DNA of 64,000 bases from positions 32,001 through 96,000 of the IMG/VR virus record IMGVR_UViG_3300023174_000048. One strand, given 5' to 3'. Within the stretch, counting starts at the first letter, position 1. Every line of letters starts with the position of its first letter. Of this stretch, positions 1 to 64,000 are shown in pieces. The position numbers were made by a program, and so were the translations under genes. This DNA comes from a virus. Taxonomy: Duplodnaviria; Caudoviricetes. The notes below the pieces were generated by a model, which ran no database searches, was not told the DNA's origin, and saw only the letters and a list, made by a program, of their open reading frames with translations.

Positions 1-159
1 TATGAGAATATGTCATCTTATGGTCATAAAATGTCATTTTGGCAGAAATTAAGGTATATTTATCAGGTTTTAATTCATAATCGCCCATACTCTGATCAAA
101 TTATCCTTAATAAAGAGCAACTCAAAGACCTTGGTATGTTTATTAATGGGTGTATATAA
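1..159 (+). CDS. 3' end of hypothetical protein (truncated by window start)
   Basis: Frame 1 open from position 1 to TAA at 157-159 (YENMSSYGHKMSFWQKLRYIYQ...GCI*). Confidence 0.6.
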   Translation, partial: YENMSSYGHKMSFWQKLRYIYQVLIHNRPYSDQIILNKEQLKDLGMFINGCI

Positions 160-160
160 T
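149..160 (+). promoter_or_regulatory. GGTGTA-type upstream motif (GGTGTATATAAT)
   Basis: Recurrent motif about 35 nt upstream of ORF 194; includes TATAAT at 155-160. Confidence 0.45.
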
Positions 161-193
161 ACTGTCTCTTAAAATACTATCAAGGAGGCTATT

Positions 194-379
194 ATGATAA
201 TGAAAAACTATGTTACTGATGAATTAATCAATAAAGTATATCATCTAACTAAGGCTCTTAATCAGGCAGAGTCGATTATTAAAACTCTTGAAGTAGAGAA
301 TGATAATCTTAAAGAAACATTATCGTTAATATATGATAGAGAAAATTTAGTAAACAACGACTTTTTAGTAGAGGTATAA
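194..379 (+). CDS. small coiled-coil hypothetical protein
   Basis: GGAGG SD at about 184-188; heptad-like LNQAESIIKTLEVENDNLKETL. Confidence 0.7.
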   Translation: MIMKNYVTDELINKVYHLTKALNQAESIIKTLEVENDNLKETLSLIYDRENLVNNDFLVEV

Positions 380-380
380 G

Positions 381-566
381 ATGAGTCGCCTAGCCAAAAA
401 TAGTCATGACAAAATGATATTTGGAGTTTGTGGAGGACTAGCAAAAGCCACAGGCATAGATTCGTCACTAATAAGATTAGGATTCGTAGTTGGAGCAATT
501 TTTACTGGAAGTATTTTGTTTTGGATTTATCTTTTACTTGGAATAGTTCTACCTATTGACGAATAA
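381..566 (+). CDS. pspC: PspC-domain membrane protein
   Basis: RL.K...DKMIFGVCGGLA...GIDSSLIRL...WIYLLLGIVLP matches the PspC family pattern. Confidence 0.85.
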   Translation: MSRLAKNSHDKMIFGVCGGLAKATGIDSSLIRLGFVVGAIFTGSILFWIYLLLGIVLPIDE

Positions 567-1129
567 TGATTTATTTTATATCTGATACCCACTTTGGACA
601 CAAGAACATTGTGGGATATTGTAAAAGACCATTTACTGATACTCACGAAATGAATAAGACCATTATTGATAATATCAATAGTGTTGTTAAGCCAAAAGAT
701 ACTCTTTATTTTCTTGGAGATTTTTGTCATAGAGGCGGAGATCCTAAGAAATATCGAAAACAAATAATTTGTGAAGATATTCATGTGATTCTTGGTAACC
801 ATGACAACGAAGATAAATTTAGTGAAAAAGATTTTTCTTCCATAGGACTAATGAAAGAAGTGATTCATTGTAATCAAAAGATTATTCTGTTTCATTATCC
901 TATGAGAGCATGGAATAAAAGTTATCGTAAAAGTTGGATGCTGTATGGTCATGTTCACGGCAGACTTCACAATGAGGATGAATCACTAGGACGCTTTACG
1001 CTTGATGTGGGCGTGGATAATAAAAGGGACGGGGTTGGATTTGGTACTCCGTACAGTTTTAAAGAGATTCAGAAACTATTTGGCGACAGAGAGAAAAAAT
1101 TCAAGGTCGCCCAGTTGACAAGCCGATAA
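566..1129 (+). CDS. calcineurin-like metallophosphoesterase
   Basis: Motifs SDTHFGH, LGDF, LGNHD, HYP, YGHVH. Confidence 0.9.
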   Translation: MIYFISDTHFGHKNIVGYCKRPFTDTHEMNKTIIDNINSVVKPKDTLYFLGDFCHRGGDPKKYRKQIICEDIHVILGNHDNEDKFSEKDFSSIGLMKEVIHCNQKIILFHYPMRAWNKSYRKSWMLYGHVHGRLHNEDESLGRFTLDVGVDNKRDGVGFGTPYSFKEIQKLFGDREKKFKVAQLTSR

Positions 1130-1142
1130 AGGATGTTAGAAT
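1115..1142 (+). promoter_or_regulatory. sigma70-type promoter, 16-bp spacer, extended -10
   Basis: TTGACA (1115-1120), 16 nt containing CCGATAA, TGnTAGAAT (-10 at 1137-1142). Confidence 0.75.
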
Positions 1143-1148
1143 GAAGGA

Positions 1149-1188
1149 GTCAAGCGAGAGTATCAGTCATGCGACTGACTCGCAAGAC
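1149..1188 (+). promoter_or_regulatory. structured 5' leader hairpin
   Basis: gtc-aa-GCGAG-agta-TCAGTC-atgc-GACTGA-CTCGC-aa-gac nested stems beginning at the predicted start site. Confidence 0.55.
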
Positions 1189-1217
1189 AAGAATTGGAAA
1201 TGATTTGGAGGTTGATT

Positions 1218-1499
1218 ATGGCTGAAGTTACTACGGTTGATAAGCAGACTCGTATTCGTTGCAGTGATGAGCAGTTTCTTGAGGCAGTTTTTTCTAGCAA
1301 GACTTATGCTGAGATTGCTAGTAAGACTGGTCAGAAGGTTGCTAGTACGATGGCTCGTTATGCCCGTACAAAGTCCGCTCTGACAAAGAAGGGTATTGAA
1401 CTACCCGTTATGGAACGTGCGAAGCCAACCAAGACGGTTGACAACGTAGAGGCTATGGCAGAGGTTGTTCGTCGCCTCAAGGCTCATGCGAACGGTTGA
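1218..1499 (+). CDS. small basic protein, probable HTH DNA-binding
   Basis: GGAGG SD at 1207-1211 favours ATG 1218; TYAEIASKTGQKVASTMARYARTK is HTH-like; no TTA codons. Confidence 0.65.
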   Translation: MAEVTTVDKQTRIRCSDEQFLEAVFSSKTYAEIASKTGQKVASTMARYARTKSALTKKGIELPVMERAKPTKTVDNVEAMAEVVRRLKAHANG

Positions 1500-1510
1500 T
1501 TAAAACCAAA

Positions 1511-1592
1511 AGGTGATCGGCTACAATAGTTTAAATGGTTGAGGCACACAAAGATTCAACCTCAAATCATTGATTGTTGTAGTCGGTCACTT
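1511..1592 (+). ncRNA. long imperfect RNA hairpin directly 5' of tRNA-Leu
   Basis: AGGTGATCGGCTACAA (1511-1526) pairs fully, with G-U wobbles, to TTGTAGTCGGTCACTT (1577-1592); inner AATGGTT/AATCATT and TGAGG/CCTCA stems. Confidence 0.55.
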
Positions 1593-1596
1593 ATAT

Positions 1597-1671
1597 GGGA
1601 GCGTAGTCCAATTGGCAGCAGACAAAGGACTTAAAATCCTTCCAGTGTGGGTTCGAGTCCCACCGCTCCTA
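1597..1671 (+). tRNA. trnL-TAA: tRNA-Leu (anticodon TAA), short variable loop, CCA not encoded
   Basis: Acceptor GGGAGCG/CGCTCCT, D-stem GTC/GAC, anticodon stem AAGGA/TCCTT with loop CTTAAAA, T-arm GTGGG-TTCGAGT-CCCAC, discriminator A. Confidence 0.93.
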
Positions 1672-1711
1672 TTTTTAGAACGATAATTATCTTTAAGAAT
1701 AAGGAAATAAA

Positions 1712-1933
1712 ATGAGCAAAAATGTTTTAGAACTATATAAGATTGGTAGTAGGGTTAAGTTGACTGATGATGTTTATGGAACAATTGAAGAAATAAATAT
1801 TTTTGGAGATAATTCTGTTAGTTACAAGTGTGGTTGGTGGAACGGACGAAGTTATTGTGCCGAACACTTTGCCCCTAATGCTATTGAAGTTGTTATGCCA
1901 GAAAAATTTAAGATAGGTTTCCACAATGAATGA
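1712..1933 (+). CDS. hypothetical protein (small beta-rich, SH3/KOW-like)
   Basis: AAGGA SD; YKIGSRVKL...GTIEEINI pattern. Confidence 0.65.
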   Translation: MSKNVLELYKIGSRVKLTDDVYGTIEEINIFGDNSVSYKCGWWNGRSYCAEHFAPNAIEVVMPEKFKIGFHNE

Positions 1934-2336
1934 AAACTCTAATCCACTAGATTATCTAATCGAACTTTGTGAAAAAGCCGTTGATTATGGCACAATAACA
2001 AGATTTACGATTCTTAATGCCAAGAATGAATTAGCAAAATTGAGGCAATCAAAAATAGATTTGGCTCAAGATGCTCTCAATGCTAATAAGAATAGTATTG
2101 ATGATAATAATCGTTGGTTAAGTTGTGAAAAAGAATTGGTTGCCCTAAAGGAAAAAATCAAAACTATTTTTAGTCAACCTGTCGCCTATGGTTTAATTAA
2201 CGATAGACATGATCTATATAATCTAACTTTGCATTATAATAGGTTTGATGACAAAGATAATAAATTAATACCGTTATACTCAAATAGAGAAGAATTCTTA
2301 CAAGGGGATTGGCAAAGTGGTAAGTTATCCAAATAG
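1926..2336 (+). CDS. hypothetical protein
   Basis: Translationally coupled ORF with coiled-coil centre. Confidence 0.65.
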   Translation: MNENSNPLDYLIELCEKAVDYGTITRFTILNAKNELAKLRQSKIDLAQDALNANKNSIDDNNRWLSCEKELVALKEKIKTIFSQPVAYGLINDRHDLYNLTLHYNRFDDKDNKLIPLYSNREEFLQGDWQSGKLSK

Positions 2337-2655
2337 GTATTTTAAGGGATGGTGTTCTAATGAAGGTAATCCACGATCTCATATTCTTCATTATCATATT
2401 CTCACTATTAGAGATATTAGTGACTATAATGGCGGATTCATCCCAGAAGAAGTAAATTCTTTAGAAGAATACTTTAATGTTGATGGTATAGGAACTGATG
2501 AACCATACTATATGGTTACTGGAACATTCAAGTTTGATTTTGCACGAACTCCTATTAAAATTCTGGAAACAAATGAACTAAAAACTGCCATTGATATTGT
2601 TGAACAACTAACAGGGAATATTATCAGAGAAGATGAAGTATACAATTCACGATGA
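2317..2655 (+). CDS. hypothetical protein
   Basis: Overlapping ORF in the run of + strand genes. Confidence 0.65.
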   Translation: MVSYPNRYFKGWCSNEGNPRSHILHYHILTIRDISDYNGGFIPEEVNSLEEYFNVDGIGTDEPYYMVTGTFKFDFARTPIKILETNELKTAIDIVEQLTGNIIREDEVYNSR

Positions 2656-3163
2656 TGGTTTTGGTTGTTTTGAAGAAGGTGGTTGTGCTGAATTCTATTG
2701 GATAAAAGAGGATAAAACTCTTGGCTTCAAACAATTTGGTAGTAAAAAGACTGCCATTATCGCTTACAATAAACAAAAATTGTTGAGTAAGTTTGATCTT
2801 GCTCCTAAAGTTGTTGGTAAAATTACCAAATTAAAATATGAGTGGGGCGACGATACTGGTTGGGGATATGTTACAGAACGAGCAAAAGTTCTTGACGAAG
2901 AGGTGATGAAAAAAAGACTACGAGATATTCAGAATCTTGTGGAAACTATTGAAAATAAAACCCGCCTAAGATTTTGGGATTGCCATTATTGGAATGTGGG
3001 ATATGTTAAACGAAATAATAAGGCTAAATTAGTTTGTATTGATACTGGGCCTGAGAGTTTTAGTAGTATTGCAAATGCTTGGGGAATGGCAACTCCTGGC
3101 CCAAAATGTGGTTATTGTAATAGATATCAATGCCATTGTAGTGATGCTTATTGGTGTGATTAG
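2633..3163 (+). CDS. minimal protein-kinase-like (PKL) fold protein
   Basis: Gly loop EEGGCAEFY, Lys in GFKQF, catalytic loop WDCHYWN, DFG-equivalent IDTG; Cys-rich C-terminus. Confidence 0.65.
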   Translation: MKYTIHDDGFGCFEEGGCAEFYWIKEDKTLGFKQFGSKKTAIIAYNKQKLLSKFDLAPKVVGKITKLKYEWGDDTGWGYVTERAKVLDEEVMKKRLRDIQNLVETIENKTRLRFWDCHYWNVGYVKRNNKAKLVCIDTGPESFSSIANAWGMATPGPKCGYCNRYQCHCSDAYWCD

Positions 3164-3165
3164 AT

Positions 3166-3173
3166 GGTGTATT
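3166..3173 (+). promoter_or_regulatory. GGTGTATT motif
   Basis: Intergenic, about 10 nt before the AAGGAG SD of ORF 3196. Confidence 0.5.
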
Positions 3174-3195
3174 CTTTATGTAAAGGAGTACTATT

Positions 3196-3531
3196 ATGTC
3201 CAGAGATTTTGACGATATTTCAAAACAAATAATTCAACAGAATAAAGACCTAAAGAGTAGAGATAATTCTATATCTAAGGAGATTTCTGATCTTAAAAAA
3301 AGTGTAAAAAACATAGAAAATAAGATACGATCTATGGATGATACTCTTATTAAGTTATTTGATATATTGAATACTATTACGGTCTTTATTGAAGACGCTG
3401 AATCAATAAACGATTCAGAGGATGAAGAAGATTGGACTCCTTATGATGAAAGAAGTTTTGCGTATGATGATGAGGATGACGATGATGACGAAAATGTTGA
3501 TGGTTGGGGCATTAGAGAGGATGAAAGTTAA
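3196..3531 (+). CDS. coiled-coil protein with acidic tail
   Basis: AAGGAG SD; heptads followed by a D/E-rich C-terminus. Confidence 0.75.
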   Translation: MSRDFDDISKQIIQQNKDLKSRDNSISKEISDLKKSVKNIENKIRSMDDTLIKLFDILNTITVFIEDAESINDSEDEEDWTPYDERSFAYDDEDDDDDENVDGWGIREDES

Positions 3532-3773
3532 TGGCTAGTTTGGCACTGTTGGTATCACTAATGTTTTTATTTGTGGTGCTACTTGGGCCAGCAACATGGT
3601 TATTAAGTAAATCAAGATTCATTCCAAAATTCGTAATATACATAATGGGACTTTTGAGCATTTTAATAGGAATATATTGGTGTTTTTTACCAGTTAATTT
3701 GCTCAGATTTTTTGGTTTGCTTACGGCATATTTAGGATGGATGGCGATACAATCTAAAGATAGAGGGGCTTGA
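3531..3773 (+). CDS. small membrane protein (about 3 TM)
   Basis: Three hydrophobic stretches; start overlaps upstream stop. Confidence 0.7.
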   Translation: MASLALLVSLMFLFVVLLGPATWLLSKSRFIPKFVIYIMGLLSILIGIYWCFLPVNLLRFFGLLTAYLGWMAIQSKDRGA

Positions 3774-3797
3774 CAACCGATAACACTGTGGTATGAT
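3770..3797 (+). promoter_or_regulatory. sigma70-type promoter, 16-bp spacer, extended -10
   Basis: TTGACA (3770-3775), ACCGATAACACTGTGG, TATGAT (3792-3797); upstream of rIIA. Confidence 0.75.
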
Positions 3798-3843
3798 TGG
3801 GTTATCACAGGGAACGATTCACAGGACATTTGGAGACATAAAG

Positions 3844-6504
3844 ATGAAGTTGGCAGATCGCGTTATTGAGACTCATAGTGCTGGTGTTCGTAGCGAGTCT
3901 GGTTTTACAATCGCTCAGACTAGCAAAATGTTTAAAATCCTTTCGGACTCTCTTTATTCTGATAAGGTTATGGCAGTTATTCGTGAACTGTCTACTAATG
4001 CTTATGATAGTCATATTAGTGCTGGCAATAAGAATCCCTTCAAGGTGATCTTGCCAACATCTGCTAATCCGTCTTTTACAGTGCGTGATTATGGCACTGG
4101 GCTTAGTCAGGGCGATATGGAGAACCTGTATACAACCTACGGTGCTTCTAATAAGAATGATAGCAACGATTTTGTTGGTTGTCTTGGTCTTGGGAGTAAG
4201 AGTCCGTTTGCTTATACCAAGAGTTTTACTACTAGTTCTTATTTTAATGGAATTAAGTATACCTATATTGCCGCTATTGATGATAGTGGTGTTCCTACTC
4301 TGAATCTTTTTAATACTTGTGAAACTGACGAGGCTAATGGTCTTGAAATCAGTTTTGCTGTTAAGAACCATGATTTTAGTGAGTTTACCAACAAGGCTAT
4401 TAGGATTTTCCACTATTTCCGAATGAAACCCATCATTGAAGGTGGACTTGGAAATAATCTGCAAGATCATAAGTATAGCAATACCAATATTGTTATTAGT
4501 GGTAACGGCTGGAGAGTTTGCAGACTCAATAATGATACCCAGTATTACCCTAATAATTATCATCGTATTGATAGTGGTGTTGTTGCTATCATGGGTAATA
4601 TTGCATATCCTGTTCAGACCGCTCAGATTATTGGTCAGGAAAAGGAAGACCAACCAGATCATATTGCCAAGTGGAATAGGGCTTTCCAGAAGGCCGATAT
4701 TGATTCGTGGAAGAGTTTTGTTACTGAGATCATTAATTCTGGTCTTTATCTGGAACTTGATTTTGGTATTGGCGAACTGGAAATGGATGTTTCCCGTGAA
4801 GGTTTGCAGTATACCAAGAGTGTTATTAAAACTCTGCGTCAAAAGACTCAAGAGATTTATCTTGAGATGAAGGACGAATTTAGTAAGAAGATTTCTGCCG
4901 CCACAACCAAGATTGAGGCTATCACAACATATTATCAGATGAATGAATTGTCTGGTGGATGGGGTGTTGGTGCATCTTGGACTGATCCTAATGGTAAAAA
5001 CCACAACATTAATAGTGGTGCTGACCTTGAATATAAAATCAAGGCCGGTAAGAACCTGTACGTTTTTAACTACAAGAGCAGCGGGTATCGTTCACGACGC
5101 CTTATTTCTCTTACAGATAAAATCCATCACGATACTCTTACTGGTAAGGGATATTCTTACTGGAATGCCCAAAAGAAGAATGGGAAAATTGCTTTTTTTG
5201 TTTGTGATGTTAAGGGTGAAGAAACTGCCAAGAAGATTGTGACACGTTATTGTGGTCAAAATGATTGTTTTGCATATATGATTATGGACACAAAGGATCA
5301 TACTCAAAGCGACAAGGGTTTTGATGATCTGATTAGTGATGTTGGAGAGTCGAATCTGCTCAAGGTTTCTGACTATAAGCATCTTACTCAAAGTTCTGGC
5401 CCTCGTAAAAGTGGAGTCAGAAATAGTAATGGTAGTGTGAGCGATCAAGACATATTCTTTATTCATGGTCAGTCTAAGGATTCTGGTAAACTTAGTGTCG
5501 AATATAATGATGCTCTAAGTTTGAAAACTCTTACAAGTGACGAACTAGATGAATTGAGTGATAGTGATTCTATCATTTATGTTCCTATTCTTCGTTATCA
5601 AAGCACACCAGAGTTTCCTAAGATCAATAAGATTGTATCGCTATTTGATAATGAGAATATCAAGGGACTGTTTGGAAATGTGAAGGTTTATGCTATCAAG
5701 AGCAATTTTGTAGCAAAAATGACCAGTGAAGGACACAATCTTGTTGACTTTAACACTTGGTTTAAGAAGATTCTCTCAACAAAGATTAAGAATTATTTTA
5801 ACAATACCAATGAGTACAACTCTATTGTTGAATTCTACAAAAAAGAATTTATCAGTAAGGATGGTGATAACGATAATTATTATTACAATCATGGAACATT
5901 GGTTAGCCAGTTCTCTTGTCATATGTTGAGTATTTTTGGTCTTGAATATAAGAAATATATCAAGAACACTGAACTATGTAGTATTATTGATAGTTTTCTT
6001 GTAATGGAATTCTTTGCTGATACTATGCACAGAGCAACTTTTGATCTGAAACGATTCTCTCAGACTGAATATTTTGACCATATTAACTCTTTGCTAAAGG
6101 ATCGAGGTATTGATAATCTTGATAGTAAAGAACTCAAGAAGAAAAATGTACAGTATAACACTCTTATAAATATTCAACATCAGATGTTTGACTATTTTGA
6201 TGACACTGAGGAATATACTAAATTGTTTAAGTCTGATACTAAAGTAATCAAGTATAAGTTGACCAAAGCGGCAGACTTGAAGAAAATTCTTAAAGTCGAG
6301 GTTGACAAGAACCCGATGTTGAAGTATATTATGGGAAGCAACCAGAATAACGGCAGTATTAGAGATTTGGACAGCAAGAATAATCCTATCTCTCAATTTG
6401 CTGATAATTATTATGGTAAGAGAAATAATACTATATGGGTTGAGACTATGGATAGCGACAAGATTGATTTGTTTAAGATTCAATTGAGTAGTTTGATCAA
6501 GTAA
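3844..6504 (+). CDS. rIIA: RIIA-like protein (N-terminal GHKL ATPase)
   Basis: GHKL motifs IRELSTNAYDSH, VRDYGTGLS, GCLGLGSKSPFAY; directly upstream of rIIB; ATG 3844 follows GGAG. Confidence 0.9.
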   Translation: MKLADRVIETHSAGVRSESGFTIAQTSKMFKILSDSLYSDKVMAVIRELSTNAYDSHISAGNKNPFKVILPTSANPSFTVRDYGTGLSQGDMENLYTTYGASNKNDSNDFVGCLGLGSKSPFAYTKSFTTSSYFNGIKYTYIAAIDDSGVPTLNLFNTCETDEANGLEISFAVKNHDFSEFTNKAIRIFHYFRMKPIIEGGLGNNLQDHKYSNTNIVISGNGWRVCRLNNDTQYYPNNYHRIDSGVVAIMGNIAYPVQTAQIIGQEKEDQPDHIAKWNRAFQKADIDSWKSFVTEIINSGLYLELDFGIGELEMDVSREGLQYTKSVIKTLRQKTQEIYLEMKDEFSKKISAATTKIEAITTYYQMNELSGGWGVGASWTDPNGKNHNINSGADLEYKIKAGKNLYVFNYKSSGYRSRRLISLTDKIHHDTLTGKGYSYWNAQKKNGKIAFFVCDVKGEETAKKIVTRYCGQNDCFAYMIMDTKDHTQSDKGFDDLISDVGESNLLKVSDYKHLTQSSGPRKSGVRNSNGSVSDQDIFFIHGQSKDSGKLSVEYNDALSLKTLTSDELDELSDSDSIIYVPILRYQSTPEFPKINKIVSLFDNENIKGLFGNVKVYAIKSNFVAKMTSEGHNLVDFNTWFKKILSTKIKNYFNNTNEYNSIVEFYKKEFISKDGDNDNYYYNHGTLVSQFSCHMLSIFGLEYKKYIKNTELCSIIDSFLVMEFFADTMHRATFDLKRFSQTEYFDHINSLLKDRGIDNLDSKELKKKNVQYNTLINIQHQMFDYFDDTEEYTKLFKSDTKVIKYKLTKAADLKKILKVEVDKNPMLKYIMGSNQNNGSIRDLDSKNNPISQFADNYYGKRNNTIWVETMDSDKIDLFKIQLSSLIK

Positions 6505-6540
6505 TTCACAAGGTAACTAAAAACAATAGGAGTTTATATC

Positions 6541-7419
6541 ATGAGTGTTCCGTTTATGTTTGTTGATGGTAATCTGACGGTTGTGCTGAATAATAAGAGT
6601 TTTCAGGTTCTGCCTGACCACCTTAATTATAAGATGATTCTGGAGGCACTTCCCTCCGCAACTTCTGATGAGTTGCTTGAAATGATTGATATTGAGAAGG
6701 CAGTTGCTACTTTTAGCGATGGTCTTGTTGAGATCAAGAATGGTCAGGTAACTTATGAGGGTGAGGTTGTTCATGGGTCGATTAGCAAGAGAATTCTGGA
6801 GTTTATGAGCAAGGGTCTGCCTTTTCAGCCTCTTGTTAATTTCCTGAATAATCTTATGGAAAATCCTAGTATGCAGAGTCAAAAGGAACTCTACGATTTC
6901 CTTGAGCATGAGCATCTGCCTATTACTGAGGATGGTTATTTCCTTGCCTATAAGGCAGTCAGAGCAGATTACATGGACAAATATCGCGGAGTATTTGATA
7001 ATCATGTTGGTAATGTTTGCGAAATGACCCGATCAAAGGTTGATGATGATCGTGGTCGAGGTTGTTCTAATGGACTTCATGCTGGTGCATTGAATTATGT
7101 GGCCGGTTATGGTAGTCTGGAAAGTGGTGATAAGATTGTTATCGTTAAGATTAATCCTGCTGATGTTGTGAGTGTTCCTAGTGATTGCAACTATGAGAAA
7201 CTTCGCACTTGCCGATATGAAGTTGTCGGAGAGTATCAAGGCGAACTACTCAAGCCTCTTTATTCATCTGTCTTTAGTGAGGATGATTACGAGGACGAGG
7301 ACGAAGATTATGATAATGATTATGATTGGGGATGGAATGAGGATGATGACGAAGAGGCTGAAGAGGCTTATGCTGAAGATGACGAGGATGATGAGTTTGA
7401 TAACTCTTATCCTGGTTGA
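6541..7419 (+). CDS. rIIB: RIIB-like protein with acidic tail
   Basis: LYDFLEH..LPITEDGYFLAYKAV, CSNGLHAG, VKINPADVVSVP.D....KLRTCRYEVV. Confidence 0.9.
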   Translation: MSVPFMFVDGNLTVVLNNKSFQVLPDHLNYKMILEALPSATSDELLEMIDIEKAVATFSDGLVEIKNGQVTYEGEVVHGSISKRILEFMSKGLPFQPLVNFLNNLMENPSMQSQKELYDFLEHEHLPITEDGYFLAYKAVRADYMDKYRGVFDNHVGNVCEMTRSKVDDDRGRGCSNGLHAGALNYVAGYGSLESGDKIVIVKINPADVVSVPSDCNYEKLRTCRYEVVGEYQGELLKPLYSSVFSEDDYEDEDEDYDNDYDWGWNEDDDEEAEEAYAEDDEDDEFDNSYPG

Positions 7420-7428
7420 TTAAAATCG

Positions 7429-7493
7429 AAGGAATAGTCTGGGGACTGGATTAGTTAGTGCTAACTCTTAGGGTTCGATCCCCTAATTCCTTT
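7429..7493 (+). ncRNA. minimal tRNA-like RNA (intact acceptor and T arms, degenerate D and anticodon arms)
   Basis: AAGGAAT/ATTCCTT 7-bp stem stacked on TAGGG-TTCGATC-CCCTA; internal AGTC/GACT and AGTTAG/CTAACT hairpins; followed by a T run. Confidence 0.55.
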
Positions 7494-7568
7494 TTGCCGA
7501 CCATGACAGTAGCGTTTACTATCCCGGCTTATTTTGAGGTTGTTTACAATTACAGGTAACGGTGAAAT

Positions 7569-8747
7569 ATGTTTAAGATGGAACTTGGTTTTAATCCGTA
7601 TGATAAGGCTAATAGCAGTGCTGAAAAGCGTTATGCTAATTCGTGGAATGGACTGCAAGAGCAGTTTCTAAATTCTTTTAATCTAAATGCTGGTCATATC
7701 TTTTGCTACAATGGAGATCCTCGTAGAAAGATTAGTAGCATGAAACATACTAATGATCTTGTTGAGGTTCGTAATGCTAACGAGAATAGCAACTCTGATG
7801 CTTATTTCTATGTTAATGGTGGACGAAAGCAGTATGCTATCAACACTATTGCTTGTTGCTTTGTGGATATTGATGCTGGACGAGATGATGCTGGAAACTA
7901 TCTACCTTCAAAAGAGGTTATGAAGTTTAAGCAGTCCTCTCTTGACAAGATCAATAATTTTCCTGTTAAGCCAAGTTGGGTAGTAGATACTCGTAATGGT
8001 TATCAGATTTATTGGATTATGGATGATCAAAGTCGAACTCTGATTAATCAAACCACATGGAATGGTATTCAGAAGAAACTGGTAAATTACTTTGGTGGAG
8101 ATGCACGAGCCATCAAGATCAATCAGATTTATCGAGTTCCTTATACTTGGTGGCGTAAGTGCTGGGAAAAGAAGGCGTCTTACTTTACCAGTATTCTGAA
8201 CGGCTCAACTGGTCAGAGCGTTAATGTTCAAGATTTAATCTCTGCATTAAATGGTCAACCAGCAACAGTAACCATTGTTCCTAATGCTACTAGTGACGCT
8301 TGGTTTGACCAGTGGAGAAAAACCTATAAGAAGTCTGATGCTACTGGACTTCCAGTAACTGTTGATGCTGCTACAAAGATTCTGAATGAACTTAATAGTC
8401 AGAGGGCTACTTATACAAATAGCAGTGCTGATTATTGTGGTCAAAAGAACTCTATGAGTAGTGCTTGGGCGTCTTATAATCAGACTCCAAATAGTGACAA
8501 CGAGTATCTTTCAAAGGTTTATAACATCAAGTATGAAAAGGCTTATGGTGATCCGTCGCCGGTATTGCCTTCTCATGCTGGTGACAGTGGTTTAGTTTTG
8601 AGTGGGGAGCAGGCCAAACTTTTAAAAACGGTGGTCGAGTACCTCAATCAAGCGTCCACAGCGTTGTATTTCAGCAACAACCGATTCCTTTCTGGTGCTG
8701 CCAGAGACTTGGCAAGCCAGATTAGTGATAAATTTTGTGTGGGTTGA
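7569..8747 (+). CDS. RepB-like DNA primase (AEP superfamily)
   Basis: YFYVNGG, FVDIDAG (DxD), PSWVVDTRNGYQIYW, D...KINQIYRVP. Confidence 0.75.
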   Translation: MFKMELGFNPYDKANSSAEKRYANSWNGLQEQFLNSFNLNAGHIFCYNGDPRRKISSMKHTNDLVEVRNANENSNSDAYFYVNGGRKQYAINTIACCFVDIDAGRDDAGNYLPSKEVMKFKQSSLDKINNFPVKPSWVVDTRNGYQIYWIMDDQSRTLINQTTWNGIQKKLVNYFGGDARAIKINQIYRVPYTWWRKCWEKKASYFTSILNGSTGQSVNVQDLISALNGQPATVTIVPNATSDAWFDQWRKTYKKSDATGLPVTVDAATKILNELNSQRATYTNSSADYCGQKNSMSSAWASYNQTPNSDNEYLSKVYNIKYEKAYGDPSPVLPSHAGDSGLVLSGEQAKLLKTVVEYLNQASTALYFSNNRFLSGAARDLASQISDKFCVG

Positions 8748-8749
8748 AA

Positions 8750-9160
8750 ATGACAGACAAAGATCCAGAAAATAATGATCCTTACAAATTCTACTTTCAG
8801 ATAGATACTGAATGGGTCAAGAAATATATGGATAGTCTGATTAATAAGATAGAATATAAATGGATAACTAAGGAAGTTATAGAGGATGCTTTAAAGAACC
8901 TACCTAACTATAATACTCCGTTACTTCCAGATGGATTTTCTCCGATTGCGTTACCTGTGAGTAGTTGGCTCTCCAGTACAGTGGACGATAAAAAGTCCCT
9001 GTACTTGGGGAACAACTATTGGAATGAAGGAATATGGAAAATGAAGTATTTTGTCTATAATAAACTACAGAAAGATTATGAATTACATTTACAAGCTCAT
9101 GCTAAACATGTGGTTAGTCAGCCAAGATATTACGAATGTTTATTTGAAATACTTAATTAG
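8750..9160 (+). CDS. hypothetical protein
   Basis: ORF; ATG 8750 follows the primase stop. Confidence 0.65.
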   Translation: MTDKDPENNDPYKFYFQIDTEWVKKYMDSLINKIEYKWITKEVIEDALKNLPNYNTPLLPDGFSPIALPVSSWLSSTVDDKKSLYLGNNYWNEGIWKMKYFVYNKLQKDYELHLQAHAKHVVSQPRYYECLFEILN

Positions 9161-9168
9161 GATATTGT

Positions 9169-9612
9169 ATGAAAGATAAATCGTATATAATTCACGACAT
9201 GGATGCGTTTACTAATCATGTTAGAGTATTAGTGTATAATGCTTTTGGTAGTGGCTTATCAGAAGATAAAGAAGACAAAGAAGATCCAGAAATTGACGAT
9301 CTAATCTCTGTTAAGCCAGAAGATAAGGACGAGTTGGATAAAATATTATCTTTTGAAGAGTCTCTAAATATAGTAAATCATATAGTTAAAAAACAAAAAA
9401 ACAAAAAGACAAACAATATACGATACGTGGTAAATGATAGTATATTTTTGCAAGTATTAGAGTCTCTTAATGATAGAATGGTAAGCAACCTACTAAATAA
9501 TTTGGTAAACAAAGGAATTCTTGAAACAGGATTTGATAATGAAACTAATGATTTCCTGTTTTGGATAAAAGACAATGATAACAAAAAATCTGAAAAGCCA
9601 GAAACCGATTGA
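9169..9612 (+). CDS. hypothetical protein (acidic; possible winged-helix C-terminus)
   Basis: AGGA SD; LNNLVNKGILETGFD resembles a wHTH end. Confidence 0.65.
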   Translation: MKDKSYIIHDMDAFTNHVRVLVYNAFGSGLSEDKEDKEDPEIDDLISVKPEDKDELDKILSFEESLNIVNHIVKKQKNKKTNNIRYVVNDSIFLQVLESLNDRMVSNLLNNLVNKGILETGFDNETNDFLFWIKDNDNKKSEKPETD

Positions 9613-9985
9613 AATTGATGCTTCATTTAAATATAAATGTCCATCTGAGGATTGTGAAAATGAACATTGGCTCTTTCTAAGACAAGCACAGGTTAAGAAC
9701 TTTAAGATAGTCTGCGAGTGCGGTTTGATTTTCAAACCTAAACAGGTCAAAAACATTAAAATAATTTACGAAAAGCCCACAAAGAAACGAAAGATCGCAG
9801 AAGATATTGTGGATAGTATTCCTGTTGATCTATTGAACCAGTGTGCTAAGATTCTGTCTGGTTACGGATTTGATTTGGATGAGTCTAAAGAATTGATTAA
9901 ACAATCATATAATTCTTGCAAGACTAACGATATTGGTTTATTAGTTAAAAACGCTTTAAAATCTTTTGGAGAAAAAAATGGCTAA
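9575..9985 (+). CDS. Zn-ribbon protein with RuvA domain III-like C-terminus
   Basis: CPSEDC...CECG Zn ligands; C-terminal QCAKILSGYGFDLDESKELIKQS...DIGLLVKNALKSF resembles RuvA_C; overlaps the ruvB start. Confidence 0.6.
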   Translation: MITKNLKSQKPIEIDASFKYKCPSEDCENEHWLFLRQAQVKNFKIVCECGLIFKPKQVKNIKIIYEKPTKKRKIAEDIVDSIPVDLLNQCAKILSGYGFDLDESKELIKQSYNSCKTNDIGLLVKNALKSFGEKNG

Positions 9986-10889
9986 AGGTATTCGACCATC
10001 AACTTTTGATGAAATCATTGGACAGGATAATGTTAAGGAGCGTCTGCGAGTGTCTGTGATGGGTTGTAAAAACACAGGCACGGTGATGCCTCACGTTTTA
10101 ATAGACGGCCCTCCTGGCCTTGGTAAGACCACCATAGCGAGTGCCATAGCAAACGAGTTGGGGGTGAACCTTTATACCACCAATGCTGCAAATATACGAA
10201 GCATAAAAAACATTATTCCATATATTATGGGGATTGAACCAAGATCAGTTTTGTTCATTGATGAAATCCATAGATTGCCTAAAATTGTAGAAGAATTTCT
10301 ATATCCAATCATGGAAGATTTTGTACTCAATATCACTGTAAAAAATGATGAGGATAAAGACGTTCCAGAAACTATTGATCTTCCAATGTTTACTGTTGTT
10401 GGTGCTACAACCAGTGGTGGAAGTTTAAGTCAACCATTTTATGATCGCTTTTGCATTAAAGAACATCTATCTTTTTACAATACAGATGATCTAGCTAAAC
10501 TAGCAAGGTTGAATTCGTCTAAATTAGGAGTAGTCATAGAGGACTCAGACCTCTTAGAGATTGCACGACGAAGCAAAGGTACTCCAAGAATTCTAAATGC
10601 TAGATTGCAATGGTATAAAAATTATATGTCTTGTAATCCAGATAAAACTATTTCTGTGGATGAGATATTTAATGTTCAGGGTATTGATAATAATGGTCTT
10701 GATGTTTATGATAGACTATATATTGATATTTTGAAAAAGAGTAAGGGATCTCCACTTGGACTGAAAGCAATATCTTCAATGACAGGAATTGCTATTGAAA
10801 CTATTGAGAATAGTATTGAGCCATTTCTAGTTAGACGAGGATATGTAATCAGAACTCAAAAGGGGAGAGTTTTAGGATCTCAACCATAA
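9978..10889 (+). CDS. ruvB: Holliday junction branch migration ATPase RuvB
   Basis: IRPSTFDEIIGQ, Walker A GPPGLGKT, Walker B LFIDEIHRL, GATT, PFYDRF, GTPR, IEPFLV..GYVIRT.KGR. Confidence 0.93.
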   Translation: MAKGIRPSTFDEIIGQDNVKERLRVSVMGCKNTGTVMPHVLIDGPPGLGKTTIASAIANELGVNLYTTNAANIRSIKNIIPYIMGIEPRSVLFIDEIHRLPKIVEEFLYPIMEDFVLNITVKNDEDKDVPETIDLPMFTVVGATTSGGSLSQPFYDRFCIKEHLSFYNTDDLAKLARLNSSKLGVVIEDSDLLEIARRSKGTPRILNARLQWYKNYMSCNPDKTISVDEIFNVQGIDNNGLDVYDRLYIDILKKSKGSPLGLKAISSMTGIAIETIENSIEPFLVRRGYVIRTQKGRVLGSQP

Positions 10890-10926
10890 TAATTTGATAT
10901 CAATAAATATATAATGCTAAGATACT

Positions 10927-10952
10927 AAAGGGGCCTTTTTGGCCCCTTTTTT
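10927..10952 (+). terminator. intrinsic terminator
   Basis: AAAGGGGCC-TTTTT-GGCCCC followed by TTTTTT, after ruvB. Confidence 0.85.
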
Positions 10953-10963
10953 ATTGGTATGGT

Positions 10964-10970
10964 GGTGTAA
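10964..10970 (+). promoter_or_regulatory. GGTGTA motif
   Basis: Immediately after the terminator, about 20 nt before ORF 10989. Confidence 0.45.
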
Positions 10971-10988
10971 TCTACCTTAGAGGATACT

Positions 10989-11300
10989 ATGGCAGATACT
11001 ATATACATACTATTAATTATATTGATACTATTAAATATAGTATTTTTCTTTTTGGGATACTTCCTTGGTCGATTAAATAGTAGTCAGACCACTATTGGGA
11101 GTCAGCCGGTTTCATTTTTTGATAAGAGCAAATCAAATAATGATAATTCTATTAATAAAATTACTATTGACGAGAGCAAGTATGTAACAGATATTAAGAC
11201 ATCTGGTATGGAGAAAAAATACGAAAATCTTGGCGAAACAAAAATATCTACAGAAAATATAGAGTCTTCAATTAATAAACTTAAGAATATAAAGAGGTAA
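10989..11300 (+). CDS. N-terminally membrane-anchored protein
   Basis: Hydrophobic residues 5-26 followed by a polar domain; upstream of the actin-like gene. Confidence 0.75.
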   Translation: MADTIYILLIILILLNIVFFFLGYFLGRLNSSQTTIGSQPVSFFDKSKSNNDNSINKITIDESKYVTDIKTSGMEKKYENLGETKISTENIESSINKLKNIKR

Positions 11301-11305
11301 TATTT

Positions 11306-12307
11306 ATGGGAAAAGGCTTAGATGTTGGAACTAGTTATATTGTATTATCTCAAGACTCTTCTAGTGGCGTTGTATACAAAGATTTTAGAGATGCTTTTTA
11401 TATTATCAAGCCAACCACCCCAGTTTCAACAAAAATGATTGAAAAAGGATTATCTGGAAAGATTTTTATTAAAGATACTGATGGTTCATTCATTATCTTG
11501 GGGAAAGATGCTATTGAAAAGGCTATTGAACGTAATGACAACGCAAAACGACCCATGAGCAAAGGCGTCGTATCCGCCAAGGAAAAGGATGCCAAGCGTG
11601 TTCTAGCCTTCATTTTAAAAGAAGTGGCCGGACAGGCATCAGAACAAAATGAGAAACTCGTATTCTGCGTCCCAGCACAACCAGTTGACCAAGAAGATGA
11701 GGATTTTGATGTTGGATATCATGAGGATGTAGTCAAGGCTATTTTGGGTGAATGTGGATATGATGCTAGAGCAATTAATGAAGCAGAGGCTTTATGCTAT
11801 GCTGAATTAGGCGACGAAGATTACACTGGAATAGCAGTATCATGTGGGGCAGGAATGACTAATGTGTGTGTGATGTTAAATGGCGAACCAACAGTTGTAT
11901 TTAGCACAACAAAATCTGGAGATTGGGTTGATCGTATGAGTGCGGTAGCCACTGGCGAAAAAGATAGTGTTGTGCAAGCTGAAAAAGAAGGTGGTGGATT
12001 TGTGATTGGTGAACATAATGATAATCCAGTTTTATCAGCAGTATCTTCATACTATGAGAGATTAATCGATTATACAACAAAGCAATTAACTGTTGCATTA
12101 TCTGGTCATAAGGCTTTGCCAAAATTTAAAAACCCATTAACTATTGTGGTTGCTGGAGGAACGTCTCAAGCAAAAGGATATATTGAGATTTTTACTAAAA
12201 AATTATCAGAAAATAACTTTCCTTTATCAATTAAAGTAGTCAAGCATGCTTCAGACCCCTTACATGCTGTATCAAAAGGATGTTTAATAGCAGCAAAGGT
12301 ATTATGA
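11306..12307 (+). CDS. actin-fold ATPase (MreB/ParM/FtsA/MamK superfamily)
   Basis: Phosphate-1 GLDVGTS, connect-1 INEAEAL, phosphate-2 VSCGAGMT, adenosine VVAGGTSQAKG, connect-2 DPLHAVSKG. Confidence 0.85.
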   Translation: MGKGLDVGTSYIVLSQDSSSGVVYKDFRDAFYIIKPTTPVSTKMIEKGLSGKIFIKDTDGSFIILGKDAIEKAIERNDNAKRPMSKGVVSAKEKDAKRVLAFILKEVAGQASEQNEKLVFCVPAQPVDQEDEDFDVGYHEDVVKAILGECGYDARAINEAEALCYAELGDEDYTGIAVSCGAGMTNVCVMLNGEPTVVFSTTKSGDWVDRMSAVATGEKDSVVQAEKEGGGFVIGEHNDNPVLSAVSSYYERLIDYTTKQLTVALSGHKALPKFKNPLTIVVAGGTSQAKGYIEIFTKKLSENNFPLSIKVVKHASDPLHAVSKGCLIAAKVL

Positions 12308-12308
12308 G

Positions 12309-15300
12309 ATGGTTGACAATATCAAAATTATTGGATTAAATCCTAATCAAAGTCCAACGCCAACAAAAAGTGTTACTCCAACACCTACAAAAACACCTAC
12401 AAACACTCCAACAAATACTATAACTCCGACAAAAAGTCAAACACCAACAGCAACCCCGACAGTAACATCAACAGTAACTCCCACCAAAACAGCCACAAGA
12501 ACACCTACAAAATCTTTATGTGTATGGAATGGATATGGCCAAGTATGGTTAGCTAACTGTAATAATGAGAAAATTAATGTTCGTTGGATTAGAACTTCTA
12601 ATAATAACAACTGGACTGGAACATTTAATTATGGCTCAAACAGCATAACATCAACAATAACATATAATGCAAATTTATTAAATTTAAAAAATACAAGTTG
12701 CAAAGATTTATGGACAGTAACTTTTAATTTTAGTTGTGTTCCTTATGGTCAATCTTTAGCATATGATTTACCTCATTGTTCATGTAATAGTCCTGGAATT
12801 ATTGTAATTAGTAGTTCAGCATCTAACTGTATGTGTACTACTCCAACACCAACTCCAACAATTACAGCAACAAATACTCAAACACCAACCCCCACACCAA
12901 CAAATACTCAAACAAAAACTCCCACACCAAGCAATACGGTTACGCCAACTCCCACACCAACAACAACCCAAACAAAAACTCCAACACCAAGTAATACTGT
13001 TACGCCAACTCCCACAATTACTGTAACACGAACAAGCGGTCTGACAAAAACGCCAACCCCAACACCAACAGTAACTCCAACTACAACACAGTGCTATCCA
13101 GATGTTCCTACGGGATTATTAGCAGAATGTGGTTCATGTGAGTCTGGCTCATTAATTAATTTAAGTTGGTTCCCTCCAACATCATCTTGTTTAAATGGAT
13201 TTGACGTACAAATGTTGGTAAATAATACTATTGTATATAATACATATGTAGTCGCGGGGCAAAATAGTATTGGAATACCATTATTTTCAGACAATAGAAC
13301 TTACACATTTAGAATACGATCTTCTTCTGGCTTTGGAGGTAATAATTTTAGTCAATGGATAGAATTCCCTGGATCCTTTACTAATAATATCTGTTGCCCA
13401 ACTAGTACTCCAACTCCAACACCAACACCAACTAAAAATCTAAAGTGTAATAATTCATGGCCAAATATCCCAAGTGCGGGAGTATCGCCGGGATCTATTA
13501 TTGGATTAACATCTGGAGCTATATGGGCAGCTGTTTCTTACTGGAAATATCCATTTAGATTTATAAAAGATAGGAATGTAACAAACGACCAGAGTACTAA
13601 TGGTATAAATTTTATTATTGGAGAACAAATATTAGTAAGAGTAGCACCGTTTTATGATGTCCTTCTTGGTATTCCAGGAAATTATATAATAAATAATATT
13701 GTATATAATGAAGATTATTCAGGAATGTTTACTGCTGACACTCTATATGTCTCATGTTTAGATACTGATTTAACTTTTACAGATACTTATGTATTAAATT
13801 TTATTGATGAATCACAGCCAAATTATACTGATACCCAATATGGCAATCTGGTTGGAAATCTCTGGCCTGTTGATGTAAAATACTTCAACGAATCAGTATC
13901 ACCATCGGCTCGTAAATTTGTGGCAGCTTTTGACATTGATACCAATTATGAGGTAGCAAATCCATCACAAGGCTGGGGTGAGATTTGGCCGTCTGGTGCT
14001 GTTGGCGACATAGCAAATAGTCTATGCTCTTTACCAATACCCAAACAAAACATTATTCAAACTTCTAGACCAACTCCAGAATCACAAAATATATTTTTAA
14101 ATTATGTACAAAATCAAATCGTAAACACATTGCAATGGGGTACATTTGATGAAATAAAAAGTAATTCTCCAAATGCTAAATTTGTTCTTATTGTGGATGA
14201 TAGCGGATCTATGACATATGAGTTGGTCCAAACTGCTCTTGAATCTTTAAAAAGTATTATACTTGCAGCTGGCCTTGATTGTGTAATATTAACACTATGT
14301 AAAAACGAAAGATGGCTACAGTGGTCTGCTTACGTTTTAAATAATATAACAACTATTCATGACCCTAATTTTAAAGAAGATATGTGTAACTGTTCATTAC
14401 GCTTTGAAGATAGTGATGGATGTTCAGTTATGGTTGAATTTACCAATCCATATGATGGATCTATTATACGCCAAGATGGATCTGCCGCAAGTCCACTACA
14501 ATATTGGTCTATACATCCTATGTTATCTTCTGGAAATTGTCCAGCACCTTTAGATAGGAGAGATCCATTTGATGCTACTGGTATTACAATATTAAGTTAT
14601 AGGATATCCAATCTTATTTCTCCTGTTCCTGGCGGATCTTCCTCAGATACTGATAATATAAATATTACAGCAAAATTAAAATGTAAAAATGGTACATTTA
14701 TGCTTGATGTAGTATCTGATTATGCTTTTTGGGAAACTTGTACTGGTGGAACCAGTAGTAGTGATCATGCTTATTTATATTGGGATAATATAGAAATACC
14801 AGTTAATGGTCTTGGCTATCCAGATGGTGTTGTTAATTTGGGAGATCCAACTAGAGCTGAGACATGCTTTAATCAAGATATAGAACTCAAACCATATGAT
14901 AATATTAATATTAAATTTACTTATATTGGAACAGATATTATTCCAAATAATCCATGTGAACCATATAGAAATTCTGCAAATTTTAATAGTTCTGCTGACT
15001 GGGGTGGTCAAAATGGTAATATTACTACAGTAGGAACTAACGGTAGCCCTAGTTATTATGGTACATATGATCAAAGTGGTAATGTGAATGAATGGATAGA
15101 TGGAATAGGAGAAAAATTAGTTCGTGGAGGAGGCTATCCAGGATTATTAAGTAATCAAAACTCTGCAAATCGTGGACAACGTAGACAAACGTTTAATTCT
15201 TCGCAGGGCTCTTTAGGTTTTAGAGTAGCGTCTAGCTCACCAGGACCATCATTAGTAAAAATAGGAAATCCGGGTAATATTAATGATTCAACAGGATACG

Positions 15301-18300
15301 GGGCGGTTGCTGTTGATTACTATATCGGAAAATATGAAATTACTAATAGTGATTATATAGAATTTTTAAATGCAGTTGCTAAACAAGATACTCATTATTT
15401 ATATAACAGTCAACTTGAAACCAATATTCGAAGCGGAATAGTGCGTCAAGGAATTGATAGCAATTATTTTTATAGCGCTAAAGATAATATGTGTAATAAA
15501 CCAATTAATTTTGTGAGTTGGTTCAATGCTGCGAGATATTGCAACTGGCTGCATAATGGTAAACCAACTGGACCTCAAAATAGTAACACAACAGAAGATG
15601 GAGCATACTCTCTTTCTTCGATAGATTCTGATAATCCTATTATATATAAAAATAATAATGCTAAGTATTGGATACCAACAGAAAATGAATGGTATAAGGC
15701 AGCGTACTATAGTCCAGTAAAAAGAGGGGTTAACTCGCCAGGATATTATACCTACTCTACACAGAGCGACACAGAACCATCTTCCATATCCGCCAATAGC
15801 GTAGGAAATGGAAATGCAAGAATTAGTGATTATACATGTTCTGTTCCTACTATCACAGCCACTCCAACCCCCACATCAACAGTAACTCCAACACCAACGC
15901 AAACATTACCAGATAATTTAATGCGAATAAATAATCTATCATTCTGTGAAGACAATAGTGAAATTGGCGCGGCTATTATAGTTACTTGGAATATAATAAA
16001 TAGTGATATAAATCTTAATCAAATCTATTGTTTGGCATATCAAAAATACCCTGGAGATGATTGGACATATTATAAGTCATTAAATGGCAATATAAAATAT
16101 TATACAATAAATGGTAGTGAGATTAAAATAACTCAAAATTTTAATATGTTCGGCGGACCAGATATAATACCATATGGCATAAGATTGGTTTTGGTACCAA
16201 ATGAATTAGCTTATAATTTTGTTTTTTCATTAAACGAGACAGATACTACAGGATGTCTTGTGTCTGAAGCTTTTAATAGTTCACTATTGTGTTTTACTCC
16301 AACCCCCACATCAACAGTAACTCCAACGCCAGGATTAACTAGAACACCTACACCAACTCCAACTCCAACAAGTATGTCTAAAAGCTGTTATTCTGTTAAA
16401 GATGTTTGTTGTTGTATATATAGTACTCAAGAAGATAATAATATATTAAACGGTCTTCTTACATGGACACCCATAGATTCTACATGCAAGTTTGATCGTT
16501 ATCAGATTGCTCAATATGATTCTATTACTAATATTTGGCGAATGTTATTTAGCTTGGATCGTTCGTATAATAGTTGTCCAATACAGATATCTACTAATAT
16601 GTTATATTCTAAATTTAGAATAAAACCAATAAATATTACTTATGGTCTAGTAGGCGATTGGGTAGAATCTAAAGACATAAGTAGCACAGGACCAATATGC
16701 AATGGAGATTCATGTGACAATAAGGTTTCTGTTTATAACGTATCTGCACAATGTAACTGTGGAGTCATAGGAACAGAGTCATCAAATAATCAGTCTAGTA
16801 TATTAGATAATTCAATTTTAGTAAATTTTAAATGTAATGATAATGATATTACAGCATTCACTATAGACTATATAGCATCATCATCACAAAATTATTATCA
16901 ACCAGAAACAAAATTTTCTTTTCCTATAGAATCAAAACTACTAACTGACACTATAAGTTCTAATGTTTTAGAATTAGAATATAATAATCAATTTAAAAAA
17001 AGTATAATTACTAGTTACTCATACATTACCATTAATAATATTAAATATAATATTATATCTTCTAATATTTTTATTGATAAAGTTGTAATTAATATATCAC
17101 AAAGAGTTAACATATCTGCTGGATCAATAGTTTTTGTAGAACAATGGGCAACAGCAGGATTAATCGATCAATCTATGACTATAGAAAATTTAACTAGAAA
17201 TTCTGATAATTCTATAAGCTTTAAAGCGCGCCCTAATACCAGTAATCAGTTTATTATTTTTGATCCTTGCTTACCAACTATTAGAATTGGAGCCCTTGGT
17301 ATAGACAGAAGTATCAATGGATTCCAACAACAGCTTGATAGTCTAAAAACTATAGCAAATACAACATTATGTACTAATGACATGGCAGTAGCTGCTCCGA
17401 TAGACTTAACAATTCAATGCGATAAGATAAACAATCAATCAACAGTATTATTTAGTTGGACTCCTCCAACTGACATTAACGGAATAACAACATATCAATT
17501 GGATGCTTATAATCCAAGTTTTGGCTGGTATAGTGATACAGCTGGGTATATGGATCAGATTGTATGGAAGAATAGATATCCTATAAGAGATCCATACGAC
17601 AATACTTTTGAAATTAGTGTTATAGGAAGAAATAATATTCCCAATAAAATGGCCTTATTATCTTCTGAGTTTGGTACTAATTTAAATCTTAATTATTCAT
17701 TTAGAATAAGGTCATTAAATGAATATACTGGAGAATATAGTAGTTGGAGCAATGTGATAGCGGGTATAAATCCATTTAAATGTTGGGATCATGGAATACA
17801 CATCTCAGACATAATGGTTGGAGACGAAGGTTTTTCTGATAAGTCTAGACAATTTACTATAACTTTTGATCAAAATATAGGCTGTTGGAAAAACTTCCAA
17901 TATAAAACATATAATCCTAACACTGTCAGTTCTGCACAATGGATTGATGTAAAAACACAAACATCAGCAACAACAGATTGTTCACAATTCATTACTAATG
18001 TAATTATACCAGATGTAGATTCATCAATTTGCTTTAAGTTCTATTCTGTAGACTCTGGCGGGAATACAGTCGAAACTAGTAATGAATATTGCTTAAGTGT
18101 TCCTCCTGTTATTCCTCCAATTATTGATCCTCCTCCTCCGGTATGTCCAGATACAGTATTGAGTAGTATAAGGGTGATGTATAGTAATACTAACGGTAAA
18201 GGTCCGTGTGGAGGTGGGCATAATTGTAATAGAGCACAATTTATTTTATCTATTAATGATATTTTTATAGGAAATGTTAATCTTAATAATGCTGGTGGAG

Positions 18301-18854
18301 GCACTGACCCTGGTACACCAACAAATCCTAGTGATTTTCCAAGTTTAATTCCAATAGGATCACAAGATAGAGGAAATAAATTTAATATACCATTTGATAG
18401 TTTAGGTAATACGATGATTACTCCTATATTATTAAATAACGGATCATTGGGATATAAAATTAATTTGATTTGTGCAAATAATCAAAATATAATGATGCCA
18501 CTATGCGATTTAACTCAAGACACAGATTGGATTTATAGTGGAAGTGGTCCTAAATGTAATCCTTTATTAAATAATAATAATTTATGGATGTCTGACGGAT
18601 CAACATTTAGCACTTTCAAGTGTTGTGCTGCTCATTCAGATAGTTATACGTATGTTGGCGGATCTAATGGTTGTCATACTGGAATAGCATGGATTGAACT
18701 ATTAGACATTGATAATAATATAGTGTTAAGTTGCTGTGTTCCTGTTGATACAGTATCATACATATTAACAGATAATGCTAAGTGCTTAGATACACAAAAT
18801 AGTTTACAAAATAATACTTTTGGTCTAGAATTTTTAACTATTACAAATAATTAG
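12309..18854 (+). CDS. giant (2181 aa) Pro/Thr-repeat, Cys-rich probable virion surface protein with FN3-like, vWA-like and permuted FGE-sulfatase domains
   Basis: Several TPTPT tracts; FN3-like LSWFPP...YTFRIRS and FSWTPP...YSFRIRS; MIDAS-like DDSGSM; FGE motifs. Confidence 0.8.
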   Translation: MVDNIKIIGLNPNQSPTPTKSVTPTPTKTPTNTPTNTITPTKSQTPTATPTVTSTVTPTKTATRTPTKSLCVWNGYGQVWLANCNNEKINVRWIRTSNNNNWTGTFNYGSNSITSTITYNANLLNLKNTSCKDLWTVTFNFSCVPYGQSLAYDLPHCSCNSPGIIVISSSASNCMCTTPTPTPTITATNTQTPTPTPTNTQTKTPTPSNTVTPTPTPTTTQTKTPTPSNTVTPTPTITVTRTSGLTKTPTPTPTVTPTTTQCYPDVPTGLLAECGSCESGSLINLSWFPPTSSCLNGFDVQMLVNNTIVYNTYVVAGQNSIGIPLFSDNRTYTFRIRSSSGFGGNNFSQWIEFPGSFTNNICCPTSTPTPTPTPTKNLKCNNSWPNIPSAGVSPGSIIGLTSGAIWAAVSYWKYPFRFIKDRNVTNDQSTNGINFIIGEQILVRVAPFYDVLLGIPGNYIINNIVYNEDYSGMFTADTLYVSCLDTDLTFTDTYVLNFIDESQPNYTDTQYGNLVGNLWPVDVKYFNESVSPSARKFVAAFDIDTNYEVANPSQGWGEIWPSGAVGDIANSLCSLPIPKQNIIQTSRPTPESQNIFLNYVQNQIVNTLQWGTFDEIKSNSPNAKFVLIVDDSGSMTYELVQTALESLKSIILAAGLDCVILTLCKNERWLQWSAYVLNNITTIHDPNFKEDMCNCSLRFEDSDGCSVMVEFTNPYDGSIIRQDGSAASPLQYWSIHPMLSSGNCPAPLDRRDPFDATGITILSYRISNLISPVPGGSSSDTDNINITAKLKCKNGTFMLDVVSDYAFWETCTGGTSSSDHAYLYWDNIEIPVNGLGYPDGVVNLGDPTRAETCFNQDIELKPYDNINIKFTYIGTDIIPNNPCEPYRNSANFNSSADWGGQNGNITTVGTNGSPSYYGTYDQSGNVNEWIDGIGEKLVRGGGYPGLLSNQNSANRGQRRQTFNSSQGSLGFRVASSSPGPSLVKIGNPGNINDSTGYGAVAVDYYIGKYEITNSDYIEFLNAVAKQDTHYLYNSQLETNIRSGIVRQGIDSNYFYSAKDNMCNKPINFVSWFNAARYCNWLHNGKPTGPQNSNTTEDGAYSLSSIDSDNPIIYKNNNAKYWIPTENEWYKAAYYSPVKRGVNSPGYYTYSTQSDTEPSSISANSVGNGNARISDYTCSVPTITATPTPTSTVTPTPTQTLPDNLMRINNLSFCEDNSEIGAAIIVTWNIINSDINLNQIYCLAYQKYPGDDWTYYKSLNGNIKYYTINGSEIKITQNFNMFGGPDIIPYGIRLVLVPNELAYNFVFSLNETDTTGCLVSEAFNSSLLCFTPTPTSTVTPTPGLTRTPTPTPTPTSMSKSCYSVKDVCCCIYSTQEDNNILNGLLTWTPIDSTCKFDRYQIAQYDSITNIWRMLFSLDRSYNSCPIQISTNMLYSKFRIKPINITYGLVGDWVESKDISSTGPICNGDSCDNKVSVYNVSAQCNCGVIGTESSNNQSSILDNSILVNFKCNDNDITAFTIDYIASSSQNYYQPETKFSFPIESKLLTDTISSNVLELEYNNQFKKSIITSYSYITINNIKYNIISSNIFIDKVVINISQRVNISAGSIVFVEQWATAGLIDQSMTIENLTRNSDNSISFKARPNTSNQFIIFDPCLPTIRIGALGIDRSINGFQQQLDSLKTIANTTLCTNDMAVAAPIDLTIQCDKINNQSTVLFSWTPPTDINGITTYQLDAYNPSFGWYSDTAGYMDQIVWKNRYPIRDPYDNTFEISVIGRNNIPNKMALLSSEFGTNLNLNYSFRIRSLNEYTGEYSSWSNVIAGINPFKCWDHGIHISDIMVGDEGFSDKSRQFTITFDQNIGCWKNFQYKTYNPNTVSSAQWIDVKTQTSATTDCSQFITNVIIPDVDSSICFKFYSVDSGGNTVETSNEYCLSVPPVIPPIIDPPPPVCPDTVLSSIRVMYSNTNGKGPCGGGHNCNRAQFILSINDIFIGNVNLNNAGGGTDPGTPTNPSDFPSLIPIGSQDRGNKFNIPFDSLGNTMITPILLNNGSLGYKINLICANNQNIMMPLCDLTQDTDWIYSGSGPKCNPLLNNNNLWMSDGSTFSTFKCCAAHSDSYTYVGGSNGCHTGIAWIELLDIDNNIVLSCCVPVDTVSYILTDNAKCLDTQNSLQNNTFGLEFLTITNN
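12901..13020 (+). repeat. 60-nt tandem duplication in Pro/Thr tract
   Basis: 12901-12960 and 12961-13020 are near identical (3 mismatches over the 48-nt core). Confidence 0.85.
15861..16327 (+). repeat. identical 32-nt dispersed repeat (15861-15892 and 16296-16327)
   Basis: ACTCCAACCCCCACATCAACAGTAACTCCAAC occurs twice, flanking one about 130-aa domain. Confidence 0.8.
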
Positions 18855-18864
18855 GAATGTAATT

Positions 18865-21800
18865 ATGTCAATTTATGATAATGTGTTTTTTGAAGGTTTC
18901 AGTATACGAGATGATCAAAATATTATTCGTTTAGATCCATACTATTGGACTACTAATACATTATATACTAATGATCAATTATATGGACTAGACTCTGGCG
19001 ATTCAGGATTTATATTCCAAGCTTATGATGAAAATTTACGAGGTCAAAATTATATAACATTACAAAATTTTAAACAAATACCAAATTATTTTTCTTTGTA
19101 TTTTTGGACTAGTGGATCACTAATGCCTAAAAAAGTATTAAGAACAGTTATTAATGGCTATCCTCAATATGAATATCCTTCTTGGAATATTTTAACATTA
19201 TGGTCTAGTAGTGGTCCAGTTACACTTACTGTTGTTCCTGTTTATAGTTATGATCCTGCTGGTTGTTTAGAAAATTTATATTATAATCTTGTTGTTAATT
19301 TTGGAGCATCCACTTTTACTTATAATTTAAATCTAAATAATGAGATTAATGATCTTGCAATAGGCGGATTGAACTTTATGTCTTATATGAATGTATGGAA
19401 TTGTCAAGATAATTTTAATGCTTCAATACTTATTTTAAATTATGATATAGTTATTGAAAATAATCAACTGCGTATTTACATATCAAATCCATGGAGTAGC
19501 AGAGATAAAAAACCATTAGTAGATAGTCAAGGAAATGATTATATCAATGTAGACTCTAATAATGAAATTTTTGGAATAACATTTTATAATAATAAAGTTG
19601 CTGCTAATGAAATAGATACAGGATCACCACCTACTGTATTATATAATGTTATTGTTAATGCTCCTTTTTTAAGTAATACAATAAATAAATATCGTGTTAA
19701 AAATAATAAAGGAAATAAAGTAAAATCAAGTATTGATTCATGGCGATCTATAATAGATAAAAATAATACTAGCAATAGTAGTATTGTAAATTCATTAATT
19801 AATAAGGATACTAATTTTATTTATCCGATTGTAAAACCAGCAATATTAAAATTTGAAGATGATACTGGCACACCTGGACTAGATGGTTTAGAACCTCCAG
19901 TAGTTGGAGATGTAATTAAATCAACAAAAATTATTAATCTATTAAAGCTCAATACTCTTCCAGAAGATGAAACAACATGTTTTACTAACATATTAGATGA
20001 TGGAACTAAAATATATCCTCTTGGAGATACTAAATATTTATCTCCATCTAATGATTATTCTACACTTACTAGTATAGTTCCAAATAATCCGTCTACAAAC
20101 CTTGAATGGTCAGTAGATGATTTAAATAATATGAAATTTGGATTTATTTATCCAAGTGGGGCTTTAAAATGCTCTCCTGCTACAAGATATTCATTGTTAA
20201 ATATAATACCACAAAAAACTAAACTTAATTGGTTAGAGCCAGATTGTTTTTCTACTCTAGGAGTTAATAGTCAAGAATTTCAAGTATCATATGATTGTGG
20301 AAGCACATGGAATACAGTAAATTATGGAGTAATAAATAAAGAATTATTAAATGTTCCATATGCAGATTGGCCAAAAGCATTATATGAGCTATCTACTTTG
20401 GCTGATTATAATCCTCCATCTCCTCAAACAAATTGTGGACAAAATCCAACTCGCTACCGAATGAGATATGCTGATCTAAGCAAAAAATGTTCATATGGAG
20501 AATGGGTAGATTTCACTTTGTTCAATATTCCAACTCCCACTCCAACTAAAACACCAACTAAAACACCAACGCCAACACTAACTCCATCATCAACAAAAGT
20601 ATTAAATTGTTTTAATATAATAACACAGCCTACAGATCAATTTTTAAATCAATCAGATGGATCAACTGCAACTTTCCAAGCAACTTTAAGTTCAGAAGCG
20701 CTTAGTAAAATTGGACTTTTTCCTGATGGTTGGAACTATGGGAATAATCATATGGTATGGGAGTTCTGGTCCCCGCTAGATGGATATTGGCTCCCTGTTA
20801 ATCTTATATGTTCTGCTGTTGATGGATATTTTTCAGCAATTGATGGGGGTAATTATTATGATAACTGTAATGCTCCATATCCTCTTAATGACACAGATTC
20901 TTTAACTATAACATATAAAGCAAGTGATATTCCTCCAGGGGGCACAGAACCTTTAGTATGGAGTAATGTTGCTATCCGTAGAGGAGGTTCGCAACTTGGA
21001 AGTATATATGATATAAGTTTTAGATTAGCAATAGCTTTTAATACTCCAGTATACTTTCCAGGATATGGGAATCAGAATGTATGTTATTCAAATGTTGTTA
21101 AACTTTTAAGAAGTCCCGCTACTCCAACACCAACACCAACAAGAACACAAACACAAACACCGACTAAATATTTAACAGCAACACCAACAAAATCAACAAC
21201 TCCAACAAATAGTATAACACCTAGCATAACAAACACACCCACTATAACTTCAACACCAACAGTAACTCCAACATCAACTCAGCCAGGATCTCTTCGTAAT
21301 GCTATTATGATGCCGGATATTAATGGTATAAATGTAGAGTGGATTAGCCCATATAATGACAGCTCAACTATTGGTTTTAGAATAACTGCTATTTATGTTT
21401 ACGGAAATGGACTATCTACAAATTATGCACAACATTCATATATTGATGTTTTAATTGGAGATGCTGGTCTTAACAACTATTGTACTAATCTTATATTAGA
21501 AAAAGGATCAGATAATTGTTGGTCATATAATATTGGAGGAGTTAATGATCAAAATGTTCTTTATTTAGTAACTGTAACTCCAATAACAGCTAATGGACCG
21601 GCATATGTTAAAGGGGTTTATGCTCGTGTAACACAGAGTTTTTGGGATACTCATCCATCATATCAAGAAAGAATACATAATGTTAGTGATATTATTTATA
21701 GTAATGCAAAGGCTATGGTAAGCAATCCTTTTGGAACATGGGACTATAATAGTAGTCTCGTTAATTATTATAATCATGATATATATACAGTTCCTGGGGA

Positions 21801-23877
21801 TTTTGCATTTGTGGCCGTAGAACCAACGCCAATCCCAACAACTTCTAATACTCCAACTACAACACCAAGTACCACTCCAACAAGAACCCCAACCAACTCT
21901 GTTACTCCAACCAACTCTGTTACTCCAACACCAGGATTAACAAAAACACCAACACCATCAATAACTAAAACTCAAACTCCAACTAATAGCGCAACACCAA
22001 CAACGGGTTTAACTCGTACACCAACCCCAACTACTAGTCCAACAACAACACCTACTAATAGCATAACACCAAGCATAACAAAAACAAAAACCCCAACGCC
22101 ATCATTTACAAGTACTCCAAGAATAATTATTATTCCATTAACAACACCAACACCAACAAACACTCCAACAAACACAACAACTCCTACAAAAACGCCAACA
22201 AGTTCAGTAACTCCAAGTAATACTGTTACAAGAACTCAGACACCGAGTGCTACACAGACTAGAACTCCAACAGGAACAAATTTAATACCAGGAGTATCAT
22301 TAACTCCAACATCAAGTAAAACGCCAACACCAACAGCAACACCCACTAAAACTGCAACACCCACTAAAACAGCCACTCAAACTAGAACACCAACAGTTAC
22401 CCCTTCATCAACTAAAGCCCCATTGCCATCAATAGCATGGGGAGCATATAGTTTTAATATTACAGATGGTTCACTTTCAGCTGGATTTTCTACGACAGGA
22501 GGATTCTATAGATATGATTGTGTTATGGATGAATACGGTAATAAGTTTCATGTTATAGTAGGAAATGAAAGAGAAATAAGAGGAGGATCAATAGTTGTAG
22601 GAAGAGTATATGATATTTTTGTTTCTAGAGATTTTATAACATGGAATAAATATCCTTCAATAAATGAATCAATATCATCAAATGCTGTATTAATTAGTAA
22701 TCCAACCGTTTTTAGTGGTCCAGTTAATCCTAGTGTTAATTTTTCTACACCAGTTGTGTATTTTGCATTAATTAATAAAATTGGTTCTACCGTAACAAAA
22801 CTATGTAGATATGCGTATGGAGATTCTTCATCAACAGTTGAAGCGTCAGTGCCTCTTCAAAATAATGCTTTTCCACCCAATTTTTTTCTTGGTGGCGAAC
22901 GTAGATATACCATATCAACAGCTTGGGGCATGACTGATACCTACCCAAGTGGTAACAATAGAAAAAATTCTATAATAGTAAAATGGGGAATATATAATAG
23001 TCCCACTGGCAATGGAATATTCTCAACTAATGCAGCACAATTTGATTCTGGATACTCTACAACATCAAAAGCACATTTAAGATTTATATCAGAAATTGGA
23101 AATGAAGGCAATACTTATAAGACATTTCTTTTTAGAGATAGCGTTAATGGATTATTAACAGCAGTGAATTATTTAGATCCGAATCTTTCAGAAAATGTTG
23201 ATCAAGATCGAAACTTGTGCAACTCCAATGGACCTTCATCTTCTTATGATTATAATATAATGGATGCTGGATTATCAATAACTTCAACATGGAAATATAT
23301 TAATCCTAATGAATGTAAAAAATATACCAATCCACCACTATATGCTAATATATATAGTTTATATGATCAAAAAAGAAGATTAGATTATCTTGAATCCCCT
23401 CTTCTGCCACATTCTGATATTTGGGGTAAATATTATAATATTAGATATTCTTATGCTTTTGATAATACTATATATGTTATAAGTAATGAATTTTATGATA
23501 TAATTATAACTAAAAAACAAAAATTTACTAAATCATACCAGACTCTGCCTCGCTCATATATTGCAGACAGTCTAGACGAATCAATAACTAAGGATAGAAA
23601 TATAGAATATGGATTTAGTCAAAATCCAAACAATGTTGTTAATTATACATTTAATGCTAATGAATTTTGTGAACAAAATAATTGTTGCAATTGGCCGACA
23701 TCACCAAATAAACCTGGTGCTTGTTATAATTTAGTTAGTAGAGATAGATGCTTTGTTCCAGCTGGATATGTAAGCTCTTATGTAGATCATATATTTTTAC
23801 CACCAGTTTTAATAAATAATACTATTTATATGGTTTCAAAAAACTTTAATACTATTTTTATGGGCACTATACAATAA
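18865..23877 (+). CDS. giant (1670 aa) Pro/Thr-repeat probable virion surface protein
   Basis: PT tracts, including one about 200 aa long, separate beta-rich Cys-containing domains; no signal peptide. Confidence 0.8.
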   Translation: MSIYDNVFFEGFSIRDDQNIIRLDPYYWTTNTLYTNDQLYGLDSGDSGFIFQAYDENLRGQNYITLQNFKQIPNYFSLYFWTSGSLMPKKVLRTVINGYPQYEYPSWNILTLWSSSGPVTLTVVPVYSYDPAGCLENLYYNLVVNFGASTFTYNLNLNNEINDLAIGGLNFMSYMNVWNCQDNFNASILILNYDIVIENNQLRIYISNPWSSRDKKPLVDSQGNDYINVDSNNEIFGITFYNNKVAANEIDTGSPPTVLYNVIVNAPFLSNTINKYRVKNNKGNKVKSSIDSWRSIIDKNNTSNSSIVNSLINKDTNFIYPIVKPAILKFEDDTGTPGLDGLEPPVVGDVIKSTKIINLLKLNTLPEDETTCFTNILDDGTKIYPLGDTKYLSPSNDYSTLTSIVPNNPSTNLEWSVDDLNNMKFGFIYPSGALKCSPATRYSLLNIIPQKTKLNWLEPDCFSTLGVNSQEFQVSYDCGSTWNTVNYGVINKELLNVPYADWPKALYELSTLADYNPPSPQTNCGQNPTRYRMRYADLSKKCSYGEWVDFTLFNIPTPTPTKTPTKTPTPTLTPSSTKVLNCFNIITQPTDQFLNQSDGSTATFQATLSSEALSKIGLFPDGWNYGNNHMVWEFWSPLDGYWLPVNLICSAVDGYFSAIDGGNYYDNCNAPYPLNDTDSLTITYKASDIPPGGTEPLVWSNVAIRRGGSQLGSIYDISFRLAIAFNTPVYFPGYGNQNVCYSNVVKLLRSPATPTPTPTRTQTQTPTKYLTATPTKSTTPTNSITPSITNTPTITSTPTVTPTSTQPGSLRNAIMMPDINGINVEWISPYNDSSTIGFRITAIYVYGNGLSTNYAQHSYIDVLIGDAGLNNYCTNLILEKGSDNCWSYNIGGVNDQNVLYLVTVTPITANGPAYVKGVYARVTQSFWDTHPSYQERIHNVSDIIYSNAKAMVSNPFGTWDYNSSLVNYYNHDIYTVPGDFAFVAVEPTPIPTTSNTPTTTPSTTPTRTPTNSVTPTNSVTPTPGLTKTPTPSITKTQTPTNSATPTTGLTRTPTPTTSPTTTPTNSITPSITKTKTPTPSFTSTPRIIIIPLTTPTPTNTPTNTTTPTKTPTSSVTPSNTVTRTQTPSATQTRTPTGTNLIPGVSLTPTSSKTPTPTATPTKTATPTKTATQTRTPTVTPSSTKAPLPSIAWGAYSFNITDGSLSAGFSTTGGFYRYDCVMDEYGNKFHVIVGNEREIRGGSIVVGRVYDIFVSRDFITWNKYPSINESISSNAVLISNPTVFSGPVNPSVNFSTPVVYFALINKIGSTVTKLCRYAYGDSSSTVEASVPLQNNAFPPNFFLGGERRYTISTAWGMTDTYPSGNNRKNSIIVKWGIYNSPTGNGIFSTNAAQFDSGYSTTSKAHLRFISEIGNEGNTYKTFLFRDSVNGLLTAVNYLDPNLSENVDQDRNLCNSNGPSSSYDYNIMDAGLSITSTWKYINPNECKKYTNPPLYANIYSLYDQKRRLDYLESPLLPHSDIWGKYYNIRYSYAFDNTIYVISNEFYDIIITKKQKFTKSYQTLPRSYIADSLDESITKDRNIEYGFSQNPNNVVNYTFNANEFCEQNNCCNWPTSPNKPGACYNLVSRDRCFVPAGYVSSYVDHIFLPPVLINNTIYMVSKNFNTIFMGTIQ
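21889..21929 (+). repeat. 18-nt tandem repeat (PTNSVT x2)
   Basis: CCAACCAACTCTGTTACT twice, then CCAAC. Confidence 0.8.
22336..22370 (+). repeat. 18-nt tandem repeat (ATPTKT x2)
   Basis: GCAACACCCACTAAAAC(T) twice. Confidence 0.8.
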
Positions 23878-23879
23878 TT

Positions 23880-24248
23880 ATGTTTAATTTTAGTAATCGA
23901 TCATCCAGATGGACAACAGTTAGAAAAGAACATCTTAAAAAAAATAATAGTTGTTGTGGATGTGATAAAAAAGATAAGTTAGAAGTTCATCATATTGAAC
24001 CAGTTCATGTTGATCCAAATAGAGAATTAGATCCTTCAAATTTAATAACATTATGTAAAAGTTGTCATTTTAATATTGGCCATTTAATGGATTGGAGTAG
24101 TTGGAATATTGATGTTATTAGTGATAGTAGGGTGTATTTAAATAAAGTAAAGAATCGACCTTATCAAATAAAGGTTCAAAGCAATGAAAGCTCTAATTAT
24201 TTTCATCGTTGCTTGTGTTGGATACTCAATAGCATTAGCAGGAACTAG
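23880..24248 (+). CDS. HNH endonuclease
   Basis: CCGC, EVHHIEP, NLITLCKSCH. Confidence 0.85.
   Translation: MFNFSNRSSRWTTVRKEHLKKNNSCCGCDKKDKLEVHHIEPVHVDPNRELDPSNLITLCKSCHFNIGHLMDWSSWNIDVISDSRVYLNKVKNRPYQIKVQSNESSNYFHRCLCWILNSISRN
24131..24138 (+). promoter_or_regulatory. GGTGTATT motif
   Basis: Inside the HNH 3' end, about 45 nt before ORF 24184; may be a coding coincidence. Confidence 0.35.
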
Positions 24249-24930
24249 AGATCCAAATATTGGTGATGAACACTATCTAAATTATGGATCTAAATTCAAA
24301 TGTGTTGTTGCTATATGTGGAACAGAGGACGACGATCAGTTGTATTGTGCGTCTGCTGTTGCTATAAAACCTCACTGGATATTAACGGCCGCTCATGTTA
24401 TAAAAAAGGCCAAAACTTGTACAGTGACCATGGGTGATAAAAAAATTAATGTTTCAGTATTCATTCCTCATAAGGAATTTGAGAGTAATAATTTTGGATA
24501 TTATGATATTGGATTAGGTTATTGTGATGAAGATATAGGATTAGATTTTTATCCAGAATTTTATGCAGACTCTGACGAAGTTGGCAAAATTGCCGCATTA
24601 GCCGGTTATGGTATAACTGGAACATTTACTACTGGAGCTAATATAGGGGATCGTCAGAAAAGGGGTGGATCTAATCGAATTATGGGCATTGAGAGACATC
24701 TACTGACCTGTGATTTAAAAGATGGTAATACCCCAATGGAGTTTTTAATAGCAAGCGGAGATAGTGGAGGAGGATTATTTATTGATAAAAAATTAGCCGG
24801 AATTAATTCATGTGTTATGACAACAGATGGACATACTAACTCAAACTATAATGATGAAAGTGGTCATACTAGAATTAGTCAACATATAAATTGGATAGAA
24901 AGTACTATAAATGAGAATGAAAAAAAATAA
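24184..24930 (+). CDS. trypsin-like serine protease (S1) with signal peptide
   Basis: WILTAAHV, YDIGL, GDSGGG; hydrophobic N-terminus. Confidence 0.9.
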   Translation: MKALIIFIVACVGYSIALAGTRDPNIGDEHYLNYGSKFKCVVAICGTEDDDQLYCASAVAIKPHWILTAAHVIKKAKTCTVTMGDKKINVSVFIPHKEFESNNFGYYDIGLGYCDEDIGLDFYPEFYADSDEVGKIAALAGYGITGTFTTGANIGDRQKRGGSNRIMGIERHLLTCDLKDGNTPMEFLIASGDSGGGLFIDKKLAGINSCVMTTDGHTNSNYNDESGHTRISQHINWIESTINENEKK

Positions 24931-25837
24931 AATAGGTTTATTACCATACGTAACAGAAGAACTTCACGGACTATCATCTAGTAGTTCTCAGGAGTATGGG
25001 TGGGAACTGTTAAAATTTAATATACCAGATTTATGGACTAAAACTGATGGAGAAGGAGTGACTGTCGCTGTGGTTGATACTGGCTGCGATCTGGATCATC
25101 CAGACTTAAAAGATAATTTATTAGAAGGAAAAAACTTTGTTGATATAAATCAGCCACCTCAAGATGATAATGGTCATGGAAGTCATGTATCTTCAACAAT
25201 AGCAGCAATTAATAATAGTACAGGAATGGTTGGAATAGCCCCAAGAACAAAAATAATACCAATAAAATCATTAGATGCAAATGGTACTGGAAGTATAGAC
25301 AATATTGCTAAAGGAGTTATATGGGCGGCCGATCAAAATGTGAACTTTATTACAATGAGTTTAGGATCCCCCAGAGGAGTAAGTTCATTAGAGGATGCAA
25401 TTAATTATGCTAATTCTAAAGGTTGCGTTGTATTCTGTGCTGCTGGCAATAGCGGAGAGAATTCAGATATAATGTATCCTGCTAAATATGAACAAACCAT
25501 AAGCATCGGTGCAATAGATGAGAATCTTGATAGAACCAGTTTCACTTGTAGTGGAGAATCATTAGACTTTTTAGCTCCTGGACATAATATTTTAGGATGT
25601 ATTCCTGGAGGAAGATATGCTCTTATGAGCGGAACCAGTATGAGCAACCCTTTTGCTGTAGGATGTGCATCGTTGCTATTAAGCTATAATAAAAAACATA
25701 AAAAGTATACTTTAAAAACTCATAATGATTACATAGAAGTTTTCAAAAGTAATTGTTTTGATTTGAAAAATCCAAGATACAAGGGTATTAAAAAATACCA
25801 AGGATATGGGGTCTTAAATCCATTACAACTATTTTAG
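24911..25837 (+). CDS. subtilisin-like serine protease (S8)
   Basis: VAVVDTG, HGSHV, AAGN, SGTSMS. Confidence 0.92.
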   Translation: MRMKKNKIGLLPYVTEELHGLSSSSSQEYGWELLKFNIPDLWTKTDGEGVTVAVVDTGCDLDHPDLKDNLLEGKNFVDINQPPQDDNGHGSHVSSTIAAINNSTGMVGIAPRTKIIPIKSLDANGTGSIDNIAKGVIWAADQNVNFITMSLGSPRGVSSLEDAINYANSKGCVVFCAAGNSGENSDIMYPAKYEQTISIGAIDENLDRTSFTCSGESLDFLAPGHNILGCIPGGRYALMSGTSMSNPFAVGCASLLLSYNKKHKKYTLKTHNDYIEVFKSNCFDLKNPRYKGIKKYQGYGVLNPLQLF

Positions 25838-26185
25838 ATTTTGTCGATGTAAATAATGTAATTTATAATTTGAATTATAGTTATTATAAGATGGCTTATT
25901 AGGATTATATAGTCTGCGACGATTTTGAGGATTTTCCATCTGCATCCTTTGTCTATTCATTTCTAATTCATATTCTGATTGGTCATGATAATTATCAGAT
26001 AATCTTGATCGTCTCTCGGTATCCATTAAGGATCTAGGATCAGAAAACGGAACACTAGTATTATTAGAGTAATAAAAAAAACTACTCATACTATCACTCA
26101 ACATTTGATTTTCTGGATTATTCCAGTTTTGAGCACTAATATCTGCTGAGAGTAAAATTAAAATAAAAATTGACCTATATAACAT
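25829..26185 (-). CDS. secreted low-complexity hypothetical protein
   Basis: Signal-peptide-like N-terminus; N/S/Y/R-rich. Confidence 0.6.
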   Translation of the reverse strand: MLYRSIFILILLSADISAQNWNNPENQMLSDSMSSFFYYSNNTSVPFSDPRSLMDTERRSRLSDNYHDQSEYELEMNRQRMQMENPQNRRRLYNPNKPSYNNYNSNYKLHYLHRQNLK

Positions 26186-26227
26186 TGGAAATCCAAACTT
26201 GTAAAAGGAAAGTGATCAATACCATTT

Positions 26228-26256
26228 AGTATAATACAAAACACGTTTGAATGCAA
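26228..26256 (-). promoter_or_regulatory. sigma70-type promoter (minus strand)
   Basis: TTGCAT-17 nt-TATACT upstream of ORF 26185. Confidence 0.5.
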
Positions 26257-26314
26257 GCTCTTTGATTTAAAGATTTTATAACTCACCAACCGGCTTATTA
26301 TAGTATTTAGTTTT

Positions 26315-27256
26315 TTATATGATACCTGTTTTTTCTATAAAGCTATTTAATATTTTTAATTGATTTTCTAATTTTACATTATCAAAAAACCATTGTTGTG
26401 CATTGTGTGTGACGAATTGTATTTCTTCTATAGAGATATTTTCAATTATATCTTTTATTTTATTTAAAATATAGCTTTCTTCTTTTTTATTATATATTTT
26501 ATAATATATGTCATCATCAATTATTGTTTTATAGTGATAATTTTCAATTAATGGATTATGAGTTATAATATTTAATTTTTCTCTTAAACATAAATTTTTA
26601 ACCCCAAAATACTCTAAGTCTCTATAACAGATTTGAGCGGCCCCATTGAGACTTAGTCCATATCTATATCCAGAGATATATTTATAGTATGTGTCTTTAT
26701 CTTGATAATCATTTGAATTAGATTTATTAAGTATATGAAAAAAATTATTTTTAGTTAGAACATTAGAATATTGTTGCCTAATTCCATATAGAAGTCCATT
26801 AAAACAACAATTATTTTTTTTATTAGTGATATCTTGATATTTTAATATTCTATTATAGTCATTATAGTTTTCTAAAATATAAAAAGAAGGATGTATAATA
26901 AAATTTTTATTTGCATGTAAATTAAATACATTTGCTGTTAAATTTGATGTAATTCCAAATGCTTTGATATTTAATTTATCTATTGCAGAGTCATGCTCTA
27001 GAATGGCTGGGGCATAGTCTGATAAATTATGTACAAAAGTTTTATTGTTATCAGTTATAATTAAACTGTATATGCTGAAAACAGAAGGCAGATTATTAAT
27101 ATATTCAAAAGATTCATTATGTTGTTTTGCTAAGTCTTTAATGTGAATATATGTTATATCAATTTTTTTATTGACTAAATATTCATGAAATGTTTTGTAT
27201 AGTTCTCCAACATACCAATTAGACTGGTATGGGTCATATGATATTGTTATAGTCAT
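26315..27256 (-). CDS. putative GT-B glycosyltransferase
   Basis: C-terminal YRYGLSLNG....CYRDLEYFG resembles the GT-B donor-binding region. Confidence 0.55.
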   Translation of the reverse strand: MTITISYDPYQSNWYVGELYKTFHEYLVNKKIDITYIHIKDLAKQHNESFEYINNLPSVFSIYSLIITDNNKTFVHNLSDYAPAILEHDSAIDKLNIKAFGITSNLTANVFNLHANKNFIIHPSFYILENYNDYNRILKYQDITNKKNNCCFNGLLYGIRQQYSNVLTKNNFFHILNKSNSNDYQDKDTYYKYISGYRYGLSLNGAAQICYRDLEYFGVKNLCLREKLNIITHNPLIENYHYKTIIDDDIYYKIYNKKEESYILNKIKDIIENISIEEIQFVTHNAQQWFFDNVKLENQLKILNSFIEKTGII

Positions 27257-28077
27257 ATATAAGATATCGGAATATTATTAATAGTAGAATAAAATAAAAA
27301 ATTAGATATTCTATTCCACGACGTTGCAAAATATACTCTATTAGAATTGGCTAAAATTAATATTTCTAGTAGAGACAACATTGCTCTTTCTTTTAAAATC
27401 TTTTGATCAGATATTCTTTGATTATGATATATGTGATTTCCTTGTGTATCTTCCATTGGTATATTTATACTAAGAGTTTTAGGATTGTTTATTAATTTTT
27501 GTTTAAGAGTATAACTATTAGAGCAAATAAATATATTATTGTTGTTATTATATATATTTATTATTTCATTTATTTTATTTTCATATAAATCAATATTATC
27601 ATCACAATCATTAGGTCTTAAATAAATAGAACTATAGTTAGAATAATTTAAGTTTTGATACATATTATGTATTTGTTTAGATAGCTTAATATTATTTTTT
27701 AGTGGTAAATTACCATATGTTAATCCTGACTGAGGGAAAATTTCAATTTGAAGATTATTAATATTATCTAAAAATAAATCCCACCAATGTAATCCTGGTT
27801 TCGATGCCCCATAGGATATATGTTTAATTTCAAACCCATTTATATTTTCTATTGGTTCATTTATGAATTCTACAGAATTGAATATTTTAAAATTATCTTC
27901 ATCAAAGAAATCAAAAAACTCAAAATTTTTATAGTACATGTTATTAGTAGTATTTATCTTTAAATCTACCTTATAGCCATTAGAAACAAGAATCTCTGTA
28001 TTGTGTAAATATTCTGATATTGCAACAATTGCATCTCCTAATCCAGAATTAAAAGTATGTTGAATGATAGCATTCAT
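27253..28077 (-). CDS. putative fucosyltransferase-like GT-B protein
   Basis: N-terminal SGLGD, IYLRPND, IFICSNS, ILANSNRVY...SNF. Confidence 0.55.
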   Translation of the reverse strand: MNAIIQHTFNSGLGDAIVAISEYLHNTEILVSNGYKVDLKINTTNNMYYKNFEFFDFFDEDNFKIFNSVEFINEPIENINGFEIKHISYGASKPGLHWWDLFLDNINNLQIEIFPQSGLTYGNLPLKNNIKLSKQIHNMYQNLNYSNYSSIYLRPNDCDDNIDLYENKINEIINIYNNNNNIFICSNSYTLKQKLINNPKTLSINIPMEDTQGNHIYHNQRISDQKILKERAMLSLLEILILANSNRVYFATSWNRISNFLFYSTINNIPISYI

Positions 28078-28973
28078 TATTCAATTAAATTCCTATCATC
28101 TTTAAAAAGCAAACAATTATTAAATGATCCTTTTATCATTGGAATAATAGTTGTTAAGTTGCCAGGATACCCAACAAAATATTCAGACTCAGCAGCCAAA
28201 GATACCATTGCTAAAATTTGTTGAAGATATTGAATTTTAGATATTTGATACTTATTCATAAACTCTTCATTTGATATCATATATAGTCTTTCATGAAAGC
28301 CACTACTATTAGATGACATGGGTATACTATTTAAGTATTTGATTCTATTGTCATTAATCTGTTGAAAGTCTGAGACTACTGTTGGATCATCTGTTTGTAG
28401 ATAAATATTTTGTATGTTTGAATAATTATTTATTTCTGATAGATATCTATCTGCAGACGGTAATTGTGTCTCATTAAATTTATCTGTTTTTCTAGCCCAT
28501 ATAAAAGCAGTATTATGAGATTGCATATAATTTATATTTTTAATAAAATCTTTTATACCCATAATAGCATTATTACTTTCAAAATAATGATAGTATAGTT
28601 TTTGTAGAATTGACATTACTTTTTCTAAATCTTCTTTATAAAATATGTTCCATCCTCGTGATAGTCCATGAGAAGTTGGGTGAACAGTATTCATAAAAAA
28701 CTCTGCTTCTGATAATGTCAATAATTCATTGTTAGAGGATATGTCTTTTTTTATAAATAAATCATTATAAAAATTATAATTATTATCATATTCAGCTAAA
28801 TAAAAGTCAATATTTTGAACATTATAGCCTAAGCTTTTAATTTTACAGACACCGAACATTCCAACAGTAATATTAGAAAATAAACCATATTGTCTATTTA
28901 AAATAAAAGTAGACCTATCAATATCAAAAGATAAATTACCTCCCCAAAGATCTAATGGGATAATATTAGACAT
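28077..28973 (-). CDS. putative alpha-1,6-fucosyltransferase-like protein (GT23/NodZ)
   Basis: WARKTDKFNE, IYLQTDDP, AAESEYFVG. Confidence 0.6.
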   Translation of the reverse strand: MSNIIPLDLWGGNLSFDIDRSTFILNRQYGLFSNITVGMFGVCKIKSLGYNVQNIDFYLAEYDNNYNFYNDLFIKKDISSNNELLTLSEAEFFMNTVHPTSHGLSRGWNIFYKEDLEKVMSILQKLYYHYFESNNAIMGIKDFIKNINYMQSHNTAFIWARKTDKFNETQLPSADRYLSEINNYSNIQNIYLQTDDPTVVSDFQQINDNRIKYLNSIPMSSNSSGFHERLYMISNEEFMNKYQISKIQYLQQILAMVSLAAESEYFVGYPGNLTTIIPMIKGSFNNCLLFKDDRNLIE

Positions 28974-28974
28974 A

Positions 28975-30264
28975 TTATAAATTTCCAGTTATTGGATCGG
29001 CCCATTCTTTACTAATACTATGAGGCCAAACTATCCAACTAGATGGTTTTTTTTCTGTTTGAAACTCTCTCCAAACTTTACAATATCCATCAGGATCATT
29101 TTTCATGCTTAGAATTTCATCTTTATCAGCATCTTGTCTATAAAGATCATTTCCATTTTCATCCTTAAAAGCGACAGCCCAAAAATCATAGTCTTTTTCA
29201 GGAACTTGATCATATCCTATATCAATACAGTGTTTAAAAATACTCATTAAAGATTTATTAAAATCTTCATCAGAAGAATTTTGCATAACGTCTGGTGGTG
29301 GCTTATGATCTTGAACCTGTTTTGTTATGGCTCGTTTACCAAAACATAGTCCACTATATTTTTCATAGTCTCTAAGAGTCCTTTCCGAACCAAAACCATA
29401 TTTACCAAAATCAATATCTCTTTTTTCTCCATCCATTTCGAAGAGTTTTCGATTTTTTAGATGGCAGTAGTCGTTACGTTTTGCCCACTCCTTATCATCG
29501 TCCCACTGCTTAGTGCGTCCTTTTCTGGTATATTCATGCCAGCAAACTACTTTATGAGGATGGAATATATCATATCCATGAGTATATGCTCTTACAGCAA
29601 TACTAATTTCTTCACCATGAAAATAATACTCAGGATCATGTTGAACTTCTGCTGCAAATTCCCCAACAGTAAATGCAAAATGAGCACTATAAAATCGTCC
29701 AGGAAGAGGTTTATCTTTTGGATCCCAAGAATCAAATGATGCAGGAAGAAAAAATACGGCCCCTTCTGGTATAAAACGATCAAAATTCATTTTCCATGGT
29801 TCATTAATTCTGGCACCAGGATCATTATCAGGATCAAAGCTAGGAATATATCCTGTTAATAATGGTTTTTTATATCCATGCTTTTGGAGTTCCTTAACCA
29901 TATTAATCAGTTCAGTATCCCAATTCTTAACAAATCTATGATGACTATCTAATTGAAGAGTATATTTTTCTCCATCATATAGTTGTTGAACTGAATTTCT
30001 TGCCCAACAAACCCCTTTACTATTTAGATAGTTAATATCTAATATTCTAAATCTTGAATCATCTTTAAATTCATCCAGCTTGTCCCACTCGTCTTTATCA
30101 GAGTGTTGCCAGCATATACCAACCCTAAGATTCTCAGGATGCTCAGCTTTATCTATCATATCTTTTAGAGTTGGTAATAATTGAGGATCTCTATAAGATG
30201 CTATCTGAATAAAGATTGTGTTTTTACGATCTTTTTTAATTTTCTCTTCTTTCGCTGGCTTCAT
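28975..30264 (-). CDS. GT60-like polypeptide alpha-GlcNAc transferase (Skp1 Gnt1/OGNT family)
   Basis: TIFIQIASYRD, HPENLRVGICWQ, GVCWAR, YTLQLDSH.RF..NWD, FYSAHFAF, GEEISIAVRAYTHGYDIFHP. Confidence 0.8.
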   Translation of the reverse strand: MKPAKEEKIKKDRKNTIFIQIASYRDPQLLPTLKDMIDKAEHPENLRVGICWQHSDKDEWDKLDEFKDDSRFRILDINYLNSKGVCWARNSVQQLYDGEKYTLQLDSHHRFVKNWDTELINMVKELQKHGYKKPLLTGYIPSFDPDNDPGARINEPWKMNFDRFIPEGAVFFLPASFDSWDPKDKPLPGRFYSAHFAFTVGEFAAEVQHDPEYYFHGEEISIAVRAYTHGYDIFHPHKVVCWHEYTRKGRTKQWDDDKEWAKRNDYCHLKNRKLFEMDGEKRDIDFGKYGFGSERTLRDYEKYSGLCFGKRAITKQVQDHKPPPDVMQNSSDEDFNKSLMSIFKHCIDIGYDQVPEKDYDFWAVAFKDENGNDLYRQDADKDEILSMKNDPDGYCKVWREFQTEKKPSSWIVWPHSISKEWADPITGNL

Positions 30265-31888
30265 AAAAATGAACTCTATTATGGGTTATGGGACTACGTA
30301 ATAATATTGCTGGATTAATTTTTTTCTCTTTAGTTAATGTATAAATATGGCTCATCCATGTTTGTTCAAATGGATTATCCCATTTTGTATCTAAAAACAG
30401 TTTTTGATTACCTTCTTGATCTATAATATGGGGCCAATTACAATAGTAAACCTCTCCTTCAGCATATGGTGTGCCATTATAGTTTTTTATACATGTGAAA
30501 TTAGTTGGTGGTTTTTTATTTATATTACCAAAGTATTTGATTTTCTTTTCAGATGGAACATTATGCCAGCTCCATTGATCACTATTATTTCCATAAAACT
30601 CACTAAAGCTAAATTTTAAAAAATCATAGTGTTCATTATCCATAATTTTTATACAGGTATTGAAAAGATTGCTGGCATTTTTTTGAAAACCAAATAAACA
30701 GTTACCTTCATAATCTAATAACATATCATCTTCAAAAAATATCATATATTTAGAACCAGAGTCGGCAAAATGCTCTGCTGAAATTTGTCTAGAGCGACAT
30801 ATCCCTTTATTCCCATGCCTTATCTCTTCAAAGCTATATTTTTTAGTGATTTCATCATATTTAGCAAATAGCTCTTCTTTAGTTGTGTTGTTTAATAATA
30901 CTTTTCTGGTTTTGTTTAAAAAGTTTTGGTCATATTTTTCAAAACTATTAAGAACCATCTGCAGTTGTTCTGGAGAATTAAAAGCATTTATATATAAAAT
31001 AATATCATTATTTGTGTATTTTTTTCTTTGTGGTTTGCCAATATCTTGCACCAATGTTATGTTATTTTTAACTTTTTCAAAAAAAGTAGATATTAAACCA
31101 TTATCCTCTATCATTTCATATTTAAATATATCTGGTTCGAGATAGGTCATAATGGTAAAAATACTCTCCTCAGTACCCATATTACCAGATCTAAGACTAT
31201 CATTTAATATAGAATAGTAGAGTTCGTTTGCTTTTGATATGTAGTCTATATGTCCACCAAAGAAACCTCCACGAGCAACTCTATTTACAGTATTGCTATT
31301 AGAAAATTCTCTCATTTTTTGAATACTAAAGCCATGAACTTCTGAGTTTGTTTCGTATGGAAAACAGACGAATAAGAATTTATCAGTAATGTTTTGTACT
31401 TTTTCAATTACTTTATCATGACTAAAGTAGCCAGGATGAACAGTATTGGTTATTCCACCATCTAACCAAAACATATATTCTGTATTAAATGGATTGGAGC
31501 ATTTAGCGTTATGCAAAAGGAACATTTTGCTCATAACCATAGGATTATAGTATTCCATTGATCCTTGAGCACTATCCTTAAGCCATCCAACTTGAGTATA
31601 CCAGTCTGAATCATTTCTTATCTTTTGAATTTCATCAAAGAATGGGAAGAAAGACCCTTTAAATTGATCTTTAGTATGATGATATACCTTTGTATTCTCT
31701 GGTTTCCTATGCTTCCATACTAAGTGTTCGTGCTTTGGGTCTATGAATACTATTAGTGGTATGTCTAATGTATTTTTTAACAGAAGAGTGAAATTCTCTA
31801 TATAATGATCGAATGTTCTATTCCAACCATCGGATAAACTATCTCTACCAAGATCCCATATGCCTGTAACGATAGTAGAGTTTATCAT
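30236..31888 (-). CDS. two-domain glycosyltransferase: HtrL/WlaTC-like plus GT-A
   Basis: TIVTGIWDLGR, YNPMVMSKMFLL, FWLDGG, GGFFGG, GTEESIFT; C-domain GICRSRQ...FFEDD. ATG 31888 preferred. Confidence 0.7.
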   Translation of the reverse strand: MINSTIVTGIWDLGRDSLSDGWNRTFDHYIENFTLLLKNTLDIPLIVFIDPKHEHLVWKHRKPENTKVYHHTKDQFKGSFFPFFDEIQKIRNDSDWYTQVGWLKDSAQGSMEYYNPMVMSKMFLLHNAKCSNPFNTEYMFWLDGGITNTVHPGYFSHDKVIEKVQNITDKFLFVCFPYETNSEVHGFSIQKMREFSNSNTVNRVARGGFFGGHIDYISKANELYYSILNDSLRSGNMGTEESIFTIMTYLEPDIFKYEMIEDNGLISTFFEKVKNNITLVQDIGKPQRKKYTNNDIILYINAFNSPEQLQMVLNSFEKYDQNFLNKTRKVLLNNTTKEELFAKYDEITKKYSFEEIRHGNKGICRSRQISAEHFADSGSKYMIFFEDDMLLDYEGNCLFGFQKNASNLFNTCIKIMDNEHYDFLKFSFSEFYGNNSDQWSWHNVPSEKKIKYFGNINKKPPTNFTCIKNYNGTPYAEGEVYYCNWPHIIDQEGNQKLFLDTKWDNPFEQTWMSHIYTLTKEKKINPAILLRSPITHNRVHFYEASERREN

Positions 31889-31983
31889 AGTTAAGTATGT
31901 ATTATAGTATATCCACCCGCTCTGCATAATATATAATCATAAATCGTAGTATGGTCAAGGCCAAAAAATCTTATCATGGTCGG

Positions 31984-32011
31984 TTGACATTCATTGACCT
32001 CGACCTATAAT
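31984..32011 (+). promoter_or_regulatory. sigma70-type promoter, 16-bp spacer
   Basis: TTGACA (31984-31989), 16 nt, TATAAT (32006-32011). Confidence 0.8.
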
Positions 32012-32033
32012 ACAATGGTATGGGTCAATTTAC

Positions 32034-32237
32034 TTGAGAGATGAAATGAGAAATTTAGACGAGGATAGTGAAAAAAGGCCAGAGAGAAGGCAGAAAGTTA
32101 AGAAACAGCACATCAAAAGGAATATGCTGGATGATGAGCTGATTAATAAAAACAATGCCAAAAAAGAAATAAAGAAACTCAAAGAGAGTTTCGATGATGA
32201 AGAATGGGAAAATTGGGATAGATTTTACAACCATTAA
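32034..32237 (+). CDS. small charged hypothetical protein
   Basis: First ORF after the promoter; ATG 32046 is a likely start. Confidence 0.65.
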   Translation: MRDEMRNLDEDSEKRPERRQKVKKQHIKRNMLDDELINKNNAKKEIKKLKESFDDEEWENWDRFYNH

Positions 32238-32241
32238 TTAT

Positions 32242-32493
32242 ATGAAATATTTAGAGGAAATATCTATCGGTGAATGCTTTACTCTTTCTGGTAAGTATTT
32301 TATTTTAACAGCAGACTTTAAGAGAAATGGTGATAAATTAGCGGTATGTTTATCTGATGGATTATCAAAATGGGTCAAATCTAATGATATGATTGATCCA
32401 ATTGATGTATTCACGCTAGATAAAGATAATAATATTATAGCAATGAAAGAAAGAATAAAAGATGTTGCTAATTCGACTACAGACATTTCTTAA
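32242..32493 (+). CDS. hypothetical protein
   Basis: MKYLEEISIGECF...; ATG follows the upstream stop. Confidence 0.65.
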   Translation: MKYLEEISIGECFTLSGKYFILTADFKRNGDKLAVCLSDGLSKWVKSNDMIDPIDVFTLDKDNNIIAMKERIKDVANSTTDIS

Positions 32494-32716
32494 GTCTTTA
32501 TTTTTCCATGTATGGCATGGTTTTCCCAAGACCACTCAATCTGAAATTTTAGACAGATACTCTATATGTATGGATTGTTCTGATTTTAATAAAGAAAGAT
32601 CAGAATGTAACATATGTGGTTGTGCTATTAGCAAGAAAAGTAAGTTTTTAAATAAACTTGCTTGGGCAGATCAAGAATGTCCGGCTGGTAAGTGGCCAAA
32701 AATAACTAGAGGATAA
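32462..32716 (+). CDS. small Cys-rich protein
   Basis: RYSICMDC...CNICGC...CPAGKW. Confidence 0.7.
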   Translation: MLLIRLQTFLKSLFFHVWHGFPKTTQSEILDRYSICMDCSDFNKERSECNICGCAISKKSKFLNKLAWADQECPAGKWPKITRG

Positions 32717-32717
32717 A

Positions 32718-33290
32718 ATGGTAATTAAAACAATAAATAAAAAAAATAGTCCTACTAATATAGTTTATTCCAATCATGATCTATTTGAAATGGTCAGAGA
32801 CAGAGTAACAGCAGGAAACGAAGGAGCAACAATATTTGTTCCTCATGTTTGTAATAATATTGATTTGTTTGGGGCCGGATTTGCTGCTCAGGTGGCTACA
32901 AAATATCCTATAGTTAAAGAAAATTATCATTTACTTGGTAAAAGTTTTTTAAAAACTAATCTTGGATATTCCCAAATTGTTAAAGTATATGAGAATGATA
33001 AATTTAGACACAAACTATGTTTTGTTAATATGATAGGCCAAAATGGAATTAAGAGTGGTACAAACATTAGACCATTAAATTACTTGGCGCTAGTAAAATC
33101 TATGAATTCTTTATCCCAACATATTCATACTAATACAGGTTTCTTAAATAAGAGCGAGAAAATTGAGATCCATTGTCCTAAGTTCGGAAGCGGACTTGCT
33201 GGAGGAAATTGGGATTTCATAACAGACCTTATAGAAGATATCTGGGGCAAGTTTTTTGTAACAGTATATAATTATCCTCCTAAAAAATAA
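32718..33290 (+). CDS. macro-domain protein (Poa1p/DarG-like)
   Basis: HVCNN...GAGFAAQVATKYP, VNMIGQ, IHCPKFGSGLAGGNW. Confidence 0.75.
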   Translation: MVIKTINKKNSPTNIVYSNHDLFEMVRDRVTAGNEGATIFVPHVCNNIDLFGAGFAAQVATKYPIVKENYHLLGKSFLKTNLGYSQIVKVYENDKFRHKLCFVNMIGQNGIKSGTNIRPLNYLALVKSMNSLSQHIHTNTGFLNKSEKIEIHCPKFGSGLAGGNWDFITDLIEDIWGKFFVTVYNYPPKK

Positions 33291-33294
33291 GTTT

Positions 33295-33942
33295 ATGAAA
33301 AAGATCATTAGCTTTAGTTTATGGGGAGACAATAAAAAATATACGTTTGGAGCTATTCGTAATGCAGAATTATTGCATCAAATATATCCTGGATGGGAAG
33401 CGTATTTTTTTCTAGGATCATCTGTTCCAGAGACTATTTGGAAAAATCTATTACTAATTCCAAATATAACAGTATTTTATAAGGACTCTCCTGGAGATTG
33501 GAGTTCCATGTTCTGGAGATTTGAAACGTCCTATGATCCTATGGTTGATGTTTCCATATTCAGAGATGCAGATTCTAGAATTTCTATGAGAGAAAAATAT
33601 GCTGTTGATGAGTGGCTATCATCAGATAAAACTTTTCATATAATGAGAGACCATCCTCACCATGGATTTCCTATTTTAGGAGGAATGTGGGGTTATAAGA
33701 AAAATGACAAATATGATATGAGAAAATTATTAACCTCTTTTGATAAAACGAACAGATATGGAACAGACTATGAGTTTTTTGGCAAAGTTTTATATCCAAT
33801 GATTGGCGAAGATAAAATAGTTCATGATCCTTTTTTTGACCAAAAACCCTTCCCAACAGAACGAATAGACAGAGAGTTCGTTGGAGATGTATTTGATGAA
33901 AAAGGTAATAGACATCCAGAATATTATAAATACATACCATGA
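33295..33942 (+). CDS. putative glycosyltransferase (GT-A-like)
   Basis: IISFSLWG, MFWRF, IFRDADSR, MRDHPHH, ILGGMWG. Confidence 0.6.
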   Translation: MKKIISFSLWGDNKKYTFGAIRNAELLHQIYPGWEAYFFLGSSVPETIWKNLLLIPNITVFYKDSPGDWSSMFWRFETSYDPMVDVSIFRDADSRISMREKYAVDEWLSSDKTFHIMRDHPHHGFPILGGMWGYKKNDKYDMRKLLTSFDKTNRYGTDYEFFGKVLYPMIGEDKIVHDPFFDQKPFPTERIDREFVGDVFDEKGNRHPEYYKYIP

Positions 33943-34718
33943 TTAAAAATTATGGATTTAATACTTTTGTAACTAAAAATTGGCTCCCTTTAGCAGAAGT
34001 ATTGGTTGATTCAATTGTATCTTTTAGTAAATACAAGATCACCATAAACTGCATAAATTTTGAACATGACTTTAATCATAATCAAGTTATTAGTAAAACC
34101 ATAAACATAGATAATCTTAATTTTTATTCTATATGTATGGCAAAATGGATGTCTCTATTAGATAATCCCTATGATATATGTGCAATACTAGATTCTGATA
34201 TGGTTGCTACTAAAGAAATAGATAATCTTTTCTATGAAAATGAAAATAAAATTAAAAATTCTAAATTCCCTTTATTAGCAAAACATCCCCATAATCCTTT
34301 TTCTAATCCTATGCATATTGAAAATCTAAAAAATTTATGTTCTTTCTTTTCTAAGAATAGTCCCAAAATGAACTGGGTATATGCATGTGGACTAGTATCT
34401 CAAGACCATAAACATTTTATATCAGAATTAGTGGATAATATTTCTGCATTCCATAAACGAGGAATACAAACCTATATAGAAGATGAAGGCATTTTGAATG
34501 CATTATTGACTAAATATGAAGTTTCTGAAGACTTAGGATATAATCATATTCCAAATTCTACTTTGATAAATGCATATATAAATAATGACATGACTGATAA
34601 AGATTTATATGAATCTTACTTAAAGAATAATTGTCCTGTCAAATTTTATCTGTTACACGGATGTAAAAATCCTACACTAGCAAAGTCACTACTACAACAA
34701 ATCAAAAATAAAACATGA
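33939..34718 (+). CDS. putative GT-A glycosyltransferase
   Basis: AKWMS...ILDSDMV (DxD), DEGILN. Confidence 0.6.
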   Translation: MIKNYGFNTFVTKNWLPLAEVLVDSIVSFSKYKITINCINFEHDFNHNQVISKTINIDNLNFYSICMAKWMSLLDNPYDICAILDSDMVATKEIDNLFYENENKIKNSKFPLLAKHPHNPFSNPMHIENLKNLCSFFSKNSPKMNWVYACGLVSQDHKHFISELVDNISAFHKRGIQTYIEDEGILNALLTKYEVSEDLGYNHIPNSTLINAYINNDMTDKDLYESYLKNNCPVKFYLLHGCKNPTLAKSLLQQIKNKT

Positions 34719-35374
34719 TTATTCATCATCATCTGGGACTAGGCGATCATTTTGTCTGTAATGGTTTAGTAAATTTTATTGCTAAACATAATACCGATTG
34801 TATAGATTTGATATGCAAAAAACATAATTTTCCAACAGTAGAATGTCTATACTCTGAAAATAATAAAATCAATGTGATTCCAATTGAGTATAATGGAAAT
34901 GAACTAGAAGCAGTGGATGAATATGCACTATCTCATAATAAAACAATTTTACGAATAGGATTTCAATATTGCGATTCAAATAATTGGGATAAATCTTTTT
35001 ATAAACAAGTCGGAATAGATTTTATAGAAAGATATAGATTTTTTAAATTACCCAGATCTAGATCAAACCCGTTTCTGCAGTCTCCTAGTCACAAATATAT
35101 TTTTATTCATAACCAGAGTAGCGATGGACTATTTGATCTTGCTTTACAAAGTAATCTTCCAAAAATTTATGTTAAAAAAGAAGATACCAACAATCTATTA
35201 TCCTATATTCATTTAATACAAAATGCTGAAGAAATTCATTGTATTAATAGTTCATTATTCCATCTTATAGACAGTATACCAAATATAACAAACAATTTAT
35301 ATTATCACAATGTAAGAAAACATCCTTGCCATTTTCAAGTATCACCCAAATGGAACATAGTAGAATATGTCTGA
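34715..35374 (+). CDS. putative GT9-like glycosyltransferase
   Basis: HHHLGLGDHFVCNGLV; LIQNAEEIHCINSS. Confidence 0.55.
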   Translation: MIIHHHLGLGDHFVCNGLVNFIAKHNTDCIDLICKKHNFPTVECLYSENNKINVIPIEYNGNELEAVDEYALSHNKTILRIGFQYCDSNNWDKSFYKQVGIDFIERYRFFKLPRSRSNPFLQSPSHKYIFIHNQSSDGLFDLALQSNLPKIYVKKEDTNNLLSYIHLIQNAEEIHCINSSLFHLIDSIPNITNNLYYHNVRKHPCHFQVSPKWNIVEYV

Positions 35375-35750
35375 GAGAATACCAACTTCTAATGGAGAAA
35401 TATTAGATAAATTTTCTATACTAGAATTAAAATATAATAAAATTTTAGATCCAAATAAAATAAATAATATAAAAAATGAATTATCTTATTTAAAAGATAT
35501 TTCTTATAATATTATTAAAAGTTATAATATAGTTAATCTTTATAATGAATTAAAACAAGTTAATGAGCGATTATGGAATATAGAAGATAATATTAGAATC
35601 AAAGAAAATAAACAAGAATTTGATAATGAATTTATAGAATTAGCTAGAAATGTATACAAAACTAATGATCAACGAGCAAATATAAAAAAACTTATAAATG
35701 AAATATCGGATTCAGAGATCGTAGAAGAAAAATCCTATGAAAAATATTGA
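35367..35750 (+). CDS. helical protein typical of phage glycan clusters (DUF6165-like)
   Basis: S.GEILDK.SILELK, VNERLWNIED.IR, LARNVYKTNDQR, EEKSY. Confidence 0.65.
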   Translation: MSERIPTSNGEILDKFSILELKYNKILDPNKINNIKNELSYLKDISYNIIKSYNIVNLYNELKQVNERLWNIEDNIRIKENKQEFDNEFIELARNVYKTNDQRANIKKLINEISDSEIVEEKSYEKY

Positions 35751-36525
35751 TTATATAGAATTAAATAAATTATCTCATCTTCATGATGAACAAAATATCT
35801 TTTTTTGTAAGACAGATTATATCTTAGAAGATTTTGAAACAATACGAAACATAAATCATCCGGTCACTTTAATCACGGGAAACTCTGATTATGCAATTAT
35901 AGATGATATAGTTTCTTTGGCTCCTAAGAATATCATTGATTGGTATGCACAGAACGCAGTTTCCAAGTCTAAAATTCTACATCCTCTACCAATAGGATTA
36001 GAAAATAAACTACCATCAGTTAGACAAGGACATGGTATAGGATATTTTGACAGAGCATCAGAGAAGGAGAATCTGCTAAATGAAAATAATATATCTAATT
36101 TAGATAGTAAATTTATTTATGCTAATTTTAATGTTAATACCAACTATAGTCATAGATCAATAGTTAAACAATATTGTATACAATCGTCTTTTATTGATTG
36201 GCAAGAACCTAATTTAACTCTGTCAGATTTTTTTAATACAATACGAGATTATAAGATGGTAGTTTGTCCAGCAGGAAATGGTATAGATACACACAGATTA
36301 TGGGAAGTTTTATATAGTAATAGGGTGCCAATTACCCTAGTTACTGGAGACTTTAAGATATATGAACTATATAAAAAATTACCAATAATTCTATTAAATC
36401 ATATTGATCAATTGCTTGATAAAAATTTTATAACACAAGAATATAATAGGTGTTTGTCTCAGAACTGGGATAAATCATTATTAGATGTAAACTCATGGAT
36501 TAAAATTATTCAAAATAAAGACTAA
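35737..36525 (+). CDS. exostosin-like (GT47-type) glycosyltransferase
   Basis: MVVCPAGNGIDTHRLWEVLYSNRVPI. Confidence 0.65.
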   Translation: MKNIDYIELNKLSHLHDEQNIFFCKTDYILEDFETIRNINHPVTLITGNSDYAIIDDIVSLAPKNIIDWYAQNAVSKSKILHPLPIGLENKLPSVRQGHGIGYFDRASEKENLLNENNISNLDSKFIYANFNVNTNYSHRSIVKQYCIQSSFIDWQEPNLTLSDFFNTIRDYKMVVCPAGNGIDTHRLWEVLYSNRVPITLVTGDFKIYELYKKLPIILLNHIDQLLDKNFITQEYNRCLSQNWDKSLLDVNSWIKIIQNKD

Positions 36526-36529
36526 CATT

Positions 36530-37375
36530 ATGAGTAAAAATATATTAATATTAGGTAATGGGTTTATTGGTAAGAACCTATACGCATATTTTGTTTCTAA
36601 ATATAATACAACTATTACTAGTAAAAAAGATATAGATATCACAAAAATCGAAACCGTTAGAAACTATCTGTCTGATAAAAATTTTGATTATGTTATTTAC
36701 TCTATCGGAATAAAAGATATTGCTGAATGTGAGAAATATCCAGATAAAGCATATGCTATTAACTCTAACGGTGTTGCTAATGTTATCAAATCTCTAAATA
36801 AAGATACCAAATTTATTTATATATCTACAGACTATGTATTTGATGGTAACGCAGGAGGATATTCAGAAAACTCTGTATCTCTACCGTCAACCACTTACGG
36901 ACAATCCAAACTAATAGGAGAACAACACTCACTCCAGCACAATAACTCTATTGTTGTTAGAACATCCGGAGTATATGGAGAAAATTGTCTTTGGCTTAAA
37001 AACTTATTAATTTCTTTGTCAGAGAAGAAAGAAACTGTATGTTTTTCTGATGTATATAATACTCCAACATATGCTATCAATTTAGCAGAAATGATTGACG
37101 ATATTATTAATATTAATTTTGTAGGAGTTATCCATTTAAGCGGGAATACAAGAAATAATAGATATGAACTATACTCATCTGTGGCTACTATATTTGAGAG
37201 GGATCTTTCTCTTTTGTCTAGCGGACTATCAGATGGAAAATTTCCTAAAGATATTTCATTAAATAATAATTTGTATAAACAAATAACTAAAAAAATACCA
37301 GATTCTGTAACTAGCGGACTAACAAGACTAAAAAATGAACATCAATATATTGATCCCGTCAACTTCATCAATTAA
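36530..37375 (+). CDS. rmlD: dTDP-4-dehydrorhamnose reductase
   Basis: ILILGNGFIG, YISTDYVFDG, YGQSK. Confidence 0.85.
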   Translation: MSKNILILGNGFIGKNLYAYFVSKYNTTITSKKDIDITKIETVRNYLSDKNFDYVIYSIGIKDIAECEKYPDKAYAINSNGVANVIKSLNKDTKFIYISTDYVFDGNAGGYSENSVSLPSTTYGQSKLIGEQHSLQHNNSIVVRTSGVYGENCLWLKNLLISLSEKKETVCFSDVYNTPTYAINLAEMIDDIININFVGVIHLSGNTRNNRYELYSSVATIFERDLSLLSSGLSDGKFPKDISLNNNLYKQITKKIPDSVTSGLTRLKNEHQYIDPVNFIN

Positions 37376-38228
37376 TACTATTAATAATGGAGCAAATGTT
37401 CAAGGGGATGAACTAGTTGCTCGATCCTGGGCAAAATATCTACAAAAAGATACAAGAGTTTCTAATGTAGATATTAATGGATTTGGCATATATGATGTTT
37501 CTATATCCTTTAGTCCATTAGTAAACCAACAAATGACAGGATATAAAGTACTATATCTACAAAATGTTTTTCCAAAACCCACTTGGCCAGGTACTGTTGA
37601 AGTTTATCATCAAATAAAAAATAACTATGATAGTTTTATATTTCCATCTGAAGGACTAATGAACAACTGTGGCGAAGGGCTTGTATGTCAATTTGCTGTT
37701 GATCCTGATTTATTTTTTCCTAAATCTATAAACGATAATTTATCTCATAACTTGTGTTTTGTAGGAAATAATATTAGAGATCAACAAACATCAGAAAAAT
37801 ATTTATTATGTGCTAAAGATAAAGGATTGGTTATATACGGTAATCCAGCAGGATGGAACTCTCCACTATGCAAAGGAAAGATAAGCATAGATGACGAAGC
37901 CACACTATACTCTTCTTCAAAAATCTGTTTAAATGCTCATCTTACTGAACACTTAGATTATGGCTCATATAATTTTCGTATATTTAATATTCTAGCATGT
38001 AAAGGTTTTATTATTTCTGACAGATCTCAATTCTTAGAAACAGAATTTAATAACTGCATGGAATTTACAGACGGAAATGATGATCTTCTTTCAAAGATTG
38101 ATTATTATTTAAATAATCCAGAAGAGACAAATAAATATAGAGAATATGGTTATAATCATATTTTATCTAAACATACTTTCAAACACAGAATGTCAGATCT
38201 ATTAAACTGGCTAGGAATAAAATTATGA
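37335..38228 (+). CDS. CgeB-like GT-B glycosyltransferase
   Basis: LCFVGN, LYSSSKICLN, NFRIFNILACKGFIISD, HTFKHR. Confidence 0.75.
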   Translation: MNINILIPSTSSINTINNGANVQGDELVARSWAKYLQKDTRVSNVDINGFGIYDVSISFSPLVNQQMTGYKVLYLQNVFPKPTWPGTVEVYHQIKNNYDSFIFPSEGLMNNCGEGLVCQFAVDPDLFFPKSINDNLSHNLCFVGNNIRDQQTSEKYLLCAKDKGLVIYGNPAGWNSPLCKGKISIDDEATLYSSSKICLNAHLTEHLDYGSYNFRIFNILACKGFIISDRSQFLETEFNNCMEFTDGNDDLLSKIDYYLNNPEETNKYREYGYNHILSKHTFKHRMSDLLNWLGIKL

Positions 38229-39604
38229 AAATATTATTTGCAAATATACCAAATGTAAAATATGTTAATGGACAGATCCACACTGGGCCAAATGCAGGAT
38301 CACGATGGCCTTGGACTAATCCCGGAGGACATTTTCATGGTTATGCACCTTTCCCATTTTGGCTAGGATATGCTGCAAAATATGTACAACATCATGGTTT
38401 TGAAACGTATTTTTATGATGGCGTTGCACTAAAACATGCTGATTTAGAAATTACTAAAAAAGTTATTTATGATTTAAAACCAGATATAATTTTTTATGAT
38501 ATATCTACTCCAACTTTTAAACTAAATAACGATATAGCATTATGGTTTAAACAAAATATTGGATGTCGAAATGTATATTGTGGACCGCACATGAAAACCT
38601 ATGCCAATGAATGTATAGAGTTAGATCATGTCGATCATTGTATTGTTGGAGAATACGACATACCAGCATTAGACATTTGTCAAAAACTAGATAATGCTAA
38701 AGATATCTACAGATTTGAACATTTGTCAAATATCGATACTCTGCCCAATGGAGACAATTTTTTACCATATAGACCATTAGAATATATTCAAAATTATTAT
38801 GAACCAACAATGAACACTCCAATGATTCAATTAACTGTGAGTGCTTCTCGTGGATGTCCATTTAAATGCACATATTGTCAATGGCCAAATGTTATAAATA
38901 ATGGTAAGTATAGAGCAAGATCAGCAGAAATGGTTGTTGATGAAATTCAACAAATGAAAAATATTTTAGGAGATAATCTAAGAAGTATACTTTTTGATGA
39001 TGATACATGGAATCTTGGACATAATAGAATATCTAAAATTTGTGATGGACTTAAAAACTTTAACATGCCATGGACAATGATGGGCAGAATAGACACAAGT
39101 AAGCCTGAACTCTATGATAAAATGGTAGATTCTGGTTGTGTTGGAATGAGATTTGGAATTGAAACATTTAATCAGGAACTATCTGATAATGTTAAAAAAC
39201 ATATGAATACCAAAACTGCTTATGATAATCTAAAATATTTAGTTACTAGATTTTCAAATATGGAATTTCATTTTACTACTATGAAAAATTTTCCAGGAGA
39301 AAAAGCAGGATCATGGGAAAAAGATCAGGCAATTTTAAAAGATCTTCAAGAAATTGGCAGAAAAAATAACAATACTGTTCATTGGCAAATTAGTGATTGC
39401 ATACCGTTCCCCGGAACAGAATTATGGGAAGAATTAGTACAATTAGGAAGAGGAGAAACTCTCAGAGATTTCAGCTTGTATGATGGTAGTCCAGAACATA
39501 ACGGAGCACTAGAAAAAACTGTTGGATGGCTAGGAGAAAATTATAAACCTAAATACTCAGAGTATTCAAAAGATGGTAGTCCAACAAATTTGCCTAATAA
39601 TTAA
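38225..39604 (+). CDS. radical SAM enzyme, probably B12-binding class
   Basis: SRGCPFKCTYC (CX3CX2C), FDDDT, GIET, PFPGT; N-terminal cobalamin-binding-like domain. Confidence 0.85.
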   Translation: MKILFANIPNVKYVNGQIHTGPNAGSRWPWTNPGGHFHGYAPFPFWLGYAAKYVQHHGFETYFYDGVALKHADLEITKKVIYDLKPDIIFYDISTPTFKLNNDIALWFKQNIGCRNVYCGPHMKTYANECIELDHVDHCIVGEYDIPALDICQKLDNAKDIYRFEHLSNIDTLPNGDNFLPYRPLEYIQNYYEPTMNTPMIQLTVSASRGCPFKCTYCQWPNVINNGKYRARSAEMVVDEIQQMKNILGDNLRSILFDDDTWNLGHNRISKICDGLKNFNMPWTMMGRIDTSKPELYDKMVDSGCVGMRFGIETFNQELSDNVKKHMNTKTAYDNLKYLVTRFSNMEFHFTTMKNFPGEKAGSWEKDQAILKDLQEIGRKNNNTVHWQISDCIPFPGTELWEELVQLGRGETLRDFSLYDGSPEHNGALEKTVGWLGENYKPKYSEYSKDGSPTNLPNN

Positions 39605-39606
39605 TT

Positions 39607-40173
39607 ATGGATCATATATATAATCAACCTCAATTTGGTGAAGACTGGTTCGATTATCAGGATGTTTATTCTGAATTTGCACGAGACTGTCCAGATAACG
39701 GACATATTATAGAAATAGGATCATGGAAAGGTAAAAGTTCAGTATTCATGGCTGTTGAAATTATAAATTCTAATAAAAAAATTAAATTTGATTGTATAGA
39801 TACTTGGCTAGGAACCGCTAATGATCAATGTCATAAAGATATTATTAAAAATATAAATAATAAATTATTTGAAGTATTTTTACAAAATATTAAACCAGTA
39901 AATAATATTATAACTCCTATTAAAAAAACATCAGAAGAAGCCAGTTTATTGTATGAAGATGAATCAGTAGATATAGTATTTATTGATGCCGATCATTCAG
40001 AAGAAGCTGTAAAAAAAGATATTAACTTATGGCTACCAAAAGTCAAAAAAAATGGTATACTAGCTGGTCACGATTATTTTTCATGGCCAGGAGTACAAAA
40101 AGCGGTTAATGAACTTATAGGTAATAAAAATATAAAAACTAAAACATCTTGCTGGATACATCATAAATTATGA
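39607..40173 (+). CDS. class I SAM methyltransferase (Methyltransf_24-like)
   Basis: IEIGSWKGKS, VFIDADH, GILAGHDY. Confidence 0.85.
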   Translation: MDHIYNQPQFGEDWFDYQDVYSEFARDCPDNGHIIEIGSWKGKSSVFMAVEIINSNKKIKFDCIDTWLGTANDQCHKDIIKNINNKLFEVFLQNIKPVNNIITPIKKTSEEASLLYEDESVDIVFIDADHSEEAVKKDINLWLPKVKKNGILAGHDYFSWPGVQKAVNELIGNKNIKTKTSCWIHHKL

Positions 40174-40694
40174 ATCATACATTTATTGTTAATAAATTAA
40201 TTTCTGATATAATTTTAATTAAAACGCAAATATATGAAGATCATAGAGGAACTTTATATGAGATATATAATAAAGAACTATTCATTAAAAATAAAATACC
40301 AGAAATAGTACAAGAGAAATCCTCATTCTCAAAATATAAAGTATTAAGAGGATTACACTATCAAAAAGAACCCCATGGACAAGGGAAAATAGTTAGATGC
40401 AATAAAGGTAAAATTTTTGATGTTGCTGTTGATATTAGAGAAAATTCAACAACATATAAACAATGGGTTTCGTATGAATTATCAGAATCTAATAAAGATA
40501 TGGTATATATACCACCAGGATTTGCTCATGGAATATTAGTATTAAGCGAGGATGGTGCAGACTTTAGCTACTTTACAACAGAAAAACACTATCCAGAATA
40601 TGAAACAGTAATATCATACGATGATCCAACAATAAATATAGATTGGCCAATTAAAGATGTAATTCTATCAAATAAGGACAAAGGAAACAAATGA
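40170..40694 (+). CDS. rmlC: dTDP-4-dehydrorhamnose 3,5-epimerase
   Basis: DHRG, VLRGLHYQ, QGKIVRC, FDVAVDIR, YIPPGFAHG, LSNKD. Confidence 0.92.
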   Translation: MNHTFIVNKLISDIILIKTQIYEDHRGTLYEIYNKELFIKNKIPEIVQEKSSFSKYKVLRGLHYQKEPHGQGKIVRCNKGKIFDVAVDIRENSTTYKQWVSYELSESNKDMVYIPPGFAHGILVLSEDGADFSYFTTEKHYPEYETVISYDDPTINIDWPIKDVILSNKDKGNK

Positions 40695-41428
40695 AAAATT
40701 ATAGATGCTCTTCTTTTTGTTCCTTATATAAAGGTGAAAAATTTGTTCAAGGATATCTGGAAGATATGTTAAAACAATCTATCTTTGATGATATTGAATT
40801 TATCTTTTTAGACTGTGCTTCTCCAGAAAATGAAAAAGACTTTATTTTACCATTAACTGAAGAATATTCAAATATAAAGTATCATAGACTAGATAGCGAT
40901 CCTGGCCTATATGCAGCATGGAATATAGCTATTAAAATGTGCTCATCAAATTTAATAGGAAACTGGAATATTGACGATAGAAAAAATATAAATAGTTTTG
41001 AAATACTGGTTAAGTGTTTTGATAGAGATCCAGATTTAGAAGTAGCATACGGACTAACATATGTATCAACAATCGCTAATGAAAAATATGAAAATAATGA
41101 TTACTCTAATTTTTATCCGTGCTTACCCCATTCATTAAAAAACTTATTAATGAATAACAGTCCCCATTGTATGCCGTTATGGAAGAAAAATTTACACGAT
41201 AGATTCGGATACTTTGACGAATCGTATAAGACGGCTTCTGATGGAGATATGTGGTTGCGTTGTTGCGTCGGAGGTGCTAAGATACAGTTGGTCAATCACC
41301 CTGTTGGCCTGTACTACCATAACCCAAAGGGTAGATCGACTGATCAAAAAACGTTGTTGGAGATGGTTGCTGAAGTTCAGCAAATGAGAAAAAAATACAT
41401 ACCCTATTTGGAGAATGACAATGGATAG
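40691..41428 (+). CDS. GT2 family glycosyltransferase
   Basis: LDCAS, GLYAAWNIAI, NIDDR, GYFDESY..ASDGDMWLR. Confidence 0.8.
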   Translation: MKNYRCSSFCSLYKGEKFVQGYLEDMLKQSIFDDIEFIFLDCASPENEKDFILPLTEEYSNIKYHRLDSDPGLYAAWNIAIKMCSSNLIGNWNIDDRKNINSFEILVKCFDRDPDLEVAYGLTYVSTIANEKYENNDYSNFYPCLPHSLKNLLMNNSPHCMPLWKKNLHDRFGYFDESYKTASDGDMWLRCCVGGAKIQLVNHPVGLYYHNPKGRSTDQKTLLEMVAEVQQMRKKYIPYLENDNG

Positions 41429-41564
41429 TTTTATTATTTTATGTTTGGCAATATCCCTAATTGGTGGAATAATTTCTGGAATCAAAGAAATGACAGATAG
41501 ATCAGGGTACTCTGTTAAATCATCAAAAAATATATTTACATTTCTGTTTTGCGATAAATATTAA
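41421..41564 (+). CDS. 47-aa membrane peptide (not in ORF track)
   Basis: MDSFIILCLAISLIGGIISGIKEM...; fills the gap, GGAG SD, stop overlaps the next ATG. Confidence 0.55.
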   Translation: MDSFIILCLAISLIGGIISGIKEMTDRSGYSVKSSKNIFTFLFCDKY

Positions 41565-42094
41565 TGGAAAGACTAAAAAATCAAAGAGTTTATCTGGCTG
41601 GAGCAATGGATAGAGTTCCAGATAGAGGTTCAACATGGCGAGATAATATCACTCCGTTTCTTAATGAACTTGGCATAGTAGTTTTTAATCCTATTAGTAA
41701 ACCAACAGATATAGGATTAGAAGATAAAGACACTCATGCTATAAAAACCAAGCTCAAAGAAAAAGCACGATACGACGAATTAACTGCCATGATGAAAACT
41801 ATTCGTTCTGTTGATCTGAGGCTTGTAGACATTAGTGATTTTCTCATAGTTAATTTGGACCTTAATACTCATCCATGCGGAACTCTTGAAGAAATTTTCT
41901 GGGCCAATCGTCAAAAGAAACCAATAATTATTCATATGGTTCAAGGAAAGAATCATACTCCAGATTGGCTATTTGGAACAATACCGCACCAGATGATATT
42001 CTCTACATGGGATGAAATCAAGAGTTATTTACAACACATTAATACCTCTGAAAATATAGATTCTCATAAAAGATGGTATTTCTTCTCGGTGTAA
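41564..42094 (+). CDS. nucleoside 2-deoxyribosyltransferase-like / nucleotide N-hydrolase
   Basis: VYLAG, WR, VFNP, DL..VD.SD, GTLEE. Confidence 0.8.
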   Translation: MERLKNQRVYLAGAMDRVPDRGSTWRDNITPFLNELGIVVFNPISKPTDIGLEDKDTHAIKTKLKEKARYDELTAMMKTIRSVDLRLVDISDFLIVNLDLNTHPCGTLEEIFWANRQKKPIIIHMVQGKNHTPDWLFGTIPHQMIFSTWDEIKSYLQHINTSENIDSHKRWYFFSV

Positions 42095-42095
42095 A

Positions 42096-42299
42096 ATGCC
42101 CAAATACTATGTTAAATCAGGTCAAATAAAATTTATTGTAGATTGTACCGATCATATATGCGCTATATTAGCTGCTTTGTCTCACTATAAAGGAAAAGGT
42201 GTTGTTACTGGGCCAAAAATTTGTGTTAGTGAACAAGGATTTGAAGATTTTAAAAAATGGAAATGCTATGATACTGACAAGTACCTAAAAGGAATATAA
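42096..42299 (+). CDS. hypothetical protein
   Basis: Tightly packed ORF between two recognisable genes. Confidence 0.6.
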   Translation: MPKYYVKSGQIKFIVDCTDHICAILAALSHYKGKGVVTGPKICVSEQGFEDFKKWKCYDTDKYLKGI

Positions 42300-43426
42300 T
42301 GCAAAAAATTATAAATGAAATTAAATTAGACTTTGATGATGTTCTAATTAGGCCCAAAAGATCAACTCTCAATAGTCGATCAGAAGTTTGTATCCAAAGA
42401 GAATTTAAATTTAAATATTCTCCACGAAAATTACTAGCAGTTCCAATAATGGTTGCCAATATGGATACTGTTGGAACTTTTGAGATGGCGAAATCATTAG
42501 GAAAAAATCAAGCCATAGTATGTTTACATAAGCATTATAAGATTAATGAATATGTTGCTTTTTATACTGATCCTAGTATTGTAAATAAAAATCTTGCATT
42601 TTATTCTATCGGCACAAGCCAGACAGATCTAGAAAAATTAACTGAAGTATTCAACCAAATTAAAAAATTCAACTATCCTACGCCTAATATATGCTTAGAT
42701 GTTGCAAACGGATATACAGAACAATTTGTTAAAATTGCTCGTAAAATAAGAAATTTATATCCAGAGTCTGTTATCATGGCTGGCAATGTGGTAACCCCAG
42801 AAATGACAGAAGAACTAATTATTCATGGTCAGGTCGATATAGTTAAAGTCGGCATAGGATCTGGCAGTGTTTGTACCACTCGTTTAAAAACTGGCGTAGG
42901 ATACCCTCAGTTGAGTGCTGTGATGGAATGTACGGACGCTGCTCATGGCCTTGGTGGGCACGTTTGTTCAGACGGAGGATGCAAAGTAATTGGAGATGTG
43001 TGTAAAGCATTTGGTGCAAATGGTGATTTCGTTATGCTAGGAAGCATATTTGCTGGCACAGACGAGTGTGAAGGAGAATGGAAATATGAATATTTAGTTG
43101 AAGCAGGATCATCTGCTCCCGGATTTTGGCAACCAATAGATCCAGAAAATAATAATATAAAAAGAAAAATATCTTTGCAATACTATGGAATGAGCAGTTT
43201 AAAAGCTATGGATAAACATCATAATGGAGTTGCAGACTATAGAACAGCAGAAGGTAAGTGCGTTACTGTTCCATATAAAGGAATGGCAGAAGAAGTACTT
43301 CAAGACATTTATGGAGGAATACGAAGTGCTTGCACTTATATAGGCGCTAGTAAAATAAAAGACTTTGGTAAGAAAACAACATTTATACAAGTCAACAATA
43401 CTCATAATAAGATATACGAAAAATGA
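42299..43426 (+). CDS. guaC: GMP reductase
   Basis: LDFDDVLIRPKRSTL.SR, ANMDTVGT, LDVANGY, KVGIGSGSVCTTR, SDGGC, YGMSS, RTAEGK, GIRSACTYIGA. Confidence 0.92.
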   Translation: MQKIINEIKLDFDDVLIRPKRSTLNSRSEVCIQREFKFKYSPRKLLAVPIMVANMDTVGTFEMAKSLGKNQAIVCLHKHYKINEYVAFYTDPSIVNKNLAFYSIGTSQTDLEKLTEVFNQIKKFNYPTPNICLDVANGYTEQFVKIARKIRNLYPESVIMAGNVVTPEMTEELIIHGQVDIVKVGIGSGSVCTTRLKTGVGYPQLSAVMECTDAAHGLGGHVCSDGGCKVIGDVCKAFGANGDFVMLGSIFAGTDECEGEWKYEYLVEAGSSAPGFWQPIDPENNNIKRKISLQYYGMSSLKAMDKHHNGVADYRTAEGKCVTVPYKGMAEEVLQDIYGGIRSACTYIGASKIKDFGKKTTFIQVNNTHNKIYEK

Positions 43427-44481
43427 AAATAAATTATTCAAGTCCAGTTAATAACACCGGCTACGGATTAGCATCAATTAATATACTGCGAGAACTATCA
43501 AAGATAGTAGACGTAACTTACTACCCCATAGGCCAGCCATCAGTTAATAATCAAGATGATCATGACTTTATACTTTCTTTATTAAAGAAGAGGATGAGTC
43601 CTGATATTAATGCTGTTAATTTTAAGATCTGGCATCAATTTGATTTACTAGATCATATTGGACGAGGAAAATATGTTGCCTATCCATTTTTTGAGTTGGA
43701 CACATTTAATGAATATGAAAAAATTAATTTAAAAGTTCCAGACAGTATATGCGTTAGTAGCAAATGGGGCCAGGAAGTTCTGCTTAAGAATGGAATAGAT
43801 TCTGAATCATTCGTAGTGCCATTAGGTGTTAATAGAAATATTTTTAATAACGACATCAAAAGAACTAGATCAGATGATAAATATGTTTTTCTAAATATAG
43901 GCAAATGGGAAGTTCGTAAAGGACACGATATTTTATTCTCATTATTTAATGAGGCTTTTCCAGATCAAAAAGATGTTGAACTATGGATATTAGCATCAGA
44001 AAAAACCAATTCGTATTCATCTGCTGATGAACTAAAACAATGGAAAAATATGTATGGTTCAGATAGAGTAAAATTATTTGATGGATTTGAAACTCAAGAA
44101 GAAATAGCTCAATTAATAGCAGATGCTGATTGTGGATTATATCCATCAAGAGCAGAAGGATGGAATCTTGAACTATTAGAAACCATGAGTATGGGAAAAC
44201 CAACCATAGCAACCAACTATTCTGCACACACAGAGTTTTGCACACCAGAAAATTGTTATTTGGTCAATATTGACGAGACAGAAAAAGCTTTCGACGGAAA
44301 AGCATTTCAAGGCCAGGGGAATTGGGCTAAATTAGGCAATAGTCAGATAGAAAATATTATTGATCATATGAGATTTGTTTATAATAATAGAATAAATACC
44401 AATCCTCACGGAATAGAAACGGCTAAAAAGTATTCTTGGGAGAATGCGGCTCAACAACTTGTAAGGTGTATTCCTAGGTAG
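43423..44481 (+). CDS. GT4-type (GT-B) glycosyltransferase
   Basis: FLNIGKWEVRKG, PSRAEGWNLELLETMSMGKP, YSWENAA. Confidence 0.85.
   Translation: MKINYSSPVNNTGYGLASINILRELSKIVDVTYYPIGQPSVNNQDDHDFILSLLKKRMSPDINAVNFKIWHQFDLLDHIGRGKYVAYPFFELDTFNEYEKINLKVPDSICVSSKWGQEVLLKNGIDSESFVVPLGVNRNIFNNDIKRTRSDDKYVFLNIGKWEVRKGHDILFSLFNEAFPDQKDVELWILASEKTNSYSSADELKQWKNMYGSDRVKLFDGFETQEEIAQLIADADCGLYPSRAEGWNLELLETMSMGKPTIATNYSAHTEFCTPENCYLVNIDETEKAFDGKAFQGQGNWAKLGNSQIENIIDHMRFVYNNRINTNPHGIETAKKYSWENAAQQLVRCIPR
44465..44472 (+). promoter_or_regulatory. GGTGTATT motif
   Basis: About 10 nt before the AGGAG SD of ORF 44492. Confidence 0.5.
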
Positions 44482-44491
44482 GAGATACTAT

Positions 44492-45034
44492 ATGCCAATT
44501 CCATCAATAAATAAAGACGAAGATAAACAAAAATTCGTATCTCGTTGCATGGGTGACGAGACTATGAAAAAAGACTACCCTGACACAAAACAGCGTGTTG
44601 CTATTTGCTTAGGACAAACAAAGAAAAAAAGCAAGTCTTCAATATTAGAAGAAATTCAGGATAATTTATTGGCTTCTAATTGTGATTGGGATGATGAATG
44701 GAATGAGTTTGTATGGGAAATTGAGGCTAATATAGTTTATGACGAGAATGAAAAAATTATAGCAGAAGAAAAAAATGGTAAAAAGGTCAAATTAAACAAA
44801 CCAACAAGAACTCCAAATGGTCCCAAAAAATTCAATGTTTATGTAAAAAACGATAAAGGCAACATTGTAAAAGTTAATTTTGGTGATCCTAATATGGAGA
44901 TTAAAAGAGATGATCCAGCTCGTCGCAGATCATACAGAGCAAGACATAATTGCGATAATCCCGGACCACGATGGAAAGCTAACTACTGGAGTTGCAAAAT
45001 GTGGTCCACACCAAACGTATCAGACTTAACTTAG
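44492..45034 (+). CDS. two-domain phage protein (probably virion-internal)
   Basis: PIP...EDKQKFVSRCM...QRVAIC domain plus KKFNVYVK...VNFGD...RRRSYRARH.C...YWSC domain. Confidence 0.65.
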   Translation: MPIPSINKDEDKQKFVSRCMGDETMKKDYPDTKQRVAICLGQTKKKSKSSILEEIQDNLLASNCDWDDEWNEFVWEIEANIVYDENEKIIAEEKNGKKVKLNKPTRTPNGPKKFNVYVKNDKGNIVKVNFGDPNMEIKRDDPARRRSYRARHNCDNPGPRWKANYWSCKMWSTPNVSDLT

Positions 45035-45043
45035 GAGAATATA

Positions 45044-45601
45044 ATGACTGATAAAAAATCAATCAATGACTTACTAAATCAACAGTATCAAGCCCCAACA
45101 TCAGAAACACTAACACAAGCACAAGAAGTTACTGGTTATACTTCTGATACTGTAATTGAACTAATAAAAAAATCATTAAACATACACTGGCAACAAACAA
45201 CAGTATTAACCGCTCAAGCTGAACATCTTCAAAGATGGGGATATAAAAAATTAGCAGCAATCATTAAGGAAGATGCTATTCAAGAACAGACCCATGCTGC
45301 AATCAACATCAAGAGATTAGAATTTTTTGATACTGATTATCAACCATTGATATTAAATCCACCAGTGTGGAAAAGGCATGATATGGCTGCAATGATACAA
45401 TACAATCTAGACTCTGTAAGAGAAGCATCAGCAGCAGAAAGAGCAACAATAGTTGCTGCTAGATCAATTGGAGATGAAATTACTGCTAATATGTTTATTG
45501 AACTATTACAAGGAAGCGAAGATGGTATCGAACTTTATGAAGGTTTTCTAAAACTAATTGAAGAAATGGGTATTGATAATTTCTTAACGCTTCAAGTATG
45601 A
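45044..45601 (+). CDS. bfr: bacterioferritin homolog with degenerate ferroxidase centre
   Basis: WGYKKLA...E..HA....KRL.F and C-terminal LKLIEEMGIDNFL..Q align with Bfr. Confidence 0.75.
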   Translation: MTDKKSINDLLNQQYQAPTSETLTQAQEVTGYTSDTVIELIKKSLNIHWQQTTVLTAQAEHLQRWGYKKLAAIIKEDAIQEQTHAAINIKRLEFFDTDYQPLILNPPVWKRHDMAAMIQYNLDSVREASAAERATIVAARSIGDEITANMFIELLQGSEDGIELYEGFLKLIEEMGIDNFLTLQV

Positions 45602-45605
45602 ATAG

Positions 45606-46262
45606 ATGAGAAACAATAAATTATTATCTGAATTTAGCTCAGTAATACCGTCTATTAATATAGATAAAATCAAATATACTACAAAAATAGTAGAAGATCA
45701 AAAAGTTTCAAAAATAATTGATTTTGACTACAAATCTATTCTTGATAATCCTCCTATAAATAGTAGTGGTTCTACACTAAAAGAATTAATTTACATATCT
45801 AAAATTAGTAATAATAGAAATGATGCTGATGTTGAATTTGTACATAAAATAGACAAAAATGCAGCATCTTTAGTTATAGACTTTTGTGATAGTAACAATA
45901 TTATTTTTCCACAAAATGATTTTGATAATCTATACAATATCATTAAACCTCTTATACTTAATACTAAATACTATTTTAATAGAGCAAGACCTTATCAATT
46001 GGCCAAATTTTATGGATTAACAATTAATGTTATTGAAACAGATACTCATCAAACCCCGTCTTACCCATCTGGACATACGGTGTATGCTAGATTAGCTGGA
46101 AATCTCGTAGCGAATTCTCATCCAGAGTTTAAATACGAATTGGATCAAATTGTAAATAAGAGTGGTTATGCCAGAGTTTTACAGGGTGTTCATTATCCAT
46201 CAGATAATCAAGCCTCAATAATTTTTACTGATTTTATTTTTCACAAACTATATAAGAGATAA
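45606..46262 (+). CDS. PAP2-superfamily phosphatase/haloperoxidase-like protein
   Basis: K-x6-RP (KYYFNRARP), YPSGH, R-x5-H-x3-D (RVLQGVHYPSD). Confidence 0.85.
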   Translation: MRNNKLLSEFSSVIPSINIDKIKYTTKIVEDQKVSKIIDFDYKSILDNPPINSSGSTLKELIYISKISNNRNDADVEFVHKIDKNAASLVIDFCDSNNIIFPQNDFDNLYNIIKPLILNTKYYFNRARPYQLAKFYGLTINVIETDTHQTPSYPSGHTVYARLAGNLVANSHPEFKYELDQIVNKSGYARVLQGVHYPSDNQASIIFTDFIFHKLYKR

Positions 46263-46267
46263 TAATT

Positions 46268-47356
46268 ATGGACAGAATTTATGATTTATTAAATAATGTA
46301 GAAAAACTAATTAAAAAAACTGAAGCAACAATGCTCCCTGTTCCGACTGTAGAAGTTGGTCCAGCCGTTGATCCAAATACTAAACCACCATTAAAACCAG
46401 AATTAGTTGACAAAAAAACTAATGATGATTCTCTTAATTCTCAAAAAGAAAAAATAAATCAACTTAAAACTAAAAATCCAAATGAGCAGGTTTCCAGACC
46501 AACTGGAGATAGTTCAGTTGCTGTTTCTAAATTACAAACCGGCGACAATGTTAAAAATATAAATAATGCCTGTATGCATTATGGCAGCGAAGGCATTGTT
46601 GAAAGTATAGAAGAGATACCAGAGAATATAGGATACATAGTTGGCTATAGAACAACAAATGCCGGAGCTTCATGGACAGTAGATCAATATTTAAGGAAAA
46701 CCGAAGACCAATTAACTTTAGTAGATTCTAGAGATGATTATGGTTTAGCTGATATGAACATGTTAAATCCATCAACAACAATTATGGACTATAACATAGA
46801 AGATGCTGATGATATTGAAGAAGATGAAGATGAAGATGAGATGGAAGAACAGTTTGAAAACTATAAAAATGAATTTATTGAAATGAATATTGTTGCTTTG
46901 AAATCCATAGTTGCACATGCTAATAGGATCTTAGATTCTCTTGACGATCCAAAAGTTAAAGAAAACTTGACAGAGAGCTGGTTGCAGGGTAAAATCGCCA
47001 TTGTTGCTGACTACATGAGCACCATCAGAGATTTTGTGATCTTGTCTCCAGAAAGTGACGATGATAGTACAGAAGCGGCGGAGATAAAAAAAAAATTGAA
47101 AAAGAAATTTATTCCGGTTAGTATTATAAAGAATATGCCCAATATTCCAACCAATAATACTAATGAAGTAGATAACGATAATCATAACGAAGTTGAACCT
47201 ACAGAACCCTCAATAGAGGATTCAGCAGATTCAAAAAAACAAGGTCTTTGGGACAATATAAGAAAAAAGAAAGAGAGAGAAGGAAAGGATTATAGACCAG
47301 CAAAGCCTGGAGATAAAGACAGGCCAGATCCAAAACAATGGAAAAAGCTTACGTAG
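46268..47356 (+). CDS. mosaic multi-domain phage protein
   Basis: SH3-like GDNVKN...GIVESI, acidic linker, ESWLQGKI..VADY and GLWDNIRKK motifs. Confidence 0.65.
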   Translation: MDRIYDLLNNVEKLIKKTEATMLPVPTVEVGPAVDPNTKPPLKPELVDKKTNDDSLNSQKEKINQLKTKNPNEQVSRPTGDSSVAVSKLQTGDNVKNINNACMHYGSEGIVESIEEIPENIGYIVGYRTTNAGASWTVDQYLRKTEDQLTLVDSRDDYGLADMNMLNPSTTIMDYNIEDADDIEEDEDEDEMEEQFENYKNEFIEMNIVALKSIVAHANRILDSLDDPKVKENLTESWLQGKIAIVADYMSTIRDFVILSPESDDDSTEAAEIKKKLKKKFIPVSIIKNMPNIPTNNTNEVDNDNHNEVEPTEPSIEDSADSKKQGLWDNIRKKKEREGKDYRPAKPGDKDRPDPKQWKKLT

Positions 47357-47414
47357 TATAAAGTTAATAGGACTAACTGTTTAATTTATAAACTAAATAA
47401 AGGATATCTTGATT

Positions 47415-48011
47415 ATGGACAGACAATACGACAGTCTAGATACGTATATTAATCTAGCAAAAAAGACGATATCAAAATTCTGCCCTAAATTCTATAATGG
47501 ATTATCGGTAGAAATGTTGAAGAATAATGATGCAATATCTGATGTTGCAACGGCAATAATGTATGCTGATTGGAGATTTGATCCTACTAGAACTGGCAAA
47601 AATGGTCAAGCTAAAACCTTGTATTCTTATAGAAATCAATGTGCTATTTGGGCTATTAAAACTTATGTAACAAATAAATACAAGAAAAATACAGATTCTG
47701 TAAGTCTTGACGCTAACTCTAAAATATCAGACTTGTCGATGCACTCTACAATATCTGATGCAAAGGCGCCTGAACCAATAGAGATTCTTATAGAGGAAGA
47801 ACAGACCACTAATTTAAAAAATACAATTGGAGATCTGTTATCAAACAGTAATCTATCAGAAAAACAAAGAGAACAGATTAGAATGTATTATTTAGAGAAC
47901 CATACTTTATCTCATATTGGTAAGAAGTTTGGAGTATCACGAGAAGCAGTTAGACAGAATATTAAAAGAGCCCTAGATATTATTAGATCATATGATAAAT
48001 GCCAAATTTAA
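47415..48011 (+). CDS. RNA polymerase sigma factor-like protein
   Basis: Region 4 HTH LSEKQREQIRMYYLENHTLSHIGKKFGVSREAVRQNIKRAL; region 2-like TYINLAKKTI...A..AIMYADWRFDP. Confidence 0.8.
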   Translation: MDRQYDSLDTYINLAKKTISKFCPKFYNGLSVEMLKNNDAISDVATAIMYADWRFDPTRTGKNGQAKTLYSYRNQCAIWAIKTYVTNKYKKNTDSVSLDANSKISDLSMHSTISDAKAPEPIEILIEEEQTTNLKNTIGDLLSNSNLSEKQREQIRMYYLENHTLSHIGKKFGVSREAVRQNIKRALDIIRSYDKCQI

Positions 48012-48339
48012 TCTAGCTATACTGGTGCTAGATCCGTCTGTTAATAGGTACAAAATAGTATCATCTAAACCAGATGATTTACAGCTTCCATATTTTGACA
48101 TTGAAAGTAATCTTGATATTGATGCTTGTTTAGATCATTTGGTATCTACAAAAATAGATAAAAATGATTCATATCTTAATTTTAAATTAACAGATGTGGA
48201 ACTATCAGAAACGCTAGAGATTTATTATCTTGTTTTTATAACCTATGAATCTGTTGTAAAAGACGGATTTTTATTAGATATACAACCTTCTCTTATAAGA
48301 CTTCCAAACAATGCTAAAAAAATTCTTACACTACTTTAA
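47992..48339 (+). CDS. hypothetical protein
   Basis: Coupled ORF. Confidence 0.6.
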   Translation: MINAKFNLAILVLDPSVNRYKIVSSKPDDLQLPYFDIESNLDIDACLDHLVSTKIDKNDSYLNFKLTDVELSETLEIYYLVFITYESVVKDGFLLDIQPSLIRLPNNAKKILTLL

Positions 48340-48691
48340 ATTCTTAAAAACAAATCAAGAATTAGAGACATTAAGTATTGTAATTTCCTTAAAAAGTAAT
48401 TATGATGTTGATATACAACTTAAATATCCAAATCTTGATAATGAACATATAAATAATATACCAAATATTGCAGAAAAATATGCGGAATTATTGATCTATA
48501 TAAATAGCAATGCTCTGAAATATAGACTATTAGACACTATAAAAGATAAATCATACAGATCAGAAGATATTAAAGAAAAATTATTTTTTGATAATGTTAT
48601 TTCTTTTTATGATTTAATTAGGCAAGAAATTAAAAAAGCCAATAATACCGGCCCACTTATTAGTCCAATGTCCGCTTTTGCAACAAAGTGA
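48311..48691 (+). CDS. hypothetical protein
   Basis: Coupled ORF ending PLISPMSAF. Confidence 0.6.
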   Translation: MLKKFLHYFKFLKTNQELETLSIVISLKSNYDVDIQLKYPNLDNEHINNIPNIAEKYAELLIYINSNALKYRLLDTIKDKSYRSEDIKEKLFFDNVISFYDLIRQEIKKANNTGPLISPMSAFATK

Positions 48692-48768
48692 TATTGGAAA
48701 TCTGAATTTTTAATTTACTATAAGGGGTATAAGTATCTTGTTCTATCTCTGCTTGACGGGGCTACATA

Positions 48769-49203
48769 ATGGACAAAAATAATCTAATCATATGGCAAAA
48801 ATGGCTTGACCCATTTGGATCAGATGATCCTGATGTTGATGAGTTTGATCCATATACTGGTAATTATACCGATAGCGATGCAGAAACTGATGAAGAGGAA
48901 GATAGTCATGAGGAAATTACTAAGAAAAAAATTAAAGCAGTTAGAGTAATTGCTACTCCTATGGGAATAATACCAATGAATGAGAATACTGCTAGTGGAA
49001 AACTTTTTAATTTTTGGATGGGACATACTAATTTTGATATATCAAAAAAAATAGCACAAACTATAGAAAGAACCGATGGAGTTGAAACTCTGGACATTTT
49101 TACAAGATACCGATTTAGAATATCAATAGGTAAAGCTTTTGATGATTCAGAAACTATGAGAAATATCAATAAAACAATATATAGTGAGTTAAATAATGGC
49201 TAA
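48769..49203 (+). CDS. hypothetical protein
   Basis: Acidic N-terminus; FNFWMGHTNFDI...GVETLDIFTRYRFRISIGK. Confidence 0.7.
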   Translation: MDKNNLIIWQKWLDPFGSDDPDVDEFDPYTGNYTDSDAETDEEEDSHEEITKKKIKAVRVIATPMGIIPMNENTASGKLFNFWMGHTNFDISKKIAQTIERTDGVETLDIFTRYRFRISIGKAFDDSETMRNINKTIYSELNNG

Positions 49204-49858
49204 AACTAATACCAGCGATATAGAATTACAGTCTTTACACTCAAATAATATTGATATAAAAAACAGAGAAATATTTTTACATTCTCATTTTGGATATGAT
49301 GAAGATGAAGCTGGTGTTGATTATAGATCATCTGTTACTTTTGAAAAAAATCTACGCTTTTTGAATCAACAGTCCGCTGACTCTATATTGATACATATGC
49401 ATTTACCTGGGGGTGATTGGGAAGACTGCTTAAGCTTATACGACACTATAAAATACAGTCGTTCTAAAACAACAATATTAGCATATGCCAAAGTTCAATC
49501 TGCTAGTAGTATTATTTTCCAGTCTGCTAATCTCAGAATATTAATGCCAAATGTGAATATGCTAATTCATTATGGCTCAATAAGCATAGACGATGAACAC
49601 AAAGCGGCAATTAGTAGTTTACAATGGAGCGAAAGAGAGTCTGCAAAAATGCTTGATATCTTTGTTGATAAATGGATTACAAGTCCAATGTCAAAAGATA
49701 AGAACTGGAAAAAACCAATAGCAAGAAAACACATTCAAAGTCAACTAGCAACAAAAAGTGATTGGATACTAACAGCAGAAGAAGCGGTGTATTATGGTTT
49801 TGCGGATGGTATACTCGGAGATAAGAAATACCCAACCATAGAATCATTAAAAAAGTAA
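49196..49858 (+). CDS. clpP: ClpP-like serine protease
   Basis: LPGGD; triad S (VQSAS), H (MLIHYG), D (SDWILTAEEAVYYGFADGI). Confidence 0.85.
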   Translation: MAKTNTSDIELQSLHSNNIDIKNREIFLHSHFGYDEDEAGVDYRSSVTFEKNLRFLNQQSADSILIHMHLPGGDWEDCLSLYDTIKYSRSKTTILAYAKVQSASSIIFQSANLRILMPNVNMLIHYGSISIDDEHKAAISSLQWSERESAKMLDIFVDKWITSPMSKDKNWKKPIARKHIQSQLATKSDWILTAEEAVYYGFADGILGDKKYPTIESLKK

Positions 49859-49862
49859 CACT

Positions 49863-50525
49863 ATGCATTTAGAATACTGCTATTATGATATAACTCTCAA
49901 AGATTCAGAATTAATAGACATTATAAATAAAGTTATTAAATTTGATCCTAAGACTATATCTGTTCTACCTTCATATCTTAAACCACTCAAATCAATATTA
50001 TCGACCACGGATATATCAGCTTCTGCCCCAATAGATTTTCCTCTTGGCACAATGGATCTAAAGTCAAGACTATCTGTTGCTGAAAACTGTATTAAAAATG
50101 GAGCAACCATACTTGATATTGTATGTCCAACATATTTATTGTGCAATAGAAAGTATGATAAATTCCGTGAAGATATAAAAGAAATGCAGAGTTTGTGTTC
50201 TGATTCAAAACTAGAAATTAGATATATTCTTGAATATCGTCAATTTAGCTATGAGCTATTATATAAAGTAGCACAAATATTATATGATTTTAATATTACA
50301 ACAATATATCCATCAACCGGATACTTAATTGATGATATTTCTGACAATATCACCGCCTCTGCACTCATAAATAAAAAGGTACCCAATATTAATATAATTT
50401 GCAATGGTAATGTCTGGAATGATAATCAGATAAAAATGGCCAAAAAGAGTAAAATTTATGGTTTACGGGTCAATTCATTGAATGCTTTAGAATTGATAAC
50501 AAAAGAAAACATAATAGAAAATTAA
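49863..50525 (+). CDS. deoC: DeoC-like TIM barrel lacking catalytic lysines
   Basis: IDFPLG, KNGA..LDIV, YILE, PSTG; FVKTSTG position reads TIYPSTG. Confidence 0.7.
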   Translation: MHLEYCYYDITLKDSELIDIINKVIKFDPKTISVLPSYLKPLKSILSTTDISASAPIDFPLGTMDLKSRLSVAENCIKNGATILDIVCPTYLLCNRKYDKFREDIKEMQSLCSDSKLEIRYILEYRQFSYELLYKVAQILYDFNITTIYPSTGYLIDDISDNITASALINKKVPNINIICNGNVWNDNQIKMAKKSKIYGLRVNSLNALELITKENIIEN

Positions 50526-50532
50526 CCTTTTA

Positions 50533-50539
50533 GGTGTAC
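50533..50539 (+). promoter_or_regulatory. GGTGTA motif
   Basis: Intergenic, about 50 nt before ORF 50589. Confidence 0.45.
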
Positions 50540-50588
50540 TAGATTATAGATTTTAAACAATCTTCACAGAATAAAACGGAGATATACA

Positions 50589-51335
50589 ATGGCTACAGCT
50601 ACATCAGCAGCAGTTGACTATACAACACAACCAAATTTAAATGGCAGTGGATCAAAAAATAATGGCGGATCCGCTACCAGAGTCGGAACATCAACAAAAC
50701 TAAATTCAGTAGCGATCAGCAAAGATACCACAGGTGTCGTTGGTTCGGTTGTTATTGATGGAGACTATACAGACAAAGCTATCAGTGGCGGAACAATTCC
50801 TCATAATCACACCAAACCAATAACATTTAAGGTAACAAATGAAATTGCTGGTGTTGCTAGTTCTGTTTTTTCAACCAGTGCTAATGATCCAACCCAAGTA
50901 AGAGGAATTAATAAGAGAGAAAACTATAGAGTTGCTAAAGTTTCAACAGCCTATAGAAATGGTCAATGGGATCCCTACTATGGTGAATTTAGAGCATATG
51001 GAACATACTCAAGAACAGGCTATACCGTAACAGCAACCGTTGCTCGTCACGGACTAAGTACTGGCGACGTTGTAAAACTAGATTTTTCAAGCGGTACTGC
51101 TACTGATGGTATTTTTACCGTTACTTATGTTGATGTGAATACTTTCACCTTTACTCATACTGCTACTGGTAGCACAAGTGGTAATCTTAGTCTTGAAGGC
51201 CCAGCTTATGGAACTTCTACTCCGGGCACAGACAACGCAGCAACAGTTTCCAGAAGTGCTCCTGGTGATCTTGTTTTCAGAACTGGATCTAAGCTTCCTG
51301 TTCGCAGTCAAGATTACAAGCCAAAGACTGGCTGA
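50589..51335 (+). CDS. probable structural protein with inserted beta-sandwich module
   Basis: T/S/G-rich; HGLSTGDVV module; own SD and terminator. Confidence 0.7.
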   Translation: MATATSAAVDYTTQPNLNGSGSKNNGGSATRVGTSTKLNSVAISKDTTGVVGSVVIDGDYTDKAISGGTIPHNHTKPITFKVTNEIAGVASSVFSTSANDPTQVRGINKRENYRVAKVSTAYRNGQWDPYYGEFRAYGTYSRTGYTVTATVARHGLSTGDVVKLDFSSGTATDGIFTVTYVDVNTFTFTHTATGSTSGNLSLEGPAYGTSTPGTDNAATVSRSAPGDLVFRTGSKLPVRSQDYKPKTG

Positions 51336-51363
51336 TATAATTAGTTTATTATTAATCTAGCTT

Positions 51364-51394
51364 AAAGCCAGCAATTTTATATTGTTGGCTTTTT
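51364..51394 (+). terminator. intrinsic terminator
   Basis: AAAGCCAGCAAT-TTTAT-ATTGTTGGCTTT then TT. Confidence 0.8.
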
Positions 51395-51442
51395 GCTTTT
51401 TAGTGTATTTAGTAATACCACCACAAGAAAAGGGTTTTAATT

Positions 51443-51763
51443 ATGAGTGATACCATAGTTCACTTTTGGGAAAGTATAGCAACTACTAGTATTGGTATCA
51501 TTATTACTATGATTGGTTTTTGGGTGGCAATAGGCAAAAATATGGCCACAAAGTCAGAAGTTGCTGAAATGATAGAAACAAAATCTCCATATTTACATGA
51601 TAGACAGTTTATTATGGAAAGGCTTGCTGTGAACAAAGAAACACAGGCAGCATTAACAAATATGTTGCAACGCAATACAGAAGTTATGAATGAACTTAAA
51701 ATTCAAATAGCAACACTTGGTAAAACATTAGAAGCACTAGAAGAAAGAATAGAAAGAACTTGA
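51443..51763 (+). CDS. TM plus coiled-coil protein (holin/spanin-like architecture)
   Basis: One N-terminal TM followed by a C-terminal coiled coil; AGTGTATT variant motif at 51402. Confidence 0.65.
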   Translation: MSDTIVHFWESIATTSIGIIITMIGFWVAIGKNMATKSEVAEMIETKSPYLHDRQFIMERLAVNKETQAALTNMLQRNTEVMNELKIQIATLGKTLEALEERIERT

Positions 51764-51771
51764 GGTAAAAT

Positions 51772-51963
51772 ATGGCAACTGATATTGAACTAATAAATAC
51801 TAATAATCCAATTAAAAATGGAACAACAGTAACAACTTGTTCGTTCTCTGGTAAATATAATACTATAAATACATATGTTAATAACAAACCACCTATTGCA
51901 GATATAGAATCCAAATATGATGAATTATTTGATGATATCACCTACTATATACTAGGCAGCTGA
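51772..51963 (+). CDS. hypothetical protein
   Basis: GAGG SD; coupled ORF. Confidence 0.6.
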   Translation: MATDIELINTNNPIKNGTTVTTCSFSGKYNTINTYVNNKPPIADIESKYDELFDDITYYILGS

Positions 51964-51965
51964 TT

Positions 51966-53291
51966 ATGACCACTAATCGTTTTTCTTTATCGTCTGATAT
52001 AAATGAACTGCCATCTTCTGTTTCTGTAAGTGGTAGCGATCTATTTGCCTTCTCTGATGACCCAGCCTCAGCAGTAGTAACAAAAAAAATCACTTTCAAT
52101 AATTTTAGAAGCTCTATACTAAATCAAGCTGCAACTTTACAATTAAGACAGGGTCTTGATTCAGAAAGGCTGCTGGTAACTCCATCAGTAGCAGAACCTT
52201 TATGGACAACCGATACCCAAAAATTATATGTTGGTGACGGATCTACAGTTGGCGGAATAGTAATCTCATCTCCAATAGTTGAAATCTCTGGTAATAATAT
52301 AACAAAATTTAATAATATATTAGGAAACGGAAATCTATGTTTAGGATCAGGAAACTCAATAATTTCATCACGGCTTGGTCCAAGTTTTGACTATAACGGT
52401 ATTTATCATGCTAACACTTGTACTGCAAGCGGTATAAGTATCGCAATTTTAGCTGGGGCTAGCTGTGTTGCTAGTGGTACTTATACATCTATTTTTAATG
52501 GACTTAGCAATACTGCTGGATCATTAAGCTCTAATCACGCTACCATAATTAATGGTCTAAGAAATACTATACCATCTTCTAATAATTATGGGTTGATATG
52601 CAATGGAAGTTTTAATACTAGTACGGGTCTTCATGCATCTATTATAAATGGATTTGGTAATTCTGTTATTTCATCATATACTTTTGTTGGAAATGGATCC
52701 CAAAATACAGCAACCGCTAACTATTCTAGCATTATTAATGGTCAAAACAACATTGCTAGCGGTATAAATTCATGTATTTTAGGGGGCCAATCCGCAAAAA
52801 CTACTTTACACGGAGAAGTAGCACAAGCTGCTGGTAGCTTCACTTCTGCTGGAGATGCACAGAGATCAACCATAGTGCTAAGAGCCGAAACCTCAAGTAA
52901 TACATCAAATGTAATTTTAACTACAGATGGATCTGCATCTCTTATAACGTCGCCAAGCAACACCACTTCAAGAAATTTTATATTTTTACCAGATAAAACT
53001 ACGTTAAATTTTAATATACAAATTAGTGCTTACAATGACACAGATACTGCTTCGGCTGTATGGAATTTTGTTGGAGGTATTAAAAGAGGAGTTGGTGCTG
53101 GTACTACCTCTTTGATTCAAACACCAACTGAAACAAGCTGGAAAGATACTGGTATGAATTCGGCTTTAGCAAGCGTAGCAGCAGACACCACCAATGGAGG
53201 ATTGTCTATTAGAGTTACTGGATTAGCAACTAAAAATATTAGATGGGTTGCAGCAGTAGATTATTGTATAGTTAGTTATGGAACACCATAA
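51966..53291 (+). CDS. tail fibre/spike-like protein
   Basis: LRQG......PSVAEPLWTTDTQKLYVGDGSTVGG fibre N-module; beta-helix repeats (ASGTYTSIFNGLSNTA, ATANYSSIINGQNNIA). Confidence 0.75.
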   Translation: MTTNRFSLSSDINELPSSVSVSGSDLFAFSDDPASAVVTKKITFNNFRSSILNQAATLQLRQGLDSERLLVTPSVAEPLWTTDTQKLYVGDGSTVGGIVISSPIVEISGNNITKFNNILGNGNLCLGSGNSIISSRLGPSFDYNGIYHANTCTASGISIAILAGASCVASGTYTSIFNGLSNTAGSLSSNHATIINGLRNTIPSSNNYGLICNGSFNTSTGLHASIINGFGNSVISSYTFVGNGSQNTATANYSSIINGQNNIASGINSCILGGQSAKTTLHGEVAQAAGSFTSAGDAQRSTIVLRAETSSNTSNVILTTDGSASLITSPSNTTSRNFIFLPDKTTLNFNIQISAYNDTDTASAVWNFVGGIKRGVGAGTTSLIQTPTETSWKDTGMNSALASVAADTTNGGLSIRVTGLATKNIRWVAAVDYCIVSYGTP

Positions 53292-54586
53292 TGATAGAAG
53301 CTCAAAATATACCTCTGAATTGTGGTGTTATATCCCAGAGCTCATCCTATCTGTTTAAAAAACCAGATATTGGTGGAGATAGAATAAAAATTACAGCACA
53401 ACCCCAAGTTAGAATAATTAATTCTGCTGGTTCTGGTTATACTACAAATTATGATGCTACAATATTTAGATATACTAATTCATCTAATATAACTGATTTT
53501 AATATAAATCTATATCAATTAAATAATATACCAGTAACAGTATACAGTACAGATAATTCTATTTTATTAAACTTAAATTCTAATAATTCAGTTTGTTCAG
53601 GTGTTCCTACAGCAAGTACTTCCACAAGAAATGTAAATATTATAGCCAGTGGAACAAATACATCAACAGATTTTAATATAGCAGAAGTAACAGTACTATG
53701 TAATGTGGGAACACAAACAGATGCTTTTTGTGAGTTTATACCTGGAAGCTTGGCAAAAAATTGTTCTGATAATGTCGATAATAGACTATTAAATAAAAAC
53801 CCAGCTATAGCAAAAGATATTTATAGTACTCAAAACCATTCAACTTCTACATACGTTAGAAATACTAATTGTTGGGCTTATGATTTAGATTTAACTTGCA
53901 TGAGTCCTTGGAATACAACTGGAGCAAATACTAGGGCCGGAACTCTTATTAGCCCAAGCCATTTAGTTTTTGCAACTCATTATCAAATAGATATAGGGGC
54001 TAAAGTTAGATTTATCACTAGCAATAATGTTGTTATAGAAAGAACATTAATAGATAAAATTGTTATCTATGCAGATGTCTGCTTGGGACTTTTAGATTCT
54101 GACGTACCAAATTCTATTAGTTTTGCTAAATTGTTACCTTCTAATTGGTCTACATATTTGCCTACATTTTATAGAAACAGGAATGGTAAGACCATCTATA
54201 GACTTCCAATACTATCTTTAGATCAAGAAGAAAAAGCTTTAGTAAAAGAATTGGTATACGTGGATCCATTAGGCACTGGTGCATATACACAGCAACCAAC
54301 ACAAAATTATCTTGATCCCAATAATAATTATTATAATACGTATCCAAATAGAATATTATTTCATGAATCAACAATAGATGGAGATAGTGGCAACCCATCA
54401 TTTTTAATCATCAATAATCAATTGGTTTTGATAATAACGTGGACCGGACCAGACGCTGGACCATTCTATAGTAGTTTTATAAGTACATTAAATACTAATA
54501 TGAATCTACTTTGGACAAGAAATAATAGATCAGGAGCCTCTTACTCTGTCACAACAGTAGATTTAACGGGATTCACATCATTTTAA
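53291..54586 (+). CDS. probable virion protein with C-terminal chymotrypsin-like protease
   Basis: AGTLISPSHLVFATHY, ADVCLG, GDSGNP. Confidence 0.7.
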   Translation: MIEAQNIPLNCGVISQSSSYLFKKPDIGGDRIKITAQPQVRIINSAGSGYTTNYDATIFRYTNSSNITDFNINLYQLNNIPVTVYSTDNSILLNLNSNNSVCSGVPTASTSTRNVNIIASGTNTSTDFNIAEVTVLCNVGTQTDAFCEFIPGSLAKNCSDNVDNRLLNKNPAIAKDIYSTQNHSTSTYVRNTNCWAYDLDLTCMSPWNTTGANTRAGTLISPSHLVFATHYQIDIGAKVRFITSNNVVIERTLIDKIVIYADVCLGLLDSDVPNSISFAKLLPSNWSTYLPTFYRNRNGKTIYRLPILSLDQEEKALVKELVYVDPLGTGAYTQQPTQNYLDPNNNYYNTYPNRILFHESTIDGDSGNPSFLIINNQLVLIITWTGPDAGPFYSSFISTLNTNMNLLWTRNNRSGASYSVTTVDLTGFTSF

Positions 54587-54601
54587 TGTCAATAATATTA
54601 C

Positions 54602-54609
54602 GGTGTATG
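54602..54609 (+). promoter_or_regulatory. GGTGTAT motif
   Basis: Intergenic, about 13 nt before the GGAG SD of ORF 54634. Confidence 0.5.
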
Positions 54610-54633
54610 TTAATATAACATGGAGAAATTATA

Positions 54634-54957
54634 ATGATTAAACCTGGTTATAGAACAAGCGAATTTTGGTTCACACTAGTAAGTTTCATTTTTAGTGGAG
54701 CTTATTTATTTGGAGTATTAGACGACTTTACTCAAAAAGAGGATCTAATACAAGAAACAAGCAAAGGATTAGAAGCTGCTATATTAATCATAGGCCAATT
54801 AACATTATTATTTAAATATATCAAAGGAAGAACAGATCTTAAAAAGACTTGGTGGAGCACAGCAACACCAGAAGAGAGAAAAACCGCTAATAGAAGAAAT
54901 GTTAAATCTAAAGTTAAAAAGAAAATTAAAAAACCAATTCAGCCCAAAGTAGAGTAG
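54634..54957 (+). CDS. 2-TM membrane protein with basic tail (holin-like)
   Basis: KPGYRTSEFWFTL, two hydrophobic segments, K/R-rich C-terminus. Confidence 0.6.
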   Translation: MIKPGYRTSEFWFTLVSFIFSGAYLFGVLDDFTQKEDLIQETSKGLEAAILIIGQLTLLFKYIKGRTDLKKTWWSTATPEERKTANRRNVKSKVKKKIKKPIQPKVE

Positions 54958-54969
54958 ACAAGGTTTCTG

Positions 54970-54982
54970 GGTGTATTATAAT
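54970..54982 (+). promoter_or_regulatory. GGTGTATTATAAT motif
   Basis: Intergenic, before ORF 55014. Confidence 0.55.
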
Positions 54983-55013
54983 ATATAGGGCGTTTTCAAA
55001 AAGGACATTTTAT

Positions 55014-55457
55014 ATGCCAGAAGCAGCTTCAATATACTCAATAAAAATAAAATTAGATGAATTCATGACTCAGGTTAAAACTTCTTTAGGAGAGGTTAAA
55101 TCTGTTGCAATATCTCAAGCCTGGAAAATTCTACAACTTGCTGTTGCTCAAACGGTACAAGTGTTAGAACAGAATACTAGTAATTTGTCTGGACCAGATA
55201 AAAAAGCTATGGCTATGGACTATTTGTCAAAATTTTATGATAGTGTTTTTACTATTATTGACGTTCCTATGATCCCAAATTTCATTCAACCAATTATTCG
55301 TCAATATGTAAAAGTATTTTTAATGGCACTAGTAAGCTCAAGTATTGATGCTATGGTCACAACCTTCAGACAAGTTGGAGTCTTTAAAACACAACCAGTA
55401 GTTTCACAATCTATCAAGTCTAACCCTAAAGTTAAAAGAGCGAGGAAAAAGAAATGA
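55014..55457 (+). CDS. hypothetical helical protein
   Basis: AAGGA SD; basic tail. Confidence 0.7.
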   Translation: MPEAASIYSIKIKLDEFMTQVKTSLGEVKSVAISQAWKILQLAVAQTVQVLEQNTSNLSGPDKKAMAMDYLSKFYDSVFTIIDVPMIPNFIQPIIRQYVKVFLMALVSSSIDAMVTTFRQVGVFKTQPVVSQSIKSNPKVKRARKKK

Positions 55458-55837
55458 ATTATACAGAAAGTTTTGAGCAGTTTGCTAGCAGAGTAACACC
55501 AACTGATTTAGCCCTATATGCTGGAGCAGGAATTATCCTATGGATTCTATTCAAAGATAAACTAAGTCCAGTACAAAAATTCTTAGGAGACTTGATTGGT
55601 GGATTAAAGTCAAAACTTAATAATGGATCATCAGTTGTTCCTGTTGTTGTTCCAGATGTTGCTCCTGTTGTAGTATCTAAAGAAACCAAAGAAGATACTT
55701 TTTTCAAATTAGTAGTTTCTTGGAAACAAACTAGGGATTTAGCAGTTAAGAGCGGATGCGATGAGGCTGTTAAAGTTGCTGATCAAATGTTTCCATTTTT
55801 AAGTCCAACCGTTTGCTCAAAGGAAAAAAGTGTATGA
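55454..55837 (+). CDS. membrane-anchored hypothetical protein
   Basis: TM at residues 19-32; coupled ORF. Confidence 0.7.
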   Translation: MNYTESFEQFASRVTPTDLALYAGAGIILWILFKDKLSPVQKFLGDLIGGLKSKLNNGSSVVPVVVPDVAPVVVSKETKEDTFFKLVVSWKQTRDLAVKSGCDEAVKVADQMFPFLSPTVCSKEKSV

Positions 55838-56334
55838 ATCCCAAACTTAAAACAGGCCTTTTAATACTTGCTCTTGCATTATTAGGAATCGGCATACTAA
55901 AACCAGATCTGGGTTCTTTCAATAATCCAGTATCTCCTTCGGCTGTTATTGAATTGGATGTTAAGGAGCCAGAATCAGTAGAACTCAAAGAAAAAGCAGA
56001 TGCTGTGATTAAAGCATTATCTGTTGACTCTGATCGTAAAACTGATGGTTTGCGATTAGCCTATTTATATAATGATATGGCAACTTTAGTGGGTCTTGAT
56101 GGAGATGATGAAGTTATTAAGAATACTGAAGAAATTAGACAGGCCAATAGACTAGCCGGTTTAATGCTAAGATTAGATATTAAAGGTAAGTATGAAGACC
56201 TTCCAGAAGCTGCTCAAGCTTTAGTATTAACAGCAATTGGCGATGATAATGTTCTATTAAATAAAGACCTTAGAGATAAAGCTGTTGATGGTTTCAAAGC
56301 TTTGTCATGGGCCTGTTTACAAGGAAGCAAATAA
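55834..56334 (+). CDS. exported/membrane-anchored hypothetical protein
   Basis: Signal-like N-terminus; ATG 55834 overlaps the upstream stop. Confidence 0.7.
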   Translation: MNPKLKTGLLILALALLGIGILKPDLGSFNNPVSPSAVIELDVKEPESVELKEKADAVIKALSVDSDRKTDGLRLAYLYNDMATLVGLDGDDEVIKNTEEIRQANRLAGLMLRLDIKGKYEDLPEAAQALVLTAIGDDNVLLNKDLRDKAVDGFKALSWACLQGSK

Positions 56335-57260
56335 TGCCAAGATTTTCACCACAAGAATTATATGATAATTATCGCAAAGGTTTTAGTGGATGCTTGTGGG
56401 AGCAGCATGTATTTGACGGACTGATGCAAAATAGCAAGTATCCATTATTTGGCGATGCTAGCAAAAAAATTAAAAGTAGTGGTAAGGGTAAATTGTCAAC
56501 ACCATACAAGAGTGTTCTAAAATTTGAGAAAAGTCCTTACAATGAAAGACAAACTACTGGAGATTGTGTTAGTCATGGAACACGAAATGCTTGTGATGTT
56601 AGTCGGGCTGTCGAAATAGATGTAAATGGAGAAAAAGAAGCTTGGGTGGCTAAAGGAGCAACAGAAGCTATTTATGGAGCAAGAGGTCATGGTGGAGAAG
56701 GAATGAGTTGCTCTAGGGCTGCTGAATTTGTTAGTAAAAATGGCGGCATAATACTAAGACAAAATTATAAGGGAGTAGCCGACTTTACTAAGTATAATGG
56801 TAATCTAGGGGCTGGTTGGGGAGGACGAGGATTACCAGATAAGGTTATTGACTTAGCTAATGACCATCAAATTAAAACAACAAGTTTAATAAAAACAGTA
56901 GAAGAAGCAAGAGATGCTTTAGCTAATGGTTATGGTTTAGCAGTATGTTCTAATTATGGATTTAGTAATAAACGAGACAAGAAGGGCATTGCGAATACTA
57001 GTGGAAGCTGGGGCCATTGTATGGCTTGGATAGCATGCGATGATACCGGCAGTGAACCACTATTCTTAGTTCAAAATAGCTGGGGAAAATGGAATGATGG
57101 TGGCCATCCAGAATGGGGCCCCATACCAGACGGCAGTTTTTTAATACGAGCCGACGTAGCAGCAGGGATGCTTTCACAAAATGGAAGTTATGCGTTTAGT
57201 AATTTTGACGGATTCCCTGTACAAAAGCTACCATCTTACGGTTTTGAAGACTATCTATAA
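56334..57260 (+). CDS. papain-like (C1) cysteine protease
   Basis: RQTTGDCVSHG (Q, C), WGHCM (H), VQNSWG (N). Confidence 0.85.
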   Translation: MPRFSPQELYDNYRKGFSGCLWEQHVFDGLMQNSKYPLFGDASKKIKSSGKGKLSTPYKSVLKFEKSPYNERQTTGDCVSHGTRNACDVSRAVEIDVNGEKEAWVAKGATEAIYGARGHGGEGMSCSRAAEFVSKNGGIILRQNYKGVADFTKYNGNLGAGWGGRGLPDKVIDLANDHQIKTTSLIKTVEEARDALANGYGLAVCSNYGFSNKRDKKGIANTSGSWGHCMAWIACDDTGSEPLFLVQNSWGKWNDGGHPEWGPIPDGSFLIRADVAAGMLSQNGSYAFSNFDGFPVQKLPSYGFEDYL

Positions 57261-57290
57261 TATAGTGGCCTAAAAGCTAACCTTAGGTTT

Positions 57291-57300
57291 GGTGTATTAT
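57291..57300 (+). promoter_or_regulatory. GGTGTATTAT motif
   Basis: Intergenic, before ORF 57324. Confidence 0.55.
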
Positions 57301-57323
57301 ATTTATACCTTTAGGGTTATATT

Positions 57324-57518
57324 ATGAAACTTTTAGATAGAATTGCTTTAAATAATCTATTACGAATAATAAGAGATCTTATTATACGAATGGTTGACTT
57401 TTTTGAAAAACAACAAAAACCAGTTAAGCCACAGCCCAAACCAAGTCCTAATAGACCTCGACCTTTGAAAAATATTATCGACTTGATACCTGTTCCATGG
57501 AGAACAAAAGATGAATAA
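57324..57518 (+). CDS. small hypothetical protein
   Basis: Amphipathic N-helix with Pro-rich C-terminus. Confidence 0.6.
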   Translation: MKLLDRIALNNLLRIIRDLIIRMVDFFEKQQKPVKPQPKPSPNRPRPLKNIIDLIPVPWRTKDE

Positions 57519-57858
57519 AATACTATTACCAATTTTAGCAGTTGCTATGATATTTGGCTCATATGGATATCACGGATCAACAACTTCCGCAGTAACTCTT
57601 GTGGGCGGCATTGTTAAAGCACAACATACTGAGAGTGTAAAAAAATATAGACGCAAAGATTGTCCAGTATGTAAGGGTACTGGCTATTATATTAGTGGAG
57701 ATAAAATTACAAAAGTAAATTGTGGATATTGTATTCCTGACAAGAGTGATGCTCCAAAAAATCAAGTACAAAAAGAATATCCAAAAGTTATTGTTCATCC
57801 TCCAGCAACTATTCAACAAAATTGCCCAGATGGTGTTTGTCCAATTCCTAAAAAATAA
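57511..57858 (+). CDS. exported Cys-rich protein
   Basis: Signal peptide; DnaJ-like CPVCKGTG...CGYC; terminal CPDGVCP. Confidence 0.7.
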   Translation: MNKILLPILAVAMIFGSYGYHGSTTSAVTLVGGIVKAQHTESVKKYRRKDCPVCKGTGYYISGDKITKVNCGYCIPDKSDAPKNQVQKEYPKVIVHPPATIQQNCPDGVCPIPKK

Positions 57859-57868
57859 AGGCATAACA

Positions 57869-58267
57869 ATGGACGATAATCTCAGAGAAAAATTAAAAGC
57901 TATAGCAGAAAAAGTGTTAAGACAAGCAAATGTGCCAAATGATGAAAAATTTGGTAGTGTTATTGCTATACTAATGATGATTAGTATAATACTCACAGTA
58001 ATTAGAGTATTACAAGAATGCAATAAAAATAAAACACAAGATATGACATCAGAGAACAAACAATCCCTCTATGCTGAAAATATCAGATCTTATAGCAAAA
58101 GGCGTGGTTGGTTTACTAGACTAAGAATAAAAAGAATTCTTAAAAGAGAACTGACCTCAGAAGAATATAATAAATATGGCATTAAATTAACAGAAGCATT
58201 GTTAGATATAGGAGAAACCCTCAAGGATGATGAAGTATCAACTCTAATGGAGGCAGCAAATGTTTAG
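57869..58267 (+). CDS. membrane protein
   Basis: One TM (SVIAILMMISIILTVIRVL); ATG 57869 after AAAGG. Confidence 0.65.
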   Translation: MDDNLREKLKAIAEKVLRQANVPNDEKFGSVIAILMMISIILTVIRVLQECNKNKTQDMTSENKQSLYAENIRSYSKRRGWFTRLRIKRILKRELTSEEYNKYGIKLTEALLDIGETLKDDEVSTLMEAANV

Positions 58268-58514
58268 TTTATTAATATGGTGTGTTTATGGTATATTTAC
58301 CGGCAGTATTGCCAAGGCCCTAGTTCCTGGGGAAGAAAATTTTGGTTTTGTAAAAACAGTAGCGCTAGGAGTTGCTGGATCTTATATGGGAGGAGCCATA
58401 TTATATATGTTAGGAAAATATGAGTCATTATCTCCAACTGGTTTATTTATGGGAGTGGCAGGATCAGTTCTAACTCTGGTGCTGTATAACAAACTCGCCA
58501 CAAAACCATCTTGA
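58260..58514 (+). CDS. GlsB/YeaQ/YmgE (transglycosylase-associated) membrane protein
   Basis: G...GSIAKALVPG...TVALGVAGSYMGG...GVAGSVLTL. Confidence 0.8.
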   Translation: MFSLLIWCVYGIFTGSIAKALVPGEENFGFVKTVALGVAGSYMGGAILYMLGKYESLSPTGLFMGVAGSVLTLVLYNKLATKPS

Positions 58515-58538
58515 CTTATTGCACGGATCGCATATAAT
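58511..58538 (+). promoter_or_regulatory. sigma70-type promoter, 16-bp spacer
   Basis: TTGACT (58511-58516), 16 nt, TATAAT (58533-58538); heads the nucleotide metabolism genes. Confidence 0.75.
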
Positions 58539-58544
58539 ACTGTC

Positions 58545-59012
58545 ATGCGACCATCATGGACAGATTACTTTTTAGGCTTGGCAAAAGTTGTTTCTCAACG
58601 AAGCCATGACATCCAAACTCAACATGGTTGTGTGATTACAGATAACCATAATAGGATATTAGGTGTTGGTTATAATGGATTTGCTCGTGGTCTTGATGAT
58701 ACTAAATTGCCAAATATTAGGCCAGACAAATATCCATGGATGATTCACGCAGAAAGAAATGCTTTGTCAAATTGTATTGTTAGGCCAGATAGTGGAATAG
58801 CATATGTTACTGGCCAATGTTGCAATGACTGCATTATGGCATTATGGCAGGAAGGTGTGACAAAAGTATTTATGATCGATGATCATGGAACAAAATTATT
58901 TGATACCGAAGCAAAAAATAGATTTGATACATTTGTAAATATGAGCGGTATAGAAATTTTTTATCTTAAACCAGATTTGTCATGGCTCAAAGATTTGTGT
59001 GGTGTATTATGA
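58545..59012 (+). CDS. dCMP deaminase
   Basis: WTDYFLGLA..VSQRS, GCVI, GYNG, HAERNA, CCNDC. Confidence 0.9.
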   Translation: MRPSWTDYFLGLAKVVSQRSHDIQTQHGCVITDNHNRILGVGYNGFARGLDDTKLPNIRPDKYPWMIHAERNALSNCIVRPDSGIAYVTGQCCNDCIMALWQEGVTKVFMIDDHGTKLFDTEAKNRFDTFVNMSGIEIFYLKPDLSWLKDLCGVL

Positions 59013-59146
59013 ATGCATTAGTATATTATATATCATGTGGAATATATTTCTACAACAGGTGGTTTAATGGTAGCTCAGAAACTACAGATCTTTCTTTTCA
59101 AGCCACTGTCTTAATAGGCATAATTGTAATTTTAAATAGGAGATAG
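59009..59146 (+). CDS. 45-aa membrane peptide (not in ORF track)
   Basis: MNALVYYISCGIYFYNRWF...ATVLIGIIVILNRR*; start overlaps the upstream stop and it ends just before nrdJ. Confidence 0.5.
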   Translation: MNALVYYISCGIYFYNRWFNGSSETTDLSFQATVLIGIIVILNRR

Positions 59147-59147
59147 T

Positions 59148-61337
59148 ATGTCGGCACTTCAAGAACTTCAGAATTATACATTTGTTAGTAAGTATGCTCG
59201 TTGGATAGAAGATAAGAATCGCAGAGAAACATGGAAGGAAGCTGTTGATCGCGTCAAAAATATGATGCATACCCAGTATCCTGAAGTAAAAGAAGATATT
59301 GATTGGGCATATGATATGATGTATAAGAAGAAGGTTCTAGGTAGCCAGAGAGCGCTCCAATTTGGTGGCGAACCAATCCTAAAAAGACATGCAAAAATAT
59401 ATAACTGCACAAGTTCATATTGTGATCGACTAAGATTTTTCCAAGAGTGTTTCTGGCTGCTCTTATGCGGCAGCGGAACAGGATTTAGTGTTCAAAAACA
59501 CCACGTTTCTAAACTACCAACGCTAGAACATGAGATTCCTGACAATAACGAAGGAATCAAATATGTAATAGAAGATAGTATTGAAGGTTGGGCAGATGCT
59601 CTAGGCGTTCTTCTTAGCTCATATTTTAGTAAGCCAATTGAAGAATTCAAAATGTACAAAAATACCTATGTTGTTTTTGATTATTCAAATATTAGACCAA
59701 AGGGATCATCATTAGCAAGTGGAGTAGGAAAGGCCCCCGGATTCGAGCCATTACAAAATGGATTAGAGAAGATCAGAACTCTGCTAGATCGTTGTGTTGC
59801 TAATGGTCAAAAGAAACTACGACCAATTGACGCGTATGATATTGTTATGCATAGTAGCGATGCTGTTTTGAGCGGTGGAGTTAGACGCTCTGCTAGTCTT
59901 GCTTTATTTAGTCCTGACGATGAAGAAATGGCAAAAGCAAAAACTGGTAATTGGTATATAGACAACCCACAAAGAGCACGAAGTAATAATTCGGCACTTC
60001 TACTTAAAAACGAAACAACACTTGAAGAGTTTCAAGAATTAATGGAGAGCGTTAAAGAATTTGGAGAACCAGGATTTATTTGGAGCGACTCAACAGAAAT
60101 GACATTTAATCCTTGTGTAGAAGTTGGAATGTGGCCAGTTGATGAAGAGACTGGAAAGAGTGGATGGCAAGGATGTAATCTATCTACTATCAATTGTTCG
60201 TCTATTGAAGATGAAGATGATTTTTATGAAAGATGCAAGGCCGCTGCTATTATAGGAACTTTACAAGCTGGATTCACTAAACTAGATTATCTTGGAGAGA
60301 TCACTTGCAGAATCTTTGAAAGAGAAGCTCTACTCGGAGTTTCATTAACTGGAACAATGGAAAAGCATGATCTTATTCTTTCAGAAAAAGTTCTTCGTGC
60401 TGGGGCTAAGATTGCAGTTGAAACAAATAAAGATCTTTCCAAAAAGATAAAAATTAATCAAGCAGCAAGAGTAACATGCTTAAAGCCAGAAGGAACAAGT
60501 TCTAGTATGCTTGGAACAAGCTCTGGCATCCACCCACATCATGCTAAACGATATATAAGACACGTACAGGCCAATGTTTTAGAAGCACCATACCAACACT
60601 TCAAAAAACTAAACCCACAAGCCTGTGAAAAGTCTAGTTGGTCAGCAAATAACACAGACGAAGTAATTAAGTTCCCAATAGAAGTACCAGACGGTGCTAA
60701 ATTAAAGAATCAATTACCGGCTGTTGAAATGTTGTCTATTGTTAAAGACACTCAAAAGAACTGGGTTCAAAGTGGCAAGAATAGATCATTATGCACACAA
60801 GAATATTTAAGCCATAATGTTAGTAATACTGTCACTGTTAAGCCGGATGAATGGGACGATGTTATAAAATATATTTATGATAATCGTAAGTATTTTGCTG
60901 GTATCAGTTTAATTCCACAAAGTGGAGACAAAGACTATACTCAGGCTCCATTCACAACAGTTTATACTAGTCGTGAAATAGTTAAAGAATACGGTGACGC
61001 TGCACTATGGTGCTCTGGATTAATTGAGTTAGGATTGAATGCTTTTAATAATAATCTATGGGCAGCGTGTGACTATGTTAGTATGAATCAAGCAAAAGAT
61101 AATGATAGTCAAGATAAACTTTTATTTGTAAATAAAATGAAAACGTTTGCTGGAAAATATTTTGAAGGAGACACTAAGCGTCTAACATATTGCATGAAAG
61201 ATGTTTACAATTGGAAAATATATTGTGATCTCTATAATGGATTTAAGAAAGTAGACTATACACAACTTTTGGAAAATGAAGATAATACTGTTGGTATAGA
61301 AGAAATAAGTTGTGCTGGTGGGGCCTGTTTACTATAG
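59148..61337 (+). CDS. nrdJ: class II (B12-dependent) ribonucleotide reductase, monomeric RTPR type
   Basis: YARW, IYNCT, SGGVRRSA, NPCVE, GCNL, KPEGT, C-terminal CAGGAC; no intein seen. Confidence 0.9.
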   Translation: MSALQELQNYTFVSKYARWIEDKNRRETWKEAVDRVKNMMHTQYPEVKEDIDWAYDMMYKKKVLGSQRALQFGGEPILKRHAKIYNCTSSYCDRLRFFQECFWLLLCGSGTGFSVQKHHVSKLPTLEHEIPDNNEGIKYVIEDSIEGWADALGVLLSSYFSKPIEEFKMYKNTYVVFDYSNIRPKGSSLASGVGKAPGFEPLQNGLEKIRTLLDRCVANGQKKLRPIDAYDIVMHSSDAVLSGGVRRSASLALFSPDDEEMAKAKTGNWYIDNPQRARSNNSALLLKNETTLEEFQELMESVKEFGEPGFIWSDSTEMTFNPCVEVGMWPVDEETGKSGWQGCNLSTINCSSIEDEDDFYERCKAAAIIGTLQAGFTKLDYLGEITCRIFEREALLGVSLTGTMEKHDLILSEKVLRAGAKIAVETNKDLSKKIKINQAARVTCLKPEGTSSSMLGTSSGIHPHHAKRYIRHVQANVLEAPYQHFKKLNPQACEKSSWSANNTDEVIKFPIEVPDGAKLKNQLPAVEMLSIVKDTQKNWVQSGKNRSLCTQEYLSHNVSNTVTVKPDEWDDVIKYIYDNRKYFAGISLIPQSGDKDYTQAPFTTVYTSREIVKEYGDAALWCSGLIELGLNAFNNNLWAACDYVSMNQAKDNDSQDKLLFVNKMKTFAGKYFEGDTKRLTYCMKDVYNWKIYCDLYNGFKKVDYTQLLENEDNTVGIEEISCAGGACLL

Positions 61338-61363
61338 AACAATTTATAACTTATACTTATAAA

Positions 61364-61374
61364 GGTGTATTATA
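61364..61374 (+). promoter_or_regulatory. GGTGTATTATA motif
   Basis: Intergenic, about 45 nt before phoH. Confidence 0.55.
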
Positions 61375-61416
61375 AAGTAGTATTTTAATACTCCTTATAT
61401 AAGAAAAGGGCACACA

Positions 61417-62148
61417 TTGAGAAAAACTAATAAAAACTCAAAGAAAAAAACTAGGGTTATTGATGCAACAAATAGTTTGGAGCCCAAAGGAGCCGCTTAT
61501 AGGAATCGATTAAAACCAAGAACTGAAAATCAAAAAGAATATATAAGGACTGTTGCAGAAAATACTATTACGTTTTGTCAAGGACTAGCCGGTAGTGGTA
61601 AAACACATATTGCTATTGGAATGGCTCTTGAATATCTTTTAGACGAAAAAGTAAAAAAGATTATTATCACAAGACCAATATTAGAAGCCGGAGAAAAAAT
61701 GGGATATCTCCCAGGATCAGCAGAAGAAAAATTACATCCTTATCTATTGCCGATACTAGATGAAATTGGACACTTCATAAGTTCGGCACATTATGCTTCA
61801 CTAAGATTGAATAATAAAGTTGAAGTCGTGCCACTCGGACTCATGAGAGGTCGTAATTTTCATAATGCTTTTATTGTTGCTGATGAGTGCCAAAACGCAT
61901 CATATGAACAATTAAAAATGTTAATAACAAGAACAGGACAATCTAGTAAAATGGTTTTAACTGGTGACGTTGCTCAGTCTGACCTAAGCAGACATTTGCA
62001 AGGTGGTTTTAGTGATATGATATCAGCCCTTAATGGAGTTGAAGGTATAGGTTATTCTAAATTAGAAGCCTCAGATATTGTAAGAAATCCAATTATCTCT
62101 AAAATCTTATATAGACTTGATGATTATGAGCAGCAAAGCCGAAAATAG
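61417..62148 (+). CDS. phoH: PhoH family ATPase
   Basis: PRTENQKEY, GLAGSGKT, ITRP..EAGE..GYLPG, MRGRNF, ADECQN, TGDVAQSDL; TTG start. Confidence 0.93.
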   Translation: MRKTNKNSKKKTRVIDATNSLEPKGAAYRNRLKPRTENQKEYIRTVAENTITFCQGLAGSGKTHIAIGMALEYLLDEKVKKIIITRPILEAGEKMGYLPGSAEEKLHPYLLPILDEIGHFISSAHYASLRLNNKVEVVPLGLMRGRNFHNAFIVADECQNASYEQLKMLITRTGQSSKMVLTGDVAQSDLSRHLQGGFSDMISALNGVEGIGYSKLEASDIVRNPIISKILYRLDDYEQQSRK

Positions 62149-62716
62149 TAAATGCTTATTATTAAACGCAGACTATGCCCCTCTGAGAATAATATCTTGG
62201 CAGAGGGCTATAGTTTGGTCTATTAGATATGAAGATAATAAAAATTATGGTATTGAAATATTATCATATTATAAAGATAAGCATATTCAAGGATCTGCCG
62301 GAAAACAATATCCAGTTCCAGCAGTAGCCAAAACTCTTAGATTCTTTAATATGTATGATAGAAAGATTAATTTTTCGAGACATAATTTATTTATTAGAGA
62401 TAATCATACATGTCAATATTGTGGAATTCAATTGTGCTCTTCACAATTAACATATGATCATATAGTTCCAAAATGTAGATTTAACGAGAACAAAAGACTA
62501 TCAACAAATTGGAAGAATATAGTGACCGCTTGTAGACCCTGTAATCACAAGAAGGGTAATAGGACGCCAAAAGAAGCAGGAATGAAACTGATAAACTCAC
62601 CAATAGAACCAAATTACTCATTAGAGTACTTGCCTTGGTTTCAGGAAGTCTCTACTATAAGGGGCGGACCTTCGTATGAATTATGGAAACCTTTTATAAA
62701 TATACAATATGCATGA
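62117..62716 (+). CDS. HNH endonuclease (McrA-like)
   Basis: LLLNADYAPL, RDNHTCQYCG, TYDHIVP, NIVTACRPCNHKKGNRTPKEAGM. Confidence 0.9.
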   Translation: MMIMSSKAENSKCLLLNADYAPLRIISWQRAIVWSIRYEDNKNYGIEILSYYKDKHIQGSAGKQYPVPAVAKTLRFFNMYDRKINFSRHNLFIRDNHTCQYCGIQLCSSQLTYDHIVPKCRFNENKRLSTNWKNIVTACRPCNHKKGNRTPKEAGMKLINSPIEPNYSLEYLPWFQEVSTIRGGPSYELWKPFINIQYA

Positions 62717-63116
62717 TTTTATTTTTAATTCAAAACCCTCTGACATATCAGAGATGTTTTATTGTTTGAAGGGTAAAGAGGACTTTATTGATCCTGAAGG
62801 AAATCCAAGAGTATCAGATAAAGATTCTGATATCATAGCGGCTAAATGCGTACAGAATAAAAAATCAAAAAGTTTTCAAGCAGCATCAAACAACTATAGT
62901 TACTATATTAGAACAACTCCAAATGCAGCTCTATTTAATCCAATAGAAAAACTCTCTCCAATTAAAGATAAAAGACAATTTGATTTTATTGACTCTACAT
63001 GTAAGGATAAGTGGATGTTTGTTGAAGTTGGAAAAACAACATTTGATAAGTATATTAAATTTTTGGTTACAAAAAACATTTCTTGGCTAAAGGAAGCTAA
63101 TAGAGACTTGAAGTAA
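62709..63116 (+). CDS. hypothetical protein (paralog of ORF 63805)
   Basis: DFIF, FYCLKGKEDFIDPEGNPR. Confidence 0.7.
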   Translation: MHDFIFNSKPSDISEMFYCLKGKEDFIDPEGNPRVSDKDSDIIAAKCVQNKKSKSFQAASNNYSYYIRTTPNAALFNPIEKLSPIKDKRQFDFIDSTCKDKWMFVEVGKTTFDKYIKFLVTKNISWLKEANRDLK

Positions 63117-63118
63117 TT

Positions 63119-63463
63119 ATGCCAACCTACTCATACGGCTGTGAAAAATGTGGTGCTGAATTTGAGCTATTCTTTTATATTAAAGATTACCAAAGCACTC
63201 CAAAATGTTCTATTTGTGAATCCAAACGAACATACAGATGCTATATTAAGGATGTAGCAACACAGAACACATCTGTTAAAAAGTCAGATACAGAACTAAA
63301 AACTATTGGTGATTTAGCCAATAGAAATAGAGACAAAATGAGCGAGGATGAAAAGATAGCCTTACATAATAAGCATAATTCTTATAAAGAAGAGCAGCCA
63401 GTTAATGAACTGCCAAAAGGAATGAAAAGACTAAAGAAACAACCAAAGATTAAGTGGAAATAA
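63119..63463 (+). CDS. FmdB-like zinc-ribbon protein
   Basis: MPTYSYGCEKCGAEFE...CSIC. Confidence 0.75.
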   Translation: MPTYSYGCEKCGAEFELFFYIKDYQSTPKCSICESKRTYRCYIKDVATQNTSVKKSDTELKTIGDLANRNRDKMSEDEKIALHNKHNSYKEEQPVNELPKGMKRLKKQPKIKWK

Positions 63464-63464
63464 T

Positions 63465-63812
63465 ATGAAAGAAATAACACCAGAAGAAAAAGATAGTATT
63501 ATTAATGCTCTTGACAGTATTAGAAAGCAGATGAGTGGTCAAGATTTATCAGACTATATTTCTAAAGACAATACTAAGCTCATAGAGTGTAAGCACGAAA
63601 TAGTGATTAGTGTTGTTGCTAGTATTTTTGAAGAAGACGATACTGGTAATCTCATTGGAGCTAAAGAAATATCTAAAAAGAACTATCATATTCCAGTTCC
63701 GTCAAATAAAAAATATGAAGACTATCTACATGGATTTTTTAACTTTTTAGAAAATTGTATGTCATCATCATTAGAAAAAGTAGAAGAACAAGAGGAAACA
63801 AAAAATGGATGA
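63465..63812 (+). CDS. hypothetical protein
   Basis: Coupled ORF. Confidence 0.65.
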   Translation: MKEITPEEKDSIINALDSIRKQMSGQDLSDYISKDNTKLIECKHEIVISVVASIFEEDDTGNLIGAKEISKKNYHIPVPSNKKYEDYLHGFFNFLENCMSSSLEKVEEQEETKNG

Positions 63813-64000
63813 TTTTATTTTTAGTCCAAAACAAAAAACAGATTCGACAGACACCAACTATTATTGTATGGCCGGATCAGAAAACTATACTGATGGAGAT
63901 GGATTTCCAAGATCAGAAAAAGACGGAAAGAATGTTCTTGCTAAAAGAATATTTAAAACAAATTCTCAGCCGCAATATTTTATTAAGATATCCAATAGCA
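63805..64000 (+). CDS. 5' part of hypothetical protein (truncated by window end)
   Basis: MDDFIFSPKQ...YYCMAGSENYTDGDGFPR, open to the end of the window. Confidence 0.65.
   Translation, partial: MDDFIFSPKQKTDSTDTNYYCMAGSENYTDGDGFPRSEKDGKNVLAKRIFKTNSQPQYFIKISNS

Follow-up and report, generated by a model that had tools for sequence, protein, structure and literature searches.

Genes, promoters and tRNAs of the locus

The DNA analysed here, a stretch of 64,000 nucleotides (hereafter the window), comes from an abundant, uncultured clade of lake phages, and its genes were called in a crude manner as the longest ATG-initiated ORFs. On the plus strand, ORF1218 (1218..1499) encodes a helix-rich, highly conserved protein of 93 amino acids (688 protein clusters, identity 84-92%) with a predicted structure of four helices (pLDDT 75); a fold search against the PDB gave no significant match, the best weak matches being HTH DNA-binding domains. 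Further downstream on the same strand stand the adjacent genes rIIA (3844..6504; 886 amino acids) and rIIB (6541..7419), identified by their PHROG profiles (PHROG 612, E 2e-111, and PHROG 609, E 8e-72, respectively) and by tblastn matches to annotated rIIA. They are followed by ORF7569 (7569..8747), which codes for a 392-aa protein of unassigned function, and by ORF 12309 (12309..18854), which codes for a giant Thr/Pro-rich protein.

Two sigma-70-type promoters precede these genes on the plus strand. The first (1115..1142) consists of TTGACA, a 16-nt spacer and a TG-extended TAGAAT; with 11 of 12 matches it is among the two best sites in positions 1-13000, and it is identical in the relatives L001, L002 and L009. 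The second (3770..3797), of the same class, combines TTGACA, a 16-nt spacer and a TG-extended TATGAT, and is kept in L002. The consensus of the class reads TTGACA-N16/17-TAGAAT, with a CGATAA element frequent in the spacer. The preliminary description had named these promoters after the heptamer CCGATAA, which is no more frequent in the window than expected (3 occurrences versus 4.5) but does sit in the spacers of the two best sigma-70-type sites, at 1123-1129 and 3777-3783.

Between ORF1218 and the tRNA lies a long, near-perfect hairpin (1511..1592, plus strand; z-score -8 in the window); no U-tract follows it, and we regard it as a candidate processing site and not a terminator. The tRNA itself, a tRNA-Leu(UAA) at 1596..1672 on the plus strand (ARAGORN; Rfam tRNA 57 bits; discriminator A73, short variable region), is located 97 nt past ORF1218 and thus, as previously claimed, downstream of the promoter at 1115. 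An equivalent hairpin is found in L049, L048 and L043 despite sequence changes, and the whole unit of promoter, TTA-free ORF1218, hairpin and tRNA-Leu is conserved across the clade.

The phage tRNAs of the clade are Leu-UAA and Ile-UAU, with a tmRNA close by, and relatives additionally carry Arg-UCU, Thr-UGU, Lys-UUU and Gln-UUG. At all loci inspected the tRNAs lie behind promoters of the same type (Ile in L094, Thr in G002, Leu in L032). The nearest record, G001, has no tRNA match, its early region being absent, and it cannot give a full count; the two tRNAs are those seen in this genome type. Furthermore, a group I intron interrupts the tRNA-Leu(UAA) of relatives other than this window (Rfam Intron_gpI 54-61 bits, gathering score 50), exceeding the gathering score in L002, L013, L018, L019, L022, L038 and L049, and alignments of L002, L013, L019, L038 and L049 place the insertion between U34 and A35 of the anticodon. 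Because roughly half of the relatives are without it, the intron looks optional.

Avoidance of TTA and ATA in promoter-proximal genes

As the preliminary description had noticed, TTA is altogether absent from ORF1218 (0 of 4 Leu codons), rIIA (0 of 63) and rIIB (0 of 25), i.e., from all 92 Leu codons once the real starts are used, the lone TTA upstream of rIIA lying past the promoter but ahead of the real ATG at 3844, in untranslated leader. By comparison, the remaining 74 ORFs of the window use TTA for 670 of 1457 Leu codons (46%; Fisher p ~1e-24), and the heavy usage previously reported for ORF 12309 was borne out by our counts (77 TTA among 129 Leu, 93 ATA). Similarly, in the four-gene class of ORF1218, rIIA, rIIB and ORF7569, ATA accounts for merely 3 of 101 Ile codons (rIIA 3, rIIB 0, ORF1218 0, ORF7569 0/17) versus 727 of 1587 elsewhere. 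The A-avoiding class also includes two genes that lie shortly before the window begins, a DNA ligase gene and an Ogg-like one. Within the class the avoidance is not absolute: the ligase has 2 TTA among 30 Leu codons, and ORF7569 has 4 among 25, with an A-ending share of 0.24 in four-fold boxes and 0.37 in two-fold purine boxes.

The two gene classes differ significantly in synonymous codon usage, and the difference extends beyond these two codons. The odds ratios were 0.042 for TTA, 0.036 for ATA and 0.28 for the remaining NNA codons taken together, that is, a depletion of about 25-fold for the former two and about 3.5-fold for the rest. The frequency of A at the third position falls from 0.38 to 0.14 in the class, codon positions 1 and 2 remaining unchanged; the strongest bias is that of ORF1218, which without any TTA or ATA has A at about 0.14 of its third positions. 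Read in frame, TTA occurs 2.4 times per 1000 codons in the class and 35.5 times in the other genes, but in the two other phases the figures are 47 versus 41 and 29 versus 16, so the depletion is in-frame only. TTA avoidance is selected at the codon level. In orthologue alignments, TTA stands over Leu at 69% and ATA over Ile at 64% of positions, similar to the other Leu and Ile codons, and therefore the standard genetic code applies.

In place of the avoided A, four-fold boxes carry T and two-fold purine boxes carry G, at a constant T/C ratio; the preferred codons include CGT, GGT, CTG, ATC and AAG. This replacement by NNT and NNG is the pattern that reliance on G34 and C34 tRNAs would be expected to produce. 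No GC-rich dialect is seen, third-position C rising merely from 0.10 to 0.14, and the earlier suggestion that the shift fits a GC-rich host is not supported as it stood.

With regard to promoters, the statement that genes behind them avoid TTA holds for the first genes, whereas TTA usage is ordinary in the small ORFs at 1712-3773, which lie past the tRNA and ahead of the promoter of rIIA, and genes farther behind a promoter contain the codon too. DNA ligase, the Ogg-like gene, ORF1218 and rIIA all start less than 60 nt past a promoter with 11 of 12 matches. Per-gene counts in G002, a complete 153-kb relative with more than 20 first genes behind such promoters, demonstrated that the avoidance tracks the promoter genome-wide (Fisher OR 8.7, p=2.6e-5; Mann-Whitney p=4e-6): for genes with a promoter within 150 nt versus those without, TTA amounts to 10.6% versus 26.8%, ATA to 9.8% versus 38.4%, and third-position A to 0.19 versus 0.32. 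Low third-position A also occurs in 36 of the 180 G002 genes without a detected promoter, some of them probable virion genes. In the window, the consensus-like promoters at 31984 (12/12 match) and 58511, both without the TG extension and the CGATAA element, precede genes of ordinary codon usage.

The two most depleted codons, TTA and ATA, are exactly those of the phage Leu-UAA and Ile-UAU tRNAs, which are therefore matched to codons common in one class and avoided in the other; in G002, the three most depleted codons are TTA, ATA and AGA, with a phage tRNA for each. The avoidance is conserved as well. Across 18 relatives with protein identities as low as 58%, rIIA holds 0-4 TTA per 62-64 Leu codons. 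The homologue of ORF7569 in relatives shows the same codon bias as ORF7569 itself. Furthermore, within a few kb of a single strand, genes low in third-position A alternate with normal ones.

On the minus strand, all five in-register ORFs that the preliminary description had listed as independent support (3805-5004, 5092-5466, 6094-6483, 6517-7005 and 7033-7239) do exist. The open stretch is broken at differing places in relatives, and a gap of that length has p=0.09 by chance. As they lack conservation and show the same observation on the opposite strand, these ORFs provide no independent evidence; they are by-products, and we ruled them out as genes.

Probable temporal codon classes and the competing explanations

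The reading that we regard as best, and as reasonably probable, is a T4-like system in which tRNAs of the phage complement temporal codon classes. Behind each consensus sigma-70-type promoter, the first gene is under selection against A-ending codons, chiefly TTA and ATA; in this genome type these genes are DNA ligase, the Ogg-like glycosylase, ORF1218, and rIIA with rIIB. The host polymerase, still unmodified, would presumably make the messages of these low-A genes before all others, and their translation would therefore have to draw on the host's tRNAs, a pool that may hold few U34 species for NNA codons. Promoters of this class would also drive the phage tRNA genes, and the remaining genes follow the AT-rich mutational default (TTA and ATA at 46% each) and would probably be read with the help of the phage tRNAs. 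The codon classes with their frame specificity and conservation, the promoter link and the tRNA repertoire are seen directly in the sequences, whereas we infer the early timing, the scarcity of UUA and AUA decoders in the host and the reliance of later genes on the phage tRNAs.

In T4, which has eight tRNAs, codon classes are reportedly tied to expression time. The present phage resembles T4 in being AT-rich, in possessing rIIA/rIIB, early sigma-70 promoters and tRNAs for phage-common codons, and in a codon usage that differs between temporal classes, here deduced ones. Nevertheless, it is no relative of T4, the nearest cultured counterparts of its large terminase being those of Bacillus siphophages at about 25% identity; the contrast is far sharper here, about 25-fold for two codons and tied to the promoter-first gene, and this genome type has shown only two tRNAs, which read the pair of codons avoided most. 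Distinct synonymous codon choice in early and late phage genes has been described (Mioduser, Goz and Tuller 2017, PMC5683454; Ross and Doore 2025, PMC12482277), and phage tRNAs were proposed to serve late genes (PMC5683454; PMC12482277, the latter for Shigella phage Sf14); in these studies the phages were cultured, the hosts known and expression classes measured, whereas our classes are deduced from the promoters of an uncultured phage. We see in this locus a very clean case of a known phage habit and establish no new regulatory principle. Two codons, TTA and ATA, that stand at 46% elsewhere make up about 3% in exactly the genes behind one promoter type, and the phage has tRNAs for both; the locus is among the cleanest cases of class-specific phage codon choice drawn from sequence only. 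It also offers a practical rule for sorting the genes of the clade into immediate-early and later sets.

The preliminary description had likened the arrangement to bldA of Streptomyces. According to such a gate or timer, the host could not usefully read UUA and AUA, genes holding these codons would stay silent until the phage tRNAs accumulate, and the tRNAs, in some strains together with their self-splicing intron, would time the middle and late programme. The near absence of TTA and ATA from promoter-proximal genes, the use of TTA past the first gene and the clade-wide conservation of the unit from promoter to tRNA-Leu all speak for it, and a single tRNA-Leu(UAA) could limit the translation of TTA-holding genes, as in the bldA/TTA regulon and with UUA in Streptomyces phages (PMC2000904; PMC10732093, phage Hau3 terminase). 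However, the analogy fails in a defining feature: in Streptomyces, TTA is very rare, marks few regulated genes and is read by a host-owned tRNA, whereas here it is the commonest Leu codon of most genes (46% outside the class), it is a minority of genes that avoids TTA, and the phage encodes the tRNA itself. Because TTA, like ATA, is a default codon at the level set by AT pressure and not a rare mark in chosen targets, a bldA-like gate does not follow from these data. Additionally, every NNA codon is shifted, including those without a phage tRNA, the avoidance is incomplete in the ligase and ORF7569, and the intron looks optional; we consider such a gate unlikely.

It is likewise improbable that the most strongly expressed genes simply carry host-optimal codons, irrespective of timing and phage tRNAs. 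CGT, GGT, CTG, ATC and AAG are indeed typical "optimal" codons, and a lake metatranscriptome gives a weak hint in the same direction for ORF1218 (see below). Yet most late-region genes, presumably including those of abundant virion proteins, keep the A-rich default, the codon class tracks the promoter type, and the codons avoided most are those for which the phage has tRNAs. As TTA makes up 33-44% of Leu codons in the ribosomal-protein operons of AT-rich bacteria, the early-gene pattern is not the generic high-expression usage of an AT-rich host.

A bolder and rather doubtful proposal makes the phage tRNAs a translational clock coupled to transcription, that is, a delayed-early switch without a dedicated regulator. 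Promoter-proximal genes, free of slow codons, would be expressed immediately, and the TTA/ATA-rich genes downstream in the same units would stall ribosomes, to be rescued by the phage tmRNA, and would suffer polarity until tRNA-Leu(UAA) and tRNA-Ile(UAU) accumulate, and intron-bearing strains would first have to splice their tRNA-Leu.

We give little credence to a defence-driven insulation, in which host or phage depletes or cleaves U34 tRNAs, the first-needed genes avoid them and the phage supplies resistant replacements: the phage tRNA set consists mostly of U34 species, the anti-abortive-infection pair rIIA/rIIB is in the class and the tmRNA is co-located with the tRNAs, but the two tRNAs that this genome type has shown are too few to make up for a depleted pool, and no nuclease directed at tRNA-Leu(UAA) or tRNA-Ile(UAU) is known to us. 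Least credible of all is a compositional artefact, whether recent transfer from a GC-richer source, mutation skew linked to strand or transcription, or hidden antisense genes, for in spite of the higher GC and G-over-C skew at 1-12 kb of the window and the long antisense ORFs, frame specificity, conservation of the rIIA avoidance and same-strand interleaving exclude recent transfer as well as the replication strand skew raised earlier as an alternative, the exchange of A for T at four-fold sites is not what deamination would give, and the antisense frames are not conserved.

Host leads and expression traces

Temporal codon classes with phage tRNAs would predict a host whose tRNA pool is weak in UUA and AUA decoders, a property usable against host candidates. 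All sequencing runs that contain the phage are lake or freshwater metagenomes. No relative of rIIA was found in 185,579 species genomes, the sole NCBI bin with an ORF1218 homologue is labelled only "bacterium", the look-alikes of the GMP reductase are mostly viral, and no bS21 gene was found in four relatives. The phage tmRNA carries the tag GEVNLALAA, and a scan for tags of this type returned almost only Bacteroidota, among which the tmRNAs of Saprospiraceae scored best, though weakly (32 bits or less). A Bacteroidota host is a lead and not an assignment, one in conflict with the promoter type: TTGACA/TATAAT promoters are not known to be used by Bacteroidota. Many Bacteroidota are AT-rich and use TTA freely. 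If the host does belong there, a phage factor may recognise these promoters, which would then not necessarily be "early".

AT-rich cyanophages are said to carry tRNAs for A/T-ending codons while infecting GC-richer hosts. The likeness to our clade lies in a similar tRNA repertoire (Leu-UAA, Arg-UCU, Thr-UGU, Asn-GUU) and in a phage more AT-rich than its supposed host; the phage lineage differs, however.

In one metatranscriptome run, the region of 10-20 kb is uncovered except for three weak, low-depth bins in the repetitive Thr/Pro-rich gene, from which we draw no conclusion because the run was found using this very stretch. Its contigs, which neither rank genes nor carry information on timing, cover parts of rIIA/rIIB, a piece near 9.6 kb and ORF1218, the latter being the sole part of the stretch with a whole-gene contig.

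Avoidance of A-ending codons in the rII region

The source phage, uncultured and from lake water, is AT-rich (32% GC), and its relatives are abundant in IMG/VR, with contigs of up to 206 kb; three glycan-related genes on the minus strand (26315-28973) lie well under the phage's own value, at only 22-25% GC. On the plus strand, a consensus sigma-70-type promoter (1115-1142; TTGACA, 16 nt, TG-extended TAGAAT; 11/12 matches) is followed by ORF1218 (93 aa, 1218-1499), a long hairpin (1511-1592), tRNA-Leu(UAA) (1596-1672) and six small ORFs, and a second, similarly built promoter (3770-3797) is followed by rIIA, with its real start at 3844 and a GGAG ribosome-binding site upstream, then by rIIB and ORF7569 (392 aa, from 7569).

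TTA supplies none of the 92 Leu codons of ORF1218, rIIA and rIIB, against 670 of 1457 in the other 74 ORFs (p ~1e-24). The preliminary description, which had reported this absence, was correct in its counts, as it was in the antisense ORFs it listed, the position of the tRNA and its TTA-rich comparison gene. TTA is an extreme case within a broader pattern, in which ORF1218, rIIA, rIIB and ORF7569 avoid A-ending codons generally. In these four genes the frequency of A at codon position 3 (A3) is 0.14 versus 0.38 elsewhere, with positions 1 and 2 unchanged; A gives way to T in four-fold boxes and to G in two-fold purine boxes, while in pyrimidine boxes the T/C ratio is unmoved and C3 hardly rises. 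The two most depleted codons are ATA and TTA (both from 0.46 to 0.03), with odds ratios of 0.036 and 0.042 compared with 0.28 for the remaining NNA codons taken together. Out of frame, there is no avoidance of TTA or ATA trinucleotides, and in orthologue alignments TTA still stands opposite Leu and ATA opposite Ile. The pattern is one of selection on decoding, not a base-composition or motif effect.

In 18 relatives, ranging from 99% to 58% protein identity, rIIA holds 0-4 TTA among 62-64 Leu codons and 0-6 ATA, and ordinary and low-A3 genes are interleaved along one strand over distances of a few kb. Together, this conservation and the interleaving make recent transfer very unlikely as the origin of the bias and exclude a replication-strand or regional skew, since genes of both kinds alternate on one strand. 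The antisense ORFs had also been offered as independent evidence; they are an automatic consequence of avoiding TTA, CTA and TCA, in relatives their interruptions fall at different positions, and the length of the longest is within chance expectation (p=0.09).

Promoters, a candidate operator and ORF1218

The same codon bias was found upstream of the window, in the DNA ligase and Ogg-like glycosylase genes carried by L002 and L094, two contigs of the same genome type. There, a TTGACAA...TAGAAT promoter stands immediately before the DNA ligase gene, the Ogg-like gene and two small ORFs, and TTA and ATA usage is normal in the genes farther down these promoter units. In G002, a complete 153.6-kb relative, 45 promoter sites with at least 11/12 matches were detected, 40 of them on one strand and mostly at 61-106 kb. 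Genes with a promoter within 150 nt differ from the rest in TTA (10.6% vs 26.8%), ATA (9.8% vs 38.4%) and A3 (0.19 vs 0.32), a link borne out by Fisher (OR 8.7, p=2.6e-5) and Mann-Whitney (p=4e-6) tests. There are exceptions: in the window, the genes that follow the promoter-like sites at 31984 and 58511 show ordinary codon usage.

Within both promoters of the rII region, CCGATAA lies 2-3 bases past the -35 box (1123-1129 and 3777-3783), and CGATA occurs in the spacer of 16 of the 45 G002 promoters versus 0.8 expected (~20-fold). CGATA(A), which is found again shortly after some -10 boxes, could serve as an operator for a phage regulator.

ORF1218, represented by 688 protein clusters, stands out from its neighbours by much higher conservation (84% identical in the relative L049, versus 58% for rIIA), and its structure model comprises four helices, the weak structural matches all being HTH DNA-binding domains. 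ORF1218 is a candidate for an early regulator and might be what binds the CGATAA element. The hairpin behind it, of ~35 bp, ends 3 nt before tRNA-Leu and is structurally kept in distant relatives (58-59% rIIA identity); in the locus L032 a promoter takes its place before the tRNA. The hairpin resembles a processing site of the RNase III type, at which the ORF1218 mRNA would be parted from the tRNA.

A TTGACA-17-TATATT site lies within the 3' part of rIIA (6302-6330), with a near-letter-for-letter copy in a 67%-identity relative (G002, near 61013), and may act as an internal rIIB promoter. Between rIIB and ORF7569, a tRNA-like element or terminator-like hairpin (7429-7493) consists of a stem at 7468-7486 and then a T-run.

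Phage tRNAs, tmRNA and a group I intron

All relatives with a retrieved locus that spans the region have a tRNA-Leu(UAA), 2-4 kb upstream of rIIA. ARAGORN misses it in seven loci (L002, L013, L018, L019, L022, L038 and L049), and all seven carry at the corresponding position a group I intron of ~190 nt above the Rfam threshold (54-61 bits; the L002 copy is at 7569-7757 of that contig). Five alignments (L002, L013, L019, L038 and L049) place the intron between U34 and A35 of the anticodon, which is where cyanobacteria and plastids have their tRNA-Leu intron. About half of the relatives carry the phage intron, and the window does not; our literature search found no paper describing such a group I intron in a phage tRNA. 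In the window's sublineage, the tRNA-Leu has lost its long variable arm (75-77 nt versus 83-86 nt in L032, L038, L043 and L049) and retains A73 and the UAA anticodon.

Farther upstream, ~4-6 kb before the window start, lie a tRNA-Ile(UAU) (L094:6939-7014; L001:1212-1286), with its own promoter of the same class directly upstream, and after it a tmRNA with the tag GEVNLALAA (L094:7786-8136; L001:2605-2953). In the 153-kb relatives, the promoter-dense region contains additional tRNAs (Arg-UCU, Thr-UGU, Lys-UUU, Gln-UUG, Asn, Ser and Trp), and in the low-A3 genes of G002 the three most depleted codons are TTA, ATA and AGA.

Probable codon adaptation and the host

The observation stands: the pattern is strongly non-random and conserved, and it probably reflects ordinary adaptation of codon usage to temporal class, complemented by phage tRNAs. 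In T4, early and late genes reportedly differ in codon usage, with phage tRNAs used in the late genes. The simplest account here is of this type: the first messages, issued from host-type promoters, would be written for the host's tRNA pool, and the phage tRNAs, issued from the same promoters, would support the AT-rich remainder of the genes. The use of NNT and NNG in place of NNA fits a host pool in which G34 and C34 tRNAs would be plentiful and U34 tRNAs scarce. Two papers (PMC5683454, PMC12482277) have already described codon differences between early and late genes and the use of phage tRNAs by late genes.

The preliminary description had instead proposed a gate analogous to bldA, in which tRNA-Leu(UAA) licenses later translation in a GC-rich host, and PMC10732093 discusses whether UUA might act as a sensor in genes of Streptomyces phages. 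Such a gate is not demonstrated here: TTA is the codon used by default, the shift affects all NNA codons, and the avoidance is not absolute.

The hints on the host conflict over Bacteroidota. The tmRNA tag is of the nine-residue GE-x-N-x-ALAA type, and in a scan of 185,579 species genomes tags of this type came almost exclusively from Bacteroidota; the phage tmRNA itself resembles bacterial tmRNAs only weakly (<=32 bits). On the other side, the promoters are of canonical TTGACA/TATAAT type and 36% of ORFs have a core Shine-Dalgarno motif ahead of them, versus 9% background, features that speak against a Bacteroidota host. In ribosomal-protein operons, TTA makes up 10-14% of Leu codons in two genomes of 43-49% GC and 33-44% in three AT-rich Bacteroidota, and because of the latter value the early-gene pattern is unlike that of high expression in an AT-rich host.

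Follow-up and report, generated by a model that had tools for sequence, protein, structure and literature searches.

The window analysed in this study, a stretch of 64,000 nucleotides from a tailed-phage record, carries a small gene, here called the adaptor gene, directly ahead of a phage ruvB (Table 1). Both genes belong to one apparent unit, lying between a hairpin at 7468 and the putative terminator at 10927, that also includes a primase-like gene and two small ORFs. The hairpin downstream of ruvB, a pattern match only, is a candidate terminator that may close the transcription unit after ruvB, and ARAGORN found no tRNA at 7300-7700. The ORF immediately upstream of the adaptor gene retains both its position and its overlap in the distant relatives L002 and L004. 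Its matches among Atlas features and structures were the winged-helix proteins DsrD, MarR and FaeA, all below 0.9, and Pfam gave a weak match to HTH_56 (E 0.049). This 147-residue product is regarded as a candidate third component, which is a lead only.

Table 1. Features of the adaptor-ruvB locus, in window coordinates.
Feature	Coordinates	Strand	Remarks
Upstream ORF, 147 aa	9169..9612	+	38-nt overlap with the start of the adaptor gene; may be a winged-helix protein
Adaptor gene	9575..9985	+	136 aa plus stop; ribbon, linker, RuvA-domain-III-like bundle
N-terminal zinc ribbon, residues 1-66	9575..9772	+	Alignment of homologs and AF2 model
Flexible linker, residues 67-82	9773..9820	+	pLDDT and alignment
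RuvA domain III homolog (three-helix bundle), residues 83-136	9821..9982	+	Profile and fold searches
Shine-Dalgarno GGAG (putative)	9968..9971	+	6 nt ahead of RuvB ATG, within adaptor 3' end; read from sequence
RuvB, 303 aa from ATG 9978	9978..10889	+	AAA+ large domain with presensor-1 hairpin, lid, C-terminal winged helix
Intrinsic terminator-like hairpin	10927..10949	+	9-bp stem, 6 GC pairs, T run; consensus-scan pattern match only

The adaptor ORF is a real gene, and purifying selection acts on it. Its homologs formed 83 clusters at 90% identity, the family as a whole comprised no fewer than 500 clusters when grouped at 50% identity (E<=1e-3), and dN/dS was 0.09-0.17 among pairs with dS of at least 0.25. 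When dN/dS was computed by region, the ribbon (about 0.05-0.1) and the C-terminal domain were both constrained and the linker was relaxed. In the AF2 model of the protein, a disordered linker joined a zinc ribbon to a three-helix bundle, and there were no further parts. A Pfam scan of the window's adaptor returned zero matches, and hence neither the OB-fold nor the helix-hairpin-helix domain of RuvA, a result in line with what the first-pass annotation of this DNA had said of both. Thus, by Pfam and by the model, the OB-fold domain I (RuvA_N, PF01330) and domain II with its two helix-hairpin-helix motifs are absent, and the zinc ribbon occupies the place of these junction-binding domains, a replacement that the same annotation had proposed. 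Moreover, the gap between ribbon and bundle amounts to only 16 disordered residues. Longer or fused versions of the adaptor were looked for and did not turn up, a negative that carries little weight.

By sequence, the ORF downstream is a full and intact RuvB. The Pfam domains RuvB_N (E 7.6e-49, 165.9 bits, cut-off 27), AAA_lid_4 (E 2.7e-09, 37.1 bits, cut-off 27) and RuvB_C (E 3.9e-17, 62.4 bits, cut-off 24.7) were all matched, and the NCBIfam equivalog NF000868 was passed at 307.4 bits (cut-off 282); TIGR00635, at 284.4 bits, was slightly below its cut-off of 299. A phmmer comparison with solved RuvB structures aligned residues 3-299 (E 7.8e-69). The Walker A (GPPGLGKTT), Walker B (LFIDEIHR), sensor 1 (GATT) and sensor 2 (GTPRI) motifs, the arginine of YDRF at the arginine-finger position and the hairpin LNITV...IDLP matched the solved proteins, and the catalytic motifs and presensor-1 hairpin were invariant in 14 phage RuvBs. 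The called starts of RuvB in related phages aligned at the fifth residue of the ORF as read from TTG, and this residue corresponds to ATG 9978. This codon, rather than TTG 9966, is likely to be the start, and the adaptor and RuvB genes would therefore overlap by 8 nt. The overlap with the start of ruvB reported in the first-pass annotation was thus retained at this length, and the TTG start was corrected. RuvB matches 36-41% identical were also found in the 'phages' collection of cultured-phage records, where the neighbours were the housekeeping genes mraY, rnhB and dgt together with a canonical ruvA; these matches were rejected as phage RuvBs, and the records are read as mis-assigned or prophage-flank entries that contain bacterial DNA.

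In all 84 related loci with room for the test, ruvB lay immediately 3' of the adaptor gene, overlapping or abutting it, so that the expected co-occurrence of the two genes was found throughout. The adjacency extended to relatives that were just 35-45% identical. It is partly inherited gene order, because all of the synteny comes from one phage lineage. The lineage that carries the adaptor and RuvB consists of uncultured freshwater phages; in the 'phages' collection, the locus had no DNA relative and the adaptor no tblastn relative. Furthermore, cellular genomes essentially lack the family: 185,579 species yielded a single match, on a 1.1-kb contig of a Lake Lanier alphaproteobacterial MAG bin. 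One binned contig of this length does not suffice to assign a host.

The C-terminal domain of the adaptor is homologous to RuvA domain III, the resemblance to which had been noted in the first-pass annotation; sequence profile, profile-profile and fold comparisons agreed on this for the 54 C-terminal residues. The best match in a PDB profile search was the RuvA domain III structure 1ixs_A (E 0.0038), and five more RuvA sequences stood within the top ten. An hhalign comparison of the bundle with the domain III of eight bacterial RuvA sequences, which were taken from bacterial-looking entries of the 'phages' collection, gave a probability of 96.5% (E 8.8e-10) over 47 columns. The positions of the L/Y-G-Y/F motif, which is Y97-G98-F99 in the adaptor with G98 invariant, and the C-terminal A-L-K helix matched RuvA domain III column for column. 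An HMM of full-length RuvA built from the eight sequences aligned to the adaptor at positions 155-198 only, at a non-significant E of 2.3. The Pfam domain III family, RuvA_C (PF07499), was matched below threshold by 10 of the 34 family members, with a best E of 0.0037, and was the sole family matched by many of them, UBA and UBA_9 being matched by one of the 34 each. The window's adaptor by itself had no Pfam match at E<=0.1 and did not reach the RuvA_C threshold, so that domain III on its flexible linker is present by homology under the Pfam threshold. In addition, a six-frame search of five related phage genomes (G001-G005, 95-100% complete) with RuvA_C gave zero matches at E<=10, which places the domain in these members beyond the reach of single-sequence Pfam comparison.

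Structural comparison pointed in the same direction. In an exhaustive fold search with VIA-align, RuvA occupied ranks 1-4 (Z 7.3, 6.9, 6.3 and 6.3; rmsd 1.6-2.3 A), and the best match covered 51 residues at an rmsd of 1.9 A, with a Z of 7.3 that falls where VIA-align warns of a possible common arrangement. RuvA also held the top ranks in Foldseek, at E about 1. The UBA-like fold that had been considered for the C-terminus was not borne out, since UBA and EF-Ts reached Z 4.1-5.0, under the 6.3-7.3 of RuvA.

The putative zinc ligands of the ribbon read in the first-pass annotation proved to be present as C22-x4-C27 and C47-x-C49. These CxxxxC and CxC knuckles, together with W32, were invariant in the alignment of 34 homologs. 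The AF2 model placed strands at 17-21 and 30-34 and short strands near residues 45 and 52, all at pLDDT >90; the values for residues 11-60 were 92-96, and 86 when the ribbon was folded alone. A PDB profile search with the ribbon matched nothing, per-member Pfam matches were spread across many ribbon families, and the Atlas features found for it were the adaptor's own viral clusters only. The fold matches were ZitP (Z 3.2), LysW and ribosomal eS27, all generic and weak at Z<=3.2 or E>=0.76. The ribbon thus has no specific relative and only a generic likeness to zinc ribbons. Its mean net charge of +6.1, mean pI of 9.1 and eight conserved basic columns are circumstantial indications that it may bind DNA. 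The linker that follows fell below pLDDT 50 at residues 72-77; across the family its length ranged from 9 to 41 residues and its sequence was unconserved.

Complex prediction placed the bundle on RuvB. The pair scored 0.61 and the best control 0.00, and memory of solved RuvAB complexes may contribute to this score; the mark was attained by 58 of 80 solved complexes and by 2 of 110 mismatched pairs. Contact agreement between runs was at least 97% and partner pLDDT at least 85. The predicted contacts on RuvB were L117-D134, which an alignment with solved RuvB identifies as the presensor-1 hairpin, the helix S75-G85 and F107, and those on the adaptor were G96-F99, V124, K125 and L128. The interface of RuvA domain III with RuvB has been published as a composite of a helix and the presensor-1 hairpin (PMC9477746), and the predicted docking site is consistent with it. 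Because solved complexes of RuvA domain III with RuvB may drive the pass, the score shows likeness and not binding of this pair; from the prediction, we infer that the adaptor would physically bind RuvB.

A six-frame search found neither ruvA nor ruvC in the window, as previously annotated, and RuvA_N and RuvC were likewise not found in G001-G005. By these searches, canonical RuvA is absent from these five near-complete related genomes. A RuvC-like phmmer match at ORF 566-1129 (E 0.028) was rejected, the product being a calcineurin-like phosphoesterase (metallophosphoesterase). In the same set of genomes, Helicase_C, the signature of SF2 helicases of the UvsW type, was not found and endonuclease VII was present in three of the five, while RecA/UvsX-like and DnaB-like genes occurred in all four genomes searched for them. 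The primase-like neighbour had raised the idea that RuvB is the replicative helicase; this role was dropped because a DnaB-like helicase is present in all four.

Taken with the gene content, these data suggest, at a probability of roughly 0.6, that the 136-residue protein is a phage-specific RuvA substitute, or mini-RuvA, and links RuvB with recombination intermediates of the phage. The adaptor would work alongside the phage's own RuvB. Its bundle, as a diverged RuvA domain III, would dock on the hydrophobic RuvB surface that the presensor-1 beta-hairpin forms with neighbouring helices. In bacterial RuvAB, the domain III contact serves as a tether for the motor and drives both the exchange of nucleotide and the hydrolysis of ATP. 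The flexible linker would connect the bundle with the basic zinc ribbon, which would replace RuvA domains I and II and most likely anchor the complex on phage DNA, branched or duplex, near recombination intermediates. Adaptor and RuvB together may then form a branch-migration motor for T4-style recombination-dependent replication in a lineage that combines a UvsX/RecA-like recombinase and, usually, an endonuclease VII resolvase with the lack of a UvsW-type helicase. Host RuvA could also serve the phage RuvB.

Several other explanations were weighed against this substitute role. It is very improbable that the C-terminus is a generic UBA-like bundle on an unrelated zinc-ribbon protein, such as a small transcription factor, with the adjacency to ruvB being inherited gene order and the two proteins not physically coupled. 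Three-helix bundles are a common fold, the fold scores above are modest and the window's adaptor has no significant Pfam match; against this, RuvA domain III came first in two independent structure searches and in two sequence-profile tests, the motif positions align with it by column, and the controls of the complex prediction remained at zero. An unlikely alternative is that a free domain III occupies the RuvA-binding surface as a regulator or decoy and modulates or blocks host or phage RuvB, so that host RuvAB is shut down or the phage motor is kept inactive instead of being coupled to a substrate. Cross-species complementation between RuvA and RuvB has been documented, and domain III touches a conserved surface (PMC9477746), so that the phage copy could bind host RuvB; moreover, a monomeric domain III without the junction-binding core could compete with RuvA. 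However, the adaptor is always accompanied by a phage ruvB whose Shine-Dalgarno sequence sits inside the adaptor gene, a simple decoy would have no need of a conserved basic ribbon, and the family is nearly missing from cellular genomes.

That the ribbon is not a reader of Holliday junctions and passes RuvB to a protein partner or to a non-junction DNA structure can be put forward tentatively, as a minority possibility. It is rather doubtful that domain III binds RuvB while the ribbon binds a protein and thereby delivers the motor to a substrate other than the Holliday junction, which might be a fork, an origin or concatemer structure, or a protein-DNA complex to be stripped. The 147-residue winged-helix-like protein, the co-transcribed primase-like protein, a recombinase or the replisome would be candidate partners. 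The closest folds of the ribbon, weak as all of them are, include the protein-binding ZitP and LysW besides ribosomal ones, and the adaptor has no evident tetramerisation module. Furthermore, it shares its apparent unit with the primase-like gene, and the conserved overlap with the 147-residue ORF is a lead in the same direction. On the other hand, the strongly basic ribbon with its conserved Lys/Arg columns suits nucleic-acid binding, and a junction role is the simpler fit because a recombinase and a resolvase, but no other branch-migration helicase, are encoded in this lineage. The gene content fits ordinary branch migration at least as well as the retargeting proposed in the first-pass annotation.

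The adaptor resembles bacterial RuvA in the homologous C-terminal bundle on a flexible linker, in a gene position directly 5' of ruvB, as for ruvA in most bacteria, and in a predicted dock at the presensor-1 hairpin region of RuvB. It differs from RuvA in size (136 versus about 200 residues), in a 66-residue basic zinc ribbon in place of the OB-fold and helix-hairpin-helix domains, and in a bundle too diverged from RuvA_C for the Pfam gathering threshold. RuvA acts as a tetramer that shapes the junction; since domains I and II are missing, the adaptor lacks the known core for tetramerisation and junction shaping. Isolated RuvA domain III (PDB 1ixs; cryo-EM 7pbl-7pbt) is the best sequence and fold match to the bundle, and the module is autonomous, because the solved fragment binds RuvB by itself. 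That fragment is a laboratory truncation, whereas the adaptor is a natural module on another targeting domain in hundreds of phage lineages. DnaG-type primases and the UBA-domain cofactors of the AAA+ protein p97 are architectural analogies only: in them, too, a flexible tether connects a ribbon or targeting module with a small helical part that engages a hexameric motor, but homology to them does not go past generic folds, and a catalytic domain is missing from the adaptor. T4 UvsW is an SF2 branch-migration helicase of recombination-dependent replication. From gene content alone, the adaptor and RuvB may fill a similar niche, as a phage branch-migration motor beside a UvsX-type recombinase and endonuclease VII, though UvsW belongs to a protein family unrelated to them.

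RuvAB is the textbook example of a branch-migration machine in bacteria and, to our knowledge, RuvA has always been viewed as a single three-domain protein. The literature searched for phage RuvB or a RuvA-like adaptor held no description of this protein, which is thus a natural minimal adaptor of ribbon and domain III undescribed in that literature. In a survey of 224 jumbo phages, RuvC resolvases were uncoupled from a RuvB-like ATPase (PMC7824862), and it is therefore in itself unusual for a phage lineage to have a bona fide RuvB. In the current model, domain III is a nucleotide-exchange factor and the fulcrum for the RuvB lever (PMC9477746). The present family shows the RuvB-activating domain naturally split from the junction-binding core and put on a zinc ribbon in a large group of phages. 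The adaptor and RuvB are small and easily expressed, and the pair would offer a direct test of the exchange-factor and fulcrum model; it could also show whether useful RuvB work needs a tetrameric junction clamp. Moreover, it suggests a way in which T4-like recombination-dependent replication may proceed without UvsW. If the ribbon does retarget RuvB, the RuvB hexamer would be a retargetable double-stranded DNA pump with which these phages remodel forks, process origins or concatemers, or strip proteins, and RuvA domain III would be a 'motor handle', a portable module available to evolution for grafting onto other targeting domains.

The adaptor gene, which encodes a 136-aa protein directly upstream of the phage ruvB, is real and functional, as is evident from its homologue clusters, its invariant residues and its low dN/dS. 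Homologues formed 83 clusters at 90% identity. Clustered at 50% identity, the matches of an exhaustive HMM search amounted to at least 500 clusters (E<=1e-3), 260 of them with E<=1e-10, and lengths among the top 150 all fell within 80-184 aa. C22, C27, C47, C49, W32 and G98 were invariant in 34 aligned members (34-88% identical to the window protein). Moreover, dN/dS was 0.09-0.17 among closer relatives once dS reached 0.25, with the ribbon and C-terminal domain constrained and the linker relaxed. No family in Pfam, PHROGs or NCBIfam covered the adaptor, no description of the protein was found in a literature search across 8.4 million full texts, and nothing similar to it or to the locus was present in cultured-phage records. 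Among 185,579 species genomes, the only occurrence was on a 1.1-kb contig (RFNS01000222.1, 1103 bp) assigned to an alphaproteobacterial MAG from Lake Lanier; this sole cellular-genome match is probably phage DNA placed in the wrong bin and offers no more than a faint host lead.

The first-pass annotation had described the adaptor as a zinc ribbon joined to a module resembling RuvA domain III, and this architecture proved right. The AlphaFold2 model built on the family alignment (mean pLDDT 83) contained a zinc ribbon at residues ~10-60 (pLDDT 92-96), a disordered segment at residues 66-82 and three C-terminal helices (84-96, 101-114 and 120-134). Modelled by itself, the ribbon reached a pLDDT of 86; its fold matched generic ribbons only (ZitP at Z 3.2, LysW and archaeal eS27), its Pfam matches were spread across many ribbon families, and its profile had no match in the PDB. 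The ribbon was basic family-wide, averaging a net charge of +6.1 and a pI of 9.1, with eight conserved Lys/Arg columns; linker length ranged over 9-41 residues, and the C-terminal domain was approximately neutral. This conserved positive charge suggests that the ribbon may bind nucleic acid.

By sequence comparison, the C-terminal domain is a diverged homologue of RuvA domain III that lies outside the Pfam threshold, since the window protein alone had no Pfam match. Scanned singly against Pfam, 10 of 34 C-terminal domains matched RuvA_C (best E 0.0037), the sole family with many members; the runner-up was found in three. The best match of the family profile among all PDB sequences was the Thermus RuvA domain III crystallised with RuvB (1ixs_A, E 0.0038), and the ten matches also included the full-length Thermus protein, three RuvA domain III sequences from cryo-EM entries and E. 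coli RuvA. In addition, hhalign against domain III of eight bacterial RuvAs taken from fetched loci gave 96.5% probability (E 8.8e-10, 47 columns), with the phage Y-G-F falling on L-G-Y of RuvA and the final helix on I-x-x-A-L-K. A chance UBA-like resemblance is a less likely explanation: in an exhaustive comparison with 48,161 PDB representatives, RuvA took ranks 1-4 (Z 7.3, 6.9, 6.3 and 6.3; rmsd 1.6-2.3 A over 48-51 residues, the whole domain), whereas UBA and EF-Ts bundles reached only Z 4-5. The top Foldseek ranks were likewise mostly RuvA (1ixs_A at TM 0.76, rmsd 1.8 A), with E-values that were weak, as is usual for a domain of 50 residues.

The partner gene encodes a complete RuvB. In Pfam the protein matched RuvB_N (7.6e-49) together with the lid and winged-helix families of RuvB; it scored 307 bits against the NCBIfam RuvB equivalog NF000868 (cut-off 282) and aligned end to end with solved RuvBs (E 7.8e-69). 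Walker A, Walker B, sensor 1, the arginine-finger position, sensor 2, the presensor-1 hairpin and the basic C-terminal hairpin were all intact and were invariant in 14 phage orthologues. The likely start is ATG 9978, with a GGAG ahead of it at 9968-9971; ruvB shares its opening 8 nt, ATGGCTAA, with the 3' end of the adaptor gene. Other RuvB matches in the phage collection (nine loci, including MK448681, MN180249, CAKLQF020000007 and OR844993) lay beside a canonical ruvA and housekeeping genes such as mraY, rnhB and dgt, and most likely represent bacterial DNA that either flanks a prophage or belongs to assemblies wrongly assigned to phage.

Structure prediction supported binding of the C-terminal domain to the phage RuvB. 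The complex of RuvB with adaptor residues 78-136, predicted from the two family alignments, scored 0.61 against 0.00 for the best of three controls and passed a mark that 58 of 80 solved complexes attained, compared with 2 of 110 mismatched pairs, a result that may in part reflect memory of structures because similar complexes are already solved. The runs showed at least 97% contact agreement and a partner pLDDT of at least 85. On RuvB, with residues counted from ATG 9978, the confident predicted contacts were S75-G85, F107, L117-K122 and E131-D134, the last two being by alignment the arms of the presensor-1 hairpin; those on the adaptor (Q89, I93, G96-F99, I120-K125, L128-K129 and F131-E133) included the positions that the family conserves best in this domain. 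Wald et al. (PMC9477746) describe RuvA domain III as sitting on a composite hydrophobic surface to which a RuvB helix and the presensor-1 hairpin both contribute, and they give domain III the functions of fulcrum and nucleotide-exchange factor.

Features around the adaptor and ruvB genes (window positions)
Feature	Position	Strand	Remark
rIIA	3793-6504		strong PHROG match
rIIB	6541-7419		strong PHROG match
Hairpin TTAGGGTTCGATCCCCTAA, then T run	7468-7486	+	just 3' of rIIB
Primase-like protein, 392 aa	7569-8747	+	weak AEP/primase matches
147-aa ORF	9169-9612	+	overlaps adaptor start by 38 nt
Adaptor	9575-9985	+	136 aa
ruvB	9978-10889	+	303 aa
Terminator-like hairpin	10927-10949		3' of ruvB
Volactin-family actin-fold protein	11306-12307	+	Pfam PF25216, 4.5e-64
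HNH endonuclease, trypsin-like protease and subtilase trio	23880-25837	+	

Co-occurrence with ruvB was found throughout: in all 84 related loci that had downstream sequence, ruvB started within a few bases of the adaptor end, and the single locus lacking a RuvB match offered only 7 bases of room. Adaptors 42-50% identical were accompanied by RuvBs 68-78% identical. Relatives down to 35% identity kept one gene order (rIIA, rIIB, primase-like gene, small ORFs, 144-147-aa ORF, adaptor and ruvB), a synteny that is partly inherited because every locus comes from one lineage of 130-225-kb phages. The overlap and position of the 147-aa ORF were kept in relatives 35-45% identical. The C-terminal half of its product gave weak winged-helix leads (Atlas DsrD, MarR and FaeA; Pfam HTH_56, E 0.049), so that it may be a winged-helix protein, and it may form a third component with the adaptor and RuvB.

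The window DNA is phage, and its nearest record, an IMG/VR contig of 131 kb, has a completeness rating of 95%. The primase-like gene, whose matches were all weak (phrog_3123 1.2e-07, phrog_10514 1.9e-04, Pfam RepB_primase 0.073), shares an apparent transcription unit with the adaptor and ruvB, bounded by the hairpins at 7468 and 10927. The loop of the former hairpin resembles a tRNA T-arm; ARAGORN found no tRNA in 7300-7700. Downstream (10989-12307, +), a 103-aa ORF with a hydrophobic N-terminus precedes the Volactin-family gene, a pair also present 3' of ruvB in two related loci and missing from the distant relative L004. Two genes for giant Thr/Pro-rich proteins follow the actin gene (12309-23877). 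In L004 (7407-9538) the HNH/trypsin-like/subtilase trio comes directly after ruvB, which makes the actin and giant genes look like a variable insertion separating ruvB from the trio.

That no ruvA or ruvC is present in the window was borne out, and neither a RuvA N-domain nor RuvC was found in five related genomes rated 95-100% complete. A weak RuvC match at 566-1129 (+) was spurious, the product being a 187-aa calcineurin-like metallophosphoesterase (Pfam 3.5e-08). A RecA/UvsX-like gene and a DnaB-like helicase gene were each found in 4 of 4 genomes searched, and endonuclease VII in three of the five. No SF2 Helicase_C domain was found in these five genomes, a helicase complement unusual for 130-225-kb phages carrying rIIA and rIIB.

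The arrangement appears, from sequence, to be a RuvAB system in which the junction-binding half of RuvA has been swapped out, which is not described in the literature searched. The most economical reading is that the adaptor is a minimal RuvA replacement working with the phage RuvB; a decoy or regulator is less likely. The earlier proposal of a motor directed to targets other than Holliday junctions has a fairly low probability. As a RuvA replacement, the adaptor would engage and activate RuvB through the domain III handle, and the basic zinc ribbon tethered to this handle would anchor the motor on phage DNA. Together the two proteins would supply branch migration for recombination-dependent replication; the lineage has a recombinase and usually a resolvase, and no UvsW- or RecG-type helicase was found in the five genomes.

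Follow-up and report, generated by a model that had tools for sequence, protein, structure and literature searches.

A GT60 glycosyltransferase and an HtrL-like partner as a candidate cytoplasmic O-glycosylation module for Thr/Pro-rich proteins of a freshwater T4-like phage

We propose that a freshwater T4-like phage encodes a set of enzymes that together O-glycosylate Thr/Pro (PT) tracts of its own proteins in the cytoplasm, a reading to which we assign a probability of roughly 0.55. In the 64,000-nucleotide stretch of phage DNA analyzed here (the window), whose origin is marked by rIIA/B, clamp loader, RNR, and PhoH genes, a GT60-family glycosyltransferase and an HtrL_YibB-like protein form the two ends of a gene cassette near two giant PT-tract proteins. 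Because relatives of the GT60/HtrL-like pair are recurrently found beside long Thr-Pro proteins, the phage probably decorates its giant proteins with sugars. The O-glycosylation interpretation given in the initial annotation of this DNA is supported in part. In total, 8.5 kb of window sequence had no megablast match among cultured phages, PHROGs identified no capsid or tail genes of the phage, and PHROG and Pfam searches yielded no function for the ORFs of the structural region.

The predicted initiating enzyme, a 429-aa putative polypeptide O-HexNAc transferase encoded at 28975..30264 on the minus strand, is a clear GT60 member by both sequence and fold. It matches PF11397 with 242.1 bits (E = 1.6e-71; cut-off 21) and phrog_24687 with an E-value of 2e-174, and the three motifs that the initial annotation had read as GT60 signatures were all located (IASYRD at residue 21, QLDSH at 104, and GEE at 217–219). 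In a set of 47 homologues, D106-S107-H108, the DSH (DxH) motif of the GT-A catalytic domain, is at least 90% conserved, while E218, E219, and H243 are invariant; His243 may serve as a metal ligand. As neither the GT60 protein nor its 47-sequence profile gave a usable result in PDB sequence searches, a fold search was needed. The AF2 model (pLDDT 94.4) found its best Swiss-Prot model match in the Dictyostelium Skp1 GlcNAc-transferase Gnt1 (Q8T1C6; E = 2.1e-24, TM 0.63, 23% identity), in agreement with the proposed family. The next structural matches were ppGalNAc-Ts at approximately 1e-9, and the best 40 PDB structural matches were all polypeptide GalNAc-transferases. Both characterized GT60 enzymes named in a review act on polypeptides (PMC6939170). 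The aquatic phage group concerned is very abundant, with more than 7200 homologues in a word-index search and 4749 matched clusters at 50% identity.

With protist Gnt1 the phage enzyme shares the family PF11397, the GT-A fold, and the DxH motif; furthermore, Gnt1 is a cytoplasmic enzyme, and neither a TM nor a signal segment is present in the phage protein. Mucin-type GT60 members modify Thr residues within Thr/Pro-rich repeats similar to the tracts described below. The phage enzyme differs from Gnt1 in its phage/bacterial host, its low sequence identity, and an extra beta-rich C-terminal domain (residues ~340–429), and to our knowledge an HtrL-like dual GT-A partner with a variable glycosyltransferase cassette has not been described for protist GT60 enzymes. 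Hydroxyproline, the Skp1-type acceptor that had been offered as one option, is improbable, since the nearest genome yielded no P4H-type oxygenase gene, and this route was rejected; the one oxygenase family searched, the prolyl hydroxylase family PF13640, is absent from three related genomes (G001, G047, and G049), and its single match in G048 lies far from the cassette. The animal GT27 ppGalNAc-Ts provide the nearest solved structures and likewise start with a HexNAc on Thr/Ser of Pro-rich repeats, followed by stepwise extension, but they belong to another CAZy family (~12% identity), and the phage enzyme has neither their ricin-type lectin domain (Pfam detects PF11397 only) nor their membrane anchor. 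The phage GT60 enzyme works like the GT27 family but is not a member of it. With no membrane anchor and no Golgi, the phage reaction would therefore be cytoplasmic.

The other cassette end (30236..31927, minus strand) encodes a 563-aa HtrL_YibB-like protein that matches PF09612 over residues 17–269 (53.9 bits; cut-off 24.1). Its predicted fold consists of two tandem GT-A domains resembling LH3, LARGE1, and K4CP, the second of which carries a near-invariant E-D-D motif at residues 399–401. The GT60 and HtrL-like genes occur together in 72 of 80 related viral loci, and an HtrL-like gene accompanies GT60 in 29 of 80 bacterial loci; this pairing, which extends to Xanthomonas jumbo phages, is new in this analysis, the initial annotation having overlooked the HtrL-like gene. 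The two genes bracket a highly variable set of glycosyltransferase and methyltransferase genes; in related loci there are 291 intervening ORFs in 70 families, including GT25, GT34, GT10, a PLOD-type glycosyltransferase, and an FkbM methyltransferase. In the window, three variable ORFs co-oriented with GT60 (298, 274, and 313 aa; 26315..28973, minus strand) presumably encode extending or modifying enzymes. None of the three has a Pfam or PHROG match, and the 313-aa ORF is a member of the most frequent cassette family, which has 33 representatives across 30 loci. The last ORF of the minus-strand block (25829..26185, 118 aa) has a signal-peptide-like N-terminus.

A glycan island follows on the plus strand (33295..41428). 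It comprises a weak GT-A-like ORF (33939–34718), an RmlD-like reductase (36530–37375), a Glyco_trans_1_2 protein (37335–38228), a B12-binding radical SAM enzyme (38225–39604), a methyltransferase (39607–40173), RmlC (40170–40694), and a GT2 glycosyltransferase (40691–41428), together with a 215-aa ORF, a 219-aa ORF, a DUF6165 ORF, and a weak RXYLT1_C-like ORF; a GT4-type (GT-B) glycosyltransferase at 43423..44481, also on the plus strand, marks the island end. The GuaC/IMPDH-like gene at 41564–43426 and an NDT-like gene in the same interval belong to nucleotide metabolism and not to glycan synthesis. The count of about 14 glycan genes in the initial annotation was generous: nine have Pfam matches that exceed or approach the cut-off (HtrL-like, GT60, RmlD-like, Glyco_trans_1_2, B12 radical SAM, methyltransferase, RmlC, GT2, and GT4), two have weak matches (Mannosyl_trans3 and RXYLT1_C), and several have no match. 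The fucosyl- and rhamnosyltransferases that it named could not be confirmed in the window, but RmlC and RmlD-like genes are present there, and the cassettes of relatives do include a GT10 fucosyltransferase-like ORF. Its cytoplasmic setting is supported, as the whole cassette looks cytoplasmic: no TM segments were detected in cassette or island proteins, and no lipid-carrier machinery was found in the cassette. In a 95%-identical relative (G001), the segment corresponding to 35272–40691 of the island is replaced.

The most obvious candidate acceptors are two giant proteins encoded in tandem on the plus strand, whose lengths, Thr/Pro tracts, and lack of a signal peptide are as originally described. 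We defined a tract by 12-residue windows with at least 3 Pro, at least 3 Thr, and at least 75% Pro+Thr+Ser. By this rule, protein 1 (12309..18854, 2181 aa) contains 198 tract residues in six tracts (nt 12348–12461, 12831–13022, 13032–13094, 13389–13442, 15840–15911, and 16290–16388) that join Cys-containing globular modules, and protein 2 (18865..23877, 1670 aa) contains 228 in eight (nt 20524–20601, 21106–21165, 21235–21291, 21820–21984, 21994–22125, 22132–22218, 22297–22365, and 22387–22422). The tracts consist of 42–43% Thr and 23–24% Pro, compared with 7.5–7.8% Thr and 5–6% Pro in the remainder of both giants, and no other window ORF of at least 100 aa contains a tract by the same rule. 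A simple hydropathy scan revealed no hydrophobic N-terminus or signal peptide on either giant. Protein 1 carries an FGE-sulfatase/C-lectin-like domain (aa 1003–1137) and a vWA-like DDSGSM motif, and its copy in the 95%-identical relative is 1406 aa long, with a 2.4-kb indel. For the C-terminal 440 aa of protein 2, an Atlas feature search gave weak, sub-threshold leads to BNR/DUF6242-like beta-propellers. Beyond the FGE-sulfatase-like domain and the uncharacterized phrog_15511, whose matches in both giants fall within Thr/Pro-rich stretches, PHROGs and Pfam assigned no function to the giants; the globular parts of both had no tblastn match among 50,697 cultured-phage records, and neither the PHROG nor the cultured-phage searches detected similarity to known virion proteins. 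PT tracts also occur in other proteins of the genome; the relative G001 contains five PT ORFs, and its other PT ORFs received no function from PHROG or Pfam searches.

PT-rich ORFs are concentrated at the flanks of the cassette. In related loci dereplicated at 95% GT60 identity, 22 of 84 ORFs directly flanking the cassette are PT-rich, compared with 19 of 626 other ORFs of the same loci and none of 178 inside the cassette (Fisher p = 1e-11, or 4e-5 at 85% dereplication, values that overstate the case because related loci are phylogenetically non-independent). A distance control showed no enrichment (14/43 with PT tracts at <5 kb versus 14/34 at 5–10 kb), and the PT signal is specific to position at the cassette flanks rather than to distance. 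The association recurs in Sphingomonad and Gemmatimonad loci and in cultured phages. Giant PT-tract proteins of the Xanthomonas jumbo phages XacN1 (3313 aa) and Xoo-sp13 (3245 aa) lie after baseplate wedge genes and adjoin a block that runs from GT60 to HtrL. In XacN1 this is one block (ORF334 and ORF330, next to the giant ORF325) in which the GT60 homologue is 48% identical to the window's enzyme and the HtrL-like homologue 39.5% identical over 554 aa; XacN1 differs in being a jumbo phage of another lineage and in having a carbamoyltransferase in its cassette. XacN1 virions contain at least two PAS/Schiff-stained glycoproteins, which the authors neither identified nor tied to PT tracts or the GT60 family (PMC5852040). 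In bacteria, every VgrG of 14 Burkholderiaceae T6SS clusters containing GT60 has a Pro+Thr/Ser repeat tail, of either the (TP)n or the PSEE type, and the (TP)6 matches listed for a 6-Mb Ralstonia genome all fall at one site, a VgrG tail starting about 1 kb from GT60.

The association is nevertheless incomplete. When viral records were chosen solely by a (TP)6 DNA pattern, 8 of 45 contained PF11397 and 37 did not, although in six of the eight the nearest PT tract lay within roughly 5 kb of the PF11397 gene. Among 121 Burkholderiaceae genomes, (TP)8-coding DNA was found in 2 of 5 GT60 carriers and 31 of 116 non-carriers, a null result. GT60 is therefore not a prerequisite for PT tracts, which may simply serve as linkers. 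In the clade to which the window belongs, HtrL and small ORFs, rather than PT proteins, border the cassette; the giants are encoded 5 kb off on the opposite strand, beyond three unrelated genes, and six relatives (L018, L019, L021, L028, L030, and L032) keep the cassette with no giants at that site. Three complete relatives lacking adjacent giants have (TP)4 tracts elsewhere in the genome. Gene context links GT60 to PT-tract proteins in several lineages, and both coarser association tests (the 5-kb control and the Burkholderiaceae genome comparison) were null.

These exceptions bear on the possibility that the cassette enzymes have other substrates in the phage (capsid, tail, or decoration proteins, by analogy with actinobacteriophages) and that the PT tracts are bare linkers sharing the accessory region. 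The cassettes without neighboring giants, the lack of distance decay of PT tracts within 10 kb, and the abundance of PT tracts without GT60 all favor it. We consider it unlikely, as it does not account for an enrichment specific to directly flanking ORFs or for its recurrence in settings as unrelated as T6SS VgrG tails, the XacN1 giant, and the Sphingomonad and Gemmatimonad loci.

Even less probable is that the genes alter a glycan of the host envelope (LPS, capsule, or another lipid-linked sugar) in the course of infection, which could, for instance, prevent superinfection or progeny adsorption. Pfam describes the HtrL_YibB family as bacterial, and its namesake gene adjoins E. coli LPS-core genes; cassette relatives match GT25 ("LPS biosynthesis protein") and GT9, a PAP2 phosphatase is encoded close to the island (45606–46262), and the modular swapping is like that of O-antigen loci. 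Against these points, no initiating phosphoglycosyl transferase, flippase, polymerase, or ligase was found, the cassette and island proteins have no membrane segments, and the closest relatives of the GT60 enzyme all act on polypeptides. Modification of phage DNA by T-even-type glucosylation, suggested by the T4-like nature of the phage and by the frequent assumption that phage glycosyltransferases modify DNA, was rejected and is barely credible: the thymidylate-synthase/dNMP-hydroxymethylase family PF00303 was found neither in G001 nor in three complete relatives (10 of 14 control genomes matched), the GT60 fold and family are of the polypeptide-type GT-A class, and an oligosaccharide is a more natural product than a modified base for a set of more than 10 glycan genes that includes deoxyhexose synthesis and methyltransferases.

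For glycosylation of the phage's own PT tracts, we infer the substrate, the sugar, the sequence of reactions, the place in the virion, and the function as follows. GT60 would most likely transfer the first HexNAc from a UDP-sugar to Thr rather than hydroxyproline, within Thr/Pro tracts of proteins that the phage produces in the infected cell, with the two giants as the most obvious acceptors, although PT tracts are not confined to them in the genome. The HtrL-like dual GT-A enzyme and the fast-changing cassette and island enzymes (glycosyltransferases, methyltransferases, and 6-deoxyhexose synthesis) would then build a strain-specific glycan on this primer, and the products would exit at lysis, probably as fibre-like virion parts, on which the glycan may serve as the shield or adhesin suggested in the initial annotation. 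A precedent exists in mycobacteriophages, in which, reportedly in Freeman et al. 2023 (as cited in PMC12619734), phage-encoded glycosyltransferases act on structural proteins of the phage within the host cytoplasm; the virion glycans are said to reside on the C-termini of capsid and tail-tube subunits. The two systems would share phage-encoded glycosyltransferases acting on phage proteins in the cytoplasm, which we propose here from the genes, but the candidate acceptors of the present phage are giant multi-domain PT-tract proteins and its initiating enzyme is of the GT60 family.

More tentatively, and at somewhat less than an even chance, GT60 and its HtrL-like partner may constitute a widespread prokaryotic and phage module for cytoplasmic mucin-type O-glycosylation. 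Such a module would target Pro/Thr(Ser) tracts of proteins exported without unfolded Sec passage (lysis-released phage fibres, T6SS VgrG spikes, and Tat or T1SS substrates), and its swappable glycosyltransferase cassette, evolving like an O-antigen locus, would give each strain its own glycan brush. In the literature searched, we found no description of the GT60/PT-tract pairing and nothing relevant on GT60/PF11397 in phages or on VgrG glycosylation.

If the proposed reading is true, a very abundant aquatic phage group would make mucin-like glycoproteins by means of an enzyme family characterized so far only in protists, and the mycobacteriophage example of protein glycosylation by phages would be joined by a second that differs in mechanism. 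The reading would also account for the hypervariability of the glycosyltransferase islands in these phages, and assign a testable function to the Pro/Thr "linkers" of phage fibres and T6SS spikes, for which XacN1, Xoo-sp13, and the Burkholderiaceae isolates offer cultured systems for a direct test. Furthermore, it would make simple soluble enzymes available with which PT tags could be O-glycosylated in a site-directed manner.

The ORF at 28975–30264 (-), for which the initial annotation had claimed GT60 motifs, contains the quoted motifs and matches Pfam family PF11397 at 242 bits. An AlphaFold2 model of the protein, computed with 47 homologues as input, has a pLDDT of 94, and its best match among Swiss-Prot models is itself a GT60 enzyme, the Skp1 hydroxyproline GlcNAc-transferase Gnt1 of Dictyostelium (E 2e-24). 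Polypeptide GalNAc-transferases rank after Gnt1 in this search and make up all of the top 40 matches in the PDB. By profile and predicted fold the enzyme belongs to GT60, and its nearest characterised relatives, judged by family and fold, are polypeptide-glycosylating enzymes. Its homologues conserve D106-S107-H108, E218-E219, and H243, and the model has an extra beta-rich domain at ~340–429, outside the Pfam domain. More than 7200 homologues were scored in a word-index search, many of them 75–86% identical and on contigs up to 232 kb, while 4749 clusters (50% identity) of a representative library match GT60. Tandem duplicate GT60 genes were seen at loci L088 and L227 and at bacterial loci L237, L241, and L299, and single proteins of 1600–2460 aa in the representative library (P0125–P0127) contain up to four GT60 domains.

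A neighbouring HtrL_YibB-like gene (30236–31927 (-)), which the initial annotation had missed, accompanies GT60 in 72 of 80 viral loci retrieved using the GT60 protein as query. The two genes also occur together in the Xanthomonas jumbo phages XacN1 and Xoo-sp13 (HtrL-like proteins 39.5% identical over 554 aa) and in 29/80 bacterial loci. The HtrL-like model (pLDDT 88) consists of two tandem GT-A domains and most closely resembles PDB structures of glycosyltransferases that likewise have two domains, namely LH3, LARGE1, chondroitin polymerase K4CP, heparosan synthase 2, and mimivirus R699. Together with GT60 it brackets a cassette whose interior varies by locus from 1 to 10 ORFs (291 in total, in 70 families), with representatives that match GT25, GT34, GT10, PLOD-type GT, GT2-like, and FkbM methyltransferase; none of the window's three interior ORFs has a family match. 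A plus-strand island of glycan genes at 33295–44481 encodes RmlC, an RmlD-like reductase, GT2, GT4, Glyco_trans_1_2, a B12 radical SAM enzyme, and a methyltransferase. No TM segment was predicted in the cassette and island proteins, and no lipid-carrier machinery was found among their genes; with every membrane component missing, remodelling of a host envelope glycan by these genes is a less likely reading. In a sister clade (GT60 63–67% identical), locus L074 (1–7730) carries a 1447-aa fusion of FkbM methyltransferase, GT32-like, GT4, and GT9 domains that adjoins a PT (Pro/Thr) protein and GT60 and is followed by a sulfotransferase and more methyltransferases, a hint that the glycans may be sulfated or methylated.

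The candidate acceptors in the window are two giant proteins, protein 1 (12309–18854 (+), 2181 aa) and protein 2 (18865–23877 (+), 1670 aa), both of which are real ORFs. A fixed rule (12-residue windows with ≥3 Pro, ≥3 Thr, and ≥75% Pro, Thr, and Ser) bears out the many Thr/Pro tracts reported for them, with 6 (198 residues) in protein 1 and 8 (228 residues) in protein 2, and finds none in any other window ORF of ≥100 aa. The tracts, which are ~43% Thr and 24% Pro (~7.5% and 5% elsewhere in the giants), separate Cys-containing globular modules, and protein 1 includes an FGE-sulfatase/C-lectin-like domain. Neither N-terminus is hydrophobic, in keeping with the claimed lack of signal peptides. 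The giants have no informative match in PHROGs and no match among cultured phages. The segment 23880–25837 encodes an HNH endonuclease, a trypsin-like protease whose N-terminus resembles a signal peptide, and an S8 subtilase; this three-gene block is kept beside the cassette in 21–23 related loci, with or without giants.

In the sister clade, a PT protein precedes GT60, the variable ORFs come next, and HtrL is followed by a second PT protein. In viral loci dereplicated at 95% GT60 identity, PT-rich ORFs account for 22/84 direct cassette flanks, 19/626 other ORFs of the same loci, and 0/178 cassette-interior ORFs, a flank enrichment with Fisher p = 1e-11 (4e-5 at 85% dereplication) among related loci that are non-independent samples. 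In a distance control, PT tracts were not enriched within 5 kb relative to 5–10 kb. With the sampling reversed, PF11397 was present in 8 of 45 viral records chosen solely by a (TP)6 DNA pattern, including 6/12 of those ≥60 kb, and in 6 of these 8 no more than ~5 kb separates GT60 from the nearest tract, which is often part of the neighbouring ORF; most of the 45 records are without GT60. PT tracts clearly occur without GT60, and their association with it is a local one, tied to position. The giant proteins of XacN1 (3313 aa) and Xoo-sp13 (3245 aa) are encoded after baseplate wedge genes and next to the GT60–HtrL block, and each has two PT tracts close to its C-terminus. The XacN1 study (PMC5852040) reports at least two Schiff-stained glycoproteins in the virion and suggests the phage's own GTs as their source. 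Loci of the window's own clade run from HtrL through GT60 to the variable ORFs, and the giants lie 5 kb from the cassette on the opposite strand, beyond the S8 protease, trypsin-like, and HNH genes. These giants occur in just 1–2 of the 80 viral loci; several clade members have HNH directly next to an actin-like gene and no giants there, and three complete relatives that lack adjacent giants still carry (TP)4 tracts at other genomic sites.

GT60 also sits within T6SS clusters of Burkholderiaceae (ClpV, TssE, TssF, TssG, GT60, Rhs, VgrG, TssM), as in Paraburkholderia ferrariae (L267, 1–21014), Ralstonia sp. 25C (L252), and 12 other loci, where GT60 separates TssG and a fimbrial-like gene from Rhs, VgrG, and TssM. 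All 14 GT60-holding loci encode a VgrG with a long C-terminal repeat tail of (TP)n, PPSEE-, EPSDE-, or PPTE-type. Because GT60 is embedded in the cluster and every VgrG has such a tail, the arrangement suggests that T6SS spikes are glycosylated in these Burkholderiaceae. The (TP)6 matches listed for a 6-Mb Ralstonia genome all fall at one site, the VgrG tail, starting ~1 kb from GT60. Across 121 Burkholderiaceae genomes, (TP)8-coding DNA was not enriched with GT60 (2/5 carriers versus 31/116 non-carriers). PT proteins immediately upstream of GT60 were also found in Sphingomonad, Gemmatimonad, and Lewinellaceae contigs. One Lewinellaceae MAG (L231) encodes, immediately upstream of a GT60–HtrL pair, a 584-aa protein (7997–9751 (-)) with a twin-arginine-like signal, a ~300-aa Ser/Thr/Pro repeat region, and a T9SS-like C-terminal domain, possibly an exported acceptor in Bacteroidota.

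The window (~32% G+C) is phage DNA, with genes for rIIA and rIIB (3793–7419), a clamp-loader-like AAA+ protein, a ClpP-type prohead protease, class II RNR, PhoH, and a sigma factor, and one tRNA-Leu gene (anticodon TAA, 1596–1672). It has no DNA-level match among cultured phages, whose rIIA homologues are at most 36% identical. The closest record found, a 131-kb IMG/VR contig (G001), is ~95% identical across most of the window and 97% identical in its GT60 protein. Within giant protein 1, 2.4 kb (13427–15927) have no counterpart in G001, and the island part at 35272–40691 (RmlD/GT/radical-SAM/MT/RmlC) is replaced; the lack of G001 counterparts for both indicates modular swapping of candidate acceptor and glycan genes alike. 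G001 has five PT ORFs. Its large ORFs include one of 5642 aa beyond the window (C1, 105203–122131 (-)), and others measure 2576, 2140, and 1152 aa. Its third large PT-tract ORF (1226 aa) lies at 91101–94781; none of these ORFs has a PHROG annotation. A search of G001 for a P4H-type oxygenase (PF13640) was negative, which makes a hydroxyproline route unlikely. That the phage GTs glycosylate DNA is also unlikely, since the four genomes searched yielded no gene of the thymidylate-synthase/hydroxymethylase family and the GT60 fold is wrong for this role.

The initial interpretation of a phage mucin-type O-glycosylation system is partly supported: GT60 family and fold and the PT-rich cassette flanks favor it, while the 5-kb separation of the giants and their absence from several clade members count against it. 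We place at slightly better than even (about 0.55) a mechanism in which a cytoplasmic GT60 would prime Thr of PT tracts in phage proteins with HexNAc, and the HtrL-like, cassette, and island enzymes would then extend the glycan. In the literature searched, we found no description of GT60 or PF11397 in phages, or of GT60 paired with PT proteins. The phage system would share its working principle with mucin-type initiation in protists and animals but would act in the bacterial cytoplasm; its own features are the conserved partner with two GT-A domains and the exchangeable cassette.
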